Assembly: GCA_977016875.1 (NCBI GenBank)
Contig: CDRNST010000124.1
Coordinates: forward strand, 558,001-622,000
Origin: Pavona decussata
Taxonomy: Eukaryota
DNA: 64,000 nt
Direction: 5' to 3'
Both the position numbers and the translations under genes were made by a program. The notes under the pieces were generated by a model, which was given only the letters and a program-made list of their open reading frames with translations, was not told the DNA's origin and made no database searches. Positions 1-64,000 of the stretch are shown piece by piece. Every line of letters begins with the position of its first letter. Within the stretch, counting starts at the first letter, position 1.

Positions 1-380
1 CCTTTGCCATGGTGGCAGCCCTGCAATCAGTTTGGTTTATTTACATGCACGTTTTCTACTGGTACAATGTGAACATAGCTTTGATGTTGTAGTCTGGTGA
101 AGTTACCATCCACCAGTAAAACCAATAAAACCAGTAGGGAATACATTTTTTTTTTTTTTTCATTTTGTTATTTTTGCCAACTTCTGCATGTTTGAGCAAT
201 TTCAACCGCCGCGGCTAGGATTGAGTTAGAATAACGTATTCAGAAGGAAAAGACATTTGGCCTTGGCTACACATTATTTGCAAAATCAAGGTTCAAATGA
301 TGTAGAACTGTAAAAACACGGCAATTCGATTCGCTTATAGTAACAGTAATGTATTGACATGGACCATGGTGTTAGTACCA

Positions 381-665
381 TGGAGCGGTTTTCAATTGAG
401 TGTCGAAAGTTAGTTCGCGTTTGCTTTGGTTTTGCATTGCTACGCTCCGGGATTGGTTAACAAAACTCGCGCCACTTTCTCAACCAATGGTAATCCAAAC
501 CAAAACCAATCGTGTTTTGGCCGCACGCGTTTTCCCGCGCTTGGCGCCAGTTACATGTATTTGCTTCGAATTCTGATTGGTTCATTGTGCTGTTTACATC
601 TGTTGTGATTAGCCAGAGTAATTACTTTGGTTTTGGTTTTACGACACTCGACTGGAAACGCTCTA
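381..665. mobile_element. MITE (non-autonomous DNA transposon), ~285 bp
   Basis: Left end tggagcggttttcaattgagtgtcgaaa pairs with the reverse complement of the right end tttacgacactcgactggaaacgctcta. No coding capacity and no clear TSD. Confidence 0.8.
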
Positions 666-1386
666 TCGATTAGAGTAAAATCATCAACACTGACATTTCA
701 ATGGTAACAAAGGCGTTTCAATAGCCATGCTTTAGGAGTTCAAAACTGAATTCATTGACAGACTGAAATGTTAGAAACGCCTTGTGCTGTGTTAGAAACA
801 GTACCACTTGAAAGTACAGATTGGTAGCTCTCATTTATGCTTAGACTTAAGGTTCTTTTTACGAACTCAAAAGTTAGAAGAATTACCTTGTATAGTGGTG
901 TATAAAAGCATAGTAAACAGTATCACAGGAAGGTACTGATCAGTAACTTTTGAACTTAAGGATTTCATCCACAAATTGCAAACCTTTAGAAACCAAATTT
1001 AGTGACTCAAGGTTTAAATGCATCTCTGGGAGGCATAGAGTTGAAGTGAGAGTATAAGATATTTTAAAAGGTCTGGGAAAATAGCTTTCTGTTGTTAACA
1101 ATAAACTTATAGCGTAATGTCAGCACTGAGAAATTTGACTGTTCTTGTGAATACTTTTTTAGCTAGAGATAAAGAAATACACAAAAGAAATGTTGTAGTC
1201 AGTCTTTATGGACCACATTTAATTTTTTTTCTTTTCATTGCCAATCTGACCGCTCACTGTCCTTGAATATCGGCTATGAATCCGACTGAAATATTGGTGG
1301 CAGAGGTCGCGTCCACACTATGTCCGGATAAATTTGAAAAAAAAAAACATCTTTTTTTCTCTCCGGTTTGACCTTCCGTCTACACT

Positions 1387-1516
1387 TAGCCTGTTCCAGG
1401 CTATCGGGAGACGCGAAGGAGCGGACGAGAGGAACGAAAACGAGGGGCCTCGTTTTCTCACTTCTCGTCCGCTCTTTCGTGTCTCCCGAGGTACACCGAG
1501 AGCCTGGAACAGGCTC
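1387..1516. mobile_element. Small MITE with 9-bp TSD (AcademH-like)
   Basis: TIR agcctgttccaggct / agcctggaacaggct. Flanks gtctacact (1378-1386) and gtctacaca (1517-1525) match at 8 of 9 positions. Confidence 0.8.
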
Positions 1517-1557
1517 GTCTACACAAAAAAGAGCGTTTTCGACCACCGAAAGCGGAT

Positions 1558-1767
1558 TAGTCTGCGTAGCAGTCGTTTCCGTTTCCTTTAAGACAAGTGG
1601 GGCAAGCACGAAAGACGCGGGAGGGCGTTGGGCAGAAAGGAGCAAAAAAGTAGGAGCGGGGGGGGGGGGGGGAGGGGCGGCCCTCCCCCGCTCCTACTTT
1701 TTTTATCCTTTATGCCCAATTCCCTCGCGCGTCTTAAAGGGAACGAATACGACTGCTACGCAGGCTA
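1558..1767. mobile_element. MITE with TAG...CTA termini and perfect 9-bp TSD (AcademH-like)
   Basis: TIR tagtctgcgtagcagtcg / cgactgctacgcaggcta extending about 35 bp. TSD aaagcggat at 1549-1557 and 1768-1776. Confidence 0.9.
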
Positions 1768-2671
1768 AAAGCGGATCTTTTTGAAAACGTTCTCCAGAGT
1801 GGATAAATTTTTGAAAACGCCAGCTTGGTGTTTATTTTTTGCAAACGGCGAAAACAGAGCTTTTGAAAACGCTTTCCATCTGAAAACGTCAGCTTGGTGT
1901 CTTAGTGTGAACGGCGAGATCGGAGGTTTTTGAAAACGCTTTCAAAGGTGGATAAATTTGAAAACGCCGGCTTGGTATATCAGTGTGAACCGGGCAAAAA
2001 CAGTGCTTTTTGGAAACGCTCTCCAGAGTGAATAAATTTGAAAACGCCAGCTTGGTATATTATAGTGTGAACTGCAAAACGGACTTTTTTGAAAACGCAG
2101 ACGTCACAACAGTAATGCGAACATATTTCACCGAATACTTAGCGTTATTGAGAGACGACGGAGCTGAGTGCGATGTGGACGGCAAAACTCGCGATCGGAT
2201 ACGAAAACGATGGTGTGGACGGAAAACATTTCAATGATGCCTTTCTGGGGCAAAAATGCCGCTTCAAATATATCAGGATTAGTTTGGTTTTAGACAGTGA
2301 GTATGGAGGATAAAGATTGGGGATAAATGAGGTTGTAAGGAAACTTACGACCACGTAACTTGGTAAAATAGGTTGAAAACCCTGAATTTGATTGTTGCAA
2401 TGGGCTAACAGGGCCCCTGACGGCAGTTCACGTTACACGACTACAAAATATAAATGGCCCCCGATAGGCCGATCGGCTCGAAGCAAAATCTGGCACCAAT
2501 TTAGTCAGCAGGTCTGCACCTGTTCTAAGCTCCATTTTCACTGGACCCTGATAACCTCCAGCTTCATTGTTTTTATGTTTAAGAGTATTGTTTTGTTGAC
2601 AATGATGTATTATTCAGTAATGACAGGCAAACTCGAAAAAAAAAATATCACTAAATCAGCAAGATTTAGCA

Positions 2672-3454
2672 TTATACAATGAACTGTGTAAAACTCGCGT
2701 TTTGATTGGTCTAGAGGAGTGTGTGATTAGAGTATAGACGCACGATTGACGTCATCGAGGGGTGTGACCGGTGCACGTGATCAGAGTCTAGAGTCCAGCC
2801 AGAGTGAATGGTCAACAAAGTTTTGCAAACTGTTTTTGCGAGTAGCGGACAAACACAGGCAAATTTTTGCAGGAATCGAAAGCCAAGGACAAAAAAAATT
2901 GGACAAAGGGCGTTCTGAGAGTGACCTCAACCAGGATAGGAAAGCTGGAACTTTGTTGTGACGTGAAAAGGAAGCAAATATTTGTCGAAATATGTCGCAG
3001 ATAGAAATCCGGTAATGACGAGTAATCGATTACGAATCGCAGGGAAGCGACTTGCATGCTGTAATATTTTGGGGTCAGGATTTCCTACTGGAATAGTTTT
3101 GAAAATATTGTTAGTAAAATTCTTTCGGATTATACGCTAATTTAGAAGATCACAATTGCATGTGTGTAGTAGTCTAAAACTGAGTTTGCTGGAAAGTTTT
3201 TGATTCAGCTCAGGCAACACGATGCTCGCTTACGAAATGTGTTGAAATGTCTTGGTTATTGTATAAAACAAATAGATTCCATTTTGCCGTGGGTCTGTAC
3301 TCTGATAACGCACAGAGGACGTCAAAACGTGGTGAGAACATCAGTCACGCTACTCGCCTGCGGCTCGTAGCGTACTTCTTTGTTCTCACCACGTTTTGAC
3401 GTCGTCTGTGCGTTATCAGAGTACAGACGCACGGCAAAATGGAATCTATTTGTT
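2672..3454. mobile_element. Non-autonomous element (possibly Crypton-related) ending in a long fold-back
   Basis: Short inverted ends ttatacaat (2672) and attgtataa (3258-3266), followed directly by a near-perfect palindrome at 3267-3454. The family assignment is tentative. Confidence 0.55.
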
Positions 3455-5706
3455 AAATCTATCATCTTGTACACGTGATGTATTCATACTCATTATACCA
3501 CCTTTAATATATTTGTTATTTCATACAGCGAATTTTCTGATACATTTGGGAAAAACTTGAAAACTTGAGGTAGGCCAAATTTTTTTTTCCATTCGTAATC
3601 CATTTCCATCCTGGTCTTCTTCAGCCGAAGATGATCAATGCTAGTTTTTGTACACTACTCGAGCTCAGTGACCGTTTAAAGAAAACTGGACCAAGTTATT
3701 TAAACGTCGCCATTGATACAAGGCCGTTAGATATTTTGAGTTTTTAAAGTGACGCTAAGAATAGGTGAAAATCTCCCCCATAAATGGTGAATTTGTATCC
3801 ACTGATGTTTGCAAAATCATGAAAAAAAAAAACAAACAAACAAACAACAACAACAACAACAAAAAATCACTTTATTCAGGCCGCTCTGTGGTTTCCCGCG
3901 TTAATTCTTGTGCAACTCCGCCCTTCTCCTCACATGCCAGTCAAAATCCTCACCCGGCCCAGTCTTTACCCGGCCGATTGAATTTTGACTGTCTCACTTA
4001 AGGTTCATTTACTCCCTGACAGTCTTCAATGCCCTGTCGCAACCCAGATACGAAGTATAACAACAAAATAATAGTACCTTGCGTTTAGCGAAGCCCACCC
4101 TTTGTTCAAAGATTTCCCCAACTATGTTGTTGTAGCTATTGTTGTTATAGCTCGAGTGTCTTTTTAGCATCACAATGATAGTTTTGTAATTTGTTATGTA
4201 AACGGCTCACTGAATGAAGTAATACCGCCAATAAAACTTTACCACTGCTACTATTAATGTATTCAGTATCGCCTCAAACCCACTTTTCGACCTTCTACCT
4301 GTCTGATTTCGACTGACGTCTGTAAGTCTAGAAGTTACGTAGAAAGACGCGATATATAATCATCATACTGACTGTTGGCTGATATTAAAAAGGTTTTTTT
4401 TTTGGAGTGGGGGGGGGGGGGTGGGAGGGGGTGAAGTTCGTCGGATTGTTTCCAATGATCTTTTGTGGCGGAACTCAGTCTTCCCTCGGCAATGATCCTT
4501 GGACGTATGTATCAAGATATCATCACTGCTTGATACTGTAGCTATCGCACTAAGCTATTCTGGAACCCGAAAGAAATTCCTAGATATATTTGCTAACATG
4601 TCCAATACTCGAACTTTGACATAGTGAGACGTCTTAAACCACTCTACCTAGACAGGGTATCTGTTCTCAAACTTTTGAAGGTTCTTTGCGGCTTATGAAA
4701 GATCTCAGAATAACTATCGAATTGAAAAGTAAACAACCTAAACGTCTTAAACCCAATTTTAGACACGTTTTGCTTTATATACACGTAGCTATTCCAGAAC
4801 TTTGCAGATTACCATTAAGCCTCTAGGTAAACAAAATTGTACACCACAAAATGGTACTATAAACGTTTGAAGTTAACCCGATCTATATATGAAGGTAATC
4901 AGTTATGAAGGACTTTATTTCTCGAACTATTTCCTTGAGCTGTTAAGATGGTAGATAAACGTTCCATTGGAGATGAAACGGAAATTTTCAAACCAGAAGA
5001 AGAGGCAGTGGTGCTATTGTAAAATTATGTTTTGTTTAGCGCACGTGAAATGCGCTTTATTCCTTAATCTGTTATAACAACAAACATGGCCTGGCTTGCA
5101 AGGTCACGTTTTGCTGTTATTTAGGAGATTAAGAATTTTGAATCTCTCCAGAAAACTCGTTGTTTTTTAATTTCCCACAGGAAACTAAGAGCATGCAAGT
5201 ACACATGTACGAATGTTAACCTCTACCAACAGTGAAATAATATGCCTGTGTAGGTAGCTTAAGTATTACAACACATTCCTTTGGTGATATTTATTATGCT
5301 CCAGATACAAGGAGTGAGTTCTACTGATCGACCTTTTGAATTTGCCAGTGGAAGAAATTCTATATAAATGAAAGCTACTGAGTGGTAATTTCCTGTCGAA
5401 GTAGCAATGATACATGTATCGTGTTATGGCGTATGGCAGTGAGGGTGATTCTAACTTTCGGCTATTTAAAAGATGCTCTGTTGTACTGTTTACGACTCGG
5501 ATGCTATACAACTGTAGGGAGCCCGTGACTCAGTGAAATCCTAAATGTTAACCATTCCCTTTCTTTATATGGCGCTGTTAATGCCGATGATTAAATCCTG
5601 AAAGTACGACCATTTAATAAACCATCATCAGTGAACAAGGTGGTGTCACTTTTGAGTCCGTTGATGAAATCATAAAATGTAACCAGGTATGCAACTGTAT
5701 TTTGAC

Positions 5707-6047
5707 AGGGGCATTGTCACGTCATAAATAAAAGAAAAGTAGCCAAAAACCATTTTTGTATCAACTGTTAAATAATCAGCCAGTCTTGTTAACAATTACC
5801 CTACTACTGCAGAGAAATTGTTATAAATACATTATCTGTGCCTGCGGATGGCTAGAATGAAAGCGAATTTAGAATGGCCAATTTTTCCCGGTATTTTTGG
5901 TGAAACAATGCTACAACCGATAATGGTTTGTCCTTTCTTGGGCAAATCACTGAGACTGAGCATTGTTATGTTTGACCAAATATAGTTTGTCAAATATTTT
6001 GTGTATCTTTGACCAAAGTACAGCAAGATTCCCGTGATGATACCCCT
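5707..6047 (-). mobile_element. Degenerate Kolobok-like non-autonomous element; same family as 31790-32153
   Basis: Ends aggggcattgtcacg and cgtgatgatacccct. The reverse complement of 5985-6047 aligns by eye with 31790-31865. Confidence 0.55.
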
Positions 6048-6131
6048 TCTTTGTTGGATTGAAACTGGTTAATTCGTTATGTTAAACGCAAGGCAAACAT
6101 GTAGTTCAGCACCCAAGCCGTAAGATATTTT

Positions 6132-6388
6132 TTAGCCATCTCCAATACTTTCATAATAAGTGTAGCCATTCCTTTTGATGTAGTTTTTAGGATCCTGGTT
6201 TCTTGTAGCATCTTTCAGCTCACACTGTTTGACGAGAGAGGAAGAATCATGCTGGAAGTTGAACGAGAGGCACCTGCTGTCCTCTCGACATCTCTGTGCG
6301 CACTGATCGATGCTTTGAACCTCGTGTTGAGCGCGCGAGTGTAGGAGAAGTGCATGACCGACTTCTCGGAGTGTCGCGTGGAATATTC
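6132..6388 (-). CDS. Last coding exon: PAN/Apple domain of a putative secreted lectin-PAN protein
   Basis: GHAL..H...EVQSIDQCAQRCREDSRCLSFNFQ...QCELKD...YTYYE has the C-x3-C...C-x-S-F-N-F...C-E-L PAN pattern. Acceptor ctttccaactccacag ends at 6389 (phase 1); TAA at 6134-6132. Confidence 0.88.
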
Positions 6389-7417
6389 CTGTGGAGTTGG
6401 AAAGAAAGTGCGTTCGAGTTGCGCCGATTTTAAAATTTATTTTATTATATTGTTTGATGTAAAAAAAATTGATCATTGGGTAATATAATTCCAGAGTTTT
6501 GATCGGAAATATCGACCATTAATGGTTTCCTGGTCGTTCCCGCCAAATGAAATAAGCAAAACCCAGCAATATTTCTTCGTTGTTTTTAATAAAACGGTTA
6601 CTCCACTGCTGCGCGTTGAATATGTGAACAACATAGTCAACTTAGCGCTGTACGCTTCGTCGGCGAAGCGTGCAGCGCCATACCCAGCGCTACCTCTCAT
6701 ATCCAACACGCGTGTGTGGAATAGTGGAACAACTAGTTGTTAAATGTCATCACAATAAGTAGCTTCTGTTGGTTGCATAGATTAGTATGGGTAAATTTGT
6801 TTTATTTTTTGTATTTTGAAGGATTATTTGTGGGTAAGTAAAGTTGACTTGACTTGAATGATGGCATTTTCTTAGCCTCAATTTACATTCATATTTCTGG
6901 GCTAGGCATTTCTAAGCTTATTCTAAAGCTAAATGCGACCCAGATTTTCCTTCCTCCACCGATGCGATAAAGGGATTCAGAAACATTTGTGTTTGTAGTA
7001 AGTAAACCAAATACTGCAAGAGTGGGTGTTGCCAAGTATGAAATGTTTCTCTGGTTCTCGTTCTTTGTTGAACCTGACCAAACTAAGATCCTACTTTGTT
7101 ACTTATAGTTATTTGTAAAGATAATATTCTAATATAATTAGCAATCTCATCTTGTTTACCTGAATTGAATTAATGCTATATTCGGTCGTGGTTTAATTTT
7201 AATACATTTTTATGAAGGGTCATTTAAAAGCATAAGCTACCCAGCTTCTTTGTAGATCAAACTTGTGTTCACTAGTTTTTTTAACCTATTTTTATCACTG
7301 ATCATATTTGAGTCAGAATAAGCCAAATAAAAATCAGTTGAAAGGTAAGTTAAAAAAATGCGAGCACTCTTTGCAAGTTCGTTCATCCCCCTGTTGGAGT
7401 TTTTTGAAAATCCTTTA

Positions 7418-7695
7418 GCCTGCCGCACACTTGAGGAAAGAGCTGAGCAAATTGCCTCGCGAGGCCAAGCACGGCAATCAGCTCAGCTGTTTCCTCAAGT
7501 GTGCGGTTGAGTTTTCGTGAGAATTTCGCCTCACGAGGCGAAATTTCAAATATCAAACATGATAGATATTTTCGTCACGGCCTCGCGAGGCGAAAAACTC
7601 ATGAAAACGCAACCGCACATGCACGTGATGAAACAGCTGAGCCGTTCACCTCGCGAGGCAGTTTGCTCAGCTCTTTCCTCAAGTATGTGGCAGGC
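7418..7695. mobile_element. PIF/Harbinger-type MITE in intron 2 of the lectin-PAN gene
   Basis: About 48-bp TIRs gcctgccgcacacttgaggaaagagctgagcaaattgcctcgcgagg. TTA TSD at 7415-7417 and 7696-7698. Confidence 0.88.
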
Positions 7696-7737
7696 TTACG
7701 AAGTAACTCATCGATGAACTCCGGCTTTCCTACCAAC

Positions 7738-8205
7738 CTTTGTGCGCATGCTCGCGTTTGACTGACACGTCCGACACTCTGCGCCTGCAGTAAGTTTCTT
7801 CGTGCTTTCCCTTGTCAGCAGTCCATATCCATGAAGCTTCTTCACTGATCTCGCCTATGCTACCCCAGACAGTCCAACCTCGGTTTGGAAAGTACTCCAC
7901 GGCCTGTGGCCAGTGACTGTCATCATACAAGACCCCCATCCAGTGCCTCTTTAAGCGATTTCTTCCCGTTCGTCCAGTGCACTTCCAGCGGGAGTCAGTT
8001 ACTAGGGCATTGTCAAGACTTCCCAGAATGCCCGCCTCACCGACATCATTAACACATTTTACAGCCAGGACACGAGTTCCCGGATGAAGAGTAAAACGCA
8101 CGGGTTTGATTTTGCCGCGGTTATTTCCAGCATACTTGCCGTCGATGTAAACCGTCATGGTCTGGTCACACGTCAAGGTGGCTGTTAGAGTTTTGGTTGT
8201 TGTGG
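7738..8205 (-). CDS. Internal exon: galactose-binding-like (lectin-type beta-sandwich) domain
   Basis: TCDQTMTVYIDG...VLAVKCVN...GILGS...VTDSRWKCT...YDDSHWPQA...ASWIW...YCR. Acceptor cattttcag ends at 8206; donor AAG/gttggt at 7737; 468 nt, phase 1-1. Confidence 0.88.
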
Positions 8206-8402
8206 CTGAAAATGCGAATGCAAACAAGCTCTCAATAAAAAAGAAGAAGAAGAAGAGCTCGAGGGCGATCATGATAGAGAAATAGAGGAGGAGGAGGAGA
8301 CGGAGAATGAAAACAAAAGTTTTTAACAGAATAATACCAAACATTTAGGACACCTAGAAGGCAAAAGGTAGAATGAGACATGTAAGAACTGAAGCTGAAG
8401 CT

Positions 8403-8495
8403 GAAGAAGAAGAAGAAGAAGAAGAAGAAGAAGAAGAAGAAGAAGAAGAAGAAGAAGAAGAACAACAACAACAACAACAACAACAATAATAACAA
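8403..8495. repeat. Compound microsatellite (GAA)20(CAA)8(TAA)2 in intron 1
   Basis: Directly visible trinucleotide runs. Confidence 0.95.
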
Positions 8496-8921
8496 GAGGA
8501 CAGACTCAGTAAGAGGCAGGGCAAAAAATCAGGTCACATGCATTAAACTACGTCGGATCTTCCGTGTTTTGTCCTAATTGTTCATATGTTTCCTTACGAC
8601 TCTGATCGGTTTGAAGTAGAGATCTCCGAAGCTGCAACGCAACCATCAACGGTGCCTTTACTCAGAAGCCGCTAGTACAAAGGTCTACCCAATGAATGGT
8701 CTTTTTTTTCCTGCAGTTATACGTTGTTGTTTCTAAAACTAAGATCTTGTTGAAAAATTAAAAAGTAAAAAAAAGGCTTGAAATTGTTAAAAAAAAAAGA
8801 AAAAACCATCGCCCTATTAAATTGGTTGCTCAATGCAAAATTTCAAAACTTGAATTTGCTGTTTGCTTGAAGTAATTTTAACCGAACGATCTCTGAAACT
8901 ATACTACTAGTTTAAACTTAC

Positions 8922-9018
8922 CCTGAATAGATCGTATGTAACCCAACAATATTGAATGCTGCGTGACCAGTACAATTCTCATCAAAAAGCTTATGCTCGT
9001 CGTACGCGGCATGTACAT
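8922..9018 (-). CDS. Probable first coding exon (signal-peptide-like) of the lectin-PAN gene
   Basis: Encodes MYMPRTTSISFLMRIVLVTQHSILLGYIRSIQ plus G, then donor gtaagt at 8921. Its 97 nt (phase 1) join 8205 in frame; the three exons sum to 822 nt (273 aa plus stop). A possible acceptor at 9026 or a TATA-like run near 9147 lies upstream. Confidence 0.7.
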
Positions 9019-9545
9019 GTTAAAGCTGATGTTAAAGAGAGATATGAGTCCCTTCTAGTGTAAAGATGCTCAGAAGAGGCCAAAAAAGACGTCGTTTTAT
9101 CTCTTTGTAATAGACTCTTGACAACGCTTCTCGCCGAGTGTTTGCTATATATATGACAACGATACTCAGGTTTTTTTTCGGACCAATCGCGTACACGAAA
9201 CGTTATTACTTGAAAATTAATTAGTGAAGATTAAGGTCAAAAACAAACAACAGTTCAGTCGACTTTCCGTCGATTGGTGAAAAGCAATTAACGTGCACAC
9301 TATTTTTTAATTGCTCTGTTGGGACAAAGAAACGTCACTTTTCCCGAAAGTGACAACTGTCTCTAACTGCGAAACACAAATACACCCTGAAGGAGACCGA
9401 ATCATACAAACACGGTATGTGTCGGTGTCATCGAAGCTTCAGTTATACTTGTAAGTTCTCTTAGCTATTTGATGCGGTTGCAGATCTTTAATATTACTAC
9501 ACCGCTTCCTCTTTGAATTTTGTTGGCGTTAAATATTAAGTACAC

Positions 9546-9775
9546 GAAAGACCCTCGCAGTTATTTACGCAACTTAAGCAGTTTCGAAAAGAAGGCCTGA
9601 AAAAAAAATTCAGGCTTGAACGGGATTCGAACCCATAACCCGAGTCTGCGATGCCGATGCAGTGCTCTATCAATGGAGCTATCAAGCCAACTGGGAGCTG
9701 GTCGTATTGTGAGTTCGTAACTCACAATACATCTTCAACCGCAGTTCAAATATATGTTTTATATATTCATATTCA
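9546..9775 (-). mobile_element. tRNA-derived SINE-like repeat, copy 1
   Basis: Minus strand tggcttgatagctccattgatagagc...gggttcgaatcccgttcaagcc (A and B boxes, 9611-9689). Flanks are shared with 10096-10398. Confidence 0.8.
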
Positions 9776-10095
9776 TTGGCTAAATATTCTTTGTTTCATT
9801 TGTTTATTCAGCTGGACAAATTGGTGGGAAAGAGTTCAAAGAAAAAGTTGGTACTTTAAAACAAACCATGGAAAAGTAAATACGAACTTATAACGCAGCT
9901 CAGCCTAGATCAAGAGTCAATGGAAACAGTTAATTTCATTGTTGTAAAGTGCAATAATAAACTTTAATTTTGTTTCGTTTTTTGATAAGTAGGTAGAACA
10001 CGGCCTTTCAATTACTTTACACTGTTAGTCTTTGAATTGTCAGGCGCAAACCGGCGCGAAAATTAGTAAGCAACAGAGAAGAAAGACAAATAGAA

Positions 10096-10398
10096 GAAAG
10101 ATCCTCGCAGTTAATACGCAACTTAAGTAGTTGCGAAAAGAAAGCCTAAAAAAAAATTCAGGCTTGAACGGGATTCGAACCTATGACCTCTGCGATACCG
10201 GAGCAGTGCTCTGCCAAGTGAGCTATCAAGCTAACTGGGAGCTTGTCATATTGTGAGTTCGTAACATACCCGGGAAGGATGATTAAATGAATTTAAATAT
10301 ATGAAAGATAGATATTTTGAACTGTGTATGAAAGATCAAATAAAAGAAAGATCCTCGCAGTTTGTACGCAACTTAAGCAGTTGCGAAAAGAAAGCCAG
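10096..10398 (-). mobile_element. tRNA-derived SINE-like repeat, copy 2 (250-bp unit plus start of a second unit)
   Basis: tRNA-like segment at 10159-10233 with a GGT anticodon-like loop. gaaagatcctcgcagtt recurs at 10096 and 10346. Confidence 0.82.
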
Positions 10399-10707
10399 AA
10401 AAAGAAAAAAAAAAAAGAGAGAGAGAGTAGAAGAAAGACAAGAAAGACAAGGACACAATGTTTTTTCTTGCCAGCATATTGATCGTTTGCACTTTTCCTC
10501 CGACACCGTCGAAGTTATTCAGCAGTCAGGGATTCCGCTGAATTCAACAACGTTATTTCTGTGAATCATAGCTTCCTTGATCCAACTTTACAGCTTAATA
10601 CATTATTTTGTTCCGTTTTCTGCTGAAAAAAAAAACACAACGACAACAACGTTTGCGGACGAAAAGGGATTCAAAAAACCTCGAGAAACCAACGGAGGAA
10701 CGACTCA

Positions 10708-12434
10708 GGGACCGTTCATTTTTTATGAGCATGGGGGGGGGGGGGGGGGGGGCACGAGAAAAAAAATGGCACTAAAGGGGGGGGGGGGGGCTACCAAAAA
10801 AAATTGGGTGAAAGAGGGGGGGGGGGGGGTCACCAGCAATAATTGGCTAGTAGAGGAAATTGAAAGTGGCTCAACAGAGAAACAGATGAAGAAATTGAAT
10901 ATTATTTCAATTATATTTAATTAATACGATTTTCCTAACCACTTTTAATTTGTTTTACATACTGAGGTCGAAATCTGCATTTCATATTAACAACAACTGA
11001 GGAAATGACGCATATCTGTTGGAAAAGCAATAATGAATATAAACTGAAGTAGACATCTATGTTTGTACAAGTTCAAATTAATATAAAAACGTAACAGTCT
11101 TACTATTGAATCATCCGTGGGGAATTGTGTTCTATTAAGTGGTTGTACTCAGAACTATATCAATAGATTGTTTAATGTTCTGTTTAATAGTACTCACTTT
11201 TATAAAGACTGTTGATAAGTAAATTATTTGAACCCAGGAGTATCAGTAAACTCAGTAGTATGCCTAGTGTGAACATCCAGATTAGATTTTAATAATAGAA
11301 CTGTTGTTGGTGACTTCAGTTGACGGTAAATCTGAGCCGTAGGCCATCTTCAGAAAAGCTTGTAACTGTCATTTTTAATAGCAGTACTTTAATATCCAGG
11401 AAAGTAGGAGGGGGGGGGGGGGGGGTTCAAGGGGTTCGAACGAACCCCCTTTGAAGATCAATAATGGCGGAAGAAAAAGCACAATGAGGAGGTTGAACAA
11501 CTACATGAGGTGTACCATGCGAGAGAGTAGAATGTCCGCCCTGGTTCTAATGCATATCAAATATGATATGCCTGTCAATCTTGACGAGATAGTCAATTTG
11601 TTTCAAGGCCTACACCCGAGAATGATGCAGTTTACCAGCTTGGTGTATAACTATCAGCAGATCGAATAGCTATCAGAACTTGACAGGGCGCGGAATGTAC
11701 ATTGAACTTCCTTGTTTAAGTTGAGACAATTATGCCGCAGAAATGATGTATATAGCTTAAAAAGCTGCTGTAAAACAAATTTGTGATTTGCCTAAAATGG
11801 GTCTCAAAATGCAGGAAATGAGGTTTCTGGGAACCTAGATTTTCAAAAATTTCCGGGGGAGCATGCCCCCGGACCCCTCCAGTAACAGCGCCTCCGGCAC
11901 TCAACAAACACCCCTATCTAACCCTTAACTACGCGCCTGATATCTGTGTGTCCGCTGTTTTTTTTCTGTTTAATATGACTTGTAATCGTTGATTGGTATG
12001 CTTCGATCGGTATTTTGTTAGTCAGATCTGTACGTGTATTAATTGTTTCTACTCGAAGGGGACTAATTTCACGTTAAACATTTGCTTGATTAATTTTTAT
12101 AGTTCCTCTAAGAATCTAAATGGAAATTTAGGGTTTGCCGTTGCCGTAAACGGGTTGCTATCTACAAAACGTTTTTTTTAAACAAGAGAAATCTTTACCT
12201 AAGCTTTGATATAAACAGTACATTAACATAAGCGTTTTACTAAAGTTAGGAGTATGATTTGTTTCTGGTTGGGCGGGAGGGGGGGGGGGGTCATCAGAAA
12301 AAAATAGTCCTGCTTGGGGGGGGGGGGGGCCATGTTGAAAAAAATTGCATGCTAAGGGGGGGTCATACAGTTTTGTAGTGGCAATTAACCAAATCCCACC
12401 AGCCCCCCCATGCTCATAAAAAATGAACGGTCCC
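10708..12434. mobile_element. PIF/Harbinger-like non-autonomous transposon (1.7 kb) carrying a nested hAT
   Basis: TIR gggaccgttcattttttatgagcatggggggg / cccccccatgctcataaaaaatgaacggtccc. TCA TSD at 10705-10707 and 12435-12437. Confidence 0.9.
11397..11939 (+). mobile_element. Deleted hAT element (hAT5-like) with a transposase C-terminal dimerization remnant
   Basis: Termini cagg...gtag and ctacgcgcctg; atatc on both sides. STMRRLNNYMRCTMRESRMSALVLMHIKYDMPVNLDEIVNLFQGLHPR resembles the hATC motif SxLRRLKTYLRSTMxxxRLxxLALMHIH. Confidence 0.8.
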
Positions 12435-13552
12435 TCATGTAACAACGCCATACGTGCCGAATATGGAAGAAATACTCTCAAAAAATATTGAAGATAAAGG
12501 AGAACAAGAACAACAACAACAAAAACGATAACGAAAATAAAAACAATTCGCCTTATCTGACCCATTTGTCGGCTTCCGGCTAACGGCACAGAAATTAAAT
12601 AAAAATACTAATACTAATTTTAGAACTAGTTAGCAATAATAATGCATTAATATATAGCGCCATTTCCCAATGGATAGAAGAAATATATTTTATATGCTAA
12701 TGTTCTAATCATAAAATCAATTGAGATCTACAATACGACTACACACAATTGCTTTGATACGTTGCTTTGTTAGAATCAAGGAAGGACGAACTGAAATGAC
12801 TCATATTTTCACATAGACAATGAAATTATTGAAGTCGTTCAAAAACTGTAATTATCTAGGAACTGAATCATTAGTGAGTCAATGGGAATTTTTACATAAG
12901 GTGTCTCAACCCGGCTTCAAGAAAAAGCGTTGTATGAGTCTGAGAAAATTTCACATTAATATAGAGTTTTTGAAAGAGGTAAACTTAATCAGTTATCTGT
13001 TTGATATTTTCGGATTAGTAAATCTTCAAAATTTGATGTTTTCGTCCGGCAACAACAAAAAGTATTATAAATAGTCATACAACTTGATTATTAACCTATA
13101 TCACGTCACTGAAGACTGATATTGGTTTTTCGACCAAATCAAATCATTATGAAATAAAATTGATCAGTCGTAATTTATTTTATTTTATGTGATAATTACT
13201 GGAGTTAATGGGTTCTTAAGTAATTTCTGTGGTTGACAATTCTTTAATATTTGGTTAATGGGTCTGTGTTGCATTATAAAACTCACCCCTAAGAGTTGAA
13301 TCACTTTTGTCATTAGTAAAGGAAACGAGTTCATCTTCAATTTGGTTGGTCGAATTCGATTATTGGTTTTTGTTTTGCAAGCCTAGTGTTTATGAATGCC
13401 CTTCATTCCGACAATTTCTCTTCTTTTAAGATACAAGTACTAAACTATAGTACTGAGAGTATATTCCCCCTGAAATGTGATATAAAAAATCGACCTATTA
13501 CGTTTTGGACTTTACAAGAGTATGTTTCCAGTACGATATATACTGTATTGCC

Positions 13553-13910
13553 TAATGCGAGCGACACACCTGGCGATTTTAAACGCTGTTCGCGACGAAT
13601 TTGATCAGCAGCGAAAATTGCATACGATTTTCGATTGATGCGGACACACTTGGCGATTTTTTTCGCCTGTCGCGGCGATGTAGCAGTTTTGAAAAGTCAT
13701 GTGATAAAAACGCCCAACCTGATGGGTTGGATTTACTGGCGATTCGCTGCAATGACTGTAGAAAATCGCGGGAACGAGCACACTTGGTGAATGCCGGCGA
13801 ATTTAATCGCCGATATCTGACATGCCAGATATCGGCGATTTTATACGCCGATCGCGGCGATCGGCGAAAATCGCAATAGCTGCACCGGGCACACCTGGCG
13901 ATTTTTATTA
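13553..13910. mobile_element. Truncated Harbinger-like MITE with cacacctggcgatttt subrepeats
   Basis: cacac(c/t)tggcgatttt recurs at about 13565, 13645 and 13890, with many cgatcg/atcgcc motifs. No second TIR found. Confidence 0.55.
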
Positions 13911-14009
13911 TCATCTCATGTAAACTGACAGGGCGCAAATGCGGATAAACTGAAGTAAAAGGAAATCCACATTACGAGCATAAGTGACCCACACGGCCAG
14001 AGCTTTAAA

Positions 14010-14401
14010 AGGAACTAGAAGTATTTTTATCCCCCTGAATGGGATGCTAGATATCGCAGGGTTACCCCCAACAGTATGTCGCCGGTACCAATTTATACAC
14101 CTGGGGGATGGAGAAACAATGTGAAGGAACTCAAGAATTTCTTGTTTCAGCCGCGAACTACCCATCTTCGGAGACCCAGGGGCAGTTAGTCGGGTAGCGG
14201 AGATTCTCGTGGGCGAAGTTATGCTCTGGAACTGGTTCGGTAAGAGTAATTGCCCAGGGGCTCTTCCGTTCTTACAGTACACTTTCGCCCACGAAAATCC
14301 CTGCTACCCGACTAACTGCCCCTGGGTCTCCTAGGATGCGAACTATCGACCCCCCGATCTAAAAGTCCCACGCGTTAACCACTACACTACCGCACCTCCA
14401 C
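14010..14401 (-). mobile_element. tRNA-headed SINE (SINE2-type), interrupted by a MITE
   Basis: Body gggttacccccaacagtatgtcgccggtaccaatttatacacctggg. Minus-strand tRNA-like head ggaggtgcggtagtgtagtggttaacgcgtgggacttttagatc at the right end. Confidence 0.7.
14163..14338. mobile_element. MITE with 9-bp TSD inserted in the SINE
   Basis: About 55-bp TIR catcttcggagacccaggggcagttagtcgggtagc. Flanks cgaactacc (14154-14162) and cgaactatc (14339-14347). Confidence 0.88.
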
Positions 14402-14662
14402 AAAATTTCTAAAAACCATTTGCACCATTCAAAATAGAAGTCTATATGGATATTTAAAGTATTGGTGTAACGGTCACTCCTACGAAGGCATATCACACAA
14501 TTATTGATAACTATGTTCTGATTAATATCAATAATTAGTGGAAACCATCCAAGGTCAACTCTACAGAAAACTTCGATGTCTTGTGACCAACTTCTGACTG
14601 AATAACGTGCACGCAAAATTGTGCTTGCATTGTGTTTTCCAGAGTTTTAAAATCAAGTTTCC

Positions 14663-14792
14663 AATAGAGTGTTTTCGTGGCAACCATATTGGAGGAGAGG
14701 AACAATAGAATAATTTTCCTTTGGAAGGTAATTTTTTTAAAATGCAAATATTTTTTATTGTTCTGTAGGCCATGGCCGCCGTGAAAACACAA
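14663..14792. mobile_element. Small degenerate MITE
   Basis: Inverted ends gtgttttcgtggcaaccat and atggccgccgtgaaaacac. Confidence 0.55.
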
Positions 14793-16235
14793 ATTTTGCT
14801 GCTTAAAATAAAAATTGTGGCGATTATCGTGTCAAAAATTTCCCACGCTTGAGATGAGTTTTAATGAACTAAAATTTGCGTGTTTTCTTGAACTGAATTA
14901 AGCATGGGGTACAGATTAAAAATCTGGTCCCTTCGTTTCACTATATATAAGATGGCCTCTTTTGTCTGTTTGAAAGTTAGACAGAATACAGGAGAAACTA
15001 AAAATACTCAACGATGAGGTGGAATAGAAGAAGAACAAGACGAAGAAGGAAAAGAAGTAGTAGGCGGAGAAGAAATAGAAACAAAAGTTTCAAATGAAAT
15101 AACTCCAAACATTAAGGACATTTAAGCGGTCAAAAGGCTGAATAAGACGCGTGGGAGGCTGGCATAATAGCGTCTTATCCTTTGTCAATATTAACCCTCG
15201 TTGCCAGACTTAAAACAAATACTGATAATTAAAATCTTTGTTTAAATACAACATCAACAGCTTATGAATGAAATATAAAACGTGAACTAACGTCATTGAG
15301 AAGTGGAACAACGTCTATGAAAGTTCTGCTCGTGAGAAAACCGCAGGGACACGTGCTGTTTGGAGAGTAGGGTTTCTATGTGGGAGTGTAAACTTTGATT
15401 TAGTACACGTGTTCGAAAGAAGAAATGATGTAGCAGGATAATCATGAGCATTCTTTGAAAACCAAGAAAGGAATTTCTAATCTTGGCGTTCGTAGCTCCT
15501 ATACTCGTATATACTCTTACGTAATGTCGTTAAATTACAGCCTCTGATAATTAATCAAAAATTTCAATAAAGCGATTTTAACTAGTTATTTACATTTATT
15601 GCTTTTTTGGCTGTTTGACGAATTTGTCAAAGCATCAGGTTAGTCTTTGTTAGCGAGACAACCCACTTGCAGTGTTTAATTCGCGGATATAGCTTCCCAC
15701 CATTTTGAATCCGCGGTGAAAGGTTATCTCATCTGTACAACCGGAAAATATTTTAAGAACATTCAGCGTTGATCACTTTTAGAGAACTGTTTCCCTGTTA
15801 CAGGTCTGTAAAAAATTTCGCTCTTCTTCGGGACACAACTGCAGTCGGTAACAACATTCAACTTTTGGCTAATTTGTTTTTTCTTTTTTCAGTTGCCGTG
15901 CCAGAATTGTGGAATTTGTTAACAATAGACATTCGAGTAGGTCAGAGTTGAGACATTTTTAAATCGGGAAATTCCGGTTTTGTAAAAAAAGCCAAGTGTT
16001 TAGTTATTAGCATAGATGATTGTGGCGCATAGGGCAACAATGATATAAGCGTGAAACTGATAATTGTTATTAAATGTTTTACACTGACAAACGACTCGGT
16101 TCCAGTCCCATGCAGGAGTTCGTGTGAATTGAAAACGATCGAAGGCAGGAATAAACCCGAGAACACAAGTTAGGATTGAAAAGGTTAAATTCTGATATGA
16201 TCAGCCGATTCCGGCAGGAGAGTGAGACTTCAGTG

Positions 16236-16790
16236 AGGTCAAACTTCAGCACTTCGTGTGAGAGCACATGAAAGCTGATGAGAGCTCATGAGATTTCCTG
16301 GCGTAGGTCAAAGAACAGTAAGATCCATGTCATGGACTCTAAGAGAATTCACGTATCCACGAACGAAGAAAGACGAGAACCCTTATTCTTTTTTTAACCT
16401 TGCAAAAGCTAAAAGCCACTAAAAAGAAGTTTAAACCTGTTTGAATTTCACTGATCTATGAGACTTCTTTCTCCGCTCACGCGCTATCAGCGGTTCGTTT
16501 TTACTCTTCGTGGAACGGATTCCCTGAAGTACGCCGGCGCGCAAGTTGCCTGCCGTGCGCCAGCGCCAACCTACGCGCACACTTCAAACGCAATTTCCTT
16601 CAATTCCTGACTGATAGCATCCCGCTGAAAACGACTTCCACGCGCGGAAGACGACGCTCACGCAAGCTCATTCGCTCACGTGTTTTTACCATCGCGTAAC
16701 TATTCATTTTCTTTTCGTCACGGACTCTTATCAACTCTCATCCGCTCTGAATAAGTTTAAACTCTTGTCAGCTTATGTTCTTCTTTGACT
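16236..16790. mobile_element. Highly decayed MITE
   Basis: Left ggtcaaa...gaaagctgatgagagctcatgag motifs are mirrored on the right by actcttatcaactctcatc...tttgac. Confidence 0.4.
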
Positions 16791-18652
16791 TCGTTATTCC
16801 CCGAGTCTTTAATATTTAATCTCAACGTGGTTAATTTGCTTCAAGTTTACAAGCAGTTTCCTCTCAGAGAAGAGGGCAAACATCTCTAAAGCCTTAATTA
16901 GAGAGACACTATAGCAATCAGGGGTTCAGTTTTTACAAGTCAACAAAACCCACTCGTTCCTTCCGAGATCACTTGTGCTTTTACCGCAATCGAATACAGC
17001 GAGAACCCAAAATTAGTTCGCCCACAAGCTTTCAAGATATCATCGACCGAAAAATAAATATTTCAAGCATTCTGTGACGGAATTAGCCCGATAGCCGCCG
17101 GCGATGACGTCGTGATATTATGGCGTGTGGTCGGAAACAATCGACTCCATTCACGAGCTCGACGGCGCGAGAGAGTCGTTTCCATAGCAAACAAATTAAA
17201 TTTTCTTATCAGTAAAATCAGTTCATAAACGCTGCTTCCTGTCCGGGAGCCTCTTAAATTCGTTGCAGACGGTGAAACTGTCGATCATTTTGTAACAAAA
17301 CGCCAGTGTGATTTAACCTAATTTAACGGAACCGGTTGCATTTAAAAGCGCCGAAATCAGCCTGCAATTTATGGGTTCGTTCCAGTTTCGTGTGCCCGGC
17401 CTTGAAATTTCTATTTTTCATTCATGCAAATTACCGCCATTTCGCGGTCAAGGGAGGATTGAAACACGATGGCAATACGACATAAAATGCCTGATGTGAA
17501 ATATCAATCTGCTATCTTATCAGGATCAGTCCCTTGAAGTGAGAACAGATTTATATTCGACCTCAAACCGGAAAACAATTAAACGCGACCCTATATCTCC
17601 CTTCAAGATGAAAATGTTACTTTTACTCGAAATACTAGGGCCGATATGGCCACAGTGCATTACCGATGCGGATCACTTGGCCTTGACGCTATAAACGCAG
17701 AACTTGCGAGCAAAAGAGCAATTAAAATCGCTTTTTTCTGCTTCCACTAAAAAAGACAAAGTGAGAGGAGGGGTTCACCTGAAAAGCGTAAAATTTTGTG
17801 ATCCGTAAAATTTTCCGTAAATATGCGACAATATGCACAAGCAAGATAGATCCTTCTAGACATGTTGCGTAGAACACAGAATATTCTAGTAGTAACGGGT
17901 CACGCTAGCCCACGCGAAGTGTTTTGCCTCTATAAACTAGCAAAATTACACTGCAAACACAGGGGCTCTCTCGTCAAGAAATAATTAAGAGAACAAAAAC
18001 GCCCTTTTTCGATTCTTGCTCTTAACAGATTAAGAATCAAAATGTTTGGTAAAAAATACTATCTGGTTGGGATGCGTGACTTGACTTGACCCGAAATGTT
18101 CTAGAAGACGTTGGATATCTTGTATCGAAAACTAAGTAACTTTGTAACAAGTAAACAAATTAGTAACTTCTGGAATAGTGTCCCGGATTAGTACGGCTGA
18201 CTTATAATCATATTAAGTCGGGTCGGAGTTAAAATAATTTGTTAAACTTAAGTGAGCAAAACCTTTTGAGGTTCTAGAAAGAACTGCTTGTTTAAAAAAG
18301 CTATGACCTTCGAGCGACATATTCACAAAAGTTTAGTTCTCACCGAGTTCCGTGTGGGCACGCGGCGGTCAAAGAGCGGTTCTCTTTTTGCAGTTTGGAA
18401 ATTGTAAACTTGCAGGCCGAGGCGTTTTACCCGCTGTGGCATAGTAACACGTGCTGCACGGTGTGTTTGCCCGGCAGAGTTTTCAATACCGTAAAGCTTC
18501 GTTTGCGTTTCATACGCGCTATTTTCCGCGTAAATTTCATTAGCTTGGTTTAGTTTAGAGCGACCAAAAGTCGAGAAAACAATATAGGATTTACAATACT
18601 CAAGATTTTTCGGTCCCAGCCCAACTCAGACGAACTTCAGAAGGCATCGTGG

Positions 18653-18739
18653 ATGGAACTAAAAAAATCGATGGAGGTCAGCGAACAGGATTCGACGCAG
18701 AGTGGAACTGTAGAAAGCTCCGAAGATCAATTTACTAGG
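18653..18739 (+). CDS. Candidate alternative first coding exon A of the Dmrt gene (MELKKSMEVSEQDSTQSGTVESSEDQFTR)
   Basis: ATG-initiated, 87 nt, donor AGG/gtgagt in phase 0 matching the DM exon acceptor. Acidic, Ser-rich peptide; CpG-rich region upstream (18340-18530). Confidence 0.6.
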
Positions 18740-21700
18740 GTGAGTATGAACAAAACCTTGTTCAATGCAAAGTTATTGAGGTCAATGATCTGCGCTGTTA
18801 TGCATTTGAAAGTGAACAATGGAGGAAATCAAGGCGCGTGCATTTGGTCAATGTAAATGCAATTACAAGGTAACTATTTTAATCCTCGCCTAACTCAGGA
18901 TAAGTTTATAAAAGTTGGGCAATTATTTGCTACAATTCTGAGATGCAGCTGTACGACGGAAGGATTCACAGCTGCCAGGTAAATTATTTTGAAATGGTGC
19001 TGGGAATCTCAAAGTCTTGATGCGTTAAAAATTTATATTGTGTTTCAACTTGGCCTTGTCTCTAAACCATTCATAGAATGTGTGTGATATTTACAGACAT
19101 GCCCTGGGTTTACCTGTAAAATGACCGGCAGGATTATGAAATAACACCACGCTCGAGCAAAGGCAGTTGAAATAAGAAGAGTATTTTTAAGCCTGCAAAC
19201 TAACTTTTAATTATAATCGAGCAGCACCTCGCTTCGCTCAACGGAGTTTGCGAGAAATTGAACAAGTAGTTTTAGTTCGTGAATGGAAAATAAGTACGCC
19301 AAAAGATTACGGTATTTTTCCGAAAGTATGAACAATCGACAAAAATCAGTCGTTTACCGCTAATTACGTTTGTAGATAAAACTTTTCTGTATATTTGAAA
19401 ACCGGAACTAAACCCACAGCATCTCGGGGGCCTATCTGTTAGTGGACAAACATGCATAACTAGAGTTCCTGTCGGACTTTTAAACGGTGTGGTATGCGAA
19501 CTGAATAAACCGGGTTGATTTATCGATAAATCGTTCTGTTTAAAAGGACCAAAAACAAACGCGCAAGTGCGTCACTAAAAACAGCAGCTTGTTTAGTGGT
19601 TAAGCTATACTAATTTTCTGATATTTCATTCAACGATCCCTAATGTTTGACCTTAATTACGTTTCTGACGAATTACTCTTATCTAACAAGTTTACCTCCC
19701 TTGGTCTTCATTTAAGCCGTGTTGAGGTTGTGAATAACTTAATTGTTCATGAATCTTCTTGCTGTGCATTTTAAGACGTCTTGTTCATTGAATTGGGGAA
19801 GATTTTCTGGTGCAAACTGAAGGAATTGTGAATCCTGTTTGGCCCAGGTGGCTATACTAAACTGCTGTGTTTTCCGATAATCTAATAACACTGCGACCCT
19901 TTGCGAGCCTGATATCGTGAGAGAAAAGTCTTCAGCTGGGATCCCATTCAGTTCTTCCAGGCAAGAAGTTTTACGATTTATATGCACTTCTGATATCAAT
20001 ACAGCGTATGGCGCCTATGAAAGGTCACTTTAATTTTAGGATTTTTGCAGTTCTGGCCTTGATAACAACTGACTTTGAATATACTCCATTATTCTTCCCG
20101 TGATCATGATTGTAAGATGTCAGATCCAGTTTATGTAATCTTGATTTATTGTAAATTTATTTAGTTTCAACACTGTTTAAACCAGTGCATCTCAGGACAT
20201 TTCAGTTCTTAGTGAACTCAGGCTGTGAATTACACAAGCAGTTTGTCGCATGATGATCATATCACTGCATCCTAGGCGCTGAGTTTATCAATTAGTTATT
20301 AATATTTAAAAGTAATACTTCTCTTTACTTGTTTTATCCTTTTATCACGATAATCCATTTACAATCCTATCGAACGCTAAACTCTTATATCCGCTACTCC
20401 ATATGCAGACTTGTTACCAGAAATTAGCAACCAGTTAGTTCCAGAAGAGAAACAAAGTGTTGTTGAAGTCACTGAATCTTTATTACTTGTCGGTTAGCTG
20501 GTCAGGTTGATTTCAGTGTCAATTGCTGCTAAATATTCTAGTTTGTGAGAAAAAAAATCCGATTGGCATACTGCAGTCCTCACTATGAGTTGAGTACTGA
20601 TGACTGAGATGAACTAGCATTCTATATCTTGAAGATCAAACCTCCCCTACTGCTTTGAAGGGCTGAGATTATTCAACAATGGAGCTTCTGATATAGCTGC
20701 ACATACATTGTAACCCTCTTGATGTCGATGAATTCATACTGAGTTCAGTATAACTTTTAAAGTCTTGAATATTAGATCTCGAGTTGTCTTAAACAGTGGC
20801 CTGCTTCGATCAAATCACATAGAAAGCACTGAGTGATTCAGCTCACTGATGAAGAAATAACAGTATATACAAAATAGATAACAGATTAATCATGCAGCTT
20901 AAGGATGTAAAACGTCCTAATTAACTACCAAATCAAACTCATTAGTTATTTAGAAAGCTGCTGTACTAGGCTAAGGCCTTAGCAGTCTTTGCGAACTTCA
21001 GGACACTCACCCAACTCCATGGCACATGAACGATGCTCAATGTCTGGTGTCAAAATAATCATTCGTCTTATGCAAGTTATCCAAATAAGAAAACAATTTT
21101 TTTTCATGGAAAGAACAGCCTCCATGATGTTCAAATTTGCAAACGGAACTGCCAGTTCACCTGAAAATGCATGCAACCACTGACCAGGAGATTTTATTTG
21201 AACAGCAACAGCAAGTGGAGTCTTTCCACTTCCATCAGTCTTCGAAGGGGTGGCTGTAAAGAAGCAACCAGTGTGCCGGCGCAGGCTATGAAACGTTCTT
21301 GATCGACCACACAATTGAAAAATTATAACCAGCTTCTATAATAGACACTAACACGTTCTGCTCAGTAGCTTCCATTTGACTGACTCGTCACACTTAAGGT
21401 TTGGATCGGGCAAACTATTACCGAATATCCACTTTGTACAGCAATGATAAACCATGAACGCTCGTGAGCGTTGAAGGAAAATACTAATCCTCCTTTCACT
21501 TGACTAATGTGGTCACCCTTCTGGACTCACTGCACCACGGTTCCAGGTAGACTCACAAGTTTTACTCCAACAGCAAACTCAAAAGTTAGACCCACCTTGC
21601 ACAGCACAATGCAAATTCCCACTGACAGGAAAGCACACTCGATAGTTTTCAAATGGTCAAACTTTGGATTACATCCGTTAGAAATGACTTTTATGATAAA

Positions 21701-22102
21701 ATAGGCGCTTAATTACAAAACTTCAAACGATTTACAAATCATTGAATTTATTGTAGTATTGATTAACTCCTCTGATTATTTTGTTAATAAGCATGCAGAT
21801 GGTTAAGTCCATTTCTTCCTGTGTTGATTTAAGAAACAATTTGTCAGCAAATAATATAATCGATGAAGTTTAATTCTCTTTTCCGCTCGCTTTCGTTTTT
21901 GTGGTACTTTGTGTTTTGTTTCCATAAGTAGCAGAACGTTAGGACTCTTTTGAAGCCTTTGCAATGCTGCAACTATTTATATGGTCATGCAAATAATGGT
22001 TATTGTTGTTGTCATTCGCAGACTCAGAAATTTGTGTGCGTTGACTGTACAGCACAACAAACAATACGGCTGAAAACAGCGACTTTGTACTGCTCCGCCT
22101 TG

Positions 22103-22727
22103 AGGATTTTACCCACAGATATCGTTTTTATTACTTAATTACTGAATAGCTATAATTTGAGTTGCACAGTTAAGGTGTCCTTTCACAGGCTCGGAAGGTT
22201 ATAGCCCCGTTGTACAAGAAAGCAATAACTGATGTAGAAGTTTAGGATTTCATCCATCCGTTGGCTATCGACTCAAAAGTGAGAACCACCATATATGCAG
22301 TACGATAAACAACTAGTACTGCAGCAAAGCATTATTCAATAGCTTTCGTGATCAGTTTCAACCACAGAAATGAGAACCACTATGTATACAGCATAATGTA
22401 CAACTAGTACTGCAGCAGAAGATTCTGCTCTCTTTTCACCAGCTTTCCTGATTTCACCCACAGGATTTTTATTACCCACGGATATCGATTTTATTACTAA
22501 TTAATGAATGGCTATGATTTGAGTCGCTCAGATAAGAAGTCCTTTCACAGGATCAGAAGGTTACAGCCCTCTAGTACAAGAAAGCATTCTGAAAAGCTGA
22601 TGTAGAAGTTTAGGATTTCATCCATCCTTCGCCGGCTAGCGACTAGGAAGTTAGAACCACCATGTATACAGCATGATGAATAACTATAGTACTGCAGCAA
22701 AGCATTATTCAATAGATTTCCTGATTT
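22103..22727. repeat. Two-copy tandem duplication (~360-bp period) containing the 106-bp repeat family
   Basis: The block aggatttt...acccac.gatatcg...gcagcaaagcattattcaatag starts at 22103 and again at 22462. Confidence 0.85.
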
Positions 22728-25700
22728 CAGAGCTTGAAAATTAGTATTTCAACCGTTTTAAGACGTTACGTGAAATTTGCCAACTTTTGGTGTAAAACTA
22801 TTGCCTCCGGGCTCATGAACAGTTAGCCAAAACGACTAGCGTTTACTGACAAAATTACCGTAATCAATCATCTACTTCTGATGCCTTGCGCAGCTGTTTC
22901 GTCAGGGCAGATTACTACTTAAGGACACGTTTTAAAACGATTTAGAAAGGTGGTAACGTACAAAAACGATTTTTTATAGACTTTATTCAGTACTCTCTTT
23001 GTTCCTTAATTAGTACTACACTGAAAACGTCAAGCACAGTGGGGAAGCATCTTTTAATCACGAGAAAGTATACGAAGTTAGGCTATAGCGTTTCAGTGCA
23101 CGCTACGTGACTGAAAACAACAGCAAGTCCCGTACTAACTGAGAGATTAAACTTGTGTCGTGGGATAATATACCTCCTTAGGAACAGTGCCACTAATCTG
23201 TGGTTTGTAGGTTAGTTTGTTTTTGAGAGGTAGGCAAGTGAGGTATGTCTGTGGTCTGAAGGAATAAAAACTGAGTCAAGACGCATGGCTTTCACTAAAT
23301 ATGCTTGCTAAGGGCGTATTTTGTTATCGGCAAACTGTGCTATTGATTTATCACAAACCCGTTTTCTTATTCGAAACAGTTGCGTATCTCATTTCTCGTT
23401 TCAAATTCAGTCATCTCAGCGGAAGTCATGTATTCATTGCCAACCTCTGCAAAGACCCAAGGTCCGAGACAACGCCTGTTGCATGCTGACGGAGGCAATT
23501 CAAGGACCCTCTTCAGTAACTATCTCTAGTGCCTTATCAGAAGGACGGTATTAAAGTCCTTGATTCAAGAAGACCTCAAAACCACATGCCTTAAGAAACA
23601 AAATCGTCAAACCCAAAACCACTGACTTATCGGACAAGTTTGTGAAGGCACTCGAGTTTGATGACTTAGCGTAGGGGTGGGTGAGTCAACTCCATATTGG
23701 TTGTCTGAAGAAGCCACAGGTTAAACTAGATGCTCAATAAAAAGCAAATCCGGTAATTATTAGTGCTATAAGAAACAATGACATTCCGTTTTCTGTTAAG
23801 TACAAGTATTCCAAGCCCACGCAAGCTCCCAAATTCAACCTGGCTAAAGAAGCATGTTGTCTTAACCGTTAGGCATTCACTAACGAATCCCATCTATAGT
23901 TCAGCTTGCAAAACGTTGAAAAATAGGTTAACGCAGGAAAGAACTTCTCAAACGTTTTTATTTGAATGCAGGTCACACTTACGAAATTCATCCAGAGAGT
24001 GACAAACAAAAACCACTTTGTACATCACTTTATAATAATACACAGCCTCATGGCCTCATTTGAATAGACACACCTAGAATTACGAATTTTTATCCCCAGT
24101 TTCAGCAGAAAGGAATAATACATGACACAAAACGAGACATCAATTTTCAGAGGCGCAGACTTTATTTTCACTGAGAAATAACGGCAATTTTCTTCCAGTT
24201 GGTTTCGTGAGTTCCCCTTAATTTCTTTTTAATCTTCCGCATAACCTGGAAATGCCATTAAATTTCCATTCGCCCACGCTCGCACTCCAAGAATTCGGTG
24301 AGGTTGTCAAGTAAGGAAATGAGTAATGATTCGGAAGGAACTGAGCTTAACGACAGGCACGAAGCGCAAATTTATGCATGCTTTGCGGACCTATTTTTAA
24401 ACACTGTATTCGGCAGGGACGATCAAATAGATACACACTTATAGCGATGGGCAAATTTGTCATTCTTTGTTATAGCGCAAATCGCGTGTTATTGCATTCA
24501 TCGCAAGATGTCGATAAACAAAGACTTCCTGTGCCCTCATAAAAATATACCCGAAGCTTTCACCAAGGTCAGGGAGGCGATTGGGAGGCGACCGTGCGAA
24601 TGAAGAGATCATTTCGTCACCTGTTCAAGCAATAGAGACCTCATGGATGTCTACAGCATAAAGTTACTTAGCATAAACCCAAGCCGCAGGCTAGGGCTAT
24701 CGAGTTCTTCAAACTCAATACAGTTTCAACCTCTCAAGCGTTCTCAGTTTACAAAGAGTTCAGACATAGTCTGGTCGTATTTTTATCCAGCGTGCTACAC
24801 ATGTAAGAGGCGAAAGAATTGTTCTTCCGTTTCAAAAGAAAGAAAGCTGAAACCTTAGTCTAAATAATCATTAGAGGAGCCAGTTTAATAACTTTTTAAT
24901 AGCAGCCAGTAACATGAGGAATACATAACTCGCTAATTAAAACGATTGCTCGTAGCAAATTGTCACGCGAAACCAATACATCCGGAAGAATTTGCCCATT
25001 TAGAATTTAGGAACAAGCAATAATGAAGTTATATCCGAAATGTTTCGTGACTAAGGCTTCTTGAAAACCATGTAAGTATATAAACGGTTTCCGATTCTAA
25101 TCGACGTTCAAGCACTATCGTACAGCTGTGATCTAGTGTTGCTTGGCAACCACTGTCATCCCTAATCAACCGCGAACTCACAAGGCCCCAGAAATTACAA
25201 GGGAATTGTTCTGGAAGATAAATAAGATCTTCATTAGGCACTGAGTATGGCTACTTAAAGTAAGGATTGGTATAAAACTGGAATTCAGTCGAGTTGTTTG
25301 TGAACGCGTATTCTTGGAAGTGTTTTCTCCCCATATTTTGATATCAAAGGGGCTTCTTTTAAAACCTTATCCTAAGAAATGGACGCGGTCACGAGTTCAC
25401 TCTGGGTGGGACTCTTGGACTGAAGCGATCCATCACACCAAGCGTTGTCTGAACACAAAACCATTTGTTTAGTAACTATTCTTAGGATTCATCTTAAATA
25501 AGACAGAGAGCTTCATGAAAACGACCCCCTGGGTTATATGTTGTAATCTTGGATCAGTGTTAATAAGCTTTCGAACCTCACCCTCAACTGAGAAGTCTTT
25601 TTCACGCTTAACGATTAATATTACAATGTTATGAAACACATAACAATCGCAACGGAAAGCATTAATATTGGTGTCAATATTGATCTTGCGTGCACAAAAG

Positions 25701-26724
25701 GCAGGACCACTAATGAAACATACTTTGAGATAATAAACTAAAAATATTCCTTATTAAATCTCCACAGTGGTTTAATTCATTAATCCAAGTGATCTTCATA
25801 GAAGGTTCGAGAAAGTAGCGTTGTTTCATAACGATATTGAGAAAAGACGCGTGATCAGCACAACTATGGATCTTTTTTTTTACACTTTAATCAATAAGCG
25901 GTTAATTTTCTTGATATTGAGCCAACTTGATTTCGTGACTGTTCCCTCTTTGTAGCTCAGTTCCTTATCAGACTCCTTATATTGGGCTTAGGACGAGTAC
26001 AGCTATAATTTTTGTTGTGAGGAATGTCACTAATCCCGGTTTAAAAATAAACCAAGTATAATAATAAGCTTGACGTTGAACCACGTGACGGCGACTGAAT
26101 CTCGTGAAGGAATGGGAACGAATTGAGAGAGTCGTTCCCTGATTGGTTTAAACGCATTTCTGCTTGACCGGCGCTCTAAACCAACGCCCTTGTACTACTT
26201 TTATGGCTCCTAAGTTCCTGTCCGATAAATCGCCTGACTCTTTCAATTACCATAATTTGTTTATACAGTTTTAATTTGAAAGAAAGTTTCAGCGCTCCAA
26301 AGGGACCTTAAGAACAAGCATGACGCAAGCGGAAACGACTTTAACTGAATGAATAAAAAAGTTTAGACTTTCTCGCACTTGTGTGACCAGCACGCGCTTG
26401 GACGATCTTTGTGAGTTCAAAGCCACTCAAACTATCAAGAAAAGCGACGAGGATCGAAATTCCTACACGCTTTTGAACACCATTCCTTATGAGGTCTAAT
26501 ATACTCCCTTATACGTTCATCGATGGAAATTGAACTCTGACTCATGTTAACGCTTGCATTTTGTTCCCTTTTGCGTCAGCCTTGTTTTTTATGACGCATT
26601 TACATCCGCTCCGTGGGGTTTGGGATTTGAATTTCCACGCCGTGCATTTCTATCACTTGTAAACAGGGCCCAACGCAGTTTACTTCCATAAATGAAGAAT
26701 GTTCTCAGTGGAAAACTTTAAGTA

Positions 26725-26945
26725 ACATCTGAGTGCTCCCAGTCGAGCCCATGGCATGACCTTCCAGAGACCGGTTGGATGGTTCTACTGCTGAGCTATG
26801 GGCCGGAGACTCGTGGTGAAGAATGTGCGACATATATGCCTCAGGTCCTGTTGACCACTATTTCCCCGTGGAAGGTCATGGGTTCGACTCTGTTCGGGGC
26901 ACTTGGAAGTTTTTTTTCCCGCGTTTTTCGACTTGACAACATACT
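26725..26945. mobile_element. Decayed fold-back element with inverted tRNA-like halves
   Basis: gagtgctcccagtcgagcccat...gaccttcc is mirrored by ggaaggtcatgggttcgactc...gggcacttgga (B-box-like GGTTCGA). Confidence 0.55.
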
Positions 26946-27449
26946 TGCATTATTGACTTATTCCACTTCACCAACTCCATTTTCATATTATAAAACTCGT
27001 ACGAATCCGAACTGCACCTGGTACAAAACCTGAATAAGTGGATCTGAACTTCACAGGTTCAGTTCGATTCACAATAAAATTGGCACCAGGCTCCGCCATA
27101 CAACACTTATTCTAATATCTAGCAAGGTGTTCACACCATACGGGTACAAATTAGAGATGGTAAGAATCTGGAACCCTAGCTGTTGTTCAACTGGTTACAA
27201 AACTTGTACGGACAGACGATGGTTTGGAAGCAGTCACAGTGCCAAGAGCCCCCTTAGGCCGCCATTTTTTTGTTGGGCGCTTGTGTGCGGACGTTAGCGG
27301 CAACAGATTTTCGCGGAAATTGAAGCTCCCTGCAGAAGAGGCAGGTCTAAAAATAATAAGATAATAAGGTTGACTCAAGTATATAGTGCATATGGAGGCT
27401 CCTCTTAATAGGCTCCTGACAGTGCTTAGGGAGGGAATGTGAGTGGATG

Positions 27450-27854
27450 TGGGAGGGGGTGGGCGTACACAATATAGTCTCATACTAAGAGGCCCCGCTC
27501 AGAGCCTCAAACCCTTGCTCTTTAACACACCAAATAATCTTTACGAAAATGGTACACATTTCACATACGCGAAACAAAAGCAAAATTAAATGTTCCACTT
27601 TCGCATTCTTCAAACATGAACTAAAGATAGGAGAATACCCGTTATCAGTACAGCAAGACTATCTTTGCATGTAATTTCTGCTCATTTGTGTTGCTGCCTT
27701 TTCTAATATTTGAATTTAATTGCTACCGTTTTAGTTAACAGTCTATTTTTGCAACCCTTCCAAGTACTCACATTTGCATACTAAACCAAAAAGGCGCTTC
27801 TTATGGGTGAAGCCTTCTGCCGTATAGCCGACTATATGAGGTAACCCCCCAGGG
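27450..27854. mobile_element. Degenerate CACTA/EnSpm-like MITE
   Basis: G-rich left end gggggtgggcgtac...gaggccccgctcagag; right end gaagccttctgccgtatagccgactatatgaggtaacccccagg. Confidence 0.45.
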
Positions 27855-28533
27855 CACAGAGAACACAGCCTTTGAAGCGTGCAGCGATTTGTGATTGTGA
27901 ACTGGCATGAAATTGAAACAGACTTTAATATGTTACAAACAATTAACTACGATTACGTCACTTTTGGTCACCTACAGTGATTAATGGGTCTTCGTTCGGT
28001 CGAGTGCATGTTGTAAACAAGCATCTCCTAAGGTCTTTTCGAGCAATTACTGGGCTTTTTAAAGACATATGTTTTCTAAAGAGACTCTCAAATTGTCATT
28101 AAATAAGTTGTGATGACATGGATGATTCCAGAAAACTTTTAGAAGAGAAATTGTTGGCAGCGCCCCATGTTCATGACAAAATTGACCATTCCCTTTCAGA
28201 AGAAACATGCGGAACTTTAAGTAGGAACTTATCACGAGAGCATAGGCATTCTAACCAGAGAGAAGAGAATCTAAGTAATCTGGAGAATGTCGGCTTAATT
28301 TTTTTGTACATTAGAAAGCAACATTTTGAAACACGTGTGGAACTACGAGCAACTGAGACGTTTTTCTTGAGAGGCTTTGTGTTTTTTATGGCTTCGCTTC
28401 AGTGGGCATCTTGACATACAATAGAAAGACACATTTAGTAATATTTTCAATATAGCTTAGTGATTCAGAGCCAGTGAGCTGCGTAAAGTGAGCAGGAGTG
28501 TCTGAGACAGTGGCTTGATGTTCGGAGAGAAGA

Positions 28534-28608
28534 ATGGAAGCCGCAGACTGGACCTTTTTTATAAGAAGAGCTGCGGGCAGGAGTAGTTCGGGAAGCAATT
28601 CGTTGACG
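28534..28608 (+). CDS. Candidate alternative first coding exon B of the Dmrt gene (MEAADWTFFIRRAAGRSSSGSNSLT)
   Basis: agaATGG start context, 75 nt, donor ACG/gtgagt in phase 0. Confidence 0.55.
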
Positions 28609-29605
28609 GTGAGTTTGATCCCAGCAGAGCTGTATACCTGTATTGCTGTGCAAATTGCAAGATACGTTTGTCAAATCGGGTATCAAAACAGTTGGTTCTT
28701 TGGGTTCTGCAACGTAGCCTCTGATCCCTGTATTATTCTAAGCCCGCGGGGGAGTTCACTGTTAAAGAATGTCAAACGTAGCTAAAGAACGAGCTGTATG
28801 CAGCCTTTAGTATTAGTTAAGACTGAACTGTTCGATGCAGGTCGTGGCTTTGTTTTTTATCGTTAACACTATTATGTCACAAGATCAACAACATGCATCA
28901 CTCCTTCTTAGCTGACTTAAGCAAAACGTTGTGCTTTTTTGGGAGAGTGGACACGTTCATTGTTCTTATCATGAAAATGAAAATACACACCTGAGATCAA
29001 CTTAAATTAGGGATTGTATCATCTGATACAAGAAGAAAACACTAAATAATCTCAACTTTGAATTCTTACGTAATGCCACTTAACAATTTCCTTGAAAAAC
29101 GGAGTGATGGAAGGTGAGTTATATAATTAACACGGGAACGGATCACTCCAAAAGAATGTTATTAAGTCGTCTTTTTTGGTGGAGCTTCATAACATTAGAA
29201 AATATGGAACGTTCGTTCGTTCAAACTAGTTATAGCTAGTTCTTGGCTTGACGGAGGCAAGCTACAACTGAGCATTGTTTGCAAAGAGATAATCTTGTGA
29301 TGGCATTTACATAGTTTAAGGGACTAATGTTAAGAAGGTGATAGCAAATAAACTAATTTAGATACAATTTTTGGCAGTTTGACCGTCGAGATTTGACATA
29401 GTTTGGATGAGGAAGTGAATAAATAATTCGCTAGTTGGATGGGGAGCTCGGTAGTCGCACTATTTGTTGGTTAGGATGTCAAAGTAATGCACACTTTGTT
29501 AGTTTGAATAATGAGTTAGATACACGATTTATCAGCTTAAGTGATAATTTTAGATACACAATTTGTTAGTTTAAGTAATGAGCTAGATGTATCATTTGTC
29601 ACACG

Positions 29606-30110
29606 AAAATTTGGTTGCATAACTGAATCGATAATGTCCGTTGGCCACCGTACACAAAGCCAAGAGCAAACGCTTCGGGCGCTCACCCTTTGTCGTAGCA
29701 CATAAAGGAATTCTGTGTTGTCAGAGGTGGTTTATCAATATATCGAAGGGTGTAGCATAGCTATTGGTGTAAACAGGGTATCGTGAAAAATGAAAATAAC
29801 TTAGTTGGAGGAAAAGCTTTCTTCAATCCCAGTTGGGACTTGACTGTCGATTTTACAGCTTTCGTGCTCAGGTGATGCAGGGAACGGCAACAGACTTCCC
29901 GCCACTAACGATGCGTTCGTTAGTAGATTGGTTCAGGGTAGGTAAAAGTGTTGAGCGACTCGTTTAATCTCGTCTTTGTCTTTTCTCTAAATGTCTCGTA
30001 GATGTTCGCCAAAACGCTTTCCTGGTCTCCCTCCTTTCGCCGATCTGATTAATATATCTTTCAACAAAATGCAGGTTTTGCAGTTGTTAACATTTGAAGC
30101 GGTCCATTCA
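29606..30110 (-). mobile_element. Decayed Penelope-like retroelement 3' part (GIY-YIG endonuclease remnant plus pLTR)
   Basis: Minus-strand translation contains GKRFGEHLRDI*RKDKDEIKRVAQHFYLP and PTGIEESFSSN*. This is followed by a decayed hammerhead-type segment gctacgacaaagggtgagcgcccgaagcg and tacggtggccaa. Confidence 0.8.
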
Positions 30111-31205
30111 AAATTTTTCCTGTAGGATTATTTTACTGACGTAGGTACCGTGTAATTTGTCGGCAGTTAGATACGCAAACTCTCAGCTTAAATAGTGAGT
30201 TGAATACATAATTGTCGTTTTGTATCCTGAATTACATACACATTAAGACGATGTCGGGGTAGACAACTCTTTTCACTTTGGAGATAGTGAGGGAGATGTA
30301 CGATTTGGTAGTTTGAATGTTGAGGTATATTTGTCAGTTCCGATGCAAGATTTGTCAGTTTGGATAGTTAGTTAAGTGCGGAACTCACACGAGTTTGGAT
30401 ATCCGGGCGTACATACATGATTTTATTCCTTTTAATAACGAGTTAAATACGCAATAAATTGTCAATTTGGATAGTGAGGTCAATATACGATTATTATCAG
30501 TTAACTACTTTTTAATAGCAAGGTTGATGCACAGTTTGACAGTCTAGAAAATTAGGAAATCACAAGATTTGTTAATTTGGATGGAGAGGTCAATACTCTG
30601 TACTTAGTTTGTCAGTTTTCACGGTGGTGCAGATAAACAGTTTATTACAGTTTGTGACGTAGTTACACGATTTGCCAGCTAGTTTGGATTGTGAGGAAAA
30701 GACACGGTTTGGTAGTAATGACGTAGATTCCCAGTTTGTAATTTGTGAGTTTCGATAGTGAAGTACATATACGATTGGTCATTTTGAATAGTGACGAAAA
30801 GTGGTTTTACGTAAGCCATAAGATAGGAATTAGACAGTTGAGCACTATGCGACGTACGTTACTTCAATATTTCTTGTCTTGGTTTCTCTGACTACTTAAT
30901 TTGTTTCGAGCGATATGTTATCTATCCTGACTTCACACCTAAATAAGCAGTTTGTTGGTTTGTATGGCACTGAGGTAAGAAGATTTTTATGACTTTGAGG
31001 CCATGAACAGTGAAGTATAGATGTACAATTTGTCAATAACAGTTTGTGCCTAAAGTGAGTAACTACGTGGTTTCAATGGTAATTTCGATAACAACGATTT
31101 GTCATTTGGACTCTGTTCCTGGATACACGATTTGTAAGTTTGAATAGTAATGTAGATAAATACATAATTTTCCAGTTTGAGTAAAAATGAAGAAACTTGT
31201 TTTGA

Positions 31206-31344
31206 CAGCCAACAACGCAGCGTTTCTGTGGGATTTTTCTGCGTCGAAGTCAAATCGGGAGCAAAATTCTTTCCAACTTTCGTGCGGTCAGGATGCAAAA
31301 AACGATGGAAACTGACCCAAACGAAACGTTTGCCACGCAGGCTA
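31206..31344. mobile_element. Decayed MITE of the TAGCCTGCG family
   Basis: Right end gaaacgtttgccacgcaggcta; degenerate left end cagccaacaacgcagcgtttc. Confidence 0.55.
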
Positions 31345-31789
31345 TGTCACAACTGATGTCATTTTGTCAGTTTGAATCATATATTAGTTGGACAATTAGC
31401 CAGTTTGAATAATGAGGTAGGTACACGATTTTTCAATTAAAATAGTGAAGTCGATACATAATTGTTATTTAGGACAGTGAAGTAGATAAACGATTTATCA
31501 GTGAGATTTATACGCAATTTGTTAGTTAATGGATATTGAAGTAGAAATATTGTGGCAGTTTGGACTAAGATAAAGCGTTCACACGAGTTAGTTTAAACAG
31601 TGAGTCAATAACAAATAAGATGAAATTTAATCGTCGGAGAGTGTGAGCATTCGTTCATATCAAAGCTTTTGAGTATTTGTTAAATCCTTTCACTGTCCTT
31701 TCGGGATGTTCATGTTCGGAAGAAGAATGCGTAAAACGTGTCATCCCTGTTTTTTGGGGGAATTAAGATAAGTTGGTACAAGGTACACT

Positions 31790-32153
31790 TAAGGGGGAAT
31801 TGTCACGGGAGATTTTGCTGTTCTCAGCAAAACTGCGCTCACAAATATTTCACAAAGTATCTTTCCTGAAACATGACTAATTACTTTTGGAGAATCGAGA
31901 AGAAAATGTCAAGAGGTATCCAAGGAAGTAGAAACCATAGTACGTTTCAAAGGATTTTTTCAAAACACATGCATGGGAAAAACTTGAAAAAGCTGGCCAT
32001 TCACAGCCAATGATAATTAATACTAGTTTTTATTGATTTTATGCATTAGCAGTGCAATTGTAAATAAAACTGGAACACGGTTTCTACATATCCGTTGATA
32101 CAAACATGTTTTTGGTGATTCAAAGTAACTAAAATATCCGTTTCTGCCCCTTT
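31790..32153 (+). mobile_element. Degenerate Kolobok-like non-autonomous element
   Basis: Ends ttaagggggaattgtcacgg and ccgtttctgcccctt; similar to 5707-6047. Confidence 0.55.
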
Positions 32154-34183
32154 GTTACTAAGAGGCATGTGAATTGTAGGTCACTAACGACTTCAGAAAA
32201 AAAAAAATGCCTCAAAAGCAGTGGCCAGCTGCGAAATAAACGGTGGATCGCTTATGTTCTTTCCAGGGGTGAGAGATATTCTGTGATCTTTACAGTTCGT
32301 CTTATACCATATCAGAAAACGATTTGTTTAAGTGAACATAACGTGGGTTTCAGTCTTTTAAGGCAGTTTCGACGAAATTTGCAAAGGCTTGGAAATATTT
32401 TGTAGTTCGATTGAGAAGCACTGTAAACTTCAATATTTTCTTAAAACTAACCTTTATTCCATTGAAAATTTGGCACAAATAGTGTCCGCGCGAGTACGGC
32501 CTTGGCTCACGTACGATGTCTTGATTGGTTCCTGGTAGCTATAGCCCCCCACGGAAAAAATCTCCTGCAAGAGTTTAATATCCAGTTTGGACAGTGCATG
32601 CTAATCCTATTTGCCTCAGTTTTCTCGTCAATGAATGTTCCAACCAAGATTAGAGCGCGTCTCTCTGCTTTACTCTCGACGGAGTAAAGTGCAAAGTCAC
32701 AACTTTTGTTGACGTCATCCGTGCGTCTTTCCTCTAATAGATTATAGGGAAGCCAATAACGACGCATGTAACATCTTCCGAGAATTATTGTTACCTGTTT
32801 CATATTTACTGAAGCAATATCAACGCAATATAATCTAGTCATTACTAAACGTCTGCTCATCATTTTCTGCAGTTACCATGGTCAGGTACTATTTCTGGCA
32901 AGGCCCAATCATGTTCACAAAGACCAGTATGCCAAAGGCTAGGGCGGACGATTAAAATAGTACGAAGTACGGAAATATCGACAAGATCACGAAACACAAC
33001 TCCCACTTGCAAATATAAACAAATGTAGATAATGAATGAATGAATGAACAGACAAGACACACGAGGCAGTTATTTAATAGCAACGGAAAGTATAGTAAAT
33101 TAGAAGCAAATCCAACTTTATGAAGAGTTATTGTGCAAGTGCCAATATCCGAAATAGATTTACTCTTTCTTTTACGGGGGTGACAACTCTAACAAAGCTG
33201 TTTTGGGACAAAGCCAAAATTGTTCCGGGAATCTGGAGATTTTTCCGGGAATCGGGACACTTAGAAATTTTTCCGGGAAACACGCTATAATTCCGGGACA
33301 TTGCAGAAAAAATCGGAACATCAAAGGAGATGTTTCCCAGAAATTCGGGAGGATGATCCAAATTTCCGGGATGACTAAGGTTAAGACCTAGTATTGCTCA
33401 AACAGCGTTTGTTAAAGTTGTCAGCCCCCGTTTCTTTTGACATTAGTTTTGAAATAAACAGTTAATGAATCAATACTGCGAAACAAAATTTAACTTCACG
33501 AAAAAAGCTATATTCTAAAAGATTGTTTTGCATTGTAAACATCAATTATAGTGTGACGCAAGTATATATTAAAGCCTTAATTGCACTTCAAACATGAAAA
33601 AGAACAAGTTTCCGGAATAACAACGGTACCCTTTGGCACTGCACGTTTCAGCAAGAATCGACGTGACGTAGATAAAACGTGTGTCCTGCAAGTGAGCGTT
33701 TTCTGTTTGATAGTTTCCATTTTTGTGACACAATTTTGCAAAGAAGTAAATCGCGTTAATTTGTTCCCCTTCACTCGTGAAATCCGGAAAATAATACTGT
33801 TTCATGGTGCAGCACACGAAACGAAACTGTTTTGTGGGATGATGGCCACGTCAGTAAACTTGTTGGCAAGAATTTGTCCCATTTTGACTTGTCCCTGTAA
33901 AAAAGTTGACAAGTACATACACTTTCTGTACAACAACAACTAGACGCACTGTTAGGCCCATATTGAAACCAGCACTCGATACCACCGATACCGGGATTTC
34001 AGTAACGATACTTGCGAATAGTATCGGGTTTTGGGATATTATTCGATACCGCTCACGTGACCATTTGCAATAAGAAAATTAACAGATATTTACCCACGCC
34101 GAATTTATTGTTACTACTGCAATCGTAGCCAGGTCTTACCTCGCCCCTAAGTGGCTCATACCTGCTCGTTCCAGCCCAGCCAC

Positions 34184-34537
34184 TAGAGACGTAGTAGATT
34201 CTCGCAAGACTACGACTTTTTCCAATAGAAAAAGAGTGGGCACGAGTCTGACGAGTGCATGTTGTTTAGGCGGGAAAACGAGACAGCCGTCGTCAACTTA
34301 CTTTGAGGCTTTACGCGAACTGTCTAGTGGCGAAAACAAGTCCTCGAAACGTAGATGATCAGTCTCGTATTTTGGAATCACGAAAGGGCTTAGCTATTAT
34401 CATTCAAAACAACTACATCAAGTTCGTCGCACACAGACAGTAAAATGAAGCTTCCTGGGGATAAATATCTTTTAGTACTTCGTTAAAAAAACTCTCGTAT
34501 TCGTTGTCGTGCTCGTAATGTAATCTAAAGGTTTCTA
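34184..34537. mobile_element. Degenerate MITE
   Basis: Inverted ends tagagac.tag..gatt...gactacga and tcgttgtc...aatctaaaggtttcta. Confidence 0.55.
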
Positions 34538-36138
34538 CTATGTAGAATAACGACATTATACAAACGATTGTTGTTCAAAGTTTAAATTCCATTATTCAGA
34601 TAAGATTCGAGGAAGGTCAACCTTATAAACCACACCTTGCATCAGTAAATTTATGCAAACAGCGACTTTAAAAAAACAGGCTGAAACATATACGCCGTTC
34701 TCTTCTTAATCTTGTTAGCTTGGATAAAATATTGCCACAATCCAATTAACCAGTATTACAAACTTAAAATATTTATATGGTTTCTGGTGTTGCACACCAT
34801 AAATAGTACTTAAATCCAAGTCTAAGTCTGTGGTTTATTTGTTTTGGACGAAAACAGTGTACTTGGGTGAAGCGCAAGTGCAAAGGAATAACACCGACCA
34901 TGAACTGCCACATATCTCTGCTTATCTCTTTTCTCTGTATAGGTGGATATTGATTCAGATGGGTAGTCGAGATTTATGGACTTACATCTCGGATTATTTG
35001 TATTGCTAATATCAGTAATCACTTTGTACTTAAGAAAAGAGAGACAGGTAGCCGCGGTTTTAAAAGACCGGAAAAACAAGATAATTATTCCGCCTTGTGT
35101 TTGTTAAAGAAGCCATGATCATCTTTTAATGAGTTCTTAACCTCTTTGTTAGGGCGGACAGAATATCGTTCATAGCCCAGCATGTATTTAATTGCGTATT
35201 CGCCCGAATATGATCTGGTGAGAAACGTTAAAATTTCAACGAGCTTACCTATTTCTTCCCCCCTGAGACAATAAGCTACATCGTATGATGAGCTGTAGTT
35301 TTTCAACGCCAGAAAATCTTGCACTTGAGGACGGAAAAGTCACTTAAAGCGTGCGCTATAGACGTCTGTTTAAAAGGAAAATTATCGTTGTCGGTAAAAT
35401 TACTGAGAATGTACACTAGTTCTATTTTACAACTTAAAAAAACTATTTTGTCAACAGCAAAGCATTTCTCCGGAAATACTTAGCAGTAGTTGTTGAAATT
35501 TTAATTAGTTTTCTCATTACCCCCCCTCTCCGTGGGACAATAATCGACATTGTAGTTTTCACCTTCCGTGAAGCTCTCTTCATGGTAGAGTAGTTTTTCT
35601 GAATGTTGGTATTCCGCTTAAAGAGAAAAATCATTTATACAGATTATTCGAAAAGCGACCTTTCCCAGAAATGAAAAGCGGTGGGTTTGATCATAGGGGC
35701 GCGGTTGTAGCTCAACGAGTTTCGCGTATTTTTCAAAGGTTTTTATGGCTGTATGCCAAGAAACGTTACCGCAATACAAACCCCCTCGCCATTGAGCGCT
35801 TAATAAATTTCCCTGTTGATACCTAAAGGGGTGGTAGCGACTCATATTTCAACCTCTGTTCATTCCGAAACTCAAAATTTAAGGCAAGCAAAATTCTACC
35901 AAGTGGTCTAAACTGAAACGAAACTTTTGAATGGAGCAATTTTAACACCGTGCTAATGAAAGGGGTTTTAATCGCTAGGAACGTCACAACACTGTGGGAG
36001 AGTAAAAATGCTTGCACACCTCTCAAACCATACTTATCCGCGTGCCTTGAACACTGATATTAACCAAGTCATATCTTCTCAGTGAGTATCCCTATATCTG
36101 TTCGGATGGCCTCCTGTATCGCCTGAGAAAGAAAATCA

Positions 36139-36353
36139 AGGGTGCGTTCGATTGGCCCTTTTCCGGAATAGGAATACACATAATGATTACTAGAAATCCC
36201 TCATGAGCGGTTTTTGGAGTTACAAAATGTTGCTTAAATTCTCATGTGTTAGCGAACGTTTGCAGAAATGGCTTCCCAAATTTACTTAAAAGAGAAATCT
36301 CACGTCCATTCCGCTTATTCTTATTCCGGAGTACGGTCAATCGAACGCAACCT
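36139..36353. mobile_element. Harbinger-like MITE
   Basis: TIR agggtgcgttcgattggcc...tccggaataggaata / tattcttattccgga...ggtcaatcgaacgcaacct. Confidence 0.8.
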
Positions 36354-37087
36354 GAAGTGTTTTCGGCAGAATGTCTGCTCAACATTTCGTAACACTGAAG
36401 AACTAATTCTTTTCGTTTTTGAAGAGGAAAATATGTAATTAAAAATGCGAAAAAAAGTCAGCCAGCAACAGCTAGTAATAAATTCGGGGAATAAAATTCC
36501 GTTTCCTAAAAGTTTCTGCAAGTTAAATTTTCAGCTTAAAGCATCCGAACACATCAACCTGTATTAGTTTACACAGATATGTCGAAAAGGACACAACACG
36601 ATCTGGGACACACAGAAGATAACATTTTAAGTATTTTTTTTTGAGGTTGTCGTCGAGTGCTCTTGTGATATTAACCAAACCTCACCTTTTCAACGAGTGT
36701 CCCTATTTCTTACCTTAGGTGTAATAGCAATGAAGACTGAATGAAAATAGAGCAATTTTTTTACACGTTGACAGTAAATGAAGCAATTTATGTTGTGAAA
36801 AAGGTTGTATGATACATATGACAAGTAGCCTGGTGGTGACTGAACTTCATCGCCTGCATGAGGAAGGCGAGCAATTAACCGAGATTTTTATTCTTTATTA
36901 AGATTCAGTCGCAAATGCATAACAACAGACAATTGGCAAGGACTGGCCATATAGATACTTACGGGGTCCCGCAAGACGACATGAATATGTGAACTCAAAA
37001 GTCAGTAACACCTTCAGAGAATTACAGTTTGGTTTGACAGCGATTCAAGAGTGTGGGGTTTTGTTCGGATCGCAATTCGTTTTGTTA

Positions 37088-37326
37088 AGGCTGGTTTCCA
37101 TATGATCGCGGATCGCAGATCGCAATAAGGTCTGCGATCGTCTGCGATCATATGGAAACCAGCCTTTAGATAGAACATGGTTCTATCTTCTGCGATCGTC
37201 TGCGATCGCGATCGCAGGATCGCAGACGATCGCAGAAGTAGTTTCCATAAGATCGCAGACGATCGCAGGGCAGACCTTATTGCGATCTGCGATCTGCGAT
37301 CCGCGATCACATATGGAAACCAGCCC
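37088..37326. mobile_element. Harbinger-type MITE rich in gatcgc subrepeats
   Basis: TIR aggctggtttccatatg / catatggaaaccagcc. TTA at 37085-37087 and 37327-37329; an extra internal right TIR ends at 37165. Confidence 0.85.
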
Positions 37327-39900
37327 TTAGATCCAAGTAACAGTTGAAAAGAAATCGTTTTAAATTCTCGAATGTAGGACAACATTTGTACTGTTTGTTT
37401 GAGAAGCTTTCTTGTAAAAACCCTGAACAAGTTCATGGAAAATTTGTTCACTCTTTTTGTACTCAAAAACGAGCCAAAGTGTTACAAAACTTAATGGAAA
37501 ACTTGCTCGTATGCAATCAGCCTAAGTGATAACATGGTGAGATAATAAACGATACTACATTTTATTACTGGAGCGATTTAATTGTCCTTACTGAGGCGCT
37601 GTTGGAGTAAATATTTACGGAAGAAACTTAACGACCATTGCTCAGCACGCGTGGCTAACTTCGCCCAGATAGAGTAGATTCAAAAATTGAATGTACCCAT
37701 TTAACTATTCCGTGCCATTTTTGATAAAGGCAGTCTAAACGTTTACGAGAATCATGCCAAGTAATTTTAGTAACAGTTTACTACCTGACTATAGCAATAA
37801 ATTGATGATAATTGTTGTGGAGATTCCTAGACACCGTAGCAATAAATGAGTATTTATCCCGCGAACAAAGACACAATTATAACGAAGATATACCACATTC
37901 TTTTCGCCACGCATTATACGTTAAAGCACTTTCATCCAAAGAAAGTTTTAGTTTTGTTTTATTCACTGAGCTAAAAGCATTTTTCTTTGAATTCAGTCTC
38001 GATTCTGGGGAACAACTTTGCAGAGAATTAATTATACACAAGAGAAGACCTCTCTTGTTATACACAAGACACGCTTTTTGACAAACAAAGTTTTAGTTTT
38101 GTTTATCCTTTGGGTAAACAAATTCCTTCAATTAAACAGAGTGGCAAACCTTCGAATCTACAGTGAACGCGCCTATCTATCGAGCGCAGCTTTCAGTTTT
38201 AACTAACTTACACTAGCAATAAAATATGTTCCGCACGTAGAGCAATTTTAACATCTTGTTAGTGCCTGGAGTATTTTAATTGGCGCTGAGGGTTCTTGCA
38301 CTGTGGGAGAGGAAATGTTAAAACCCCATAGATCAGCATGCCTTAAAAACTGATATATCCCAAATGTAACCTACCGCAATGGGTGAGTCTACTTCTATAT
38401 CACCTCAGGCAAACTTCAAATCGAGCACTGTTGTGAACTTCAAGTAATTTGTGAAACTAAGCGAACACTGAATCGGACTTTATATGGCTGTTTATGATGG
38501 CTAAGGAAACAGACCAGTGAAACGTAACGATATTTTAGCCCAAATTCCTACAACGTGAAGTAAACGTTAATGAAATAGAAGTGACTTCAGTAATTGTGCT
38601 TACCGCAACACTGTGGGAGTAAATATTTAAACTTCTCTTTCTGTGATAGCTCAGCATGCGTTTACTTAGAGATAAACAAACAAAGAAGGTAAACCAGCGA
38701 TTATATTGACATAAAGACGACAGTCATTCGAGAATAATAGCAAGAGAAATGTAGAAGGTACGAGCTGTGGGCAGGTTCTTCATTGCACCGCATTTCTCGT
38801 ACCTTCCCAAAAGTTCGAAGTATTCCGCAATGACAATATATGATTTTACTTCTCCCAGTATTTTTCCTCTTTGATATAGGGAACTTAAACGGTGCCAAAG
38901 TGCAATAAAATTAAATATATTCTTAAAATTTCAATGATGTCACAGGAAGACTTCCTGTGACCAAAATCACTTGCACGCAAAGTGACACTCCTAGCAACCA
39001 TGCAAGACATTGTTCCAAAGTTTTTTTTTGCGTCAAAACACTCCTTCAACACAACTTTTCTACCCAGTCTACGTGGTTAAAGTACGAATTCAATGAGTTT
39101 CTCTACAACTTCCTGTTTCAGGTACACTAGCAATAATTAAAGAATGTTCTCTGTACGTGAAGTAATTTTAACATCTCGTTAGTAAATGGAGTGTTTTAAT
39201 TGCTATGAACATTCGTACTCTGTGGGAGAGAAAATTGTTAAAACCACTTGTCCGATAGATCAGCATGCCACTCATATATTCAAACATACCTATTCAATTA
39301 CCTCTAAACCTCGAGCACCTAAACTAAATATTTGCTGAGCTTGGAGTAGTTTTAACATTTTGATAGTAAATGAATCGTTTAGCGAAAACGGTCTTTCCAG
39401 ACGTGGCGACCCCTGTACCCAATTGACTTTATATCTTGCAGATGGTGTGCAGTCGATACCTTTCTTATTTATTTTTAAACGATTTCATCGTGAGATAAAC
39501 GATGGCACACTTTATTACTGGTGCGATTTAATTGTCCTTGGTGAGACGCCGTAGGAGCGAATTTTTCAGTAAACTTTGAGATCATTGCGCAGCAAGCATT
39601 GCTCATTTCGCCCAGATATAGTGTATCTTAAAATGAACGTACCCATTCAGCGATTTGGCACCTACTTTTCCTCGGGCATTGCATCAGCAAATTATGAATG
39701 GAGTAATTCTAACACCTGATTGACAAAGTGAGTGATTTAATTTGTTGTATACATCCCTTCGCTGCGGGTGGATTTGTCCTGATGCAATATTAAAAACTTA
39801 ATAGCGAGTAAAACGTGTTTAATTGCCTTGAACATCGTTACGAAGTGGAAGACTCAAAAAGAGGTAACCAGAAGCTCTTGGTTAGATACTGAAATTCACC

Positions 39901-39909
39901 ATGTCCGAG
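39901..39909 (+). CDS. Candidate alternative first micro-exon C of the Dmrt gene (MSE)
   Basis: ttcaccATGTCCGAG/gtaaga: good start context and strong phase-0 donor, but short enough to arise by chance. Confidence 0.35.
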
Positions 39910-42029
39910 GTAAGAAAGACGAGGTAAAAGCCCGTACTAGATGACGGAAATTTGTGAACTCTTGCGAAAGTTATGAAAAATAACTTTTCTGTTTTAATAG
40001 TTCCATATTTTCAAGTGAGTACCCTGTTAAAACTTGGCTTCTTAACCACTCAAGTGCTCGTAGCTTTCATTCTTTATTATAATTGCTTTTTAAGTGAATA
40101 TTTACAAAAAAAAAAAAAAAAACAGCAACAAAAATATAAACAACTTCAACTACAACAACAACTGAACAAAACAATGTTGTTTTTTAAACAACTCAATGTA
40201 TTGGCCCTTTCACTTGCGGAGCTCAGGCTTGTTCATAATGATTTTAAACTTGTCCACAATACAATCATTTCTTCAATTATTGTTCAATTCTGATATCGAA
40301 TGAAATAAGATTAACACTGGTCTCTCTCGGTCTCGTCTCCACCATCTTTCTCTCGCTACAATTCGGCAAACGAAGGAAAACTGTGGTTTTGTAATCTGTC
40401 CTTTTTCGTTAGACTAGAGCTACTTTCAATTCTTGGTATACTCATGCAACTCGAAATAGCAAATCTGAGCAATGAACACAACTATCACTGTCGATGAGGA
40501 TCAGCAATGAGCATTCACTGTCTTATTGTCGAGTTTCTTTGCCTCTATACAAGAAAAACACCATCAATGTATACGGGTTTTGCTAATTTCAATGTGGAGT
40601 TTTCATTAGTGTGAATAGTTTTCTGCCTTAGTACGAGTTCTGAACTTTTAACTTCATTGGCAAAATTCAGAAAAAGATCGGGAGGGTGTTTTTCACAAAG
40701 GACTTTGTTCTTAAGCAATATATCATCTTATTTGTTAATTAAAGAGGATTTTGAAATACTTTTCAGAACAAAAGCTAGCGATGAATTTAACGAACAACGT
40801 TAATTATTTAAGCAGAAATGACACAAAAGCATTTGGATGTTATATGCAATATAATGAAAACTTAAATTAACGATGGACAATTTGTCATCTTCATGTCATT
40901 ATTGCCAAGTTGAAATGCAACAAAATCTTGTGGCTGTTATATGCAATATAACATATAACACCAGATCAAGCGAAAGCCCCGGCTTAACGCGCGAGAGTAA
41001 ATAACTCAACAGGGAAATTGTCCGATTAAATGATTATGTCTAATCAGGAGCGCGTGTCGAAGTTAACAAATCCCTGAAAGGCTCTGAAAACATAAATCAC
41101 ATTGTCACCATTGAAATACAAAAGGTATTTGAGATTGACGTAGCGATCAATACCGCCGCGTCGTCGTTATTTGCTTTATAATACAGAGGATGAAATTCGC
41201 TCAAAACTAAAAACTACCACGAGTTTTGAAGATGTTTCCCTCCCGCTTTTTTTTATTCACTAAAACCACGCATCAACAACACAGGGAGGGTATGAGAAAT
41301 CTGTATTATTAGCGATATTTCCCAAAGGATTTTTTCACAAAACCGCTTTCTTGTGCGTAAGACTTAATGATGATGACACGTCGAAGCCTTCGAAGGAGCA
41401 AAGTCTTGTACAGACTTAAAAACCATTAGTTTTTGCTTGGCCTCTCTGTTACATTAAAAGGTTGATTCGGTGCTTTTTGCTTAGGCATGTATCACAAATT
41501 CGTCCAAAGAGATAACGATAATTGCTGGTGAAATTTCAATAAGTGTAAATCCTTCTTAACACCCGAGAGAATGGAATCACATTTAACTGTTGACGTTCAA
41601 TCCACCTTTGAGAGAAAATATTGTAAAAGAAAAGGCAGTTAACGACTCTGCCCCATGACCCAGACGGGATACTCAAGTGTACAGTTTTTGGTAACTTTTA
41701 CGGCAAGGGTCCTCATTCCAGCAGCGCAGCATTGATGCGGTATTTGGCTACCTATCGGGAATGTCTAGTTTTTCCATCTGGAAAAGGCGAAGAATTTGTA
41801 ATGGCCCACATATCAGGTTACTGTCTTGCGAACGCCGATTCCCTAGCTGAACTGTACGCTAAAGGTGGTCGATACGTTTAACAAGATACTTTTGAATGGA
41901 ACGGTCCCCACGCGTTGTTACTAAATAGAGAGATGTAATTGCTGTGAACGCTCTTACGCCGTGTGGGAGCGGTTTTTTGGTTCATGACCGGGTCGTTCAT
42001 TGTTCAGCGTGTATTTAAAAACAATGACA

Positions 42030-42073
42030 TCACCTTATAATGAACGTATCTTCACCTTATAATGAACGTATCT
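42030..42073. repeat. Perfect 22-bp tandem duplication
   Basis: tcaccttataatgaacgtatct occurs twice in tandem. Confidence 0.95.
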
Positions 42074-44061
42074 TTCAATAACAGTAGCCATGTTACCTGA
42101 GTTATTCTAGTATAGTAGCATCAGTGGTGAAGCGATTTTAACACTTTATTAGTGGGTAGAGTGATTTTCGTCCTGGAGAACTCGGATAGGCAATCAGTAG
42201 TTCTACATATGGTGACCTGATAACAGGCCAGACAGCCCTACCGCCTGACGAAGATTAGAAACAGTTTGAACGTCGCCATGTACATCCTATATATTAAAAT
42301 CGTCAAAAATTCCGAGCTTTTAAGTAATGGAATTATTTAATTGTCTCTACCGCGGCGCTGTGGAGTAAATATTGAAGCTTTTAATTTATCGTTCAACGCG
42401 CGTTATACACTTCGCCCAGGTGCAGTCACTGCAACCTAAAAATTCACTTGCCTCAATATTCAAAAATGAGTATCAATATATTTTTCTCAGGCATTCCAGA
42501 AATGAAACATGATGTGTAGGCTTCTGGTTTGGCGTTGGAGGTTACGTTTTGTAATCAAGGTTCAGTCATATGTCAGCGTTAACAAGAATTTTTGTTCTCG
42601 GGAAGGCTTATGACACCTTATTAGTGAATATGGTCATTTAATTGCTTTTAATATTGTCACGCAGCGTGAGAGTTAACACAGTTGCTTATTAAACAAGAAA
42701 TGGGACGATTTAACGCAGAGTTTTTGCGCTTAAATATAGGCGAATGGGGGAATGATCATATATCGATCATAGGAAGCCCGCCGGAACTAGCTAGCGTGTT
42801 CGATATATTGGCGCTAAACTGTATACATTTTGATTGTCGTGTGCTAGACAAGCCCTAAGGCTAAAAGATGTTAACACTTACAATCAGTAGTTTTCTAACA
42901 CTTAGCACTTCCGAAAACAAAACCAAACTGCTAAAAACTTTAAGCAGTCGTGTTTTGTTGTGGAGTAATCCTTTTCCTTACATTGGCGCAACAAAATGCT
43001 ATACTCAGCAATACTAAATTTCAAAATACCAGAAAATTCATGGTCCATGCATGAAATTGTGCATAATGATAGCAATAACTTCAAGGTCGGACTCAATATC
43101 AGCCATTGCGTGCTTAATCAATCTTGTTCATTATCTGATATCACGCATAGGGCGAGACAGAACTTTCCAGTTGTCACGCTATCGACGGGCAAAATTTTTT
43201 CCTGCAAAATTCCAAGCGACAACTATCTAAACAAACAAATCACCAAAGATCTGCTGTAACCCCAAACAAAACGGAATTTTGTAGCTAGTGATATTTCATG
43301 ATGTCTTTTGGCGACCTGCTCGAGAAATTTTTGCTGTAGAAATGAACTTTCTCGCGCGTGACTTGCGCTGCAGTGCATGTTGAACAGCTTAGAGCAAGCC
43401 TAGGTGATATATGTTGACAATAAATATACATATCCTGTATCGAAATAAAAGTAACTCTGTAACAAATAAACAAATAAGTATCTTCTGGAATCGTGCTAAG
43501 CCGGCAAAAGCCTATCAACGGATTGAGCTCATTTCGTTTTGCAAAAATAGTAGACTTCATGATCTATCAACAGCAGAATTAACGATTTCTGGAAACAACT
43601 GTTATTGCTTGTTCTATACGTTGCCCACTGAATGACTCATTCATCAAACTCGCAGTCGTGGGAGGACTGGATTGTTTTGTTAGTCTCACGCCTGTTGGCT
43701 CGGTCAGGTGTTATTAACGCATTCAACGCCACACGAGCGGTCAGTGTGAACAAACGGCGCGCCATTTCCATTGACGTAAATCAGACGAAACTGGCCATCG
43801 GTTTGTTAAACTGTTAATGGGAGCAACCGGCCATCCGCGAAAGAAGCAGCTTGCTTCTTCTTAAAATAGCACGAATTATTTTCGGAACGAATTCAGAACA
43901 ATAGAACAAAGCCATAACAGCACAATTAGAAACGTTGTCAAAAGAATTTACTTTGGATTAAAATAGCAGACGAGCCGAGTAGGGGCTGACAGCGTAATTC
44001 GAGCGTGCCGACAGTGTGTCCTGGAGACGCCGTTAAACGCGACTCCCGTCAGATAATTGCG

Positions 44062-44130
44062 ATGGCTGCTGAGGAGGGAACGTCTTCTGCTAATGAAGCG
44101 TCAGATGCTACGTCAAACAGATCCGCAATG
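44062..44130 (+). CDS. Candidate alternative first coding exon D of the Dmrt gene (MAAEEGTSSANEASDATSNRSAM)
   Basis: gcgATGG start, 69 nt, donor ATG/gtaagt in phase 0. Ala/Ser/Glu-rich N-terminal peptide; CpG-rich leader at 43690-44060. Confidence 0.7.
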
Positions 44131-47100
44131 GTAAGTTAAAGCAGTTTGAACTTCGTTGTTTCATTAGCTATTATTTTTCAGACATCCCTGGTGCTCTGCG
44201 CATGTGGCAACATGTCGAACTGTACTGCCTTGAGTAAAGCGACAAAACCTCATCTCATTTAGCTCAATATTGCATCTAAAGACACCATAGTTAGTGTATT
44301 TATCCACATTTTATGAAAATCAACATTCTACAGTTAGTTTGGTTTGATGATTTGATCTCGCATCGTGTTTAGACAACATGTTGGAAAGTTAAAATGGATG
44401 ACACATCCGGGCAAAACAACTGTTCCCAGCAATTATTTGATTACCCGGTATCTCCATGAAATGTTATGCAAGACTAATGTGCGACTCGACCTCGCTTTTT
44501 CTGAAACACTTACTAATTTAAAAAAACTAATTGCATCATTAAAATATTGAATTTTCCTTAATGTGAGATAAAATCTGCGAAATCAGGCGTAAAGCCATGC
44601 CCCATGAAGACAATGTGCCCATGAAAGTACGTTCGGAAACCAGTCGAAATTTTCACATTTTACAATTGAACTTTCGGTTTTGATAGGCTAAAAGGAAGCG
44701 AAATTTTTGTGGAGAGAATATTCCATCGAAGAGTTTATGTTACCTCTCTTTTACGCCCCGAAACATAAGAACCTTCATCTATTCCCCGCCTCCGCCGGTG
44801 ACAAAGAAGAGAAAAGGATATGTCATCTACGAATTCATGTCGGTTAAGATGCCTCACGAAACATTAATTTCTCAAAAAGGCCGGTTGTGCCCTTGACCAC
44901 TGTATAACATAACATAAAGGATATGTGACAGGCCCTAAGGATATAGGGTCAAAGAAGTGGAATAGACGCTGAAAGGCTCAATCTCTTGATGGAAGTAAGT
45001 TACAAGTTCATAATTCGAGGATACAAGCATAGGCAAGCCTTGTCGTCCGTCTGCCGTAAATAGGAACGTTCGAGACTTAGTGAACGTCTAGAGATTTGAA
45101 AACCATATAACCCTCCATCAAAGCATTTGGAAGAAATACTGGTGAGTTTACGAAGGTAGAGATAACCATGCACTGATTTCTGATTAACATAATTTTTTAT
45201 CAGGTATGAACTTAAACTATATACCATGTTGTATTCGAACCAAAGACCAATCTCACAATATACCACCGGCTTTGACAACTCTAATTTCTTCAAGACCTTC
45301 AAAAGATTTCGTAACACAAGTGGCCCTATTTCGAGGTACGGAAACTGCCAAGAGCATTTCGTTTTACTCACCTCTTGATTTTGGCAATGCTCTTATTATT
45401 TTGTTTTTATTTTTCATTTTTCGGAAACCACAATCTATGCGTGTGGTTCTACATGGATCAACCGTGATGATAGCGGCCAAACGACGAAAACAGGAGCATT
45501 GAACTGACAAACTCATGTACAAAGATCGCAGATGGTTGTTTCAAGTTCAGATATCAATAGAGCGTTAGCGTTATTCGGTGGCCATGTTACATGAACAGGG
45601 GTAGTTCTAAGCCAAGCGATATTCACAATAAACATGAGTTCACTTCAGCTATCGACTGTATAACAACTGAGGCAGGTTTTGCTGAATAACAGCCTAACAG
45701 TGTTAAGAAGTGGGCAATCGCCGACCAACTGAATCAGAGATACTTGTAATAAATGGACTGGCATTTGCTAAAAACTCAACAGAATTGCGTGTGTGCTTAG
45801 AGATTTCGCTAGACTAATGGTTTGCAACCTGATTGCCGACGGAATTGTCAATACTCCCGCAAGTCAGGTAAAACAGCGTACACATCCGTCGCGGCTCGCC
45901 AATCAAAATAACACCAGGAAGTCCATCGATCGGCAAAGCTGTTGAGGGCAACAAAATCCCTTTTTTTTTAATGTAAAGATATCTCTACATTTTTTTCTAC
46001 GAGACAACCATAATGACGGGTGGAAAATCCCATGCCCATTGGACCGTATAAAACTTTCGATCCTCTCACTGGGCTCATATGCTCTTCGCCGTTTTGCAGG
46101 GGATGGCTTAAAATGTACCACTTGAAGGCCCTGAGAACTCACGCACAGTACCACTGTACTAGTGAAAAAGGCTTTTATTAAGTTACTTATCGTCGTTTTA
46201 GAACTCCTTTCGACGAATACTTAGCTGCCTGATGTCCAAGAAGCCTCACTCAATCTCTGTCCAGCTCTTCCGTCTTATAGTTTGTGTCAAAGACGTTAGG
46301 TCTAAAATGTCGCGGTTTGATACATGAAGGATACGAGAAAACAAGCAAAACGCCCTGATCTGATGGAATACTGATTGTTTTGAATTTCTCGCGGATATAA
46401 ACAAACTGTCGTTTTTAATCGGTAGCTGCTGGAACGTTGTTGAGCCGTGAGCCGTACAGTTTTGTTTGGTTTAAAGCTTAGCTATGTTTACTACTGCATT
46501 CCAGATATAGTAAAACTCTTTGGATGTACTTTAACAAGAGTGTTATGTTACCATGCTTTTTTAAGGCCTCTATTTCCAGCTTGTTGTTTAGACCTTTTAA
46601 AGACGGAGCTCTTAGTCTTGTCAGCTTTTCATTTCAACTTCATTTGGTGGTTAGTTCTGCCTTTTCAATTATAAGGTGATCACTATCGCTCAACCAAGAA
46701 TATTTCAATGTGTCTAGAACTCTAGAGTCATATTCTTTGACGGCGAGGCCGAACACATCAAGTTTAAAAACAAGAGCTACCAAAGGGTTACGTTTTGTCC
46801 GACTATAACTACAACATTTGCAAAACTAGTCTGCCCTCACTCCAATAACCTAGAACAACCAGAAGTTTGCAAACGCCTTTCCAGAGCCTTTCTATCGTCC
46901 AAATTTTGTTTCCTTGTTTGGATTTCTGGGTCATTACCGGCTGATGGCTGGCCCAAACAATCTAAGTAATTATTTCGGTACGTACAAGCTTGGATCACGT
47001 TTTTTCTAACGATATGAGGTTGTTTTTCAAACGACCTTGACCAATGATAGACGGTCCAATATCATACCCGACAAGATGACAAGAAGAGTATCAGTGTTTT

Positions 47101-50100
47101 TCGTTTACGTGTAATCACATCGTGCGAGTGTCCAAGCCCTGCTGCCCTTCCTAAAGAGACGATCTGACTGATTCGCAGCTTTAACTCTTATTTGAGTCGA
47201 TTTTCTTTCCAAAACTCTTCGCTATTACGTTTTTGGAAAGCTATGGCGAAATACAGTAAGATTGCCTCATGTAACTTCCACTCTTTTATAAGTGAATGAC
47301 AATCTGAGCGAGATCTTGTAATTGTCTCGGTCACTCGGGTTCAGGACTGGTCACTATCCAGTTGAAGAGCTATGTATGTCAAAAAGACGAAACCATTACG
47401 AGTCAGATGGCAGAGATCAGTGATGGAGAAAAGACACCGGTTGTCGTCAAGTTTTCACTCGAAAGTTTCCTTGTAAAATCAAGGAGCCAAAGTTCGTTGT
47501 AAACGTCAATAATGTTGCAAACAAGAGTAATTTCCAATAGGAAAGTTAACAGATGCAAGTGAAGAAATTATTTTTAAGTAGCTAACACTTTTAGTTTAGT
47601 TTCAACGAGTACAGTTTTCCAGTTTCTCTCTCAGGACCTTGGCTTACTGTTGTCAAGAATGTTTTTATTGAATCATCATAGTTCTTCCTTGTTTGACCTT
47701 TTTTTCCTTACGATGTTAGCGCAATAGTTTTCATCTGGATTTTCATATTTTAGCCTGGAATTTCATCAACAGACTTATCTGAAGCTATAAAAAAGAAATC
47801 AGTCTGGCACAAGAGAGTTATGCCCAGTGCGTGGTTTCAGTCGAATGGTTACACTTTGGCGGAATTGGGATGTACACCTAATTACAACTCATCAGTACAT
47901 CCCATCAATTTAATGAGATTCTAGGATGGAAACCCCTCAACTCTTGATCTGGTGTACTGCCGGTTTTACTAGTGACCGTTGTTAGGATTGGGGTCTCCTG
48001 AGTTGCTAGAGACACCAGCGCTCTAAGATAGCCTTTGACGACAAAATGGTAAATTAAACTTAAAATGAAGGCAAAGCTTCAATATTTCTTCCATCAGCAT
48101 TTGGATTTTCAGTTGTTCAAATTATCAGTACGTGTCGTTTTCGCTGTAATATGTCGTTTGTGGCTGTTCACTGTTTCTTTGGTTGGACTGTACTTCAAAA
48201 ACGATCTTGACTTTTAACTCAAGGTCAGAGACCAATTAATGTCATTTTATGTCTCTGCACGGAAATCATCCCTTGTCTTACATTAAGCAGGCAAGTTTAT
48301 TCAGTGGTTGGAAGATAAATCTTCCAGTCAAGATCCCATACTGATAGCAATATATTATTCTGTCACTGCGGCGTCAATTAACTAGGGCGGGTCATGAAAA
48401 CTGGGTGTAGTCATTGAAAGAGTTGGGTGGCTGACATATTCACGGTAGGCACCGATCCAGTGGTTTTGTCAGTTCATTCCTGCATGCCCATAAGCACGAA
48501 TCAATCAATCTCTCCGAGACACTTGAAAGCATTCCAAAAGAAAAAACACGATTTATAGAAGGGGGGGCCAGATCAAATTGACGAAGTTATACAGTACGTG
48601 TGAGTTCTTCGAGCCAATGAGACCTTGGCTAGACTTAAGCTGATGAACACAAATAGTCGGCTATGACACAGTTGAAGCCTCCACTGAATTGAACAACAAT
48701 ACATGTATATCAGTACAAAAATAAAGAAAAAAGAACTAGAGAAGGCCCGCAGTCGGCGAAAGCTTTAATATGACCGCTCTTAAATGACTTACTAAACATC
48801 CTATATACTGTCGGGTACGTATAAGAGGACCGAGGTGACTTTGTCTTAGTTTTAATAAACCGAATAATTGGATATGCAAGTGTTGAACTATCTTGCCGCA
48901 GTCGGCGTCTCCCTCAAGTTGTGTAATGAATACAACTGAGCTCAGTGCTCCAGTTCTGTGGACTTGTAACCGGAATTTCCTTCAGCTTATCAGTAAGTGT
49001 TTTGTCTTACCTAATTTTGATCTATCAATTTGGTATCATAGAAATGTACACCTGCATTACTGGAAACATTTATGCTTTTTAGAAGGTCTTTATGGAAGCA
49101 AGTACACCAGCTTCCTAATATCTTGTCTCTATGTTTATAACTGAAAATATCTGTGAAAAACAGTATTTTTTTACATCCCAAAAATACGAACTAGGTGTGT
49201 TGGAAATTGACTTGAGAAAAGTCACGTCGAGTGCGGGCGAAATATAGGGCAGACAACAAAGTCTTTATATCCGAACACAAAACTCTGGATTTCTGTCACG
49301 AGTCCCTTACCTTCAAGGTCCTTTACGTCGGGATTTACTTTTTTTACACTTACCATTACCACTGCATAATGTCTATATAGTTCTTTATTTGAGGTTAAGA
49401 GATATTCGAGTTAATTGCGATAACTGTTTGTAATCGCCATTTTGCATTGAGTCAAAGTTAGCATACATAGCTCGGAATATATATATATATATATTTTTGT
49501 ACGGCCGTGGCGTTCAATTATTTCAGCAAAAATTAATTTTTAGGTGTTTAAATCTGTGAGCTCAAAGTTAAGCCGGGATTTACCGATCAAACTTAGAAAC
49601 TCTTCGTAAGCTGGAATTAACATAAATAAACCTAAACATTTCTATACATTTGGCAGTGCTGAATAATACAGTAGACTGAGTTTTACAGACAAATACATTA
49701 CAAACTCCACTGTCTGCTTCTTAGCAAATCCCACAGTACTCAAATGGGATTAACGAATTCTTTTGCCATTAGATATCTTGCCTTGCCGTAGAAGTCACGT
49801 TTTCCCAATATACCATAAATACCCATAAGCGTCAAAGAGATAATTCTGTGAATACAACAACATGTTTATCAACGGAAGCTCAAACCACAAATAACTAACA
49901 CCGAAAATAACAGATTAGAAAATAACATTTAACCACTTATCAACGTCTTAAGTCATTTCCCATGCAGTGATATTCTTGGATACATATACAACACAGTAAA
50001 GCTCCTTTATTTACAGGTTTTTATTAGTAAGGATTCTGACCGCAGTCATGTATACCTTCACAACTACCAAGGTGTTTTTGTTTTGAACGGCTTAGAGTCA

Positions 50101-50450
50101 ATTAGAAATACAATAAGGTAAATTCTCGTCTGTTTACTCTTAATTTTTATTAAGGATTACGCAACGTGATTTACGTGAATGAAAGGAATTGGGAGCGACA
50201 GGAGGATAGCATTCACGAACCTTCCATGTGGACCTTGACGTAATGCCCTTTATTTGCTATTGTAGTATGATTTACAGTGCACTGTTATAAATGTAGCCAA
50301 TATTCCCTTACGTCTGACACAGCACTGGTATAAGGGTTACAGCGGGACCAAACAGTCGCAGGCGGCGGTGATCTTGCTCCCACTCAATCGCATACGAGCA
50401 CACCAGAAACGGTTTTCGTCTACAAATACCTATAGTATTTATTGCAACTC

Positions 50451-50474
50451 ATGTGTGATTTAGATTTCTTAAAG
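50451..50474 (+). CDS. Candidate alternative first coding exon E of the Dmrt gene (MCDLDFLK)
   Basis: 24 nt ending in a consensus donor AAG/gtaagt, phase 0. TATA-like ttataaat (50285) and ggtataag (50327) upstream. Confidence 0.5.
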
Positions 50475-51107
50475 GTAAGTAAGTTTAAGTACTCGTTAAA
50501 CAGGCGAAAATTTAAGCTTTCAACTCGTGTCAAAACAATTTCTTTAGACGTGAGTAATAAACTCAAGCAGAGGTTCGTGATATCGAAGTCGGTGTAATTA
50601 AGCCATGGACGATTGTCGGCATTCAGGGTGAACTTATTAGTCAAGACATTATTCGCCGAAAGCGCCATTGCGGTCAAGCTCAATGAGGGTTTTTGTTCTA
50701 TTTTTTCCTGTAGACCAGTGTCGTCAAATTGTCGACTTATCCTTTTGGTTTATCCGATTAATGCTTTAAAACTTGGTTTCTATTTGTTTTAAGACCAAAA
50801 GCCTTTTCTTAAGATTTTAATTTTTCCTGTCGCTGTTCTGTAACTTAGAAACCATTCTTGATTGGGCGTTGGAGGGCTTCTAGAATTGCCTGTAAAGTGG
50901 GGGCCGTCAATGAAACAGACTAGAACTAAACAGGTCAAATATAAGTAACACGCCAGCTTCAGGCAAATAAACAGTTTTGTTTGAAACATGATGGAACTAA
51001 ATAAATCAAATTAACGTCTGTTTATTACTTAGCTATTTATCGCTCGTGTGGTGTAAACCGAGTTTGGTTTCATTGCTGGGTCAGCTTCGGCAGTGAATTA
51101 CCATACT

Positions 51108-51695
51108 ATCAACTTATGGTATCGCACTGATTTTAATATTCCTCTTAGCCTACTTTATTACTAGAAAATAGAGAACGTCTGAGAAATCTAGGACCAGTTA
51201 TTTAAATGAAGATCATACGGGGTTTAACAAACCACGATATTAACACATTTCAATCTGGCCATCGCGTTCAGCTAAAGGTTTGTAAACAGCGTGAAGAACG
51301 GAAACGATCAACTTATGGTATCACAATATGAATATTCCTCTTAGCCTACTTTATTACAAGACAATAGAGAACGTCTGAGAAATTTAGGACCAGTTATTTA
51401 AATAAAGATCATACGGGGTTTAAAAAAACTACTGTCTTAACCCATTTCAATCTGGCCATCGCGTTCAGCTAAAGGTTTGTAAACAGCGTGAAGAACGGAA
51501 ACGATCAACTTATGGTATCACAATATGAATATTCCTCTTAGCCTTCTTTATTACTAGAAAATAGAGAATGTCTGAGAAATTTAGGACCAGTTATTTAAAT
51601 AAAGATCATACGGGGTTTAACAAACCACTGTCTTAACCCATTTCAATCTGGCCATCGCGTTCAGCTAAAGGTTTGTAAACATCGTGAAGAACGGA
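51108..51695. repeat. Three-copy tandem repeat, ~197-199-bp unit
   Basis: atcaacttatggtatc at 51108, 51307 and 51504; units are highly similar. Confidence 0.95.
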
Positions 51696-53364
51696 CACAG
51701 CCGGTGACTAGAGACGCATTTATCTACTTAATATAACCCACTTATAAAACAGATGCACAGTTCCGCATTGATTTTCTTAAAACTATGGCTTTCAAATTCA
51801 ACTTTTAGCTTTATTACTTCCGTCAGTTTTATAGCAATACAATTCATAATTTCTAAGCAAAGTTAGACTTCGTTGAAACAACTGACTCTCAAGGTTTTAT
51901 AACCGTTCGAATCAGTTCAACACTGAAACCACAATTGAAAACAAATTTCGTGAAAGAAGCATTACTGTTAATCTCCCGGTCTAGCCGAGATTGCATGTTA
52001 CCAGGTTTCGTAAACGCCTAGTAAGTATCCTAAAATGAGACCGGACGTAGCAAAAAAACAAACATTTCCTGACGTCTAAATCGCTCAGCTTAGTGTCTAA
52101 GTCAAATAGTCCAAACTCCGTAACACTCTAGGACACTAGTGATCAATAGCATACACTTCAATGGACATACTTCTGTGATATCAGCTCAAACGTCAAACAA
52201 TACTTACAGTAACCGCCATCACTGAAGTGTTCAATAATTTGGGTTTACAGTGCATGAATGATTGAAATAAACTTAAGGAGGGATAGCTTCAGAAAAACAC
52301 AAGGCCACAATGGTTTAGGAAAAAACAAAGCATTCTTTAATTTTGACATGTTTTGACGGTATTTCCTACCCAAGCATCACCAGAATTGAGAAGTTGAATT
52401 TAAAGTACCTGCCTGGGGCTGTTTGTGATAGAAGTTCATACTTTCGAAGGCGTGTCAAGAAAGCCATTAGTGCTTTGGTTGTTTACATCGATCCAATCTT
52501 AAATCATTCCCTGCTATCAAGGCATTCTGAAAACACGACGATTTTCAATTCATCCAGCTATTACTTCGTCTTGTGAGCACAACACTCAAGATTGGACTGA
52601 AGCAATTTCAAAATTGAGCTTGAAGAAACAGTGGAGTTTTAATTTTAACCAAGACAAGTGTGATAAAGTTCAATTTTTTCCTGAGACGTGACTAAATAAA
52701 TCTATTCCAAAGGATAAAGCTGTATTAATCTAATTAATAACAGTTTTGCTTCAGAAAAGTTTGCCGCCCGATAAGAAATGTCTAGAGCATTGATTAAATA
52801 TCTTTGAGGTAAATAGGGTTATAGCTGAAGAAGCATGAATTGAATTGTTTAATTGTAGCTCCTTCAGGCGTTTTTAAGTCACGGAAAAACATTCCGCTTC
52901 AGTGAATTGAATTTTGTAACTAGAAAACAAGTTAAGGTAAGACACCAAATTCGTTTCCATTTAGTTCTTTGCAGAAACAGGTTAATTATCTCCTTAAAGA
53001 CAGTGTGTTTTATGCGCAATTTTTGGCGGGAAACTATTTCGCGACTACGCATCGGACTAAATCCAGGTTAATTGCCCGGTTTGCCATGGAAGTAATTAAT
53101 GTTATTTTTCAATTTTTTAGGATTGTTAAATTAGTTCTTTCCTATAACAAGCCTTTTAATGCAGTGCAACGATTTAGCTACTCTGCAAAGTCGACGAGTG
53201 AAATCCTGAAGTTCAAGCATTAAAATGAAAGCAGTGCTTCCCTGAAGTAGAGTCGGTTTACCTGGAACTTCCAGGTGGAACGTAAAATTTTGTCGACCAT
53301 TCAACTGAACTAAAGCAGCGCTTTCGTGTATTGGTGTTAATTATACTAAAGAAGGTGCATGGCA

Positions 53365-53762
53365 CTATCACTGTTAATTTCGAACTCCTTAAAATCCTCT
53401 CCAATATTCAAACGAAAGCAGTACTTTCCTGTGATGATGTTACTGTGTTATGCAAGGTGCTACTAAAGTTACTATCAGTTGTAGGTCTGTGGATGAAATC
53501 CTTATGTGAAGCTAGCCTCAAATAAAGCCATTGAGAAGTGGAACGCGGTTGCTTTTGAGCGCTATCACTGTTAACTTCGAACTCCTTAAAATCCTCTCCA
53601 ATATTCAAACGAAAGCAGTACTTTCCTGTGATGATGTTACTGTGTTATGCAAGGTGCTACTTAAGTTACTATCAGTTGTAGGTCTGTGGATGAAATCCTT
53701 ATGGGAAGCTAGCCTCAAATAAAAGCCATTGACTGAGTAGTAGAACGCGGTTGGTTTTGAGC
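53365..53762. repeat. Two-copy tandem repeat, 197-bp unit
   Basis: ctatcactgttaa.ttcgaactccttaaaatcc at 53365 and 53562. Confidence 0.95.
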
Positions 53763-54410
53763 ATGTGGACGAAATTCTCAAGTGTGACCGTTCAAATGAT
53801 TATGAAAACTACTTAGCAATACTTTCCTGTGGTTCAGCTCTTTATACTGTACAAGGTAGTTCTAAAGTTTTTGTGGATGAAGTTCTGAAGTATAAACATT
53901 CAAATTAAAGCTACTGAGCAGTACTTTCCTGTGGTATAGTTCACTGTGCTGTACAAGGTGGTTCTCACATTTTAGTCTGTGGATGAGGTTCTAATTTGTT
54001 ACCATTCAAATCAGCTACTGAGCAGAAATTTTGCTTTAGCCCTGTGTGTTATCCTGTACAAGGTGGTTTTAACGTTTTAGTCTGTGGACGAATTTCTGCA
54101 AGTGTGACCATTCGGATGAAAGCTATTGGGCAGTACTTTCCTGTGGTGCTGTTTATTATGCTGTACAAGCGGGTACTAACTTTTGACTCAGTGGATGAAA
54201 TTCTGAAGTGTGACCATTCAAATGAAAGCTTCTGAGCAGTACTTTGCTGTGGTGCTGTTTATTATGCTGTACAAGGTGGTTCTAACTTTCGAGTCTCTCG
54301 ATGAAATCCTAAACTTTGACCATTCAAATGTAAGTTACTGAGCAACACTTTGCTGTGGTTTAATCTACTGTATCTGTGAATGAAACCTCGTCGTTTTGTC
54401 CATTCAAATG
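53763..54410. repeat. Tandem array of a 106-bp interspersed/satellite repeat
   Basis: gtacttt.ctgtgg at 53921, 54133 and 54239 (106-bp period). Related copies lie at about 790-990, 5630-5690, 21570-21680, 22240-22730 and 58790-59080. Confidence 0.88.
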
Positions 54411-57400
54411 AAATATTTAGTTCTTTACCCAGAAGTGTTATTGGCTGTTCAAGATTTTGCAGAATGGATTCTGGGAATTTTACTCAGTTTCAAATTGGGC
54501 GCCGTTGACACAGAAAGACTGAAGGAAACACTAACCCACAGAGAATACAGTTCCAGTTGTCTTGCTGAGTCTATAATTACCAGGACAGATGACCTTTTTT
54601 TTTATTTTTAAAAACTCCCAGTCGAGCAAGAGTTGCTCAAAATCCCAGTGCATGTGAGCATTCAAATGGAAGCAGTTAAGTATTCTCTGCGATGCCCTGC
54701 TTTTGTTTCTCTGCTTAGATATTGTGTAAAATGAATGATACTTTTAAGATTTTGCCTTTGTGACTTAATTAAGAAACGGCATTGAACTTTGCCTAAGAAA
54801 TCTTGCGAAATCTTGCTAGAAGTTGTGGTCTTTAGGTTATCGCATAAATTTTTAAACACTCCAAGGAGACAGTTCTTCGCTTCCATTGAAGGCAATTTGA
54901 ACACAAACTCAAGCCGAGCAATGACGCACTAACAGCAGCTGACGTTTACGCTCTAAACGAGAAGACAAAGCAGATTGGGCGTAAAAGTTAAATTTAGATT
55001 GTTAACGCTGTGCTGCAGAACTAAATAAAGGGTATAGAATCTAAGATTAACTTGGATTGTTAGCAACTGTACACGACAAATGACCACCCGTTGGAAGTTT
55101 GCGTCACTGTAAAAACCTCAACATAGTTGGATCAATGGGAGGGACGCCTCGGTGTTGAGTAACTTTTACACACAAAGAAACCTCGTCCGACTTGCTATAG
55201 CTAATAATAGCTGCGAGGGATCCCACTCAAGTTAATCAGTTCAACGTTTAATTCACGCTGAGTTTACAATTAGTTATATTATGTCTCCTTTCTTCAAGTT
55301 GACGCACAAACTACAAACTTGAACAAATACGGTCAAGCCAATTCATGGTCACTGCGATTTCGCAATGCTAGTGATCGCGGGAAAATGGCTGACCAACCAA
55401 ACCACAGTCTTGACTAGGTGATTTGAGCTTTGTGTTCTTAGAAATAGTTATGACAGATTTGTTATGGTTTTGGCAGTTTTTATAGGGTAGATAAAGGATT
55501 GTTTTATGGACCATGGGGCTTCTGAAGGGCACACTGAATGCATAGACAAATCGTGTTAGTTACGTTTTGACAGCTTTCTTTTTGTTTTTCGTTTTTTTAC
55601 AATCGTTTTGTCATATTTACTAAATTCTATTAGATGGAAGAGTATCTCTCGTCAGGAAAATGAAAATACAACAAGATGAATCATCGACAACTTCTTAAAT
55701 ACCATTGGCAAGGTTAATTTAAGTTTTCCGTCATAAAATAACAAACTGTTCTTTGTTGTTTGCAACTCCTCGGGGGGGCCACGTGCAAATGTTTCAAACT
55801 TTATTAAAGGGAGTCCAGTCATCAATACCGTTTCCATACCCCGCGGGGCAACAATAGCTTTATATAAGATATTCATTTATAACGTTCCATTGTGATTTCT
55901 CAGTTGACCTTTGTTGAACTTTTATTTACACTTCTTGGACCTATAAATGTTGCATTATTTTACTGTGGTAAGAAAATTGTTTCCAATAACTTTTCCAAGG
56001 ACGAGTAACACACACTTGGTGTGAAAAGAAATTCAGTTTCTTACTTTACCCAGTTTGCTGTCTTCTTCTCCGCCCTAGATTTTAAAACTAATGGTCAACT
56101 AAACCTCTTCTCTTCGCTTCGTAATTAAGTTTTTTTTCTGGCCACCCTTTACCGGCTTCGTCGAAGCGTTAAACTTTTAAAACGCCACTATTGTAGTGTT
56201 TTTCTTTCGAAAAACGCGCGTTCTATATTTGTTTGACATGTCTCTAGCCTTTAGATCACAACATCTTTGTTCTAAACAGGAAGAAAAACATTTTGAGACC
56301 TTGCTTAAACAAAACCGGGACTTGCTATCCACGAATTGTGTCACTTGTTCAACGACAGGTTTTTCACGCTGTCATAGCAACAGCGTGTAGTAGACCTGTT
56401 TGTTTTGGCTAAGGAATTTGCGAGAAATATTCATTACCAACCTTGACCTCAGTGGGCTTAGATTTCTTACGTAGTAGTGTAGTTATTAGTAACAATAGAT
56501 TAGTAGTTTTTGGTTAAACAGTAGCACCGGAATATCGCCCAGCCAAGCAAAGTGGAGTTTTACACGGTAAAATTATTCCATTCTCTTTCGTTTCTTTAAA
56601 TTTCACTTCTTGTCTAAATTAATGTTATTTTGCTGTTATGCTCGGCTGGTCTACTGTGTTCATCCCAGCGATGTTGTTCTTTAACAGACAAAGCCGGTCA
56701 GTTTCAAACGTTTCGCTTTTCTCAACACGCAAAGTACAACATGGACTAAAAAATGAAAAGGGTAAACAGGAAGATATCAGCTTTTTACATTTTATGCGTT
56801 AACTTTGTACATTATAGTTTCCTTTCTAACAAAGTAATTGAAATCTGTCATTTCCTTTATTAATAAGTAATTGTAAATCACTAAAATTTGCAACATTGAC
56901 TGACAAGGGAGTCTTTTCTCAGGATTCGAAGAAATCAGTGCCTTTGACGAGAAGAAAAAAAAAATGTCAAAGTTAGTCTCAACCTTTACTTTACACCGGT
57001 GCGAAGTGATTTTTGTTTGGACGTTAAAAACTTTTATTCGGCGAAATAATCGGTTGACTTTGTATTTAAATGGAAGTTTTAAATCGTCACGTTTTTCATA
57101 CCATAAATATCCCTCGACCATCGATCAAATTACGTTTTCACGTTCAATTGTCGTGACATCGCCCGAGCTACGAGTTATTCGAGACATTCAAGAAATTTCT
57201 ATTTTTAAGTCACACCCTTGCAAATTAATAGACATTTTTGTGGTTGCAGGACAGTGACCGTGAACAATAAAGTTGCAATTTTCTTACCAATTCAACTTAA
57301 AAATAAATTCAATAGGGGTTGCTAAATTTAGCCAGCTTTCAAGACCAAAATAGCACTCTCAAGACTTTGAACCGAATCGGCCAAAGCAGGATTTGCCTCA

Positions 57401-57973
57401 AACTAGCTGTTCTGAGCGTGCAAAGTGATTTTCAAAGAGAAAACTTGGTTACCCAAACTGTTTTAACAGAATACAAGGTATAGACGGCCACTTTTTTTCT
57501 GTCTTTCAGGCTCGTGCGCCCAAAACTCAATGAACTGTACTTGTTACAAGTTGTTGCGTTCAGTTGAATCAAATTAACTGATTTTATCTGTCGCGTTTTG
57601 TTTGGTACCTAACGGCAAAAAAAGTCTGAATGTAAACGTTTGCTGGTGACGAAATGTCTCAGTCTTTTTACGGCTAAATGGTCTGAGTTAAGTCATTCAA
57701 TGTGCTTCACAAGTTTGACTCTATCTGTAGAAAAATCTTATGAAAGTGCGATCATTCAAATCAGTGCCATTGTCCCGCTGTTCGACTTGGCGTTTTCTTT
57801 TCAAAATGGAAATTGTATAAGTTTGTCAACTTTGTACATTTACTATACCGGACGGAGGCATGTTTGCCTGTCCGCAGTGTGTTTTTAGGGTCTCAAGCAC
57901 ATCGATGCAACCATATCACTTTTAATTGACTTTATCGAATGCCAGTAACAAAATGCTGTTGGTTTTCTTGCAG

Positions 57974-58415
57974 CCTTCATCAACGGAGATCAAGCCCACT
58001 CCAATGCCACCAATGGGTTCAATAACACAGCGATCTCCTAAATGCGCCCGCTGTAGAAATCACGGCGTCATCTCGATCCTCAAAGGCCATAAACGGTTCT
58101 GCAAATGGAGGGACTGTGCATGCTCAGATTGCAACCTTATTGCCGAGAGACAGAGAGTCATGGCTGCCCAAGTTGCGTTGCGAAGACAGCAAGAAAGTGA
58201 AGAGGCCGGAGGCCATATTCCATACAACGCGGTTCAGTTGTGTCATTACAGTTCAAACATGCACAAACCATCGAGGATTATTCCTCCTTCTCCAACCTCT
58301 CCTAAAGAAGGGCAGCTAGCGAGAACGACGAGTATGTCCTCGCGATCAAGTTCACCTGGTAACGAAGAAATGGGAAACGGTCTTGAATCTCCAGCGAGTA
58401 GCGCAAACGAGAGCG
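57974..58415 (+). CDS. dmrt: DM-domain exon of a doublesex/mab-3-related transcription factor
   Basis: [54 protein letters not shown] (58031-58192) is a canonical intertwined CCHC/HCCC DM domain followed by a Pro/Ser-rich region. Acceptor ggttttcttgcag (phase 0); donor GCG/gtgagt at 58416 (phase 1). The paralog cannot be assigned by eye. Confidence 0.97.
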
Positions 58416-58789
58416 GTGAGTACCAATCATTGTTTCTTCCTTTTATCGCTTTGTTTTCCTTTGCCGGTTCAGACGGAAAAGAAAGTTGTTTTCGGTCGGT
58501 GGTTTCATTTGTCTCAACCGACTATGGTATTAGCTACTCGTGTTGCTTATATACGTATGGCATATCCTTAGACGGCCAGCTTTAGAAGCGTTCCTGAGGA
58601 CGGTTTTCTAAATTGTAATTTGTTGATGATTCGTCGACGACTGATAAATTGAAAAACGTGCGTTGGTAGTTGCAGAAGTGAAGATGCTCTTTGTAACTTG
58701 TTAACTCTTTCACCGCACTGGAGAGTCCTCCAAGGATTAGGTTTAAAAAGTTTTTCTTCTTCAGATTTTTAGTTCAGCGTAGAAATTGG

Positions 58790-59080
58790 AAATAAACAAA
58801 CAGCACTGTAGAAACGTTCTGCTCAATAGCTTTCATTTAAAATGATCACACAAAAGGATTTCATCCACAGACTCAGAAGATAAAGGTACATTGTACAGCA
58901 TAATTAGTAACACTCACACAGGAAAGTACTGCTCAGTAGCTTCTTTTAATGGTCACACTTTAGGATGTCATCCTCGACTCAAACGTTAAAGAAACTTTTT
59001 GTCACGTTAAGTAACAGGCTCCACCTGAAAACTTAGTCCTCAATAGCTTTCATTTAAATGGTTACGATTTAAGTTCCTTC
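58790..59080. repeat. 106-bp repeat family copies (opposite orientation to 53763-54410) in the Dmrt intron
   Basis: ggaaagtactgctcagtagc...aatggtcacactttaggat and ggatttcatccacagactca. Confidence 0.8.
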
Positions 59081-60323
59081 TGAAGACGCGAAGGTTATAG
59101 CCATTTGAATTAAAGAGAAAAAAACTACAATAAAAAGCACTACGGGAATGGCCTTAGTTTTTAACATTTCAGGACCGATTTAAGCCACTGACAAGGTCTC
59201 AAACCAAGCAAAGTTTCGTAGGCATACGGCGAGAATATCATGAAATTTAAATGAAAGTATTTGAAATGCAGTTTTTTGTTTTTCAAGATTATTTACAGAC
59301 TTTTAAAATATATGCTTGTGTACGTTAAGAGGTTGTCATCTGTTCGGATTCTTTGGCAGAATTTTTCAGTCACAGGAAATTTTAGAGAACACGTTATCCT
59401 CCGAATTTACTAGCTTCTGTTGCCTTTTCTAAAATCCTAGTTTTTCTTCTTTTTTGTCCAAAACAACAAGGCTTTTCTTCTTAATGCATTTCTGGGGTAT
59501 TTTAGACCTTTCAAAAAGTATTGACCGAAATGAATCTTCGAGCACTCCTTATACGTTTGATTTTAGCAGTATAGTATAACGACAAGCGGTAGAAAAAAGG
59601 ATACAATTCACGGCGAGACTACATGGGTCAGTTTTTAAAACACGGTTTAGACGGTGTTTAACAAAACCACGTTCTAAGCCATTTTCAATTTTGCCAACAG
59701 TCATATCTAAACATTGTCTGCTGTCGACGGTAACAAGAAAGCTTGCATCCCAGACTAGAAAACTATTTATCTTCTTAAAGTAAAGCACTTATAAACAGAT
59801 TTGGAGACCCACTGATTCTATTAAGCCGCGGCCTAAGTTAGACTGTTCAAATAACTGGCCCCATGTATCTGAGTGTTAAAAGGATTTCAGGTTTACTGGG
59901 AGCATACCGTTATCTTAGCCTCGTTAACCAGCTTGAGAAATCTCGATGAAAATTTACTTGTCTGTTCTGATCAAGTTAAACTTGTTTATGAATGGTAACC
60001 CCTCAATGGTTTATAGGCTTTACTATGGACTGTATATAAATGACTGTTCTTTAGAAATATACACTTGTTCCTTTGAACGCCATTGTTAGGACGACGTATG
60101 GACGGACCTGTCTGCTGGAAGAAAAATAACAGGACATTCTCTAGATTTCACCTTTTAGATAAATTCGAGAAAATTTATTTGCAGACTTTTTCTAGCAGGC
60201 GATTTCAAGAACCATTCTGTACTCTATTAAATCAAAACTCTCTAACAGGATTTTTTAAAATCCATTGTATGTAAGCCAATTGAACACGAACGTTTCCAAC
60301 GTTTTCCTGTCTTTTTAACGCCA

Positions 60324-61557
60324 TTAAGGGAATTGGTCATAACAAGTTTGTTCGGAGAGGACACACTTTGTCTGGGGTAGAGGGGTTATCGAAAATATTC
60401 GCCTATCTCATGAACATTAACAAGAAAAATTTTATTGGCTTTAAAATTTGAATTGACACAGTAATATTCAGCCAGCAAGAGTCAGCATTGCTAGATAAAC
60501 AAGAAAAGCGAGGTTTGAATCTCATCGTCATTTTCTACTGCTAGATGGAGGGGTGGCTATGTAATAAAGACACCATCTTTTCTGGTCGAGGAAGGGGGTG
60601 AAGGCAAATACCACCGTCTATTTTGTGGTTTGATTGGTCCTGGTCGAGTATAATAGTTTGGGCCACTTCCCTAATATTGTGGCGTCCTACCCATTTCAAT
60701 AAGGCAAACAACTTTCACACCCGATTTCGATTTGTTTTTGCAAGGTTTAATTTTGGTGAGCTTCATATTTGTGGTAACTCAGGAACGTTTATTTTGGAGC
60801 AAAGGAACCATTTAAATTCTCTACATAGCAAAGTCATTAGGGAAACAGTTAACCGATTTAAAAAATTGCAAGTCTTACCTCATTTCTCGTTACGAGTATT
60901 TCCTTATCTTCAAATAGAATGATATCTTCTTATTCATCGCAATTGTATGGGATTTTAATTGTATTGAAAGTAGCTAAAACATCTCTATAGATTTTTATGA
61001 AAGATTTCATCATGTTATTACATCTATGCAAAAAATTGAGGCGTCCATATTTCCTAAAATAACAGTCCGGAACAACACGACCGCCATGTTTGTTTTTCCA
61101 TTGGGGTGTAAACTGGTAGATACTCACAAAGCTATTATAATTAACACTTTGTAACTCTTTGAAAAAATGTCTCATCGATCATATGACATGACGTTTGAGA
61201 ATCACGCTGAGCAAGCCGTCACGGATTAAAAAAACGCATTGTCTCACAAACAAAGAGTACAAAGGCTATGTTTAGCTTCCCGCGTGGAGGAAGTTATTTG
61301 GCTTATTAGGGAGCAGTTCATAACAAGTTTGTTCAAAGATGAACCACCTGTGGGGTGGGGGTTATCGGAGACACCACCTATCTCATGAACATAACCGACA
61401 AAATTTTATTGGCTTGAAAATCTGAATTGACACAAAAATATTCAGCTAGCAATTAAGAGTCAGCATTGCTAGATAGACAAGAAAAGTGGGGTAAGTCTCG
61501 TTCTCATTGTTTACAGCTGGATAGAGGGGTGGCTATGCAATAAATACACCATCTTTT
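60324..61557. repeat. Diverged ~255-bp direct duplication (60324-60581 and 61305-61557)
   Basis: Shared blocks tcataacaagtttgttc, cctatctcatgaacat, aaaattttattggctt, gagtcagcattgctagata and gaggggtggctatg.aataaa.acaccatctttt. Confidence 0.9.
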
Positions 61558-64000
61558 GAGGTTGAGTAAGAGGGATGCATGCAGAGACCACCATCTGTTT
61601 GTGGCTGGGTGGGTTCAGTTGGAGTACAGTAGTTTTGACCGCATCCTTTATTCGCGTGACAAGCTCAAAGAGCGAGTGGGCGGGAGCCGCCGGCTACGTT
61701 CCTCCATGCACAGGCATAGACACGAAAACTTACGTCAAAGCTGTAATTCCATTGATAACTTGAATTTGTCAAAGATCGGAATTTGGAATTTCGAGGAGGT
61801 CAATTTGATATGCATGCGTGTTTGTAATAGTTACCATTGCAGTCAAACAAAAACAAAGTTTTCTCTTATCCGTTGCCTATGATGATATCACGGTAAAACA
61901 TTTTGACCAAAACACATATTATTCAATTGGAAACATACCTCCTAAATACTGAAGAAATACGAAATGATAGTGTCAAATTACAAGCAATAACTCATAATGA
62001 TTTGATCTTTAATATAAATTAACTACTTTTCAATTTTGTGTCGTGCTATTTTCGATTTAAGGCCACAAAGGATTGTCGCGGCTCACTTGTTTTTTGGGAA
62101 CGTTTGGATTTGACCGCATGTGCGTGATCGAGCCGTGCAACGAGAACGGCTATTCAAATCCAGTTTGCGTGCTTCAGATAATCACGTGTCGCACCAGTCG
62201 TGTTTCTAGAGTCTCGTTATCTGCTGGTAGACAATGGAAAGGAGCGAGAGTTCTGGAGACGTGAAGGGTTTGAAATGTGAATCTCGTACCAGTGCAATCC
62301 GAAGGTTCCTTTTCGTCCACTGAGATCGAACTAAGGGTGTGTTTGTGCTTCACGAAAATTACATTTTGCTTTGTGAACTCTTCTTTGCGATTCGGTCTTG
62401 TCGATTACTGAATTCAAGTTTATGTTATTAATATCGGCATTTACAGTCTGTTGGACAGTCTATTCACCTCTCAAAGTAACGTGTATGGTTCGTTTGGCTT
62501 ATTTTTCTGTGATCTACGTCAGTCAATCTTTAAGAAGTTTAGTAAGAAATTACTTCTGACAATTCAGCATTTTTGTGCTATGGCGAACTCTTTGCTCTGT
62601 ATTTGCTTTCCAAGGCTAGTAAATCTATCCTTTCGTGTTTCAAATGTGTGGCTTTACCTCATAGCTTTCATGACCACTGAAGTGTAAGTTGTTTCAAATT
62701 TGTACCGGTTCTTTGTCAGATCTGCTTTATGTAAATATCGAATAAAAGCGGTATTAACCGTCTACGTTCTTCTTGAGGTAAATCTTGTTGCAAACTTGAA
62801 ATTTGAATTTCAGCAAATATGAACAAATTTGGTCAAGCTTGGTTTTTTCTCCATATTTGCTACGATTTTGCAATCACTGCAAATCCATCAGTTCTCGTGC
62901 AATGAGAGTACACCACTGACCAATTGTGCTTTTTGAAATAAAAGTGATCGATATTGTTTACTCGATGACTTTTAGCGGCAACCCGACTGTTTACATATGA
63001 ACCACATTGTATCTTTATACAAACTGAACCATTAATATCCGCGGACATTGTTATTTCTATGCTTTGTTAAACCAGGTGTTTTATGCCAGTACTTCTGAGA
63101 GAAGAATCAAAACGAAGCCTCTAAGTTAAGATATCGTCAATGAAACAAAACTTAATTGCCGGCTTTTCTGCTTAAGTTTTGGTCTATTCCAAAATTCACG
63201 AGAACCGTTTTCTTAAAGTCTTGCTTTCTTAATTTTAATTAAAATCTACATTGTTTTTCTTTTTTGTATACAATAGGAACGGAAGGTTAACTTGGAGCGG
63301 GTTGGTTAAAGTATCTTGAGATGTCTTTAGAGCATTTTGAGTTAAAACAAGAAGTCCTGGGAAATGAAAAATATGGAAAATTTAAGGAGAAATTAACGTT
63401 TTTATATGGCAATATTACAACAAGAAATGCAATGAGCTTGAACTATGAACTATGACAAAGTCAAAAATCAAACTATGATAAACGAGCGGTTATGTTATGC
63501 GTTAATTAAGCAAAAAACACAAACAGACGGCGATATTCGTACCACAATCCACGTTGTTCAGCTTCCAGTAAAACAATGATAAGATATTAATGCTGTAAAA
63601 ACGCGGTTGCCTTGAACTAGCCAATTAGAAAGCCGCAAGTTTCGCGGGCATCATGTTGACTTTAACACTGCTGTTGCTGGTCCAACGACATGTCCAACTG
63701 CGACATTGTATTGTACAATCACCGATAAACTACCGTTTCTTATCTACCGGGGTCACCCACTGGAGCTAAACCTGCTTATGAGCAGTAGACGAAGTGGCTT
63801 TGTCGTTTCGATAAACTGTGACACAGCTTTAAAAGGTTCACTGGCGCGCAAGTTGTAAAATCTGATCAGTTTCCTGCCGGAGTTGCTGGGCTGTTACGGT
63901 TAGTGGTCATGTACATAAACTTGTTGTCATGCGACATTAATTTGTAAATACCCGTGAATTGCACCTGAAAAATAACGAATTTAGTGTATATATTACTGAT

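What the first reader, a model, noticed from the sequence alone, without database searches (positions are those of the whole stretch)
18653..58415. Candidate variable-first-exon array feeding one Dmrt DM-domain exon
Seen: the DM exon has a clear phase-0 acceptor at 57974. Over the 39 kb upstream lie separate ATG-initiated segments, each ending in a strong phase-0 donor: 18653-18739 (AGG/gtgagt), 28534-28608 (ACG/gtgagt), 39901-39909 (GAG/gtaaga), 44062-44130 (ATG/gtaagt) and 50451-50474 (AAG/gtaagt). None has an obvious upstream acceptor, and several follow CpG-rich or TATA-like sequence. Known: Dmrt genes control sexual and neural development, and promoter choice diversifies Drosophila fruitless, Daphnia dsx1 and the vertebrate protocadherin/UGT1 loci. 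Inference: this anthozoan Dmrt may use several promoters, each adding a different N-terminal peptide to a constant DM domain, possibly by sex, cell type or stage.
Basis: partly seen in the sequence, partly recalled or inferred. Interest (0 to 1): 0.85.

Follow-up and report, generated by a model that had tools for sequence, protein, structure and literature searches.

The report
Coral Dmrt gene with many first exons
A coral DmrtA-type transcription-factor gene has at least six conserved alternative first exons spread over 39 kb that all feed one DM-domain exon, as database gene models of other corals already show but no paper we found describes.

Summary

- **Supported (four of five):** A (18653-18739), C (39901-39909), D (44062-44130) and E (50451-50474) match N-terminal peptides of isoforms of the orthologous gene in Acropora, Montipora, Porites and Oculina. 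Each of those peptides is joined directly to the same PSSTE[IL]K start of the DM exon.
- **Synteny:** A, D and E keep their ATG, frame and donor at collinear positions in Porites evermanni.
G (about 44693-44994, "ME|GTAAGT") and the non-coding F (56442-56566). Both are spliced to the DM exon in RNA contigs of relatives.
- **Unsupported:** B (28534-28608) has no match anywhere. About six such segments are expected by chance.

In this species, RNA contigs from four studies cover only 57973-58415, splice on to the DMA exon, and stop exactly at the acceptor. One contig continues 475 nt into sequence that lies outside 53000-57972. Which first exons are used here could not be read.

This is an ordinary multi-promoter design (like BDNF or NR3C1, not protocadherin-like). 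It is conserved across stony corals and already present in RefSeq isoform lists. Use by sex, tissue or stage is untested.

The parts
17087..18308 (+). Conserved non-coding blocks upstream of first exon A (likely distal promoter or regulatory region)
   Evidence: Four blastn blocks, 71-77% identical to Porites evermanni L005 8417-9651, just upstream of its A exon.
18321..18739 (+). First exon A. The 5'UTR starts at or before 18321. CDS 18653-18739 (29 codons, MELKKSMEVSEQ..SEDQFTR), donor AGG|GTGAGT.
   Evidence: RNA contigs of relatives align collinearly over 18321-18735 and then jump to 57973 (L011, L012, L004). The peptide matches the N-termini of P0261/P0264 (86-89%), P0002, P0004/P0207/P0212 (Porites), P0154/P0198 (Acropora), P0272/P0275 (Montipora) and P0224 (Oculina). 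Each is the best hit in the window and ends at the donor. pN < pS against three species. CpG o/e is at the 95th percentile.
28534..28608 (+). Candidate B (25 codons, ACG|GTGAGT): unsupported, probably a chance match
   Evidence: No similar N-terminus among 41 distinct N-terminal peptides of relatives. No match in the Porites locus at E<=1. CpG at background. Single copy in the genome. About 6.4 such segments are expected by chance.
39901..39909 (+). First exon C, coding part only (MSE, GAG|GTAAGA); exon start unknown
   Evidence: Identical to the N-terminus MSE|PSST.. of Acropora muricata isoform X9 (P0193) and Montipora isoform X11 (P0277). Expected number of MSE|GTRAG in 39 kb is 0.003, and of MSE|GT 0.13. 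Not detectable in Porites DNA. Single copy.
43039..44130 (+). First exon D with its conserved upstream block. CDS 44062-44130 (23 codons, MAAEEGTSSANEASDATSNRSAM), donor ATG|GTAAGT.
   Evidence: Blocks 43039-43217 and 43378-44147 are conserved with Porites L005 27793-28921. ATG and donor are conserved, and the only indel in the coding part is 6 nt (alignment A1). The peptide matches P0152/P0209 (Porites), P0156 (Oculina X1), P0197/P0205 (Acropora) and P0274 (Montipora), each joined to PSST... pN 0.12 against pS 0.62. CpG o/e at the 94th percentile.
44693..44994 (+). Mostly 5'UTR, CDS 44989-44994 (ME), donor GAA|GTAAGT. The conserved block 44481-44598 just upstream is a likely promoter element.
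   Evidence: A Porites RNA contig (L015; P0220, MQ|PSS..) maps to L005 29592-29929 and then to the DM exon at 43674. Its 5' exon aligns to window 44735-44916 (73%). The ATG-plus-one-codon-plus-GTAAGTTA end is conserved. Block 44481-44598 is 82% identical to Porites.
50451..50474 (+). First exon E, coding part (MCDLDFLK, AAG|GTAAGT); exon start unknown. A conserved CCAAT-containing motif lies about 170 nt upstream.
   Evidence: Matches Acropora muricata X6 / A. palmata X4 (MCDLAFFK|, 6 of 8) as the best window hit, ending at the donor. Also matches Porites lutea X3 (..MHDLDTCK|) and resembles Oculina X4 (MADLYDFPK|). Its Porites counterpart lies at L005 37238-37303, between D and the DM exon, with ATG and donor aligned.
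56442..56566 (+). Non-coding, no ATG, donor ACG|GTAAAA. Transcripts from it would start translation at 58004 (MPPMGS).
   Evidence: Five RNA contigs from five runs of the closest relative (L006-L010) align to 56442/56465/56543-56566 and then to 57973. That relative is the same species as the A-type contigs (99.7% identity over 1200 nt). The region is conserved with Porites L005 41981-42212, where isoform X4 (MFIFNLDPFAK|) begins. No depth at 56400-56599 in the four runs of this species.
57974..58415 (+). Constant exon 2: shared acceptor, conserved internal AUG at 58004, DM domain, phase-1 donor
   Evidence: Pfam DM 1.1e-24. RNA contigs of four runs from four studies cover 57973-58415 at depth 36-182, against 0-3 in the flanking introns. 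They run on into AATTTCCGATGG.., which is the start of exon 3.

Best explanation
The window holds most of a three-coding-exon DmrtA-type gene (DM domain plus DMA motif). A 39-kb region upstream of the DM exon carries an array of alternative first exons. In order these are A (18.3-18.7 kb), C (39.9 kb), D (44.1 kb), G (44.7-45.0 kb), E (50.45 kb) and F (56.44-56.57 kb).

Each first exon is presumably transcribed from its own promoter. Each ends in a donor that splices to the single acceptor at 57974. A, C, D, G and E carry an ATG in phase 0, so they put 29, 3, 23, 2 or 8 different residues in front of [16 protein letters not shown].. and the DM domain. F has no ATG, so translation would start at the conserved internal AUG at 58004.

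Exon 3, which holds the DMA motif, lies 8.3 kb past the DM exon and outside the window.

- Shown: the exons exist and are conserved. The same exon types are spliced to the DM exon in relatives. The acceptor and the exon 2 donor are used in this species.
- Inferred: each first exon has its own promoter, several are used in this species, and the choice sets where, when and how strongly the gene is expressed. The A and D peptides are probably also translated and functional.

B is most likely a chance match.
For: **Gene model**
- cDNA contigs of relatives align as 18621-18739 | 57973-58411 | L003 2723-3548.
- Exon 3 has the DMA motif.

**Isoforms in relatives**
- Counts: Acropora muricata X1-X9, A. 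palmata X1-X7, Porites lutea X1-X7, Oculina patagonica X1-X6, Stylophora X1-X5, Montipora up to X12, Nematostella X1-X4.
- All stony-coral isoforms differ only before PSSTE[IL]K.
- An independent GenBank annotation of Porites harrisoni gives A-type, D-type and internal-start models.

**Mapping to the window**
- A-type and D-type peptides hit 18653/18671-18739 and 44062-44130 with E 1e-5 to 1e-12. These are always the best hit and always end at the donor.
- E matches MCDLAFFK. C equals MSE.

**Synteny in Porites evermanni (L005)**
- A at 10001, D at 28830, G at 29592-29929, E at 37238, F at 42005, DM exon at 43674. This is the same order as in the window.

**Real RNA contigs, not only gene models**
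- A-type: L004, L011, L012. F-type: L006-L010. G-type: L015.
- A and F occur in one species.

**Coding constraint**
- D has pN 0.12 against pS 0.62 and a 6-nt indel. A has pN 0.09-0.22 against pS 0.31-0.60.

**This species**
- Contigs of X2, X7 and X10 end exactly at 57973.
- X1 record 6 continues 475 nt beyond the acceptor. No depth lies anywhere in 54400-57799 of X1 except 1.45 at 56600-56799, so the partner exon is more than 5 kb away.

**Nothing else in the intron**
- Intron ORFs have no Pfam match and the region has no Rfam match, so no other gene claims these exons.
Against: - No junction from any individual first exon to 57974 was read in this species.
- Contigs ending at the acceptor could reflect one spliced form plus unspliced precursor. 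X7 has a low-depth unspliced contig at 57656-58001.
- F shows no depth in the four runs laid.
- C rests on three residues plus a donor, and it is not detectable in Porites.
- Most cross-species support comes from automatic gene models.
- The pN/pS values rest on only 23-25 codons.
- Promoters were not tested at all.
Confidence: 0.8

Rival explanations
1. In this species there is a single distal promoter. Only exon A is spliced to the DM exon. D, G, E and F are conserved intronic regulatory elements, or relics of first exons that are used in other corals but not here.
For: Only one long spliced continuation was seen (X1 record 6, 475 nt). Its length fits an A-type 5' exon of at least 419 nt. 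F has no depth in the four runs.
Against: ATG, reading frame, phase-0 donor and peptide sequence are retained at D, E, G and C. Enhancer function alone would not preserve these. Contigs break exactly at 57973 in three of four runs. The closest relative uses both A and F.
Confidence: 0.1
2. The DM exon is itself the first coding exon, driven by a proximal promoter and translated from 57953 or 58004. The upstream ATG-donor segments are chance matches.
For: In-frame ATGs lie at 57953 and 58004. Several database proteins start at MPPMGS (P0001, P0005-7, P0151), or read through the acceptor (P0003, P0176-8). Chance alone gives about 6 such segments.
Against: RNA contigs start or stop exactly at 57973, and depth upstream is 0 in three of four runs. 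The MPPMGS-start transcripts of the relative carry a spliced non-coding exon F. A, D and E match real N-termini. The read-through models come from genomic or unspliced contigs.
Confidence: 0.04
3. The segments are consecutive internal exons of one long transcript, or they belong to other genes nested in the intron.
For: Montipora isoform X1 (P0274) joins exon A to an acceptor just upstream of the D start codon, so D can serve as an internal exon there.
Against: In every other isoform the peptides are mutually exclusive and are joined directly to PSST... In the window, the frame upstream of the D ATG holds a stop (SRG*QR). No other protein or RNA family is found in the intron.
Confidence: 0.03

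Closest known systems
[quoted passage not shown]
   Same: Same gene and same acceptor. The same first-exon types occur (A, C, D, E, F-region, G). Same three-coding-exon body with DM and DMA. A second Dmrt gene lies in tandem downstream in Porites as well.
   Different: Those are automatic annotations of other species. No paper found in the searched library describes or interprets the array. Several of their types (for example MAQIGSPKHPG.., MAAAQDLELF.., MPLHKFG..) have no detectable counterpart in this window.
Multi-promoter genes with several 5' exons spliced to one common coding exon, such as vertebrate BDNF and the glucocorticoid receptor NR3C1 (from general knowledge, not tested here)
   Same: Many short, unrelated 5' exons spread over tens of kb. 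Each presumably has its own promoter. All join one acceptor. Some are non-coding and some add a few residues.
   Different: Here at least two of the added peptides (A, D) are conserved and appear to be under purifying selection, so the protein N-terminus itself may matter.
Clustered protocadherin and UGT1A variable-exon loci
   Same: Promoter choice links one of many upstream exons to constant downstream exons.
   Different: In those loci the variable exons are tandem paralogues, each encoding a whole functional domain. Here the exons share no similarity and encode 0-29 residues.
Alternative 5' ends in sex-related genes: Drosophila fruitless P1-P4 and Daphnia dsx1 alpha/beta
   Same: A developmental transcription factor whose 5' end varies through promoter choice. 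dsx1 is itself a DM-domain gene.
   Different: No sex-specific or tissue-specific use has been shown here. The number of first exons (at least 6 here, up to about 10 types in Acropora) is larger.
AmDM1 of Acropora millepora (Miller et al. 2003, as summarised in PMC10194864 and PMC4433094)
   Same: A coral DM+DMA gene reported to give two transcripts.
   Different: The reported variants are DM+DMA against DMA-only, not alternative first exons. Orthology of AmDM1 to this gene was not tested, because no sequence was in hand.

Membership tests
DMRT family, DmrtA-type (DM + DMA) | DM zinc-module DNA-binding domain | tested here: met
   PF00751 86.5 bits (cut-off 27), residues 20-66 of exon 2.
DMRT family, DmrtA-type (DM + DMA) | DMA motif C-terminal to the DM domain in the same transcript | tested here: met
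   PF03474 59.5 bits in exon 3 (L003 2726-3538, outside the window). RNA contigs of X1, X7 and X10 run from 58415 straight into the first letters of exon 3.
Multi-promoter gene: alternative first exons joined to one acceptor | Two or more distinct 5' exons that are mutually exclusive in transcripts | tested here: met
   Met in relatives: 4-12 isoforms per species differ only in the N-terminal peptide. RNA contigs of A, F and G types exist. The corresponding exons are conserved in the window.
Multi-promoter gene: alternative first exons joined to one acceptor | All of them splice to the same acceptor in this species | tested here: inconclusive
   The acceptor at 57974 is used, and contigs break there in three of four runs. 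One contig continues into a distal exon. The partner sequences were not shown.
Multi-promoter gene: alternative first exons joined to one acceptor | Each first exon has its own transcription start or promoter | not testable with these tools
   Contigs cannot show starts. The hints are indirect only: collinear 5'UTRs without introns, conserved upstream blocks, a conserved CCAAT-containing motif before E, and raised CpG at A and D.
Multi-promoter gene: alternative first exons joined to one acceptor | Differential use by tissue, stage or sex | not tested
   Run metadata are coded and only contigs were available.
Protocadherin/UGT1A-type variable-exon cluster | Variable exons are tandem paralogues of one another | tested here: not met
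   All-against-all blastn of 600 nt around A-F gives only 11-22 nt chance matches.
Protocadherin/UGT1A-type variable-exon cluster | Each variable exon encodes a complete functional domain | tested here: not met
   The coding parts are 29, 3, 23, 2, 8 and 0 codons.

The most novel reading that the evidence does not exclude
The array of six or more (up to about ten) alternative promoters and first exons of this DmrtA gene is an ancient feature. It would have been conserved since before the complex/robust split of stony corals, and perhaps across Hexacorallia, since Nematostella DmrtA2 also has four 5' variants. Its conserved acidic, Ser/Thr-rich N-terminal peptides (A and D types) would give the DM protein promoter-specific activities. 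Promoter choice would differ between germline or sex and neural or other somatic cells. That would be a cnidarian route to sex- or cell-type-specific Dmrt isoforms through the 5' end, rather than through 3' splicing as in insect dsx.
Probability: 0.3. Interest if true: 0.65.

Novelty: new member of a known kind. Interest (0 to 1): 0.5.

Why it matters
Dmrt genes are the one gene family repeatedly tied to sexual development across animals. How cnidarians regulate them is barely known. The Nematostella expression paper states that no splice variants were detected (PMC4433094). The coral literature found here mentions only a DM+DMA against DMA-only pair for AmDM1 (PMC10194864).

A conserved array of at least six first exons gives concrete, isoform-specific targets for qPCR, in situ probes, reporters and CRISPR deletions. 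These could test whether promoter choice tracks sex, gametogenesis, larval neurogenesis or tissue in corals.

There is also a practical warning. Expression studies that count this gene as one transcript, or primers placed in exon A, will miss most isoforms. Ab initio models that start at MPPMGS, or that read through the acceptor, are incomplete.

Tried and rejected
- **Same-species proteins.** None was in either protein collection. The best hits were 91-95% identical, so same-species isoforms could not be read that way.
- **Loci by exact product.** The look-up of encoding contigs found no record for five proteins: P0154 (A. muricata), P0198 (A. palmata), P0274 (Montipora) and P0250 (A. cervicornis). 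No acroporid genomic DNA was therefore available to test C by synteny.
- **P0001.** It gave only a 2.2-kb unspliced contig.
- **Metagenome scan.** An exact scan of metagenome contigs for the start of the DM exon found nothing.
- **Loose end at 56731 in X2 and X7.** This looked like another exon junction. Its letters map to another contig (C334:2716823), so it is a shared short repeat and not part of this gene.
- **Segment 54222-54329.** This extra ATG-donor segment lies in a satellite-like repeat and was discarded.
- **B against 10 unplaced N-terminal types.** Local alignment with shuffles gave nothing at p<=0.05.
- **MLFFN at 56671.** It has no donor in frame and was rejected as the counterpart of Acropora MLFFNL|. 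The F region itself (56427-56447, IFITNLD, ATG lost) is the better counterpart.
- **Earlier scan notes.** Those near the window or matching Dmrt words gave nothing relevant.
- **Joined spliced protein.** It was never built or searched.
Full report
**Observation**

The window is G000:C124:558001-622000 of a 602-Mb assembly.

The DM exon is real. It has a polypyrimidine tract and CAG acceptor before 57974 and a GTGAGT donor after 58415. Its 147 codons are open and give a Pfam DM hit of 86.5 bits.

The pattern by itself is not strong evidence. Using the same three donor hexamers, I found 13 ATG-open-phase-0-donor segments on the + strand of 18-58 kb. Markov-shuffled sequence gives 6.4 +/- 2.4, and the minus strand has 4. 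The exon also has in-frame ATGs of its own, at 57953 and 58004. So the finding had to be decided by outside evidence.

**Gene model**

An exhaustive protein search with exon 2 gave relatives of two kinds:
- some start at MPPMGS, which is position 58004;
- others carry 23-36 extra N-terminal residues.

P0002 is encoded on a 4-kb RNA-seq contig of a related coral (L004). That cDNA aligns to the window as 18621-18739, then 57973-58411, then to L003 2723-3548 beyond the window end.

The gene therefore has three coding exons: A, the DM exon, and a DMA exon (Pfam DMA 59.5 bits). Intron 1 is 39.2 kb and intron 2 is 8.3 kb. Candidate A is the conserved distal first exon. RNA contigs of the closest relative run collinearly over 18321-18735, so the exon is at least 419 nt long and has no intron in its 5'UTR.

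**The other candidates**

A word-indexed search with the full-length relative and a cluster look-up showed that the orthologue is annotated with many isoforms:
- Acropora muricata X1-X9
- A. palmata X1-X7
- Porites lutea X1-X7
- Oculina patagonica X1-X6
- Stylophora pistillata X1-X5
- Montipora up to X12
- Nematostella X1-X4

In all stony corals the isoforms are identical from PSSTE[IL]K onward and differ only in what precedes it.

| Type | Window peptide | Counterparts in relatives |
|---|---|---|
| A | ..SEDQFTR | Acropora, Montipora, Porites, Oculina and two unnamed species |
| D | MAAEEGTSSANE.. | Acropora, Porites, Oculina, Montipora; probably Stylophora (MATEDG..) |
| E | MCDLDFLK | Acropora MCDLAFFK, Porites ..MHDLDTCK, Oculina MADLYDFPK |
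| C | MSE | A. muricata X9 and Montipora X11, both exactly MSE |

The chance of an MSE|GTRAG in 39 kb is about 0.003, and of MSE|GT about 0.13.

B matches nothing.

**Synteny**

The Porites evermanni locus (L005) holds the whole array. Positions are A 10001-10087, D 28830-28904, E 37238-37303 and the DM exon from 43674, the same order as in the window.

- At D, the ATG and the ATG|GTAAGT donor align, the only coding indel is 6 nt, and similarity drops after the donor.
- At E, the ATG, the donor and an upstream CCAAT-containing motif align.
- B and C have no match in Porites at E<=1.
- Substitutions are biased toward synonymous sites. D has pN 0.12 against pS 0.62. A has pN 0.09-0.22 against pS 0.31-0.60, window against three species. 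The numbers are small, but they fit translated, constrained peptides.

- **F (56442-56566, donor ACG|GTAAAA, no ATG).** It is the 5' exon of five RNA contigs from five runs of the closest relative, and it is spliced to 57973. Those contigs are 99.7% identical in the shared body to the A-type contigs, so one species uses both A and F. The F region is conserved in Porites, where isoform X4 begins.
- **G (about 44693-44994, ATGGAA|GTAAGT).** It is the counterpart of the Porites MQ| exon. A Porites RNA contig (L015) maps to L005 29592-29929 and then to the DM exon, and its 5' exon aligns to window 44735-44916 with the ATG and donor conserved.

**This species**

Fourteen small runs (about 130-180 Mb of contigs each, probably RNA) hold the exon. 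I laid four of them, from four studies, on 53000-58999.

- Depth is 36-182 over 57973-58415 and 0-3 in the flanking introns.
- Three runs run on from 58415 into the first letters of exon 3.
- Contigs of X2, X7 and X10 begin or end exactly at 57973.
- In X1 a 522-nt contig has 47 nt on the exon and 475 nt that lie nowhere in 53000-57972.

So the acceptor is used, the partner exon is more than 5 kb upstream, and the assembly graph branches at the acceptor. The letters before 57973 were not among the loose ends shown, and only one laying call was allowed. Which first exons are used here therefore remains unread. F had no depth in these four runs. An unspliced low-depth contig in X7 means that the branching alone does not prove several partners.

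**What it is and is not**

The intron holds no other recognisable gene or RNA family.

The first-exon regions are not paralogous, and they encode 0-29 residues. That fails the defining features of protocadherin/UGT1-type clusters. The architecture is that of an ordinary multi-promoter gene (BDNF- or NR3C1-like, from general knowledge).

The most likely mechanism is that each first exon has its own promoter and regulatory inputs. This is inferred from the conserved blocks at 17087-18308, 43039-44147, 44481-44598 and 56356-56899, and from raised CpG at A and D. All donors compete for one acceptor. The result would be promoter-specific expression, with either a short variable N-terminus or, for non-coding exons, the MPPMGS start.

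**Novelty**

The isoforms are already in RefSeq and GenBank for other corals. I found no paper describing the array. The Nematostella study reports no splice variants (PMC4433094). For AmDM1 only a DM+DMA against DMA-only pair is cited (PMC10194864).

I rate it a new member of a known kind and of moderate interest.

The joined spliced protein was not built or searched. Exons were handled one by one by reference.

Noticed in passing
window 53800-54400: A satellite-like repeat. The first look found more than 3000 candidates in the genome. Tandem arrays with copies starting about every 106 nt, or multiples of it, lie on C248:75000-87300. Summed depth in the RNA-like contig sets is about 5000-41000. 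The many 'joints' and loose ends in this stretch come from it.
   Followed up: partly
L003 7863-8027 (G000:C124:629863-630027, 13.8 kb past the DM exon, outside the window): A second DM-domain exon on the same strand, so there is a tandem Dmrt paralogue. The same tandem pair (a second DM+DMA gene of 444 aa) follows the orthologue in Porites evermanni (L005 50789-59505). The genome has 16 DM-domain matches in all.
   Followed up: partly
window 55157-55368, 55721-55989, 57230-57356: Non-coding blocks in the last 3 kb of intron 1 are conserved with Porites (67-81% identity; 55721-55989 is the strongest at 81%). No transcript evidence explains them. They could be enhancers or further first exons.
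   Followed up: no
window 56731-56795: A short piece expressed at depth of about 6-13 in the runs. Its upstream continuation maps to another contig (C334:2716823-2716852), so it is a small dispersed repeat rather than part of the Dmrt gene.
   Followed up: yes
window 7730-8344 (minus strand): A 204-aa ORF whose DNA (7761-8201) is conserved with the PAN/apple-domain gene that also lies upstream of the Dmrt orthologue in Porites evermanni (L005 1-1030). The neighbourhood is therefore syntenic.
   Followed up: no
L003 2732-3541 (exon 3, outside the window): Many database proteins of 260-280 aa (P0159-P0170, some from RNA-run contigs) consist of exon 3 alone, with only the DMA motif. AmDM1 is reported to have a DMA-only transcript. 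There may be an internal promoter in intron 2, or these may be just single-exon ORF calls.
   Followed up: no
window 43978-44061: Montipora isoform X1 (P0274) splices exon A into an acceptor upstream of the D start codon, so that A and D peptides occur in one protein. In the window, the corresponding frame has a stop codon, so this combination would not be productive here.
   Followed up: partly
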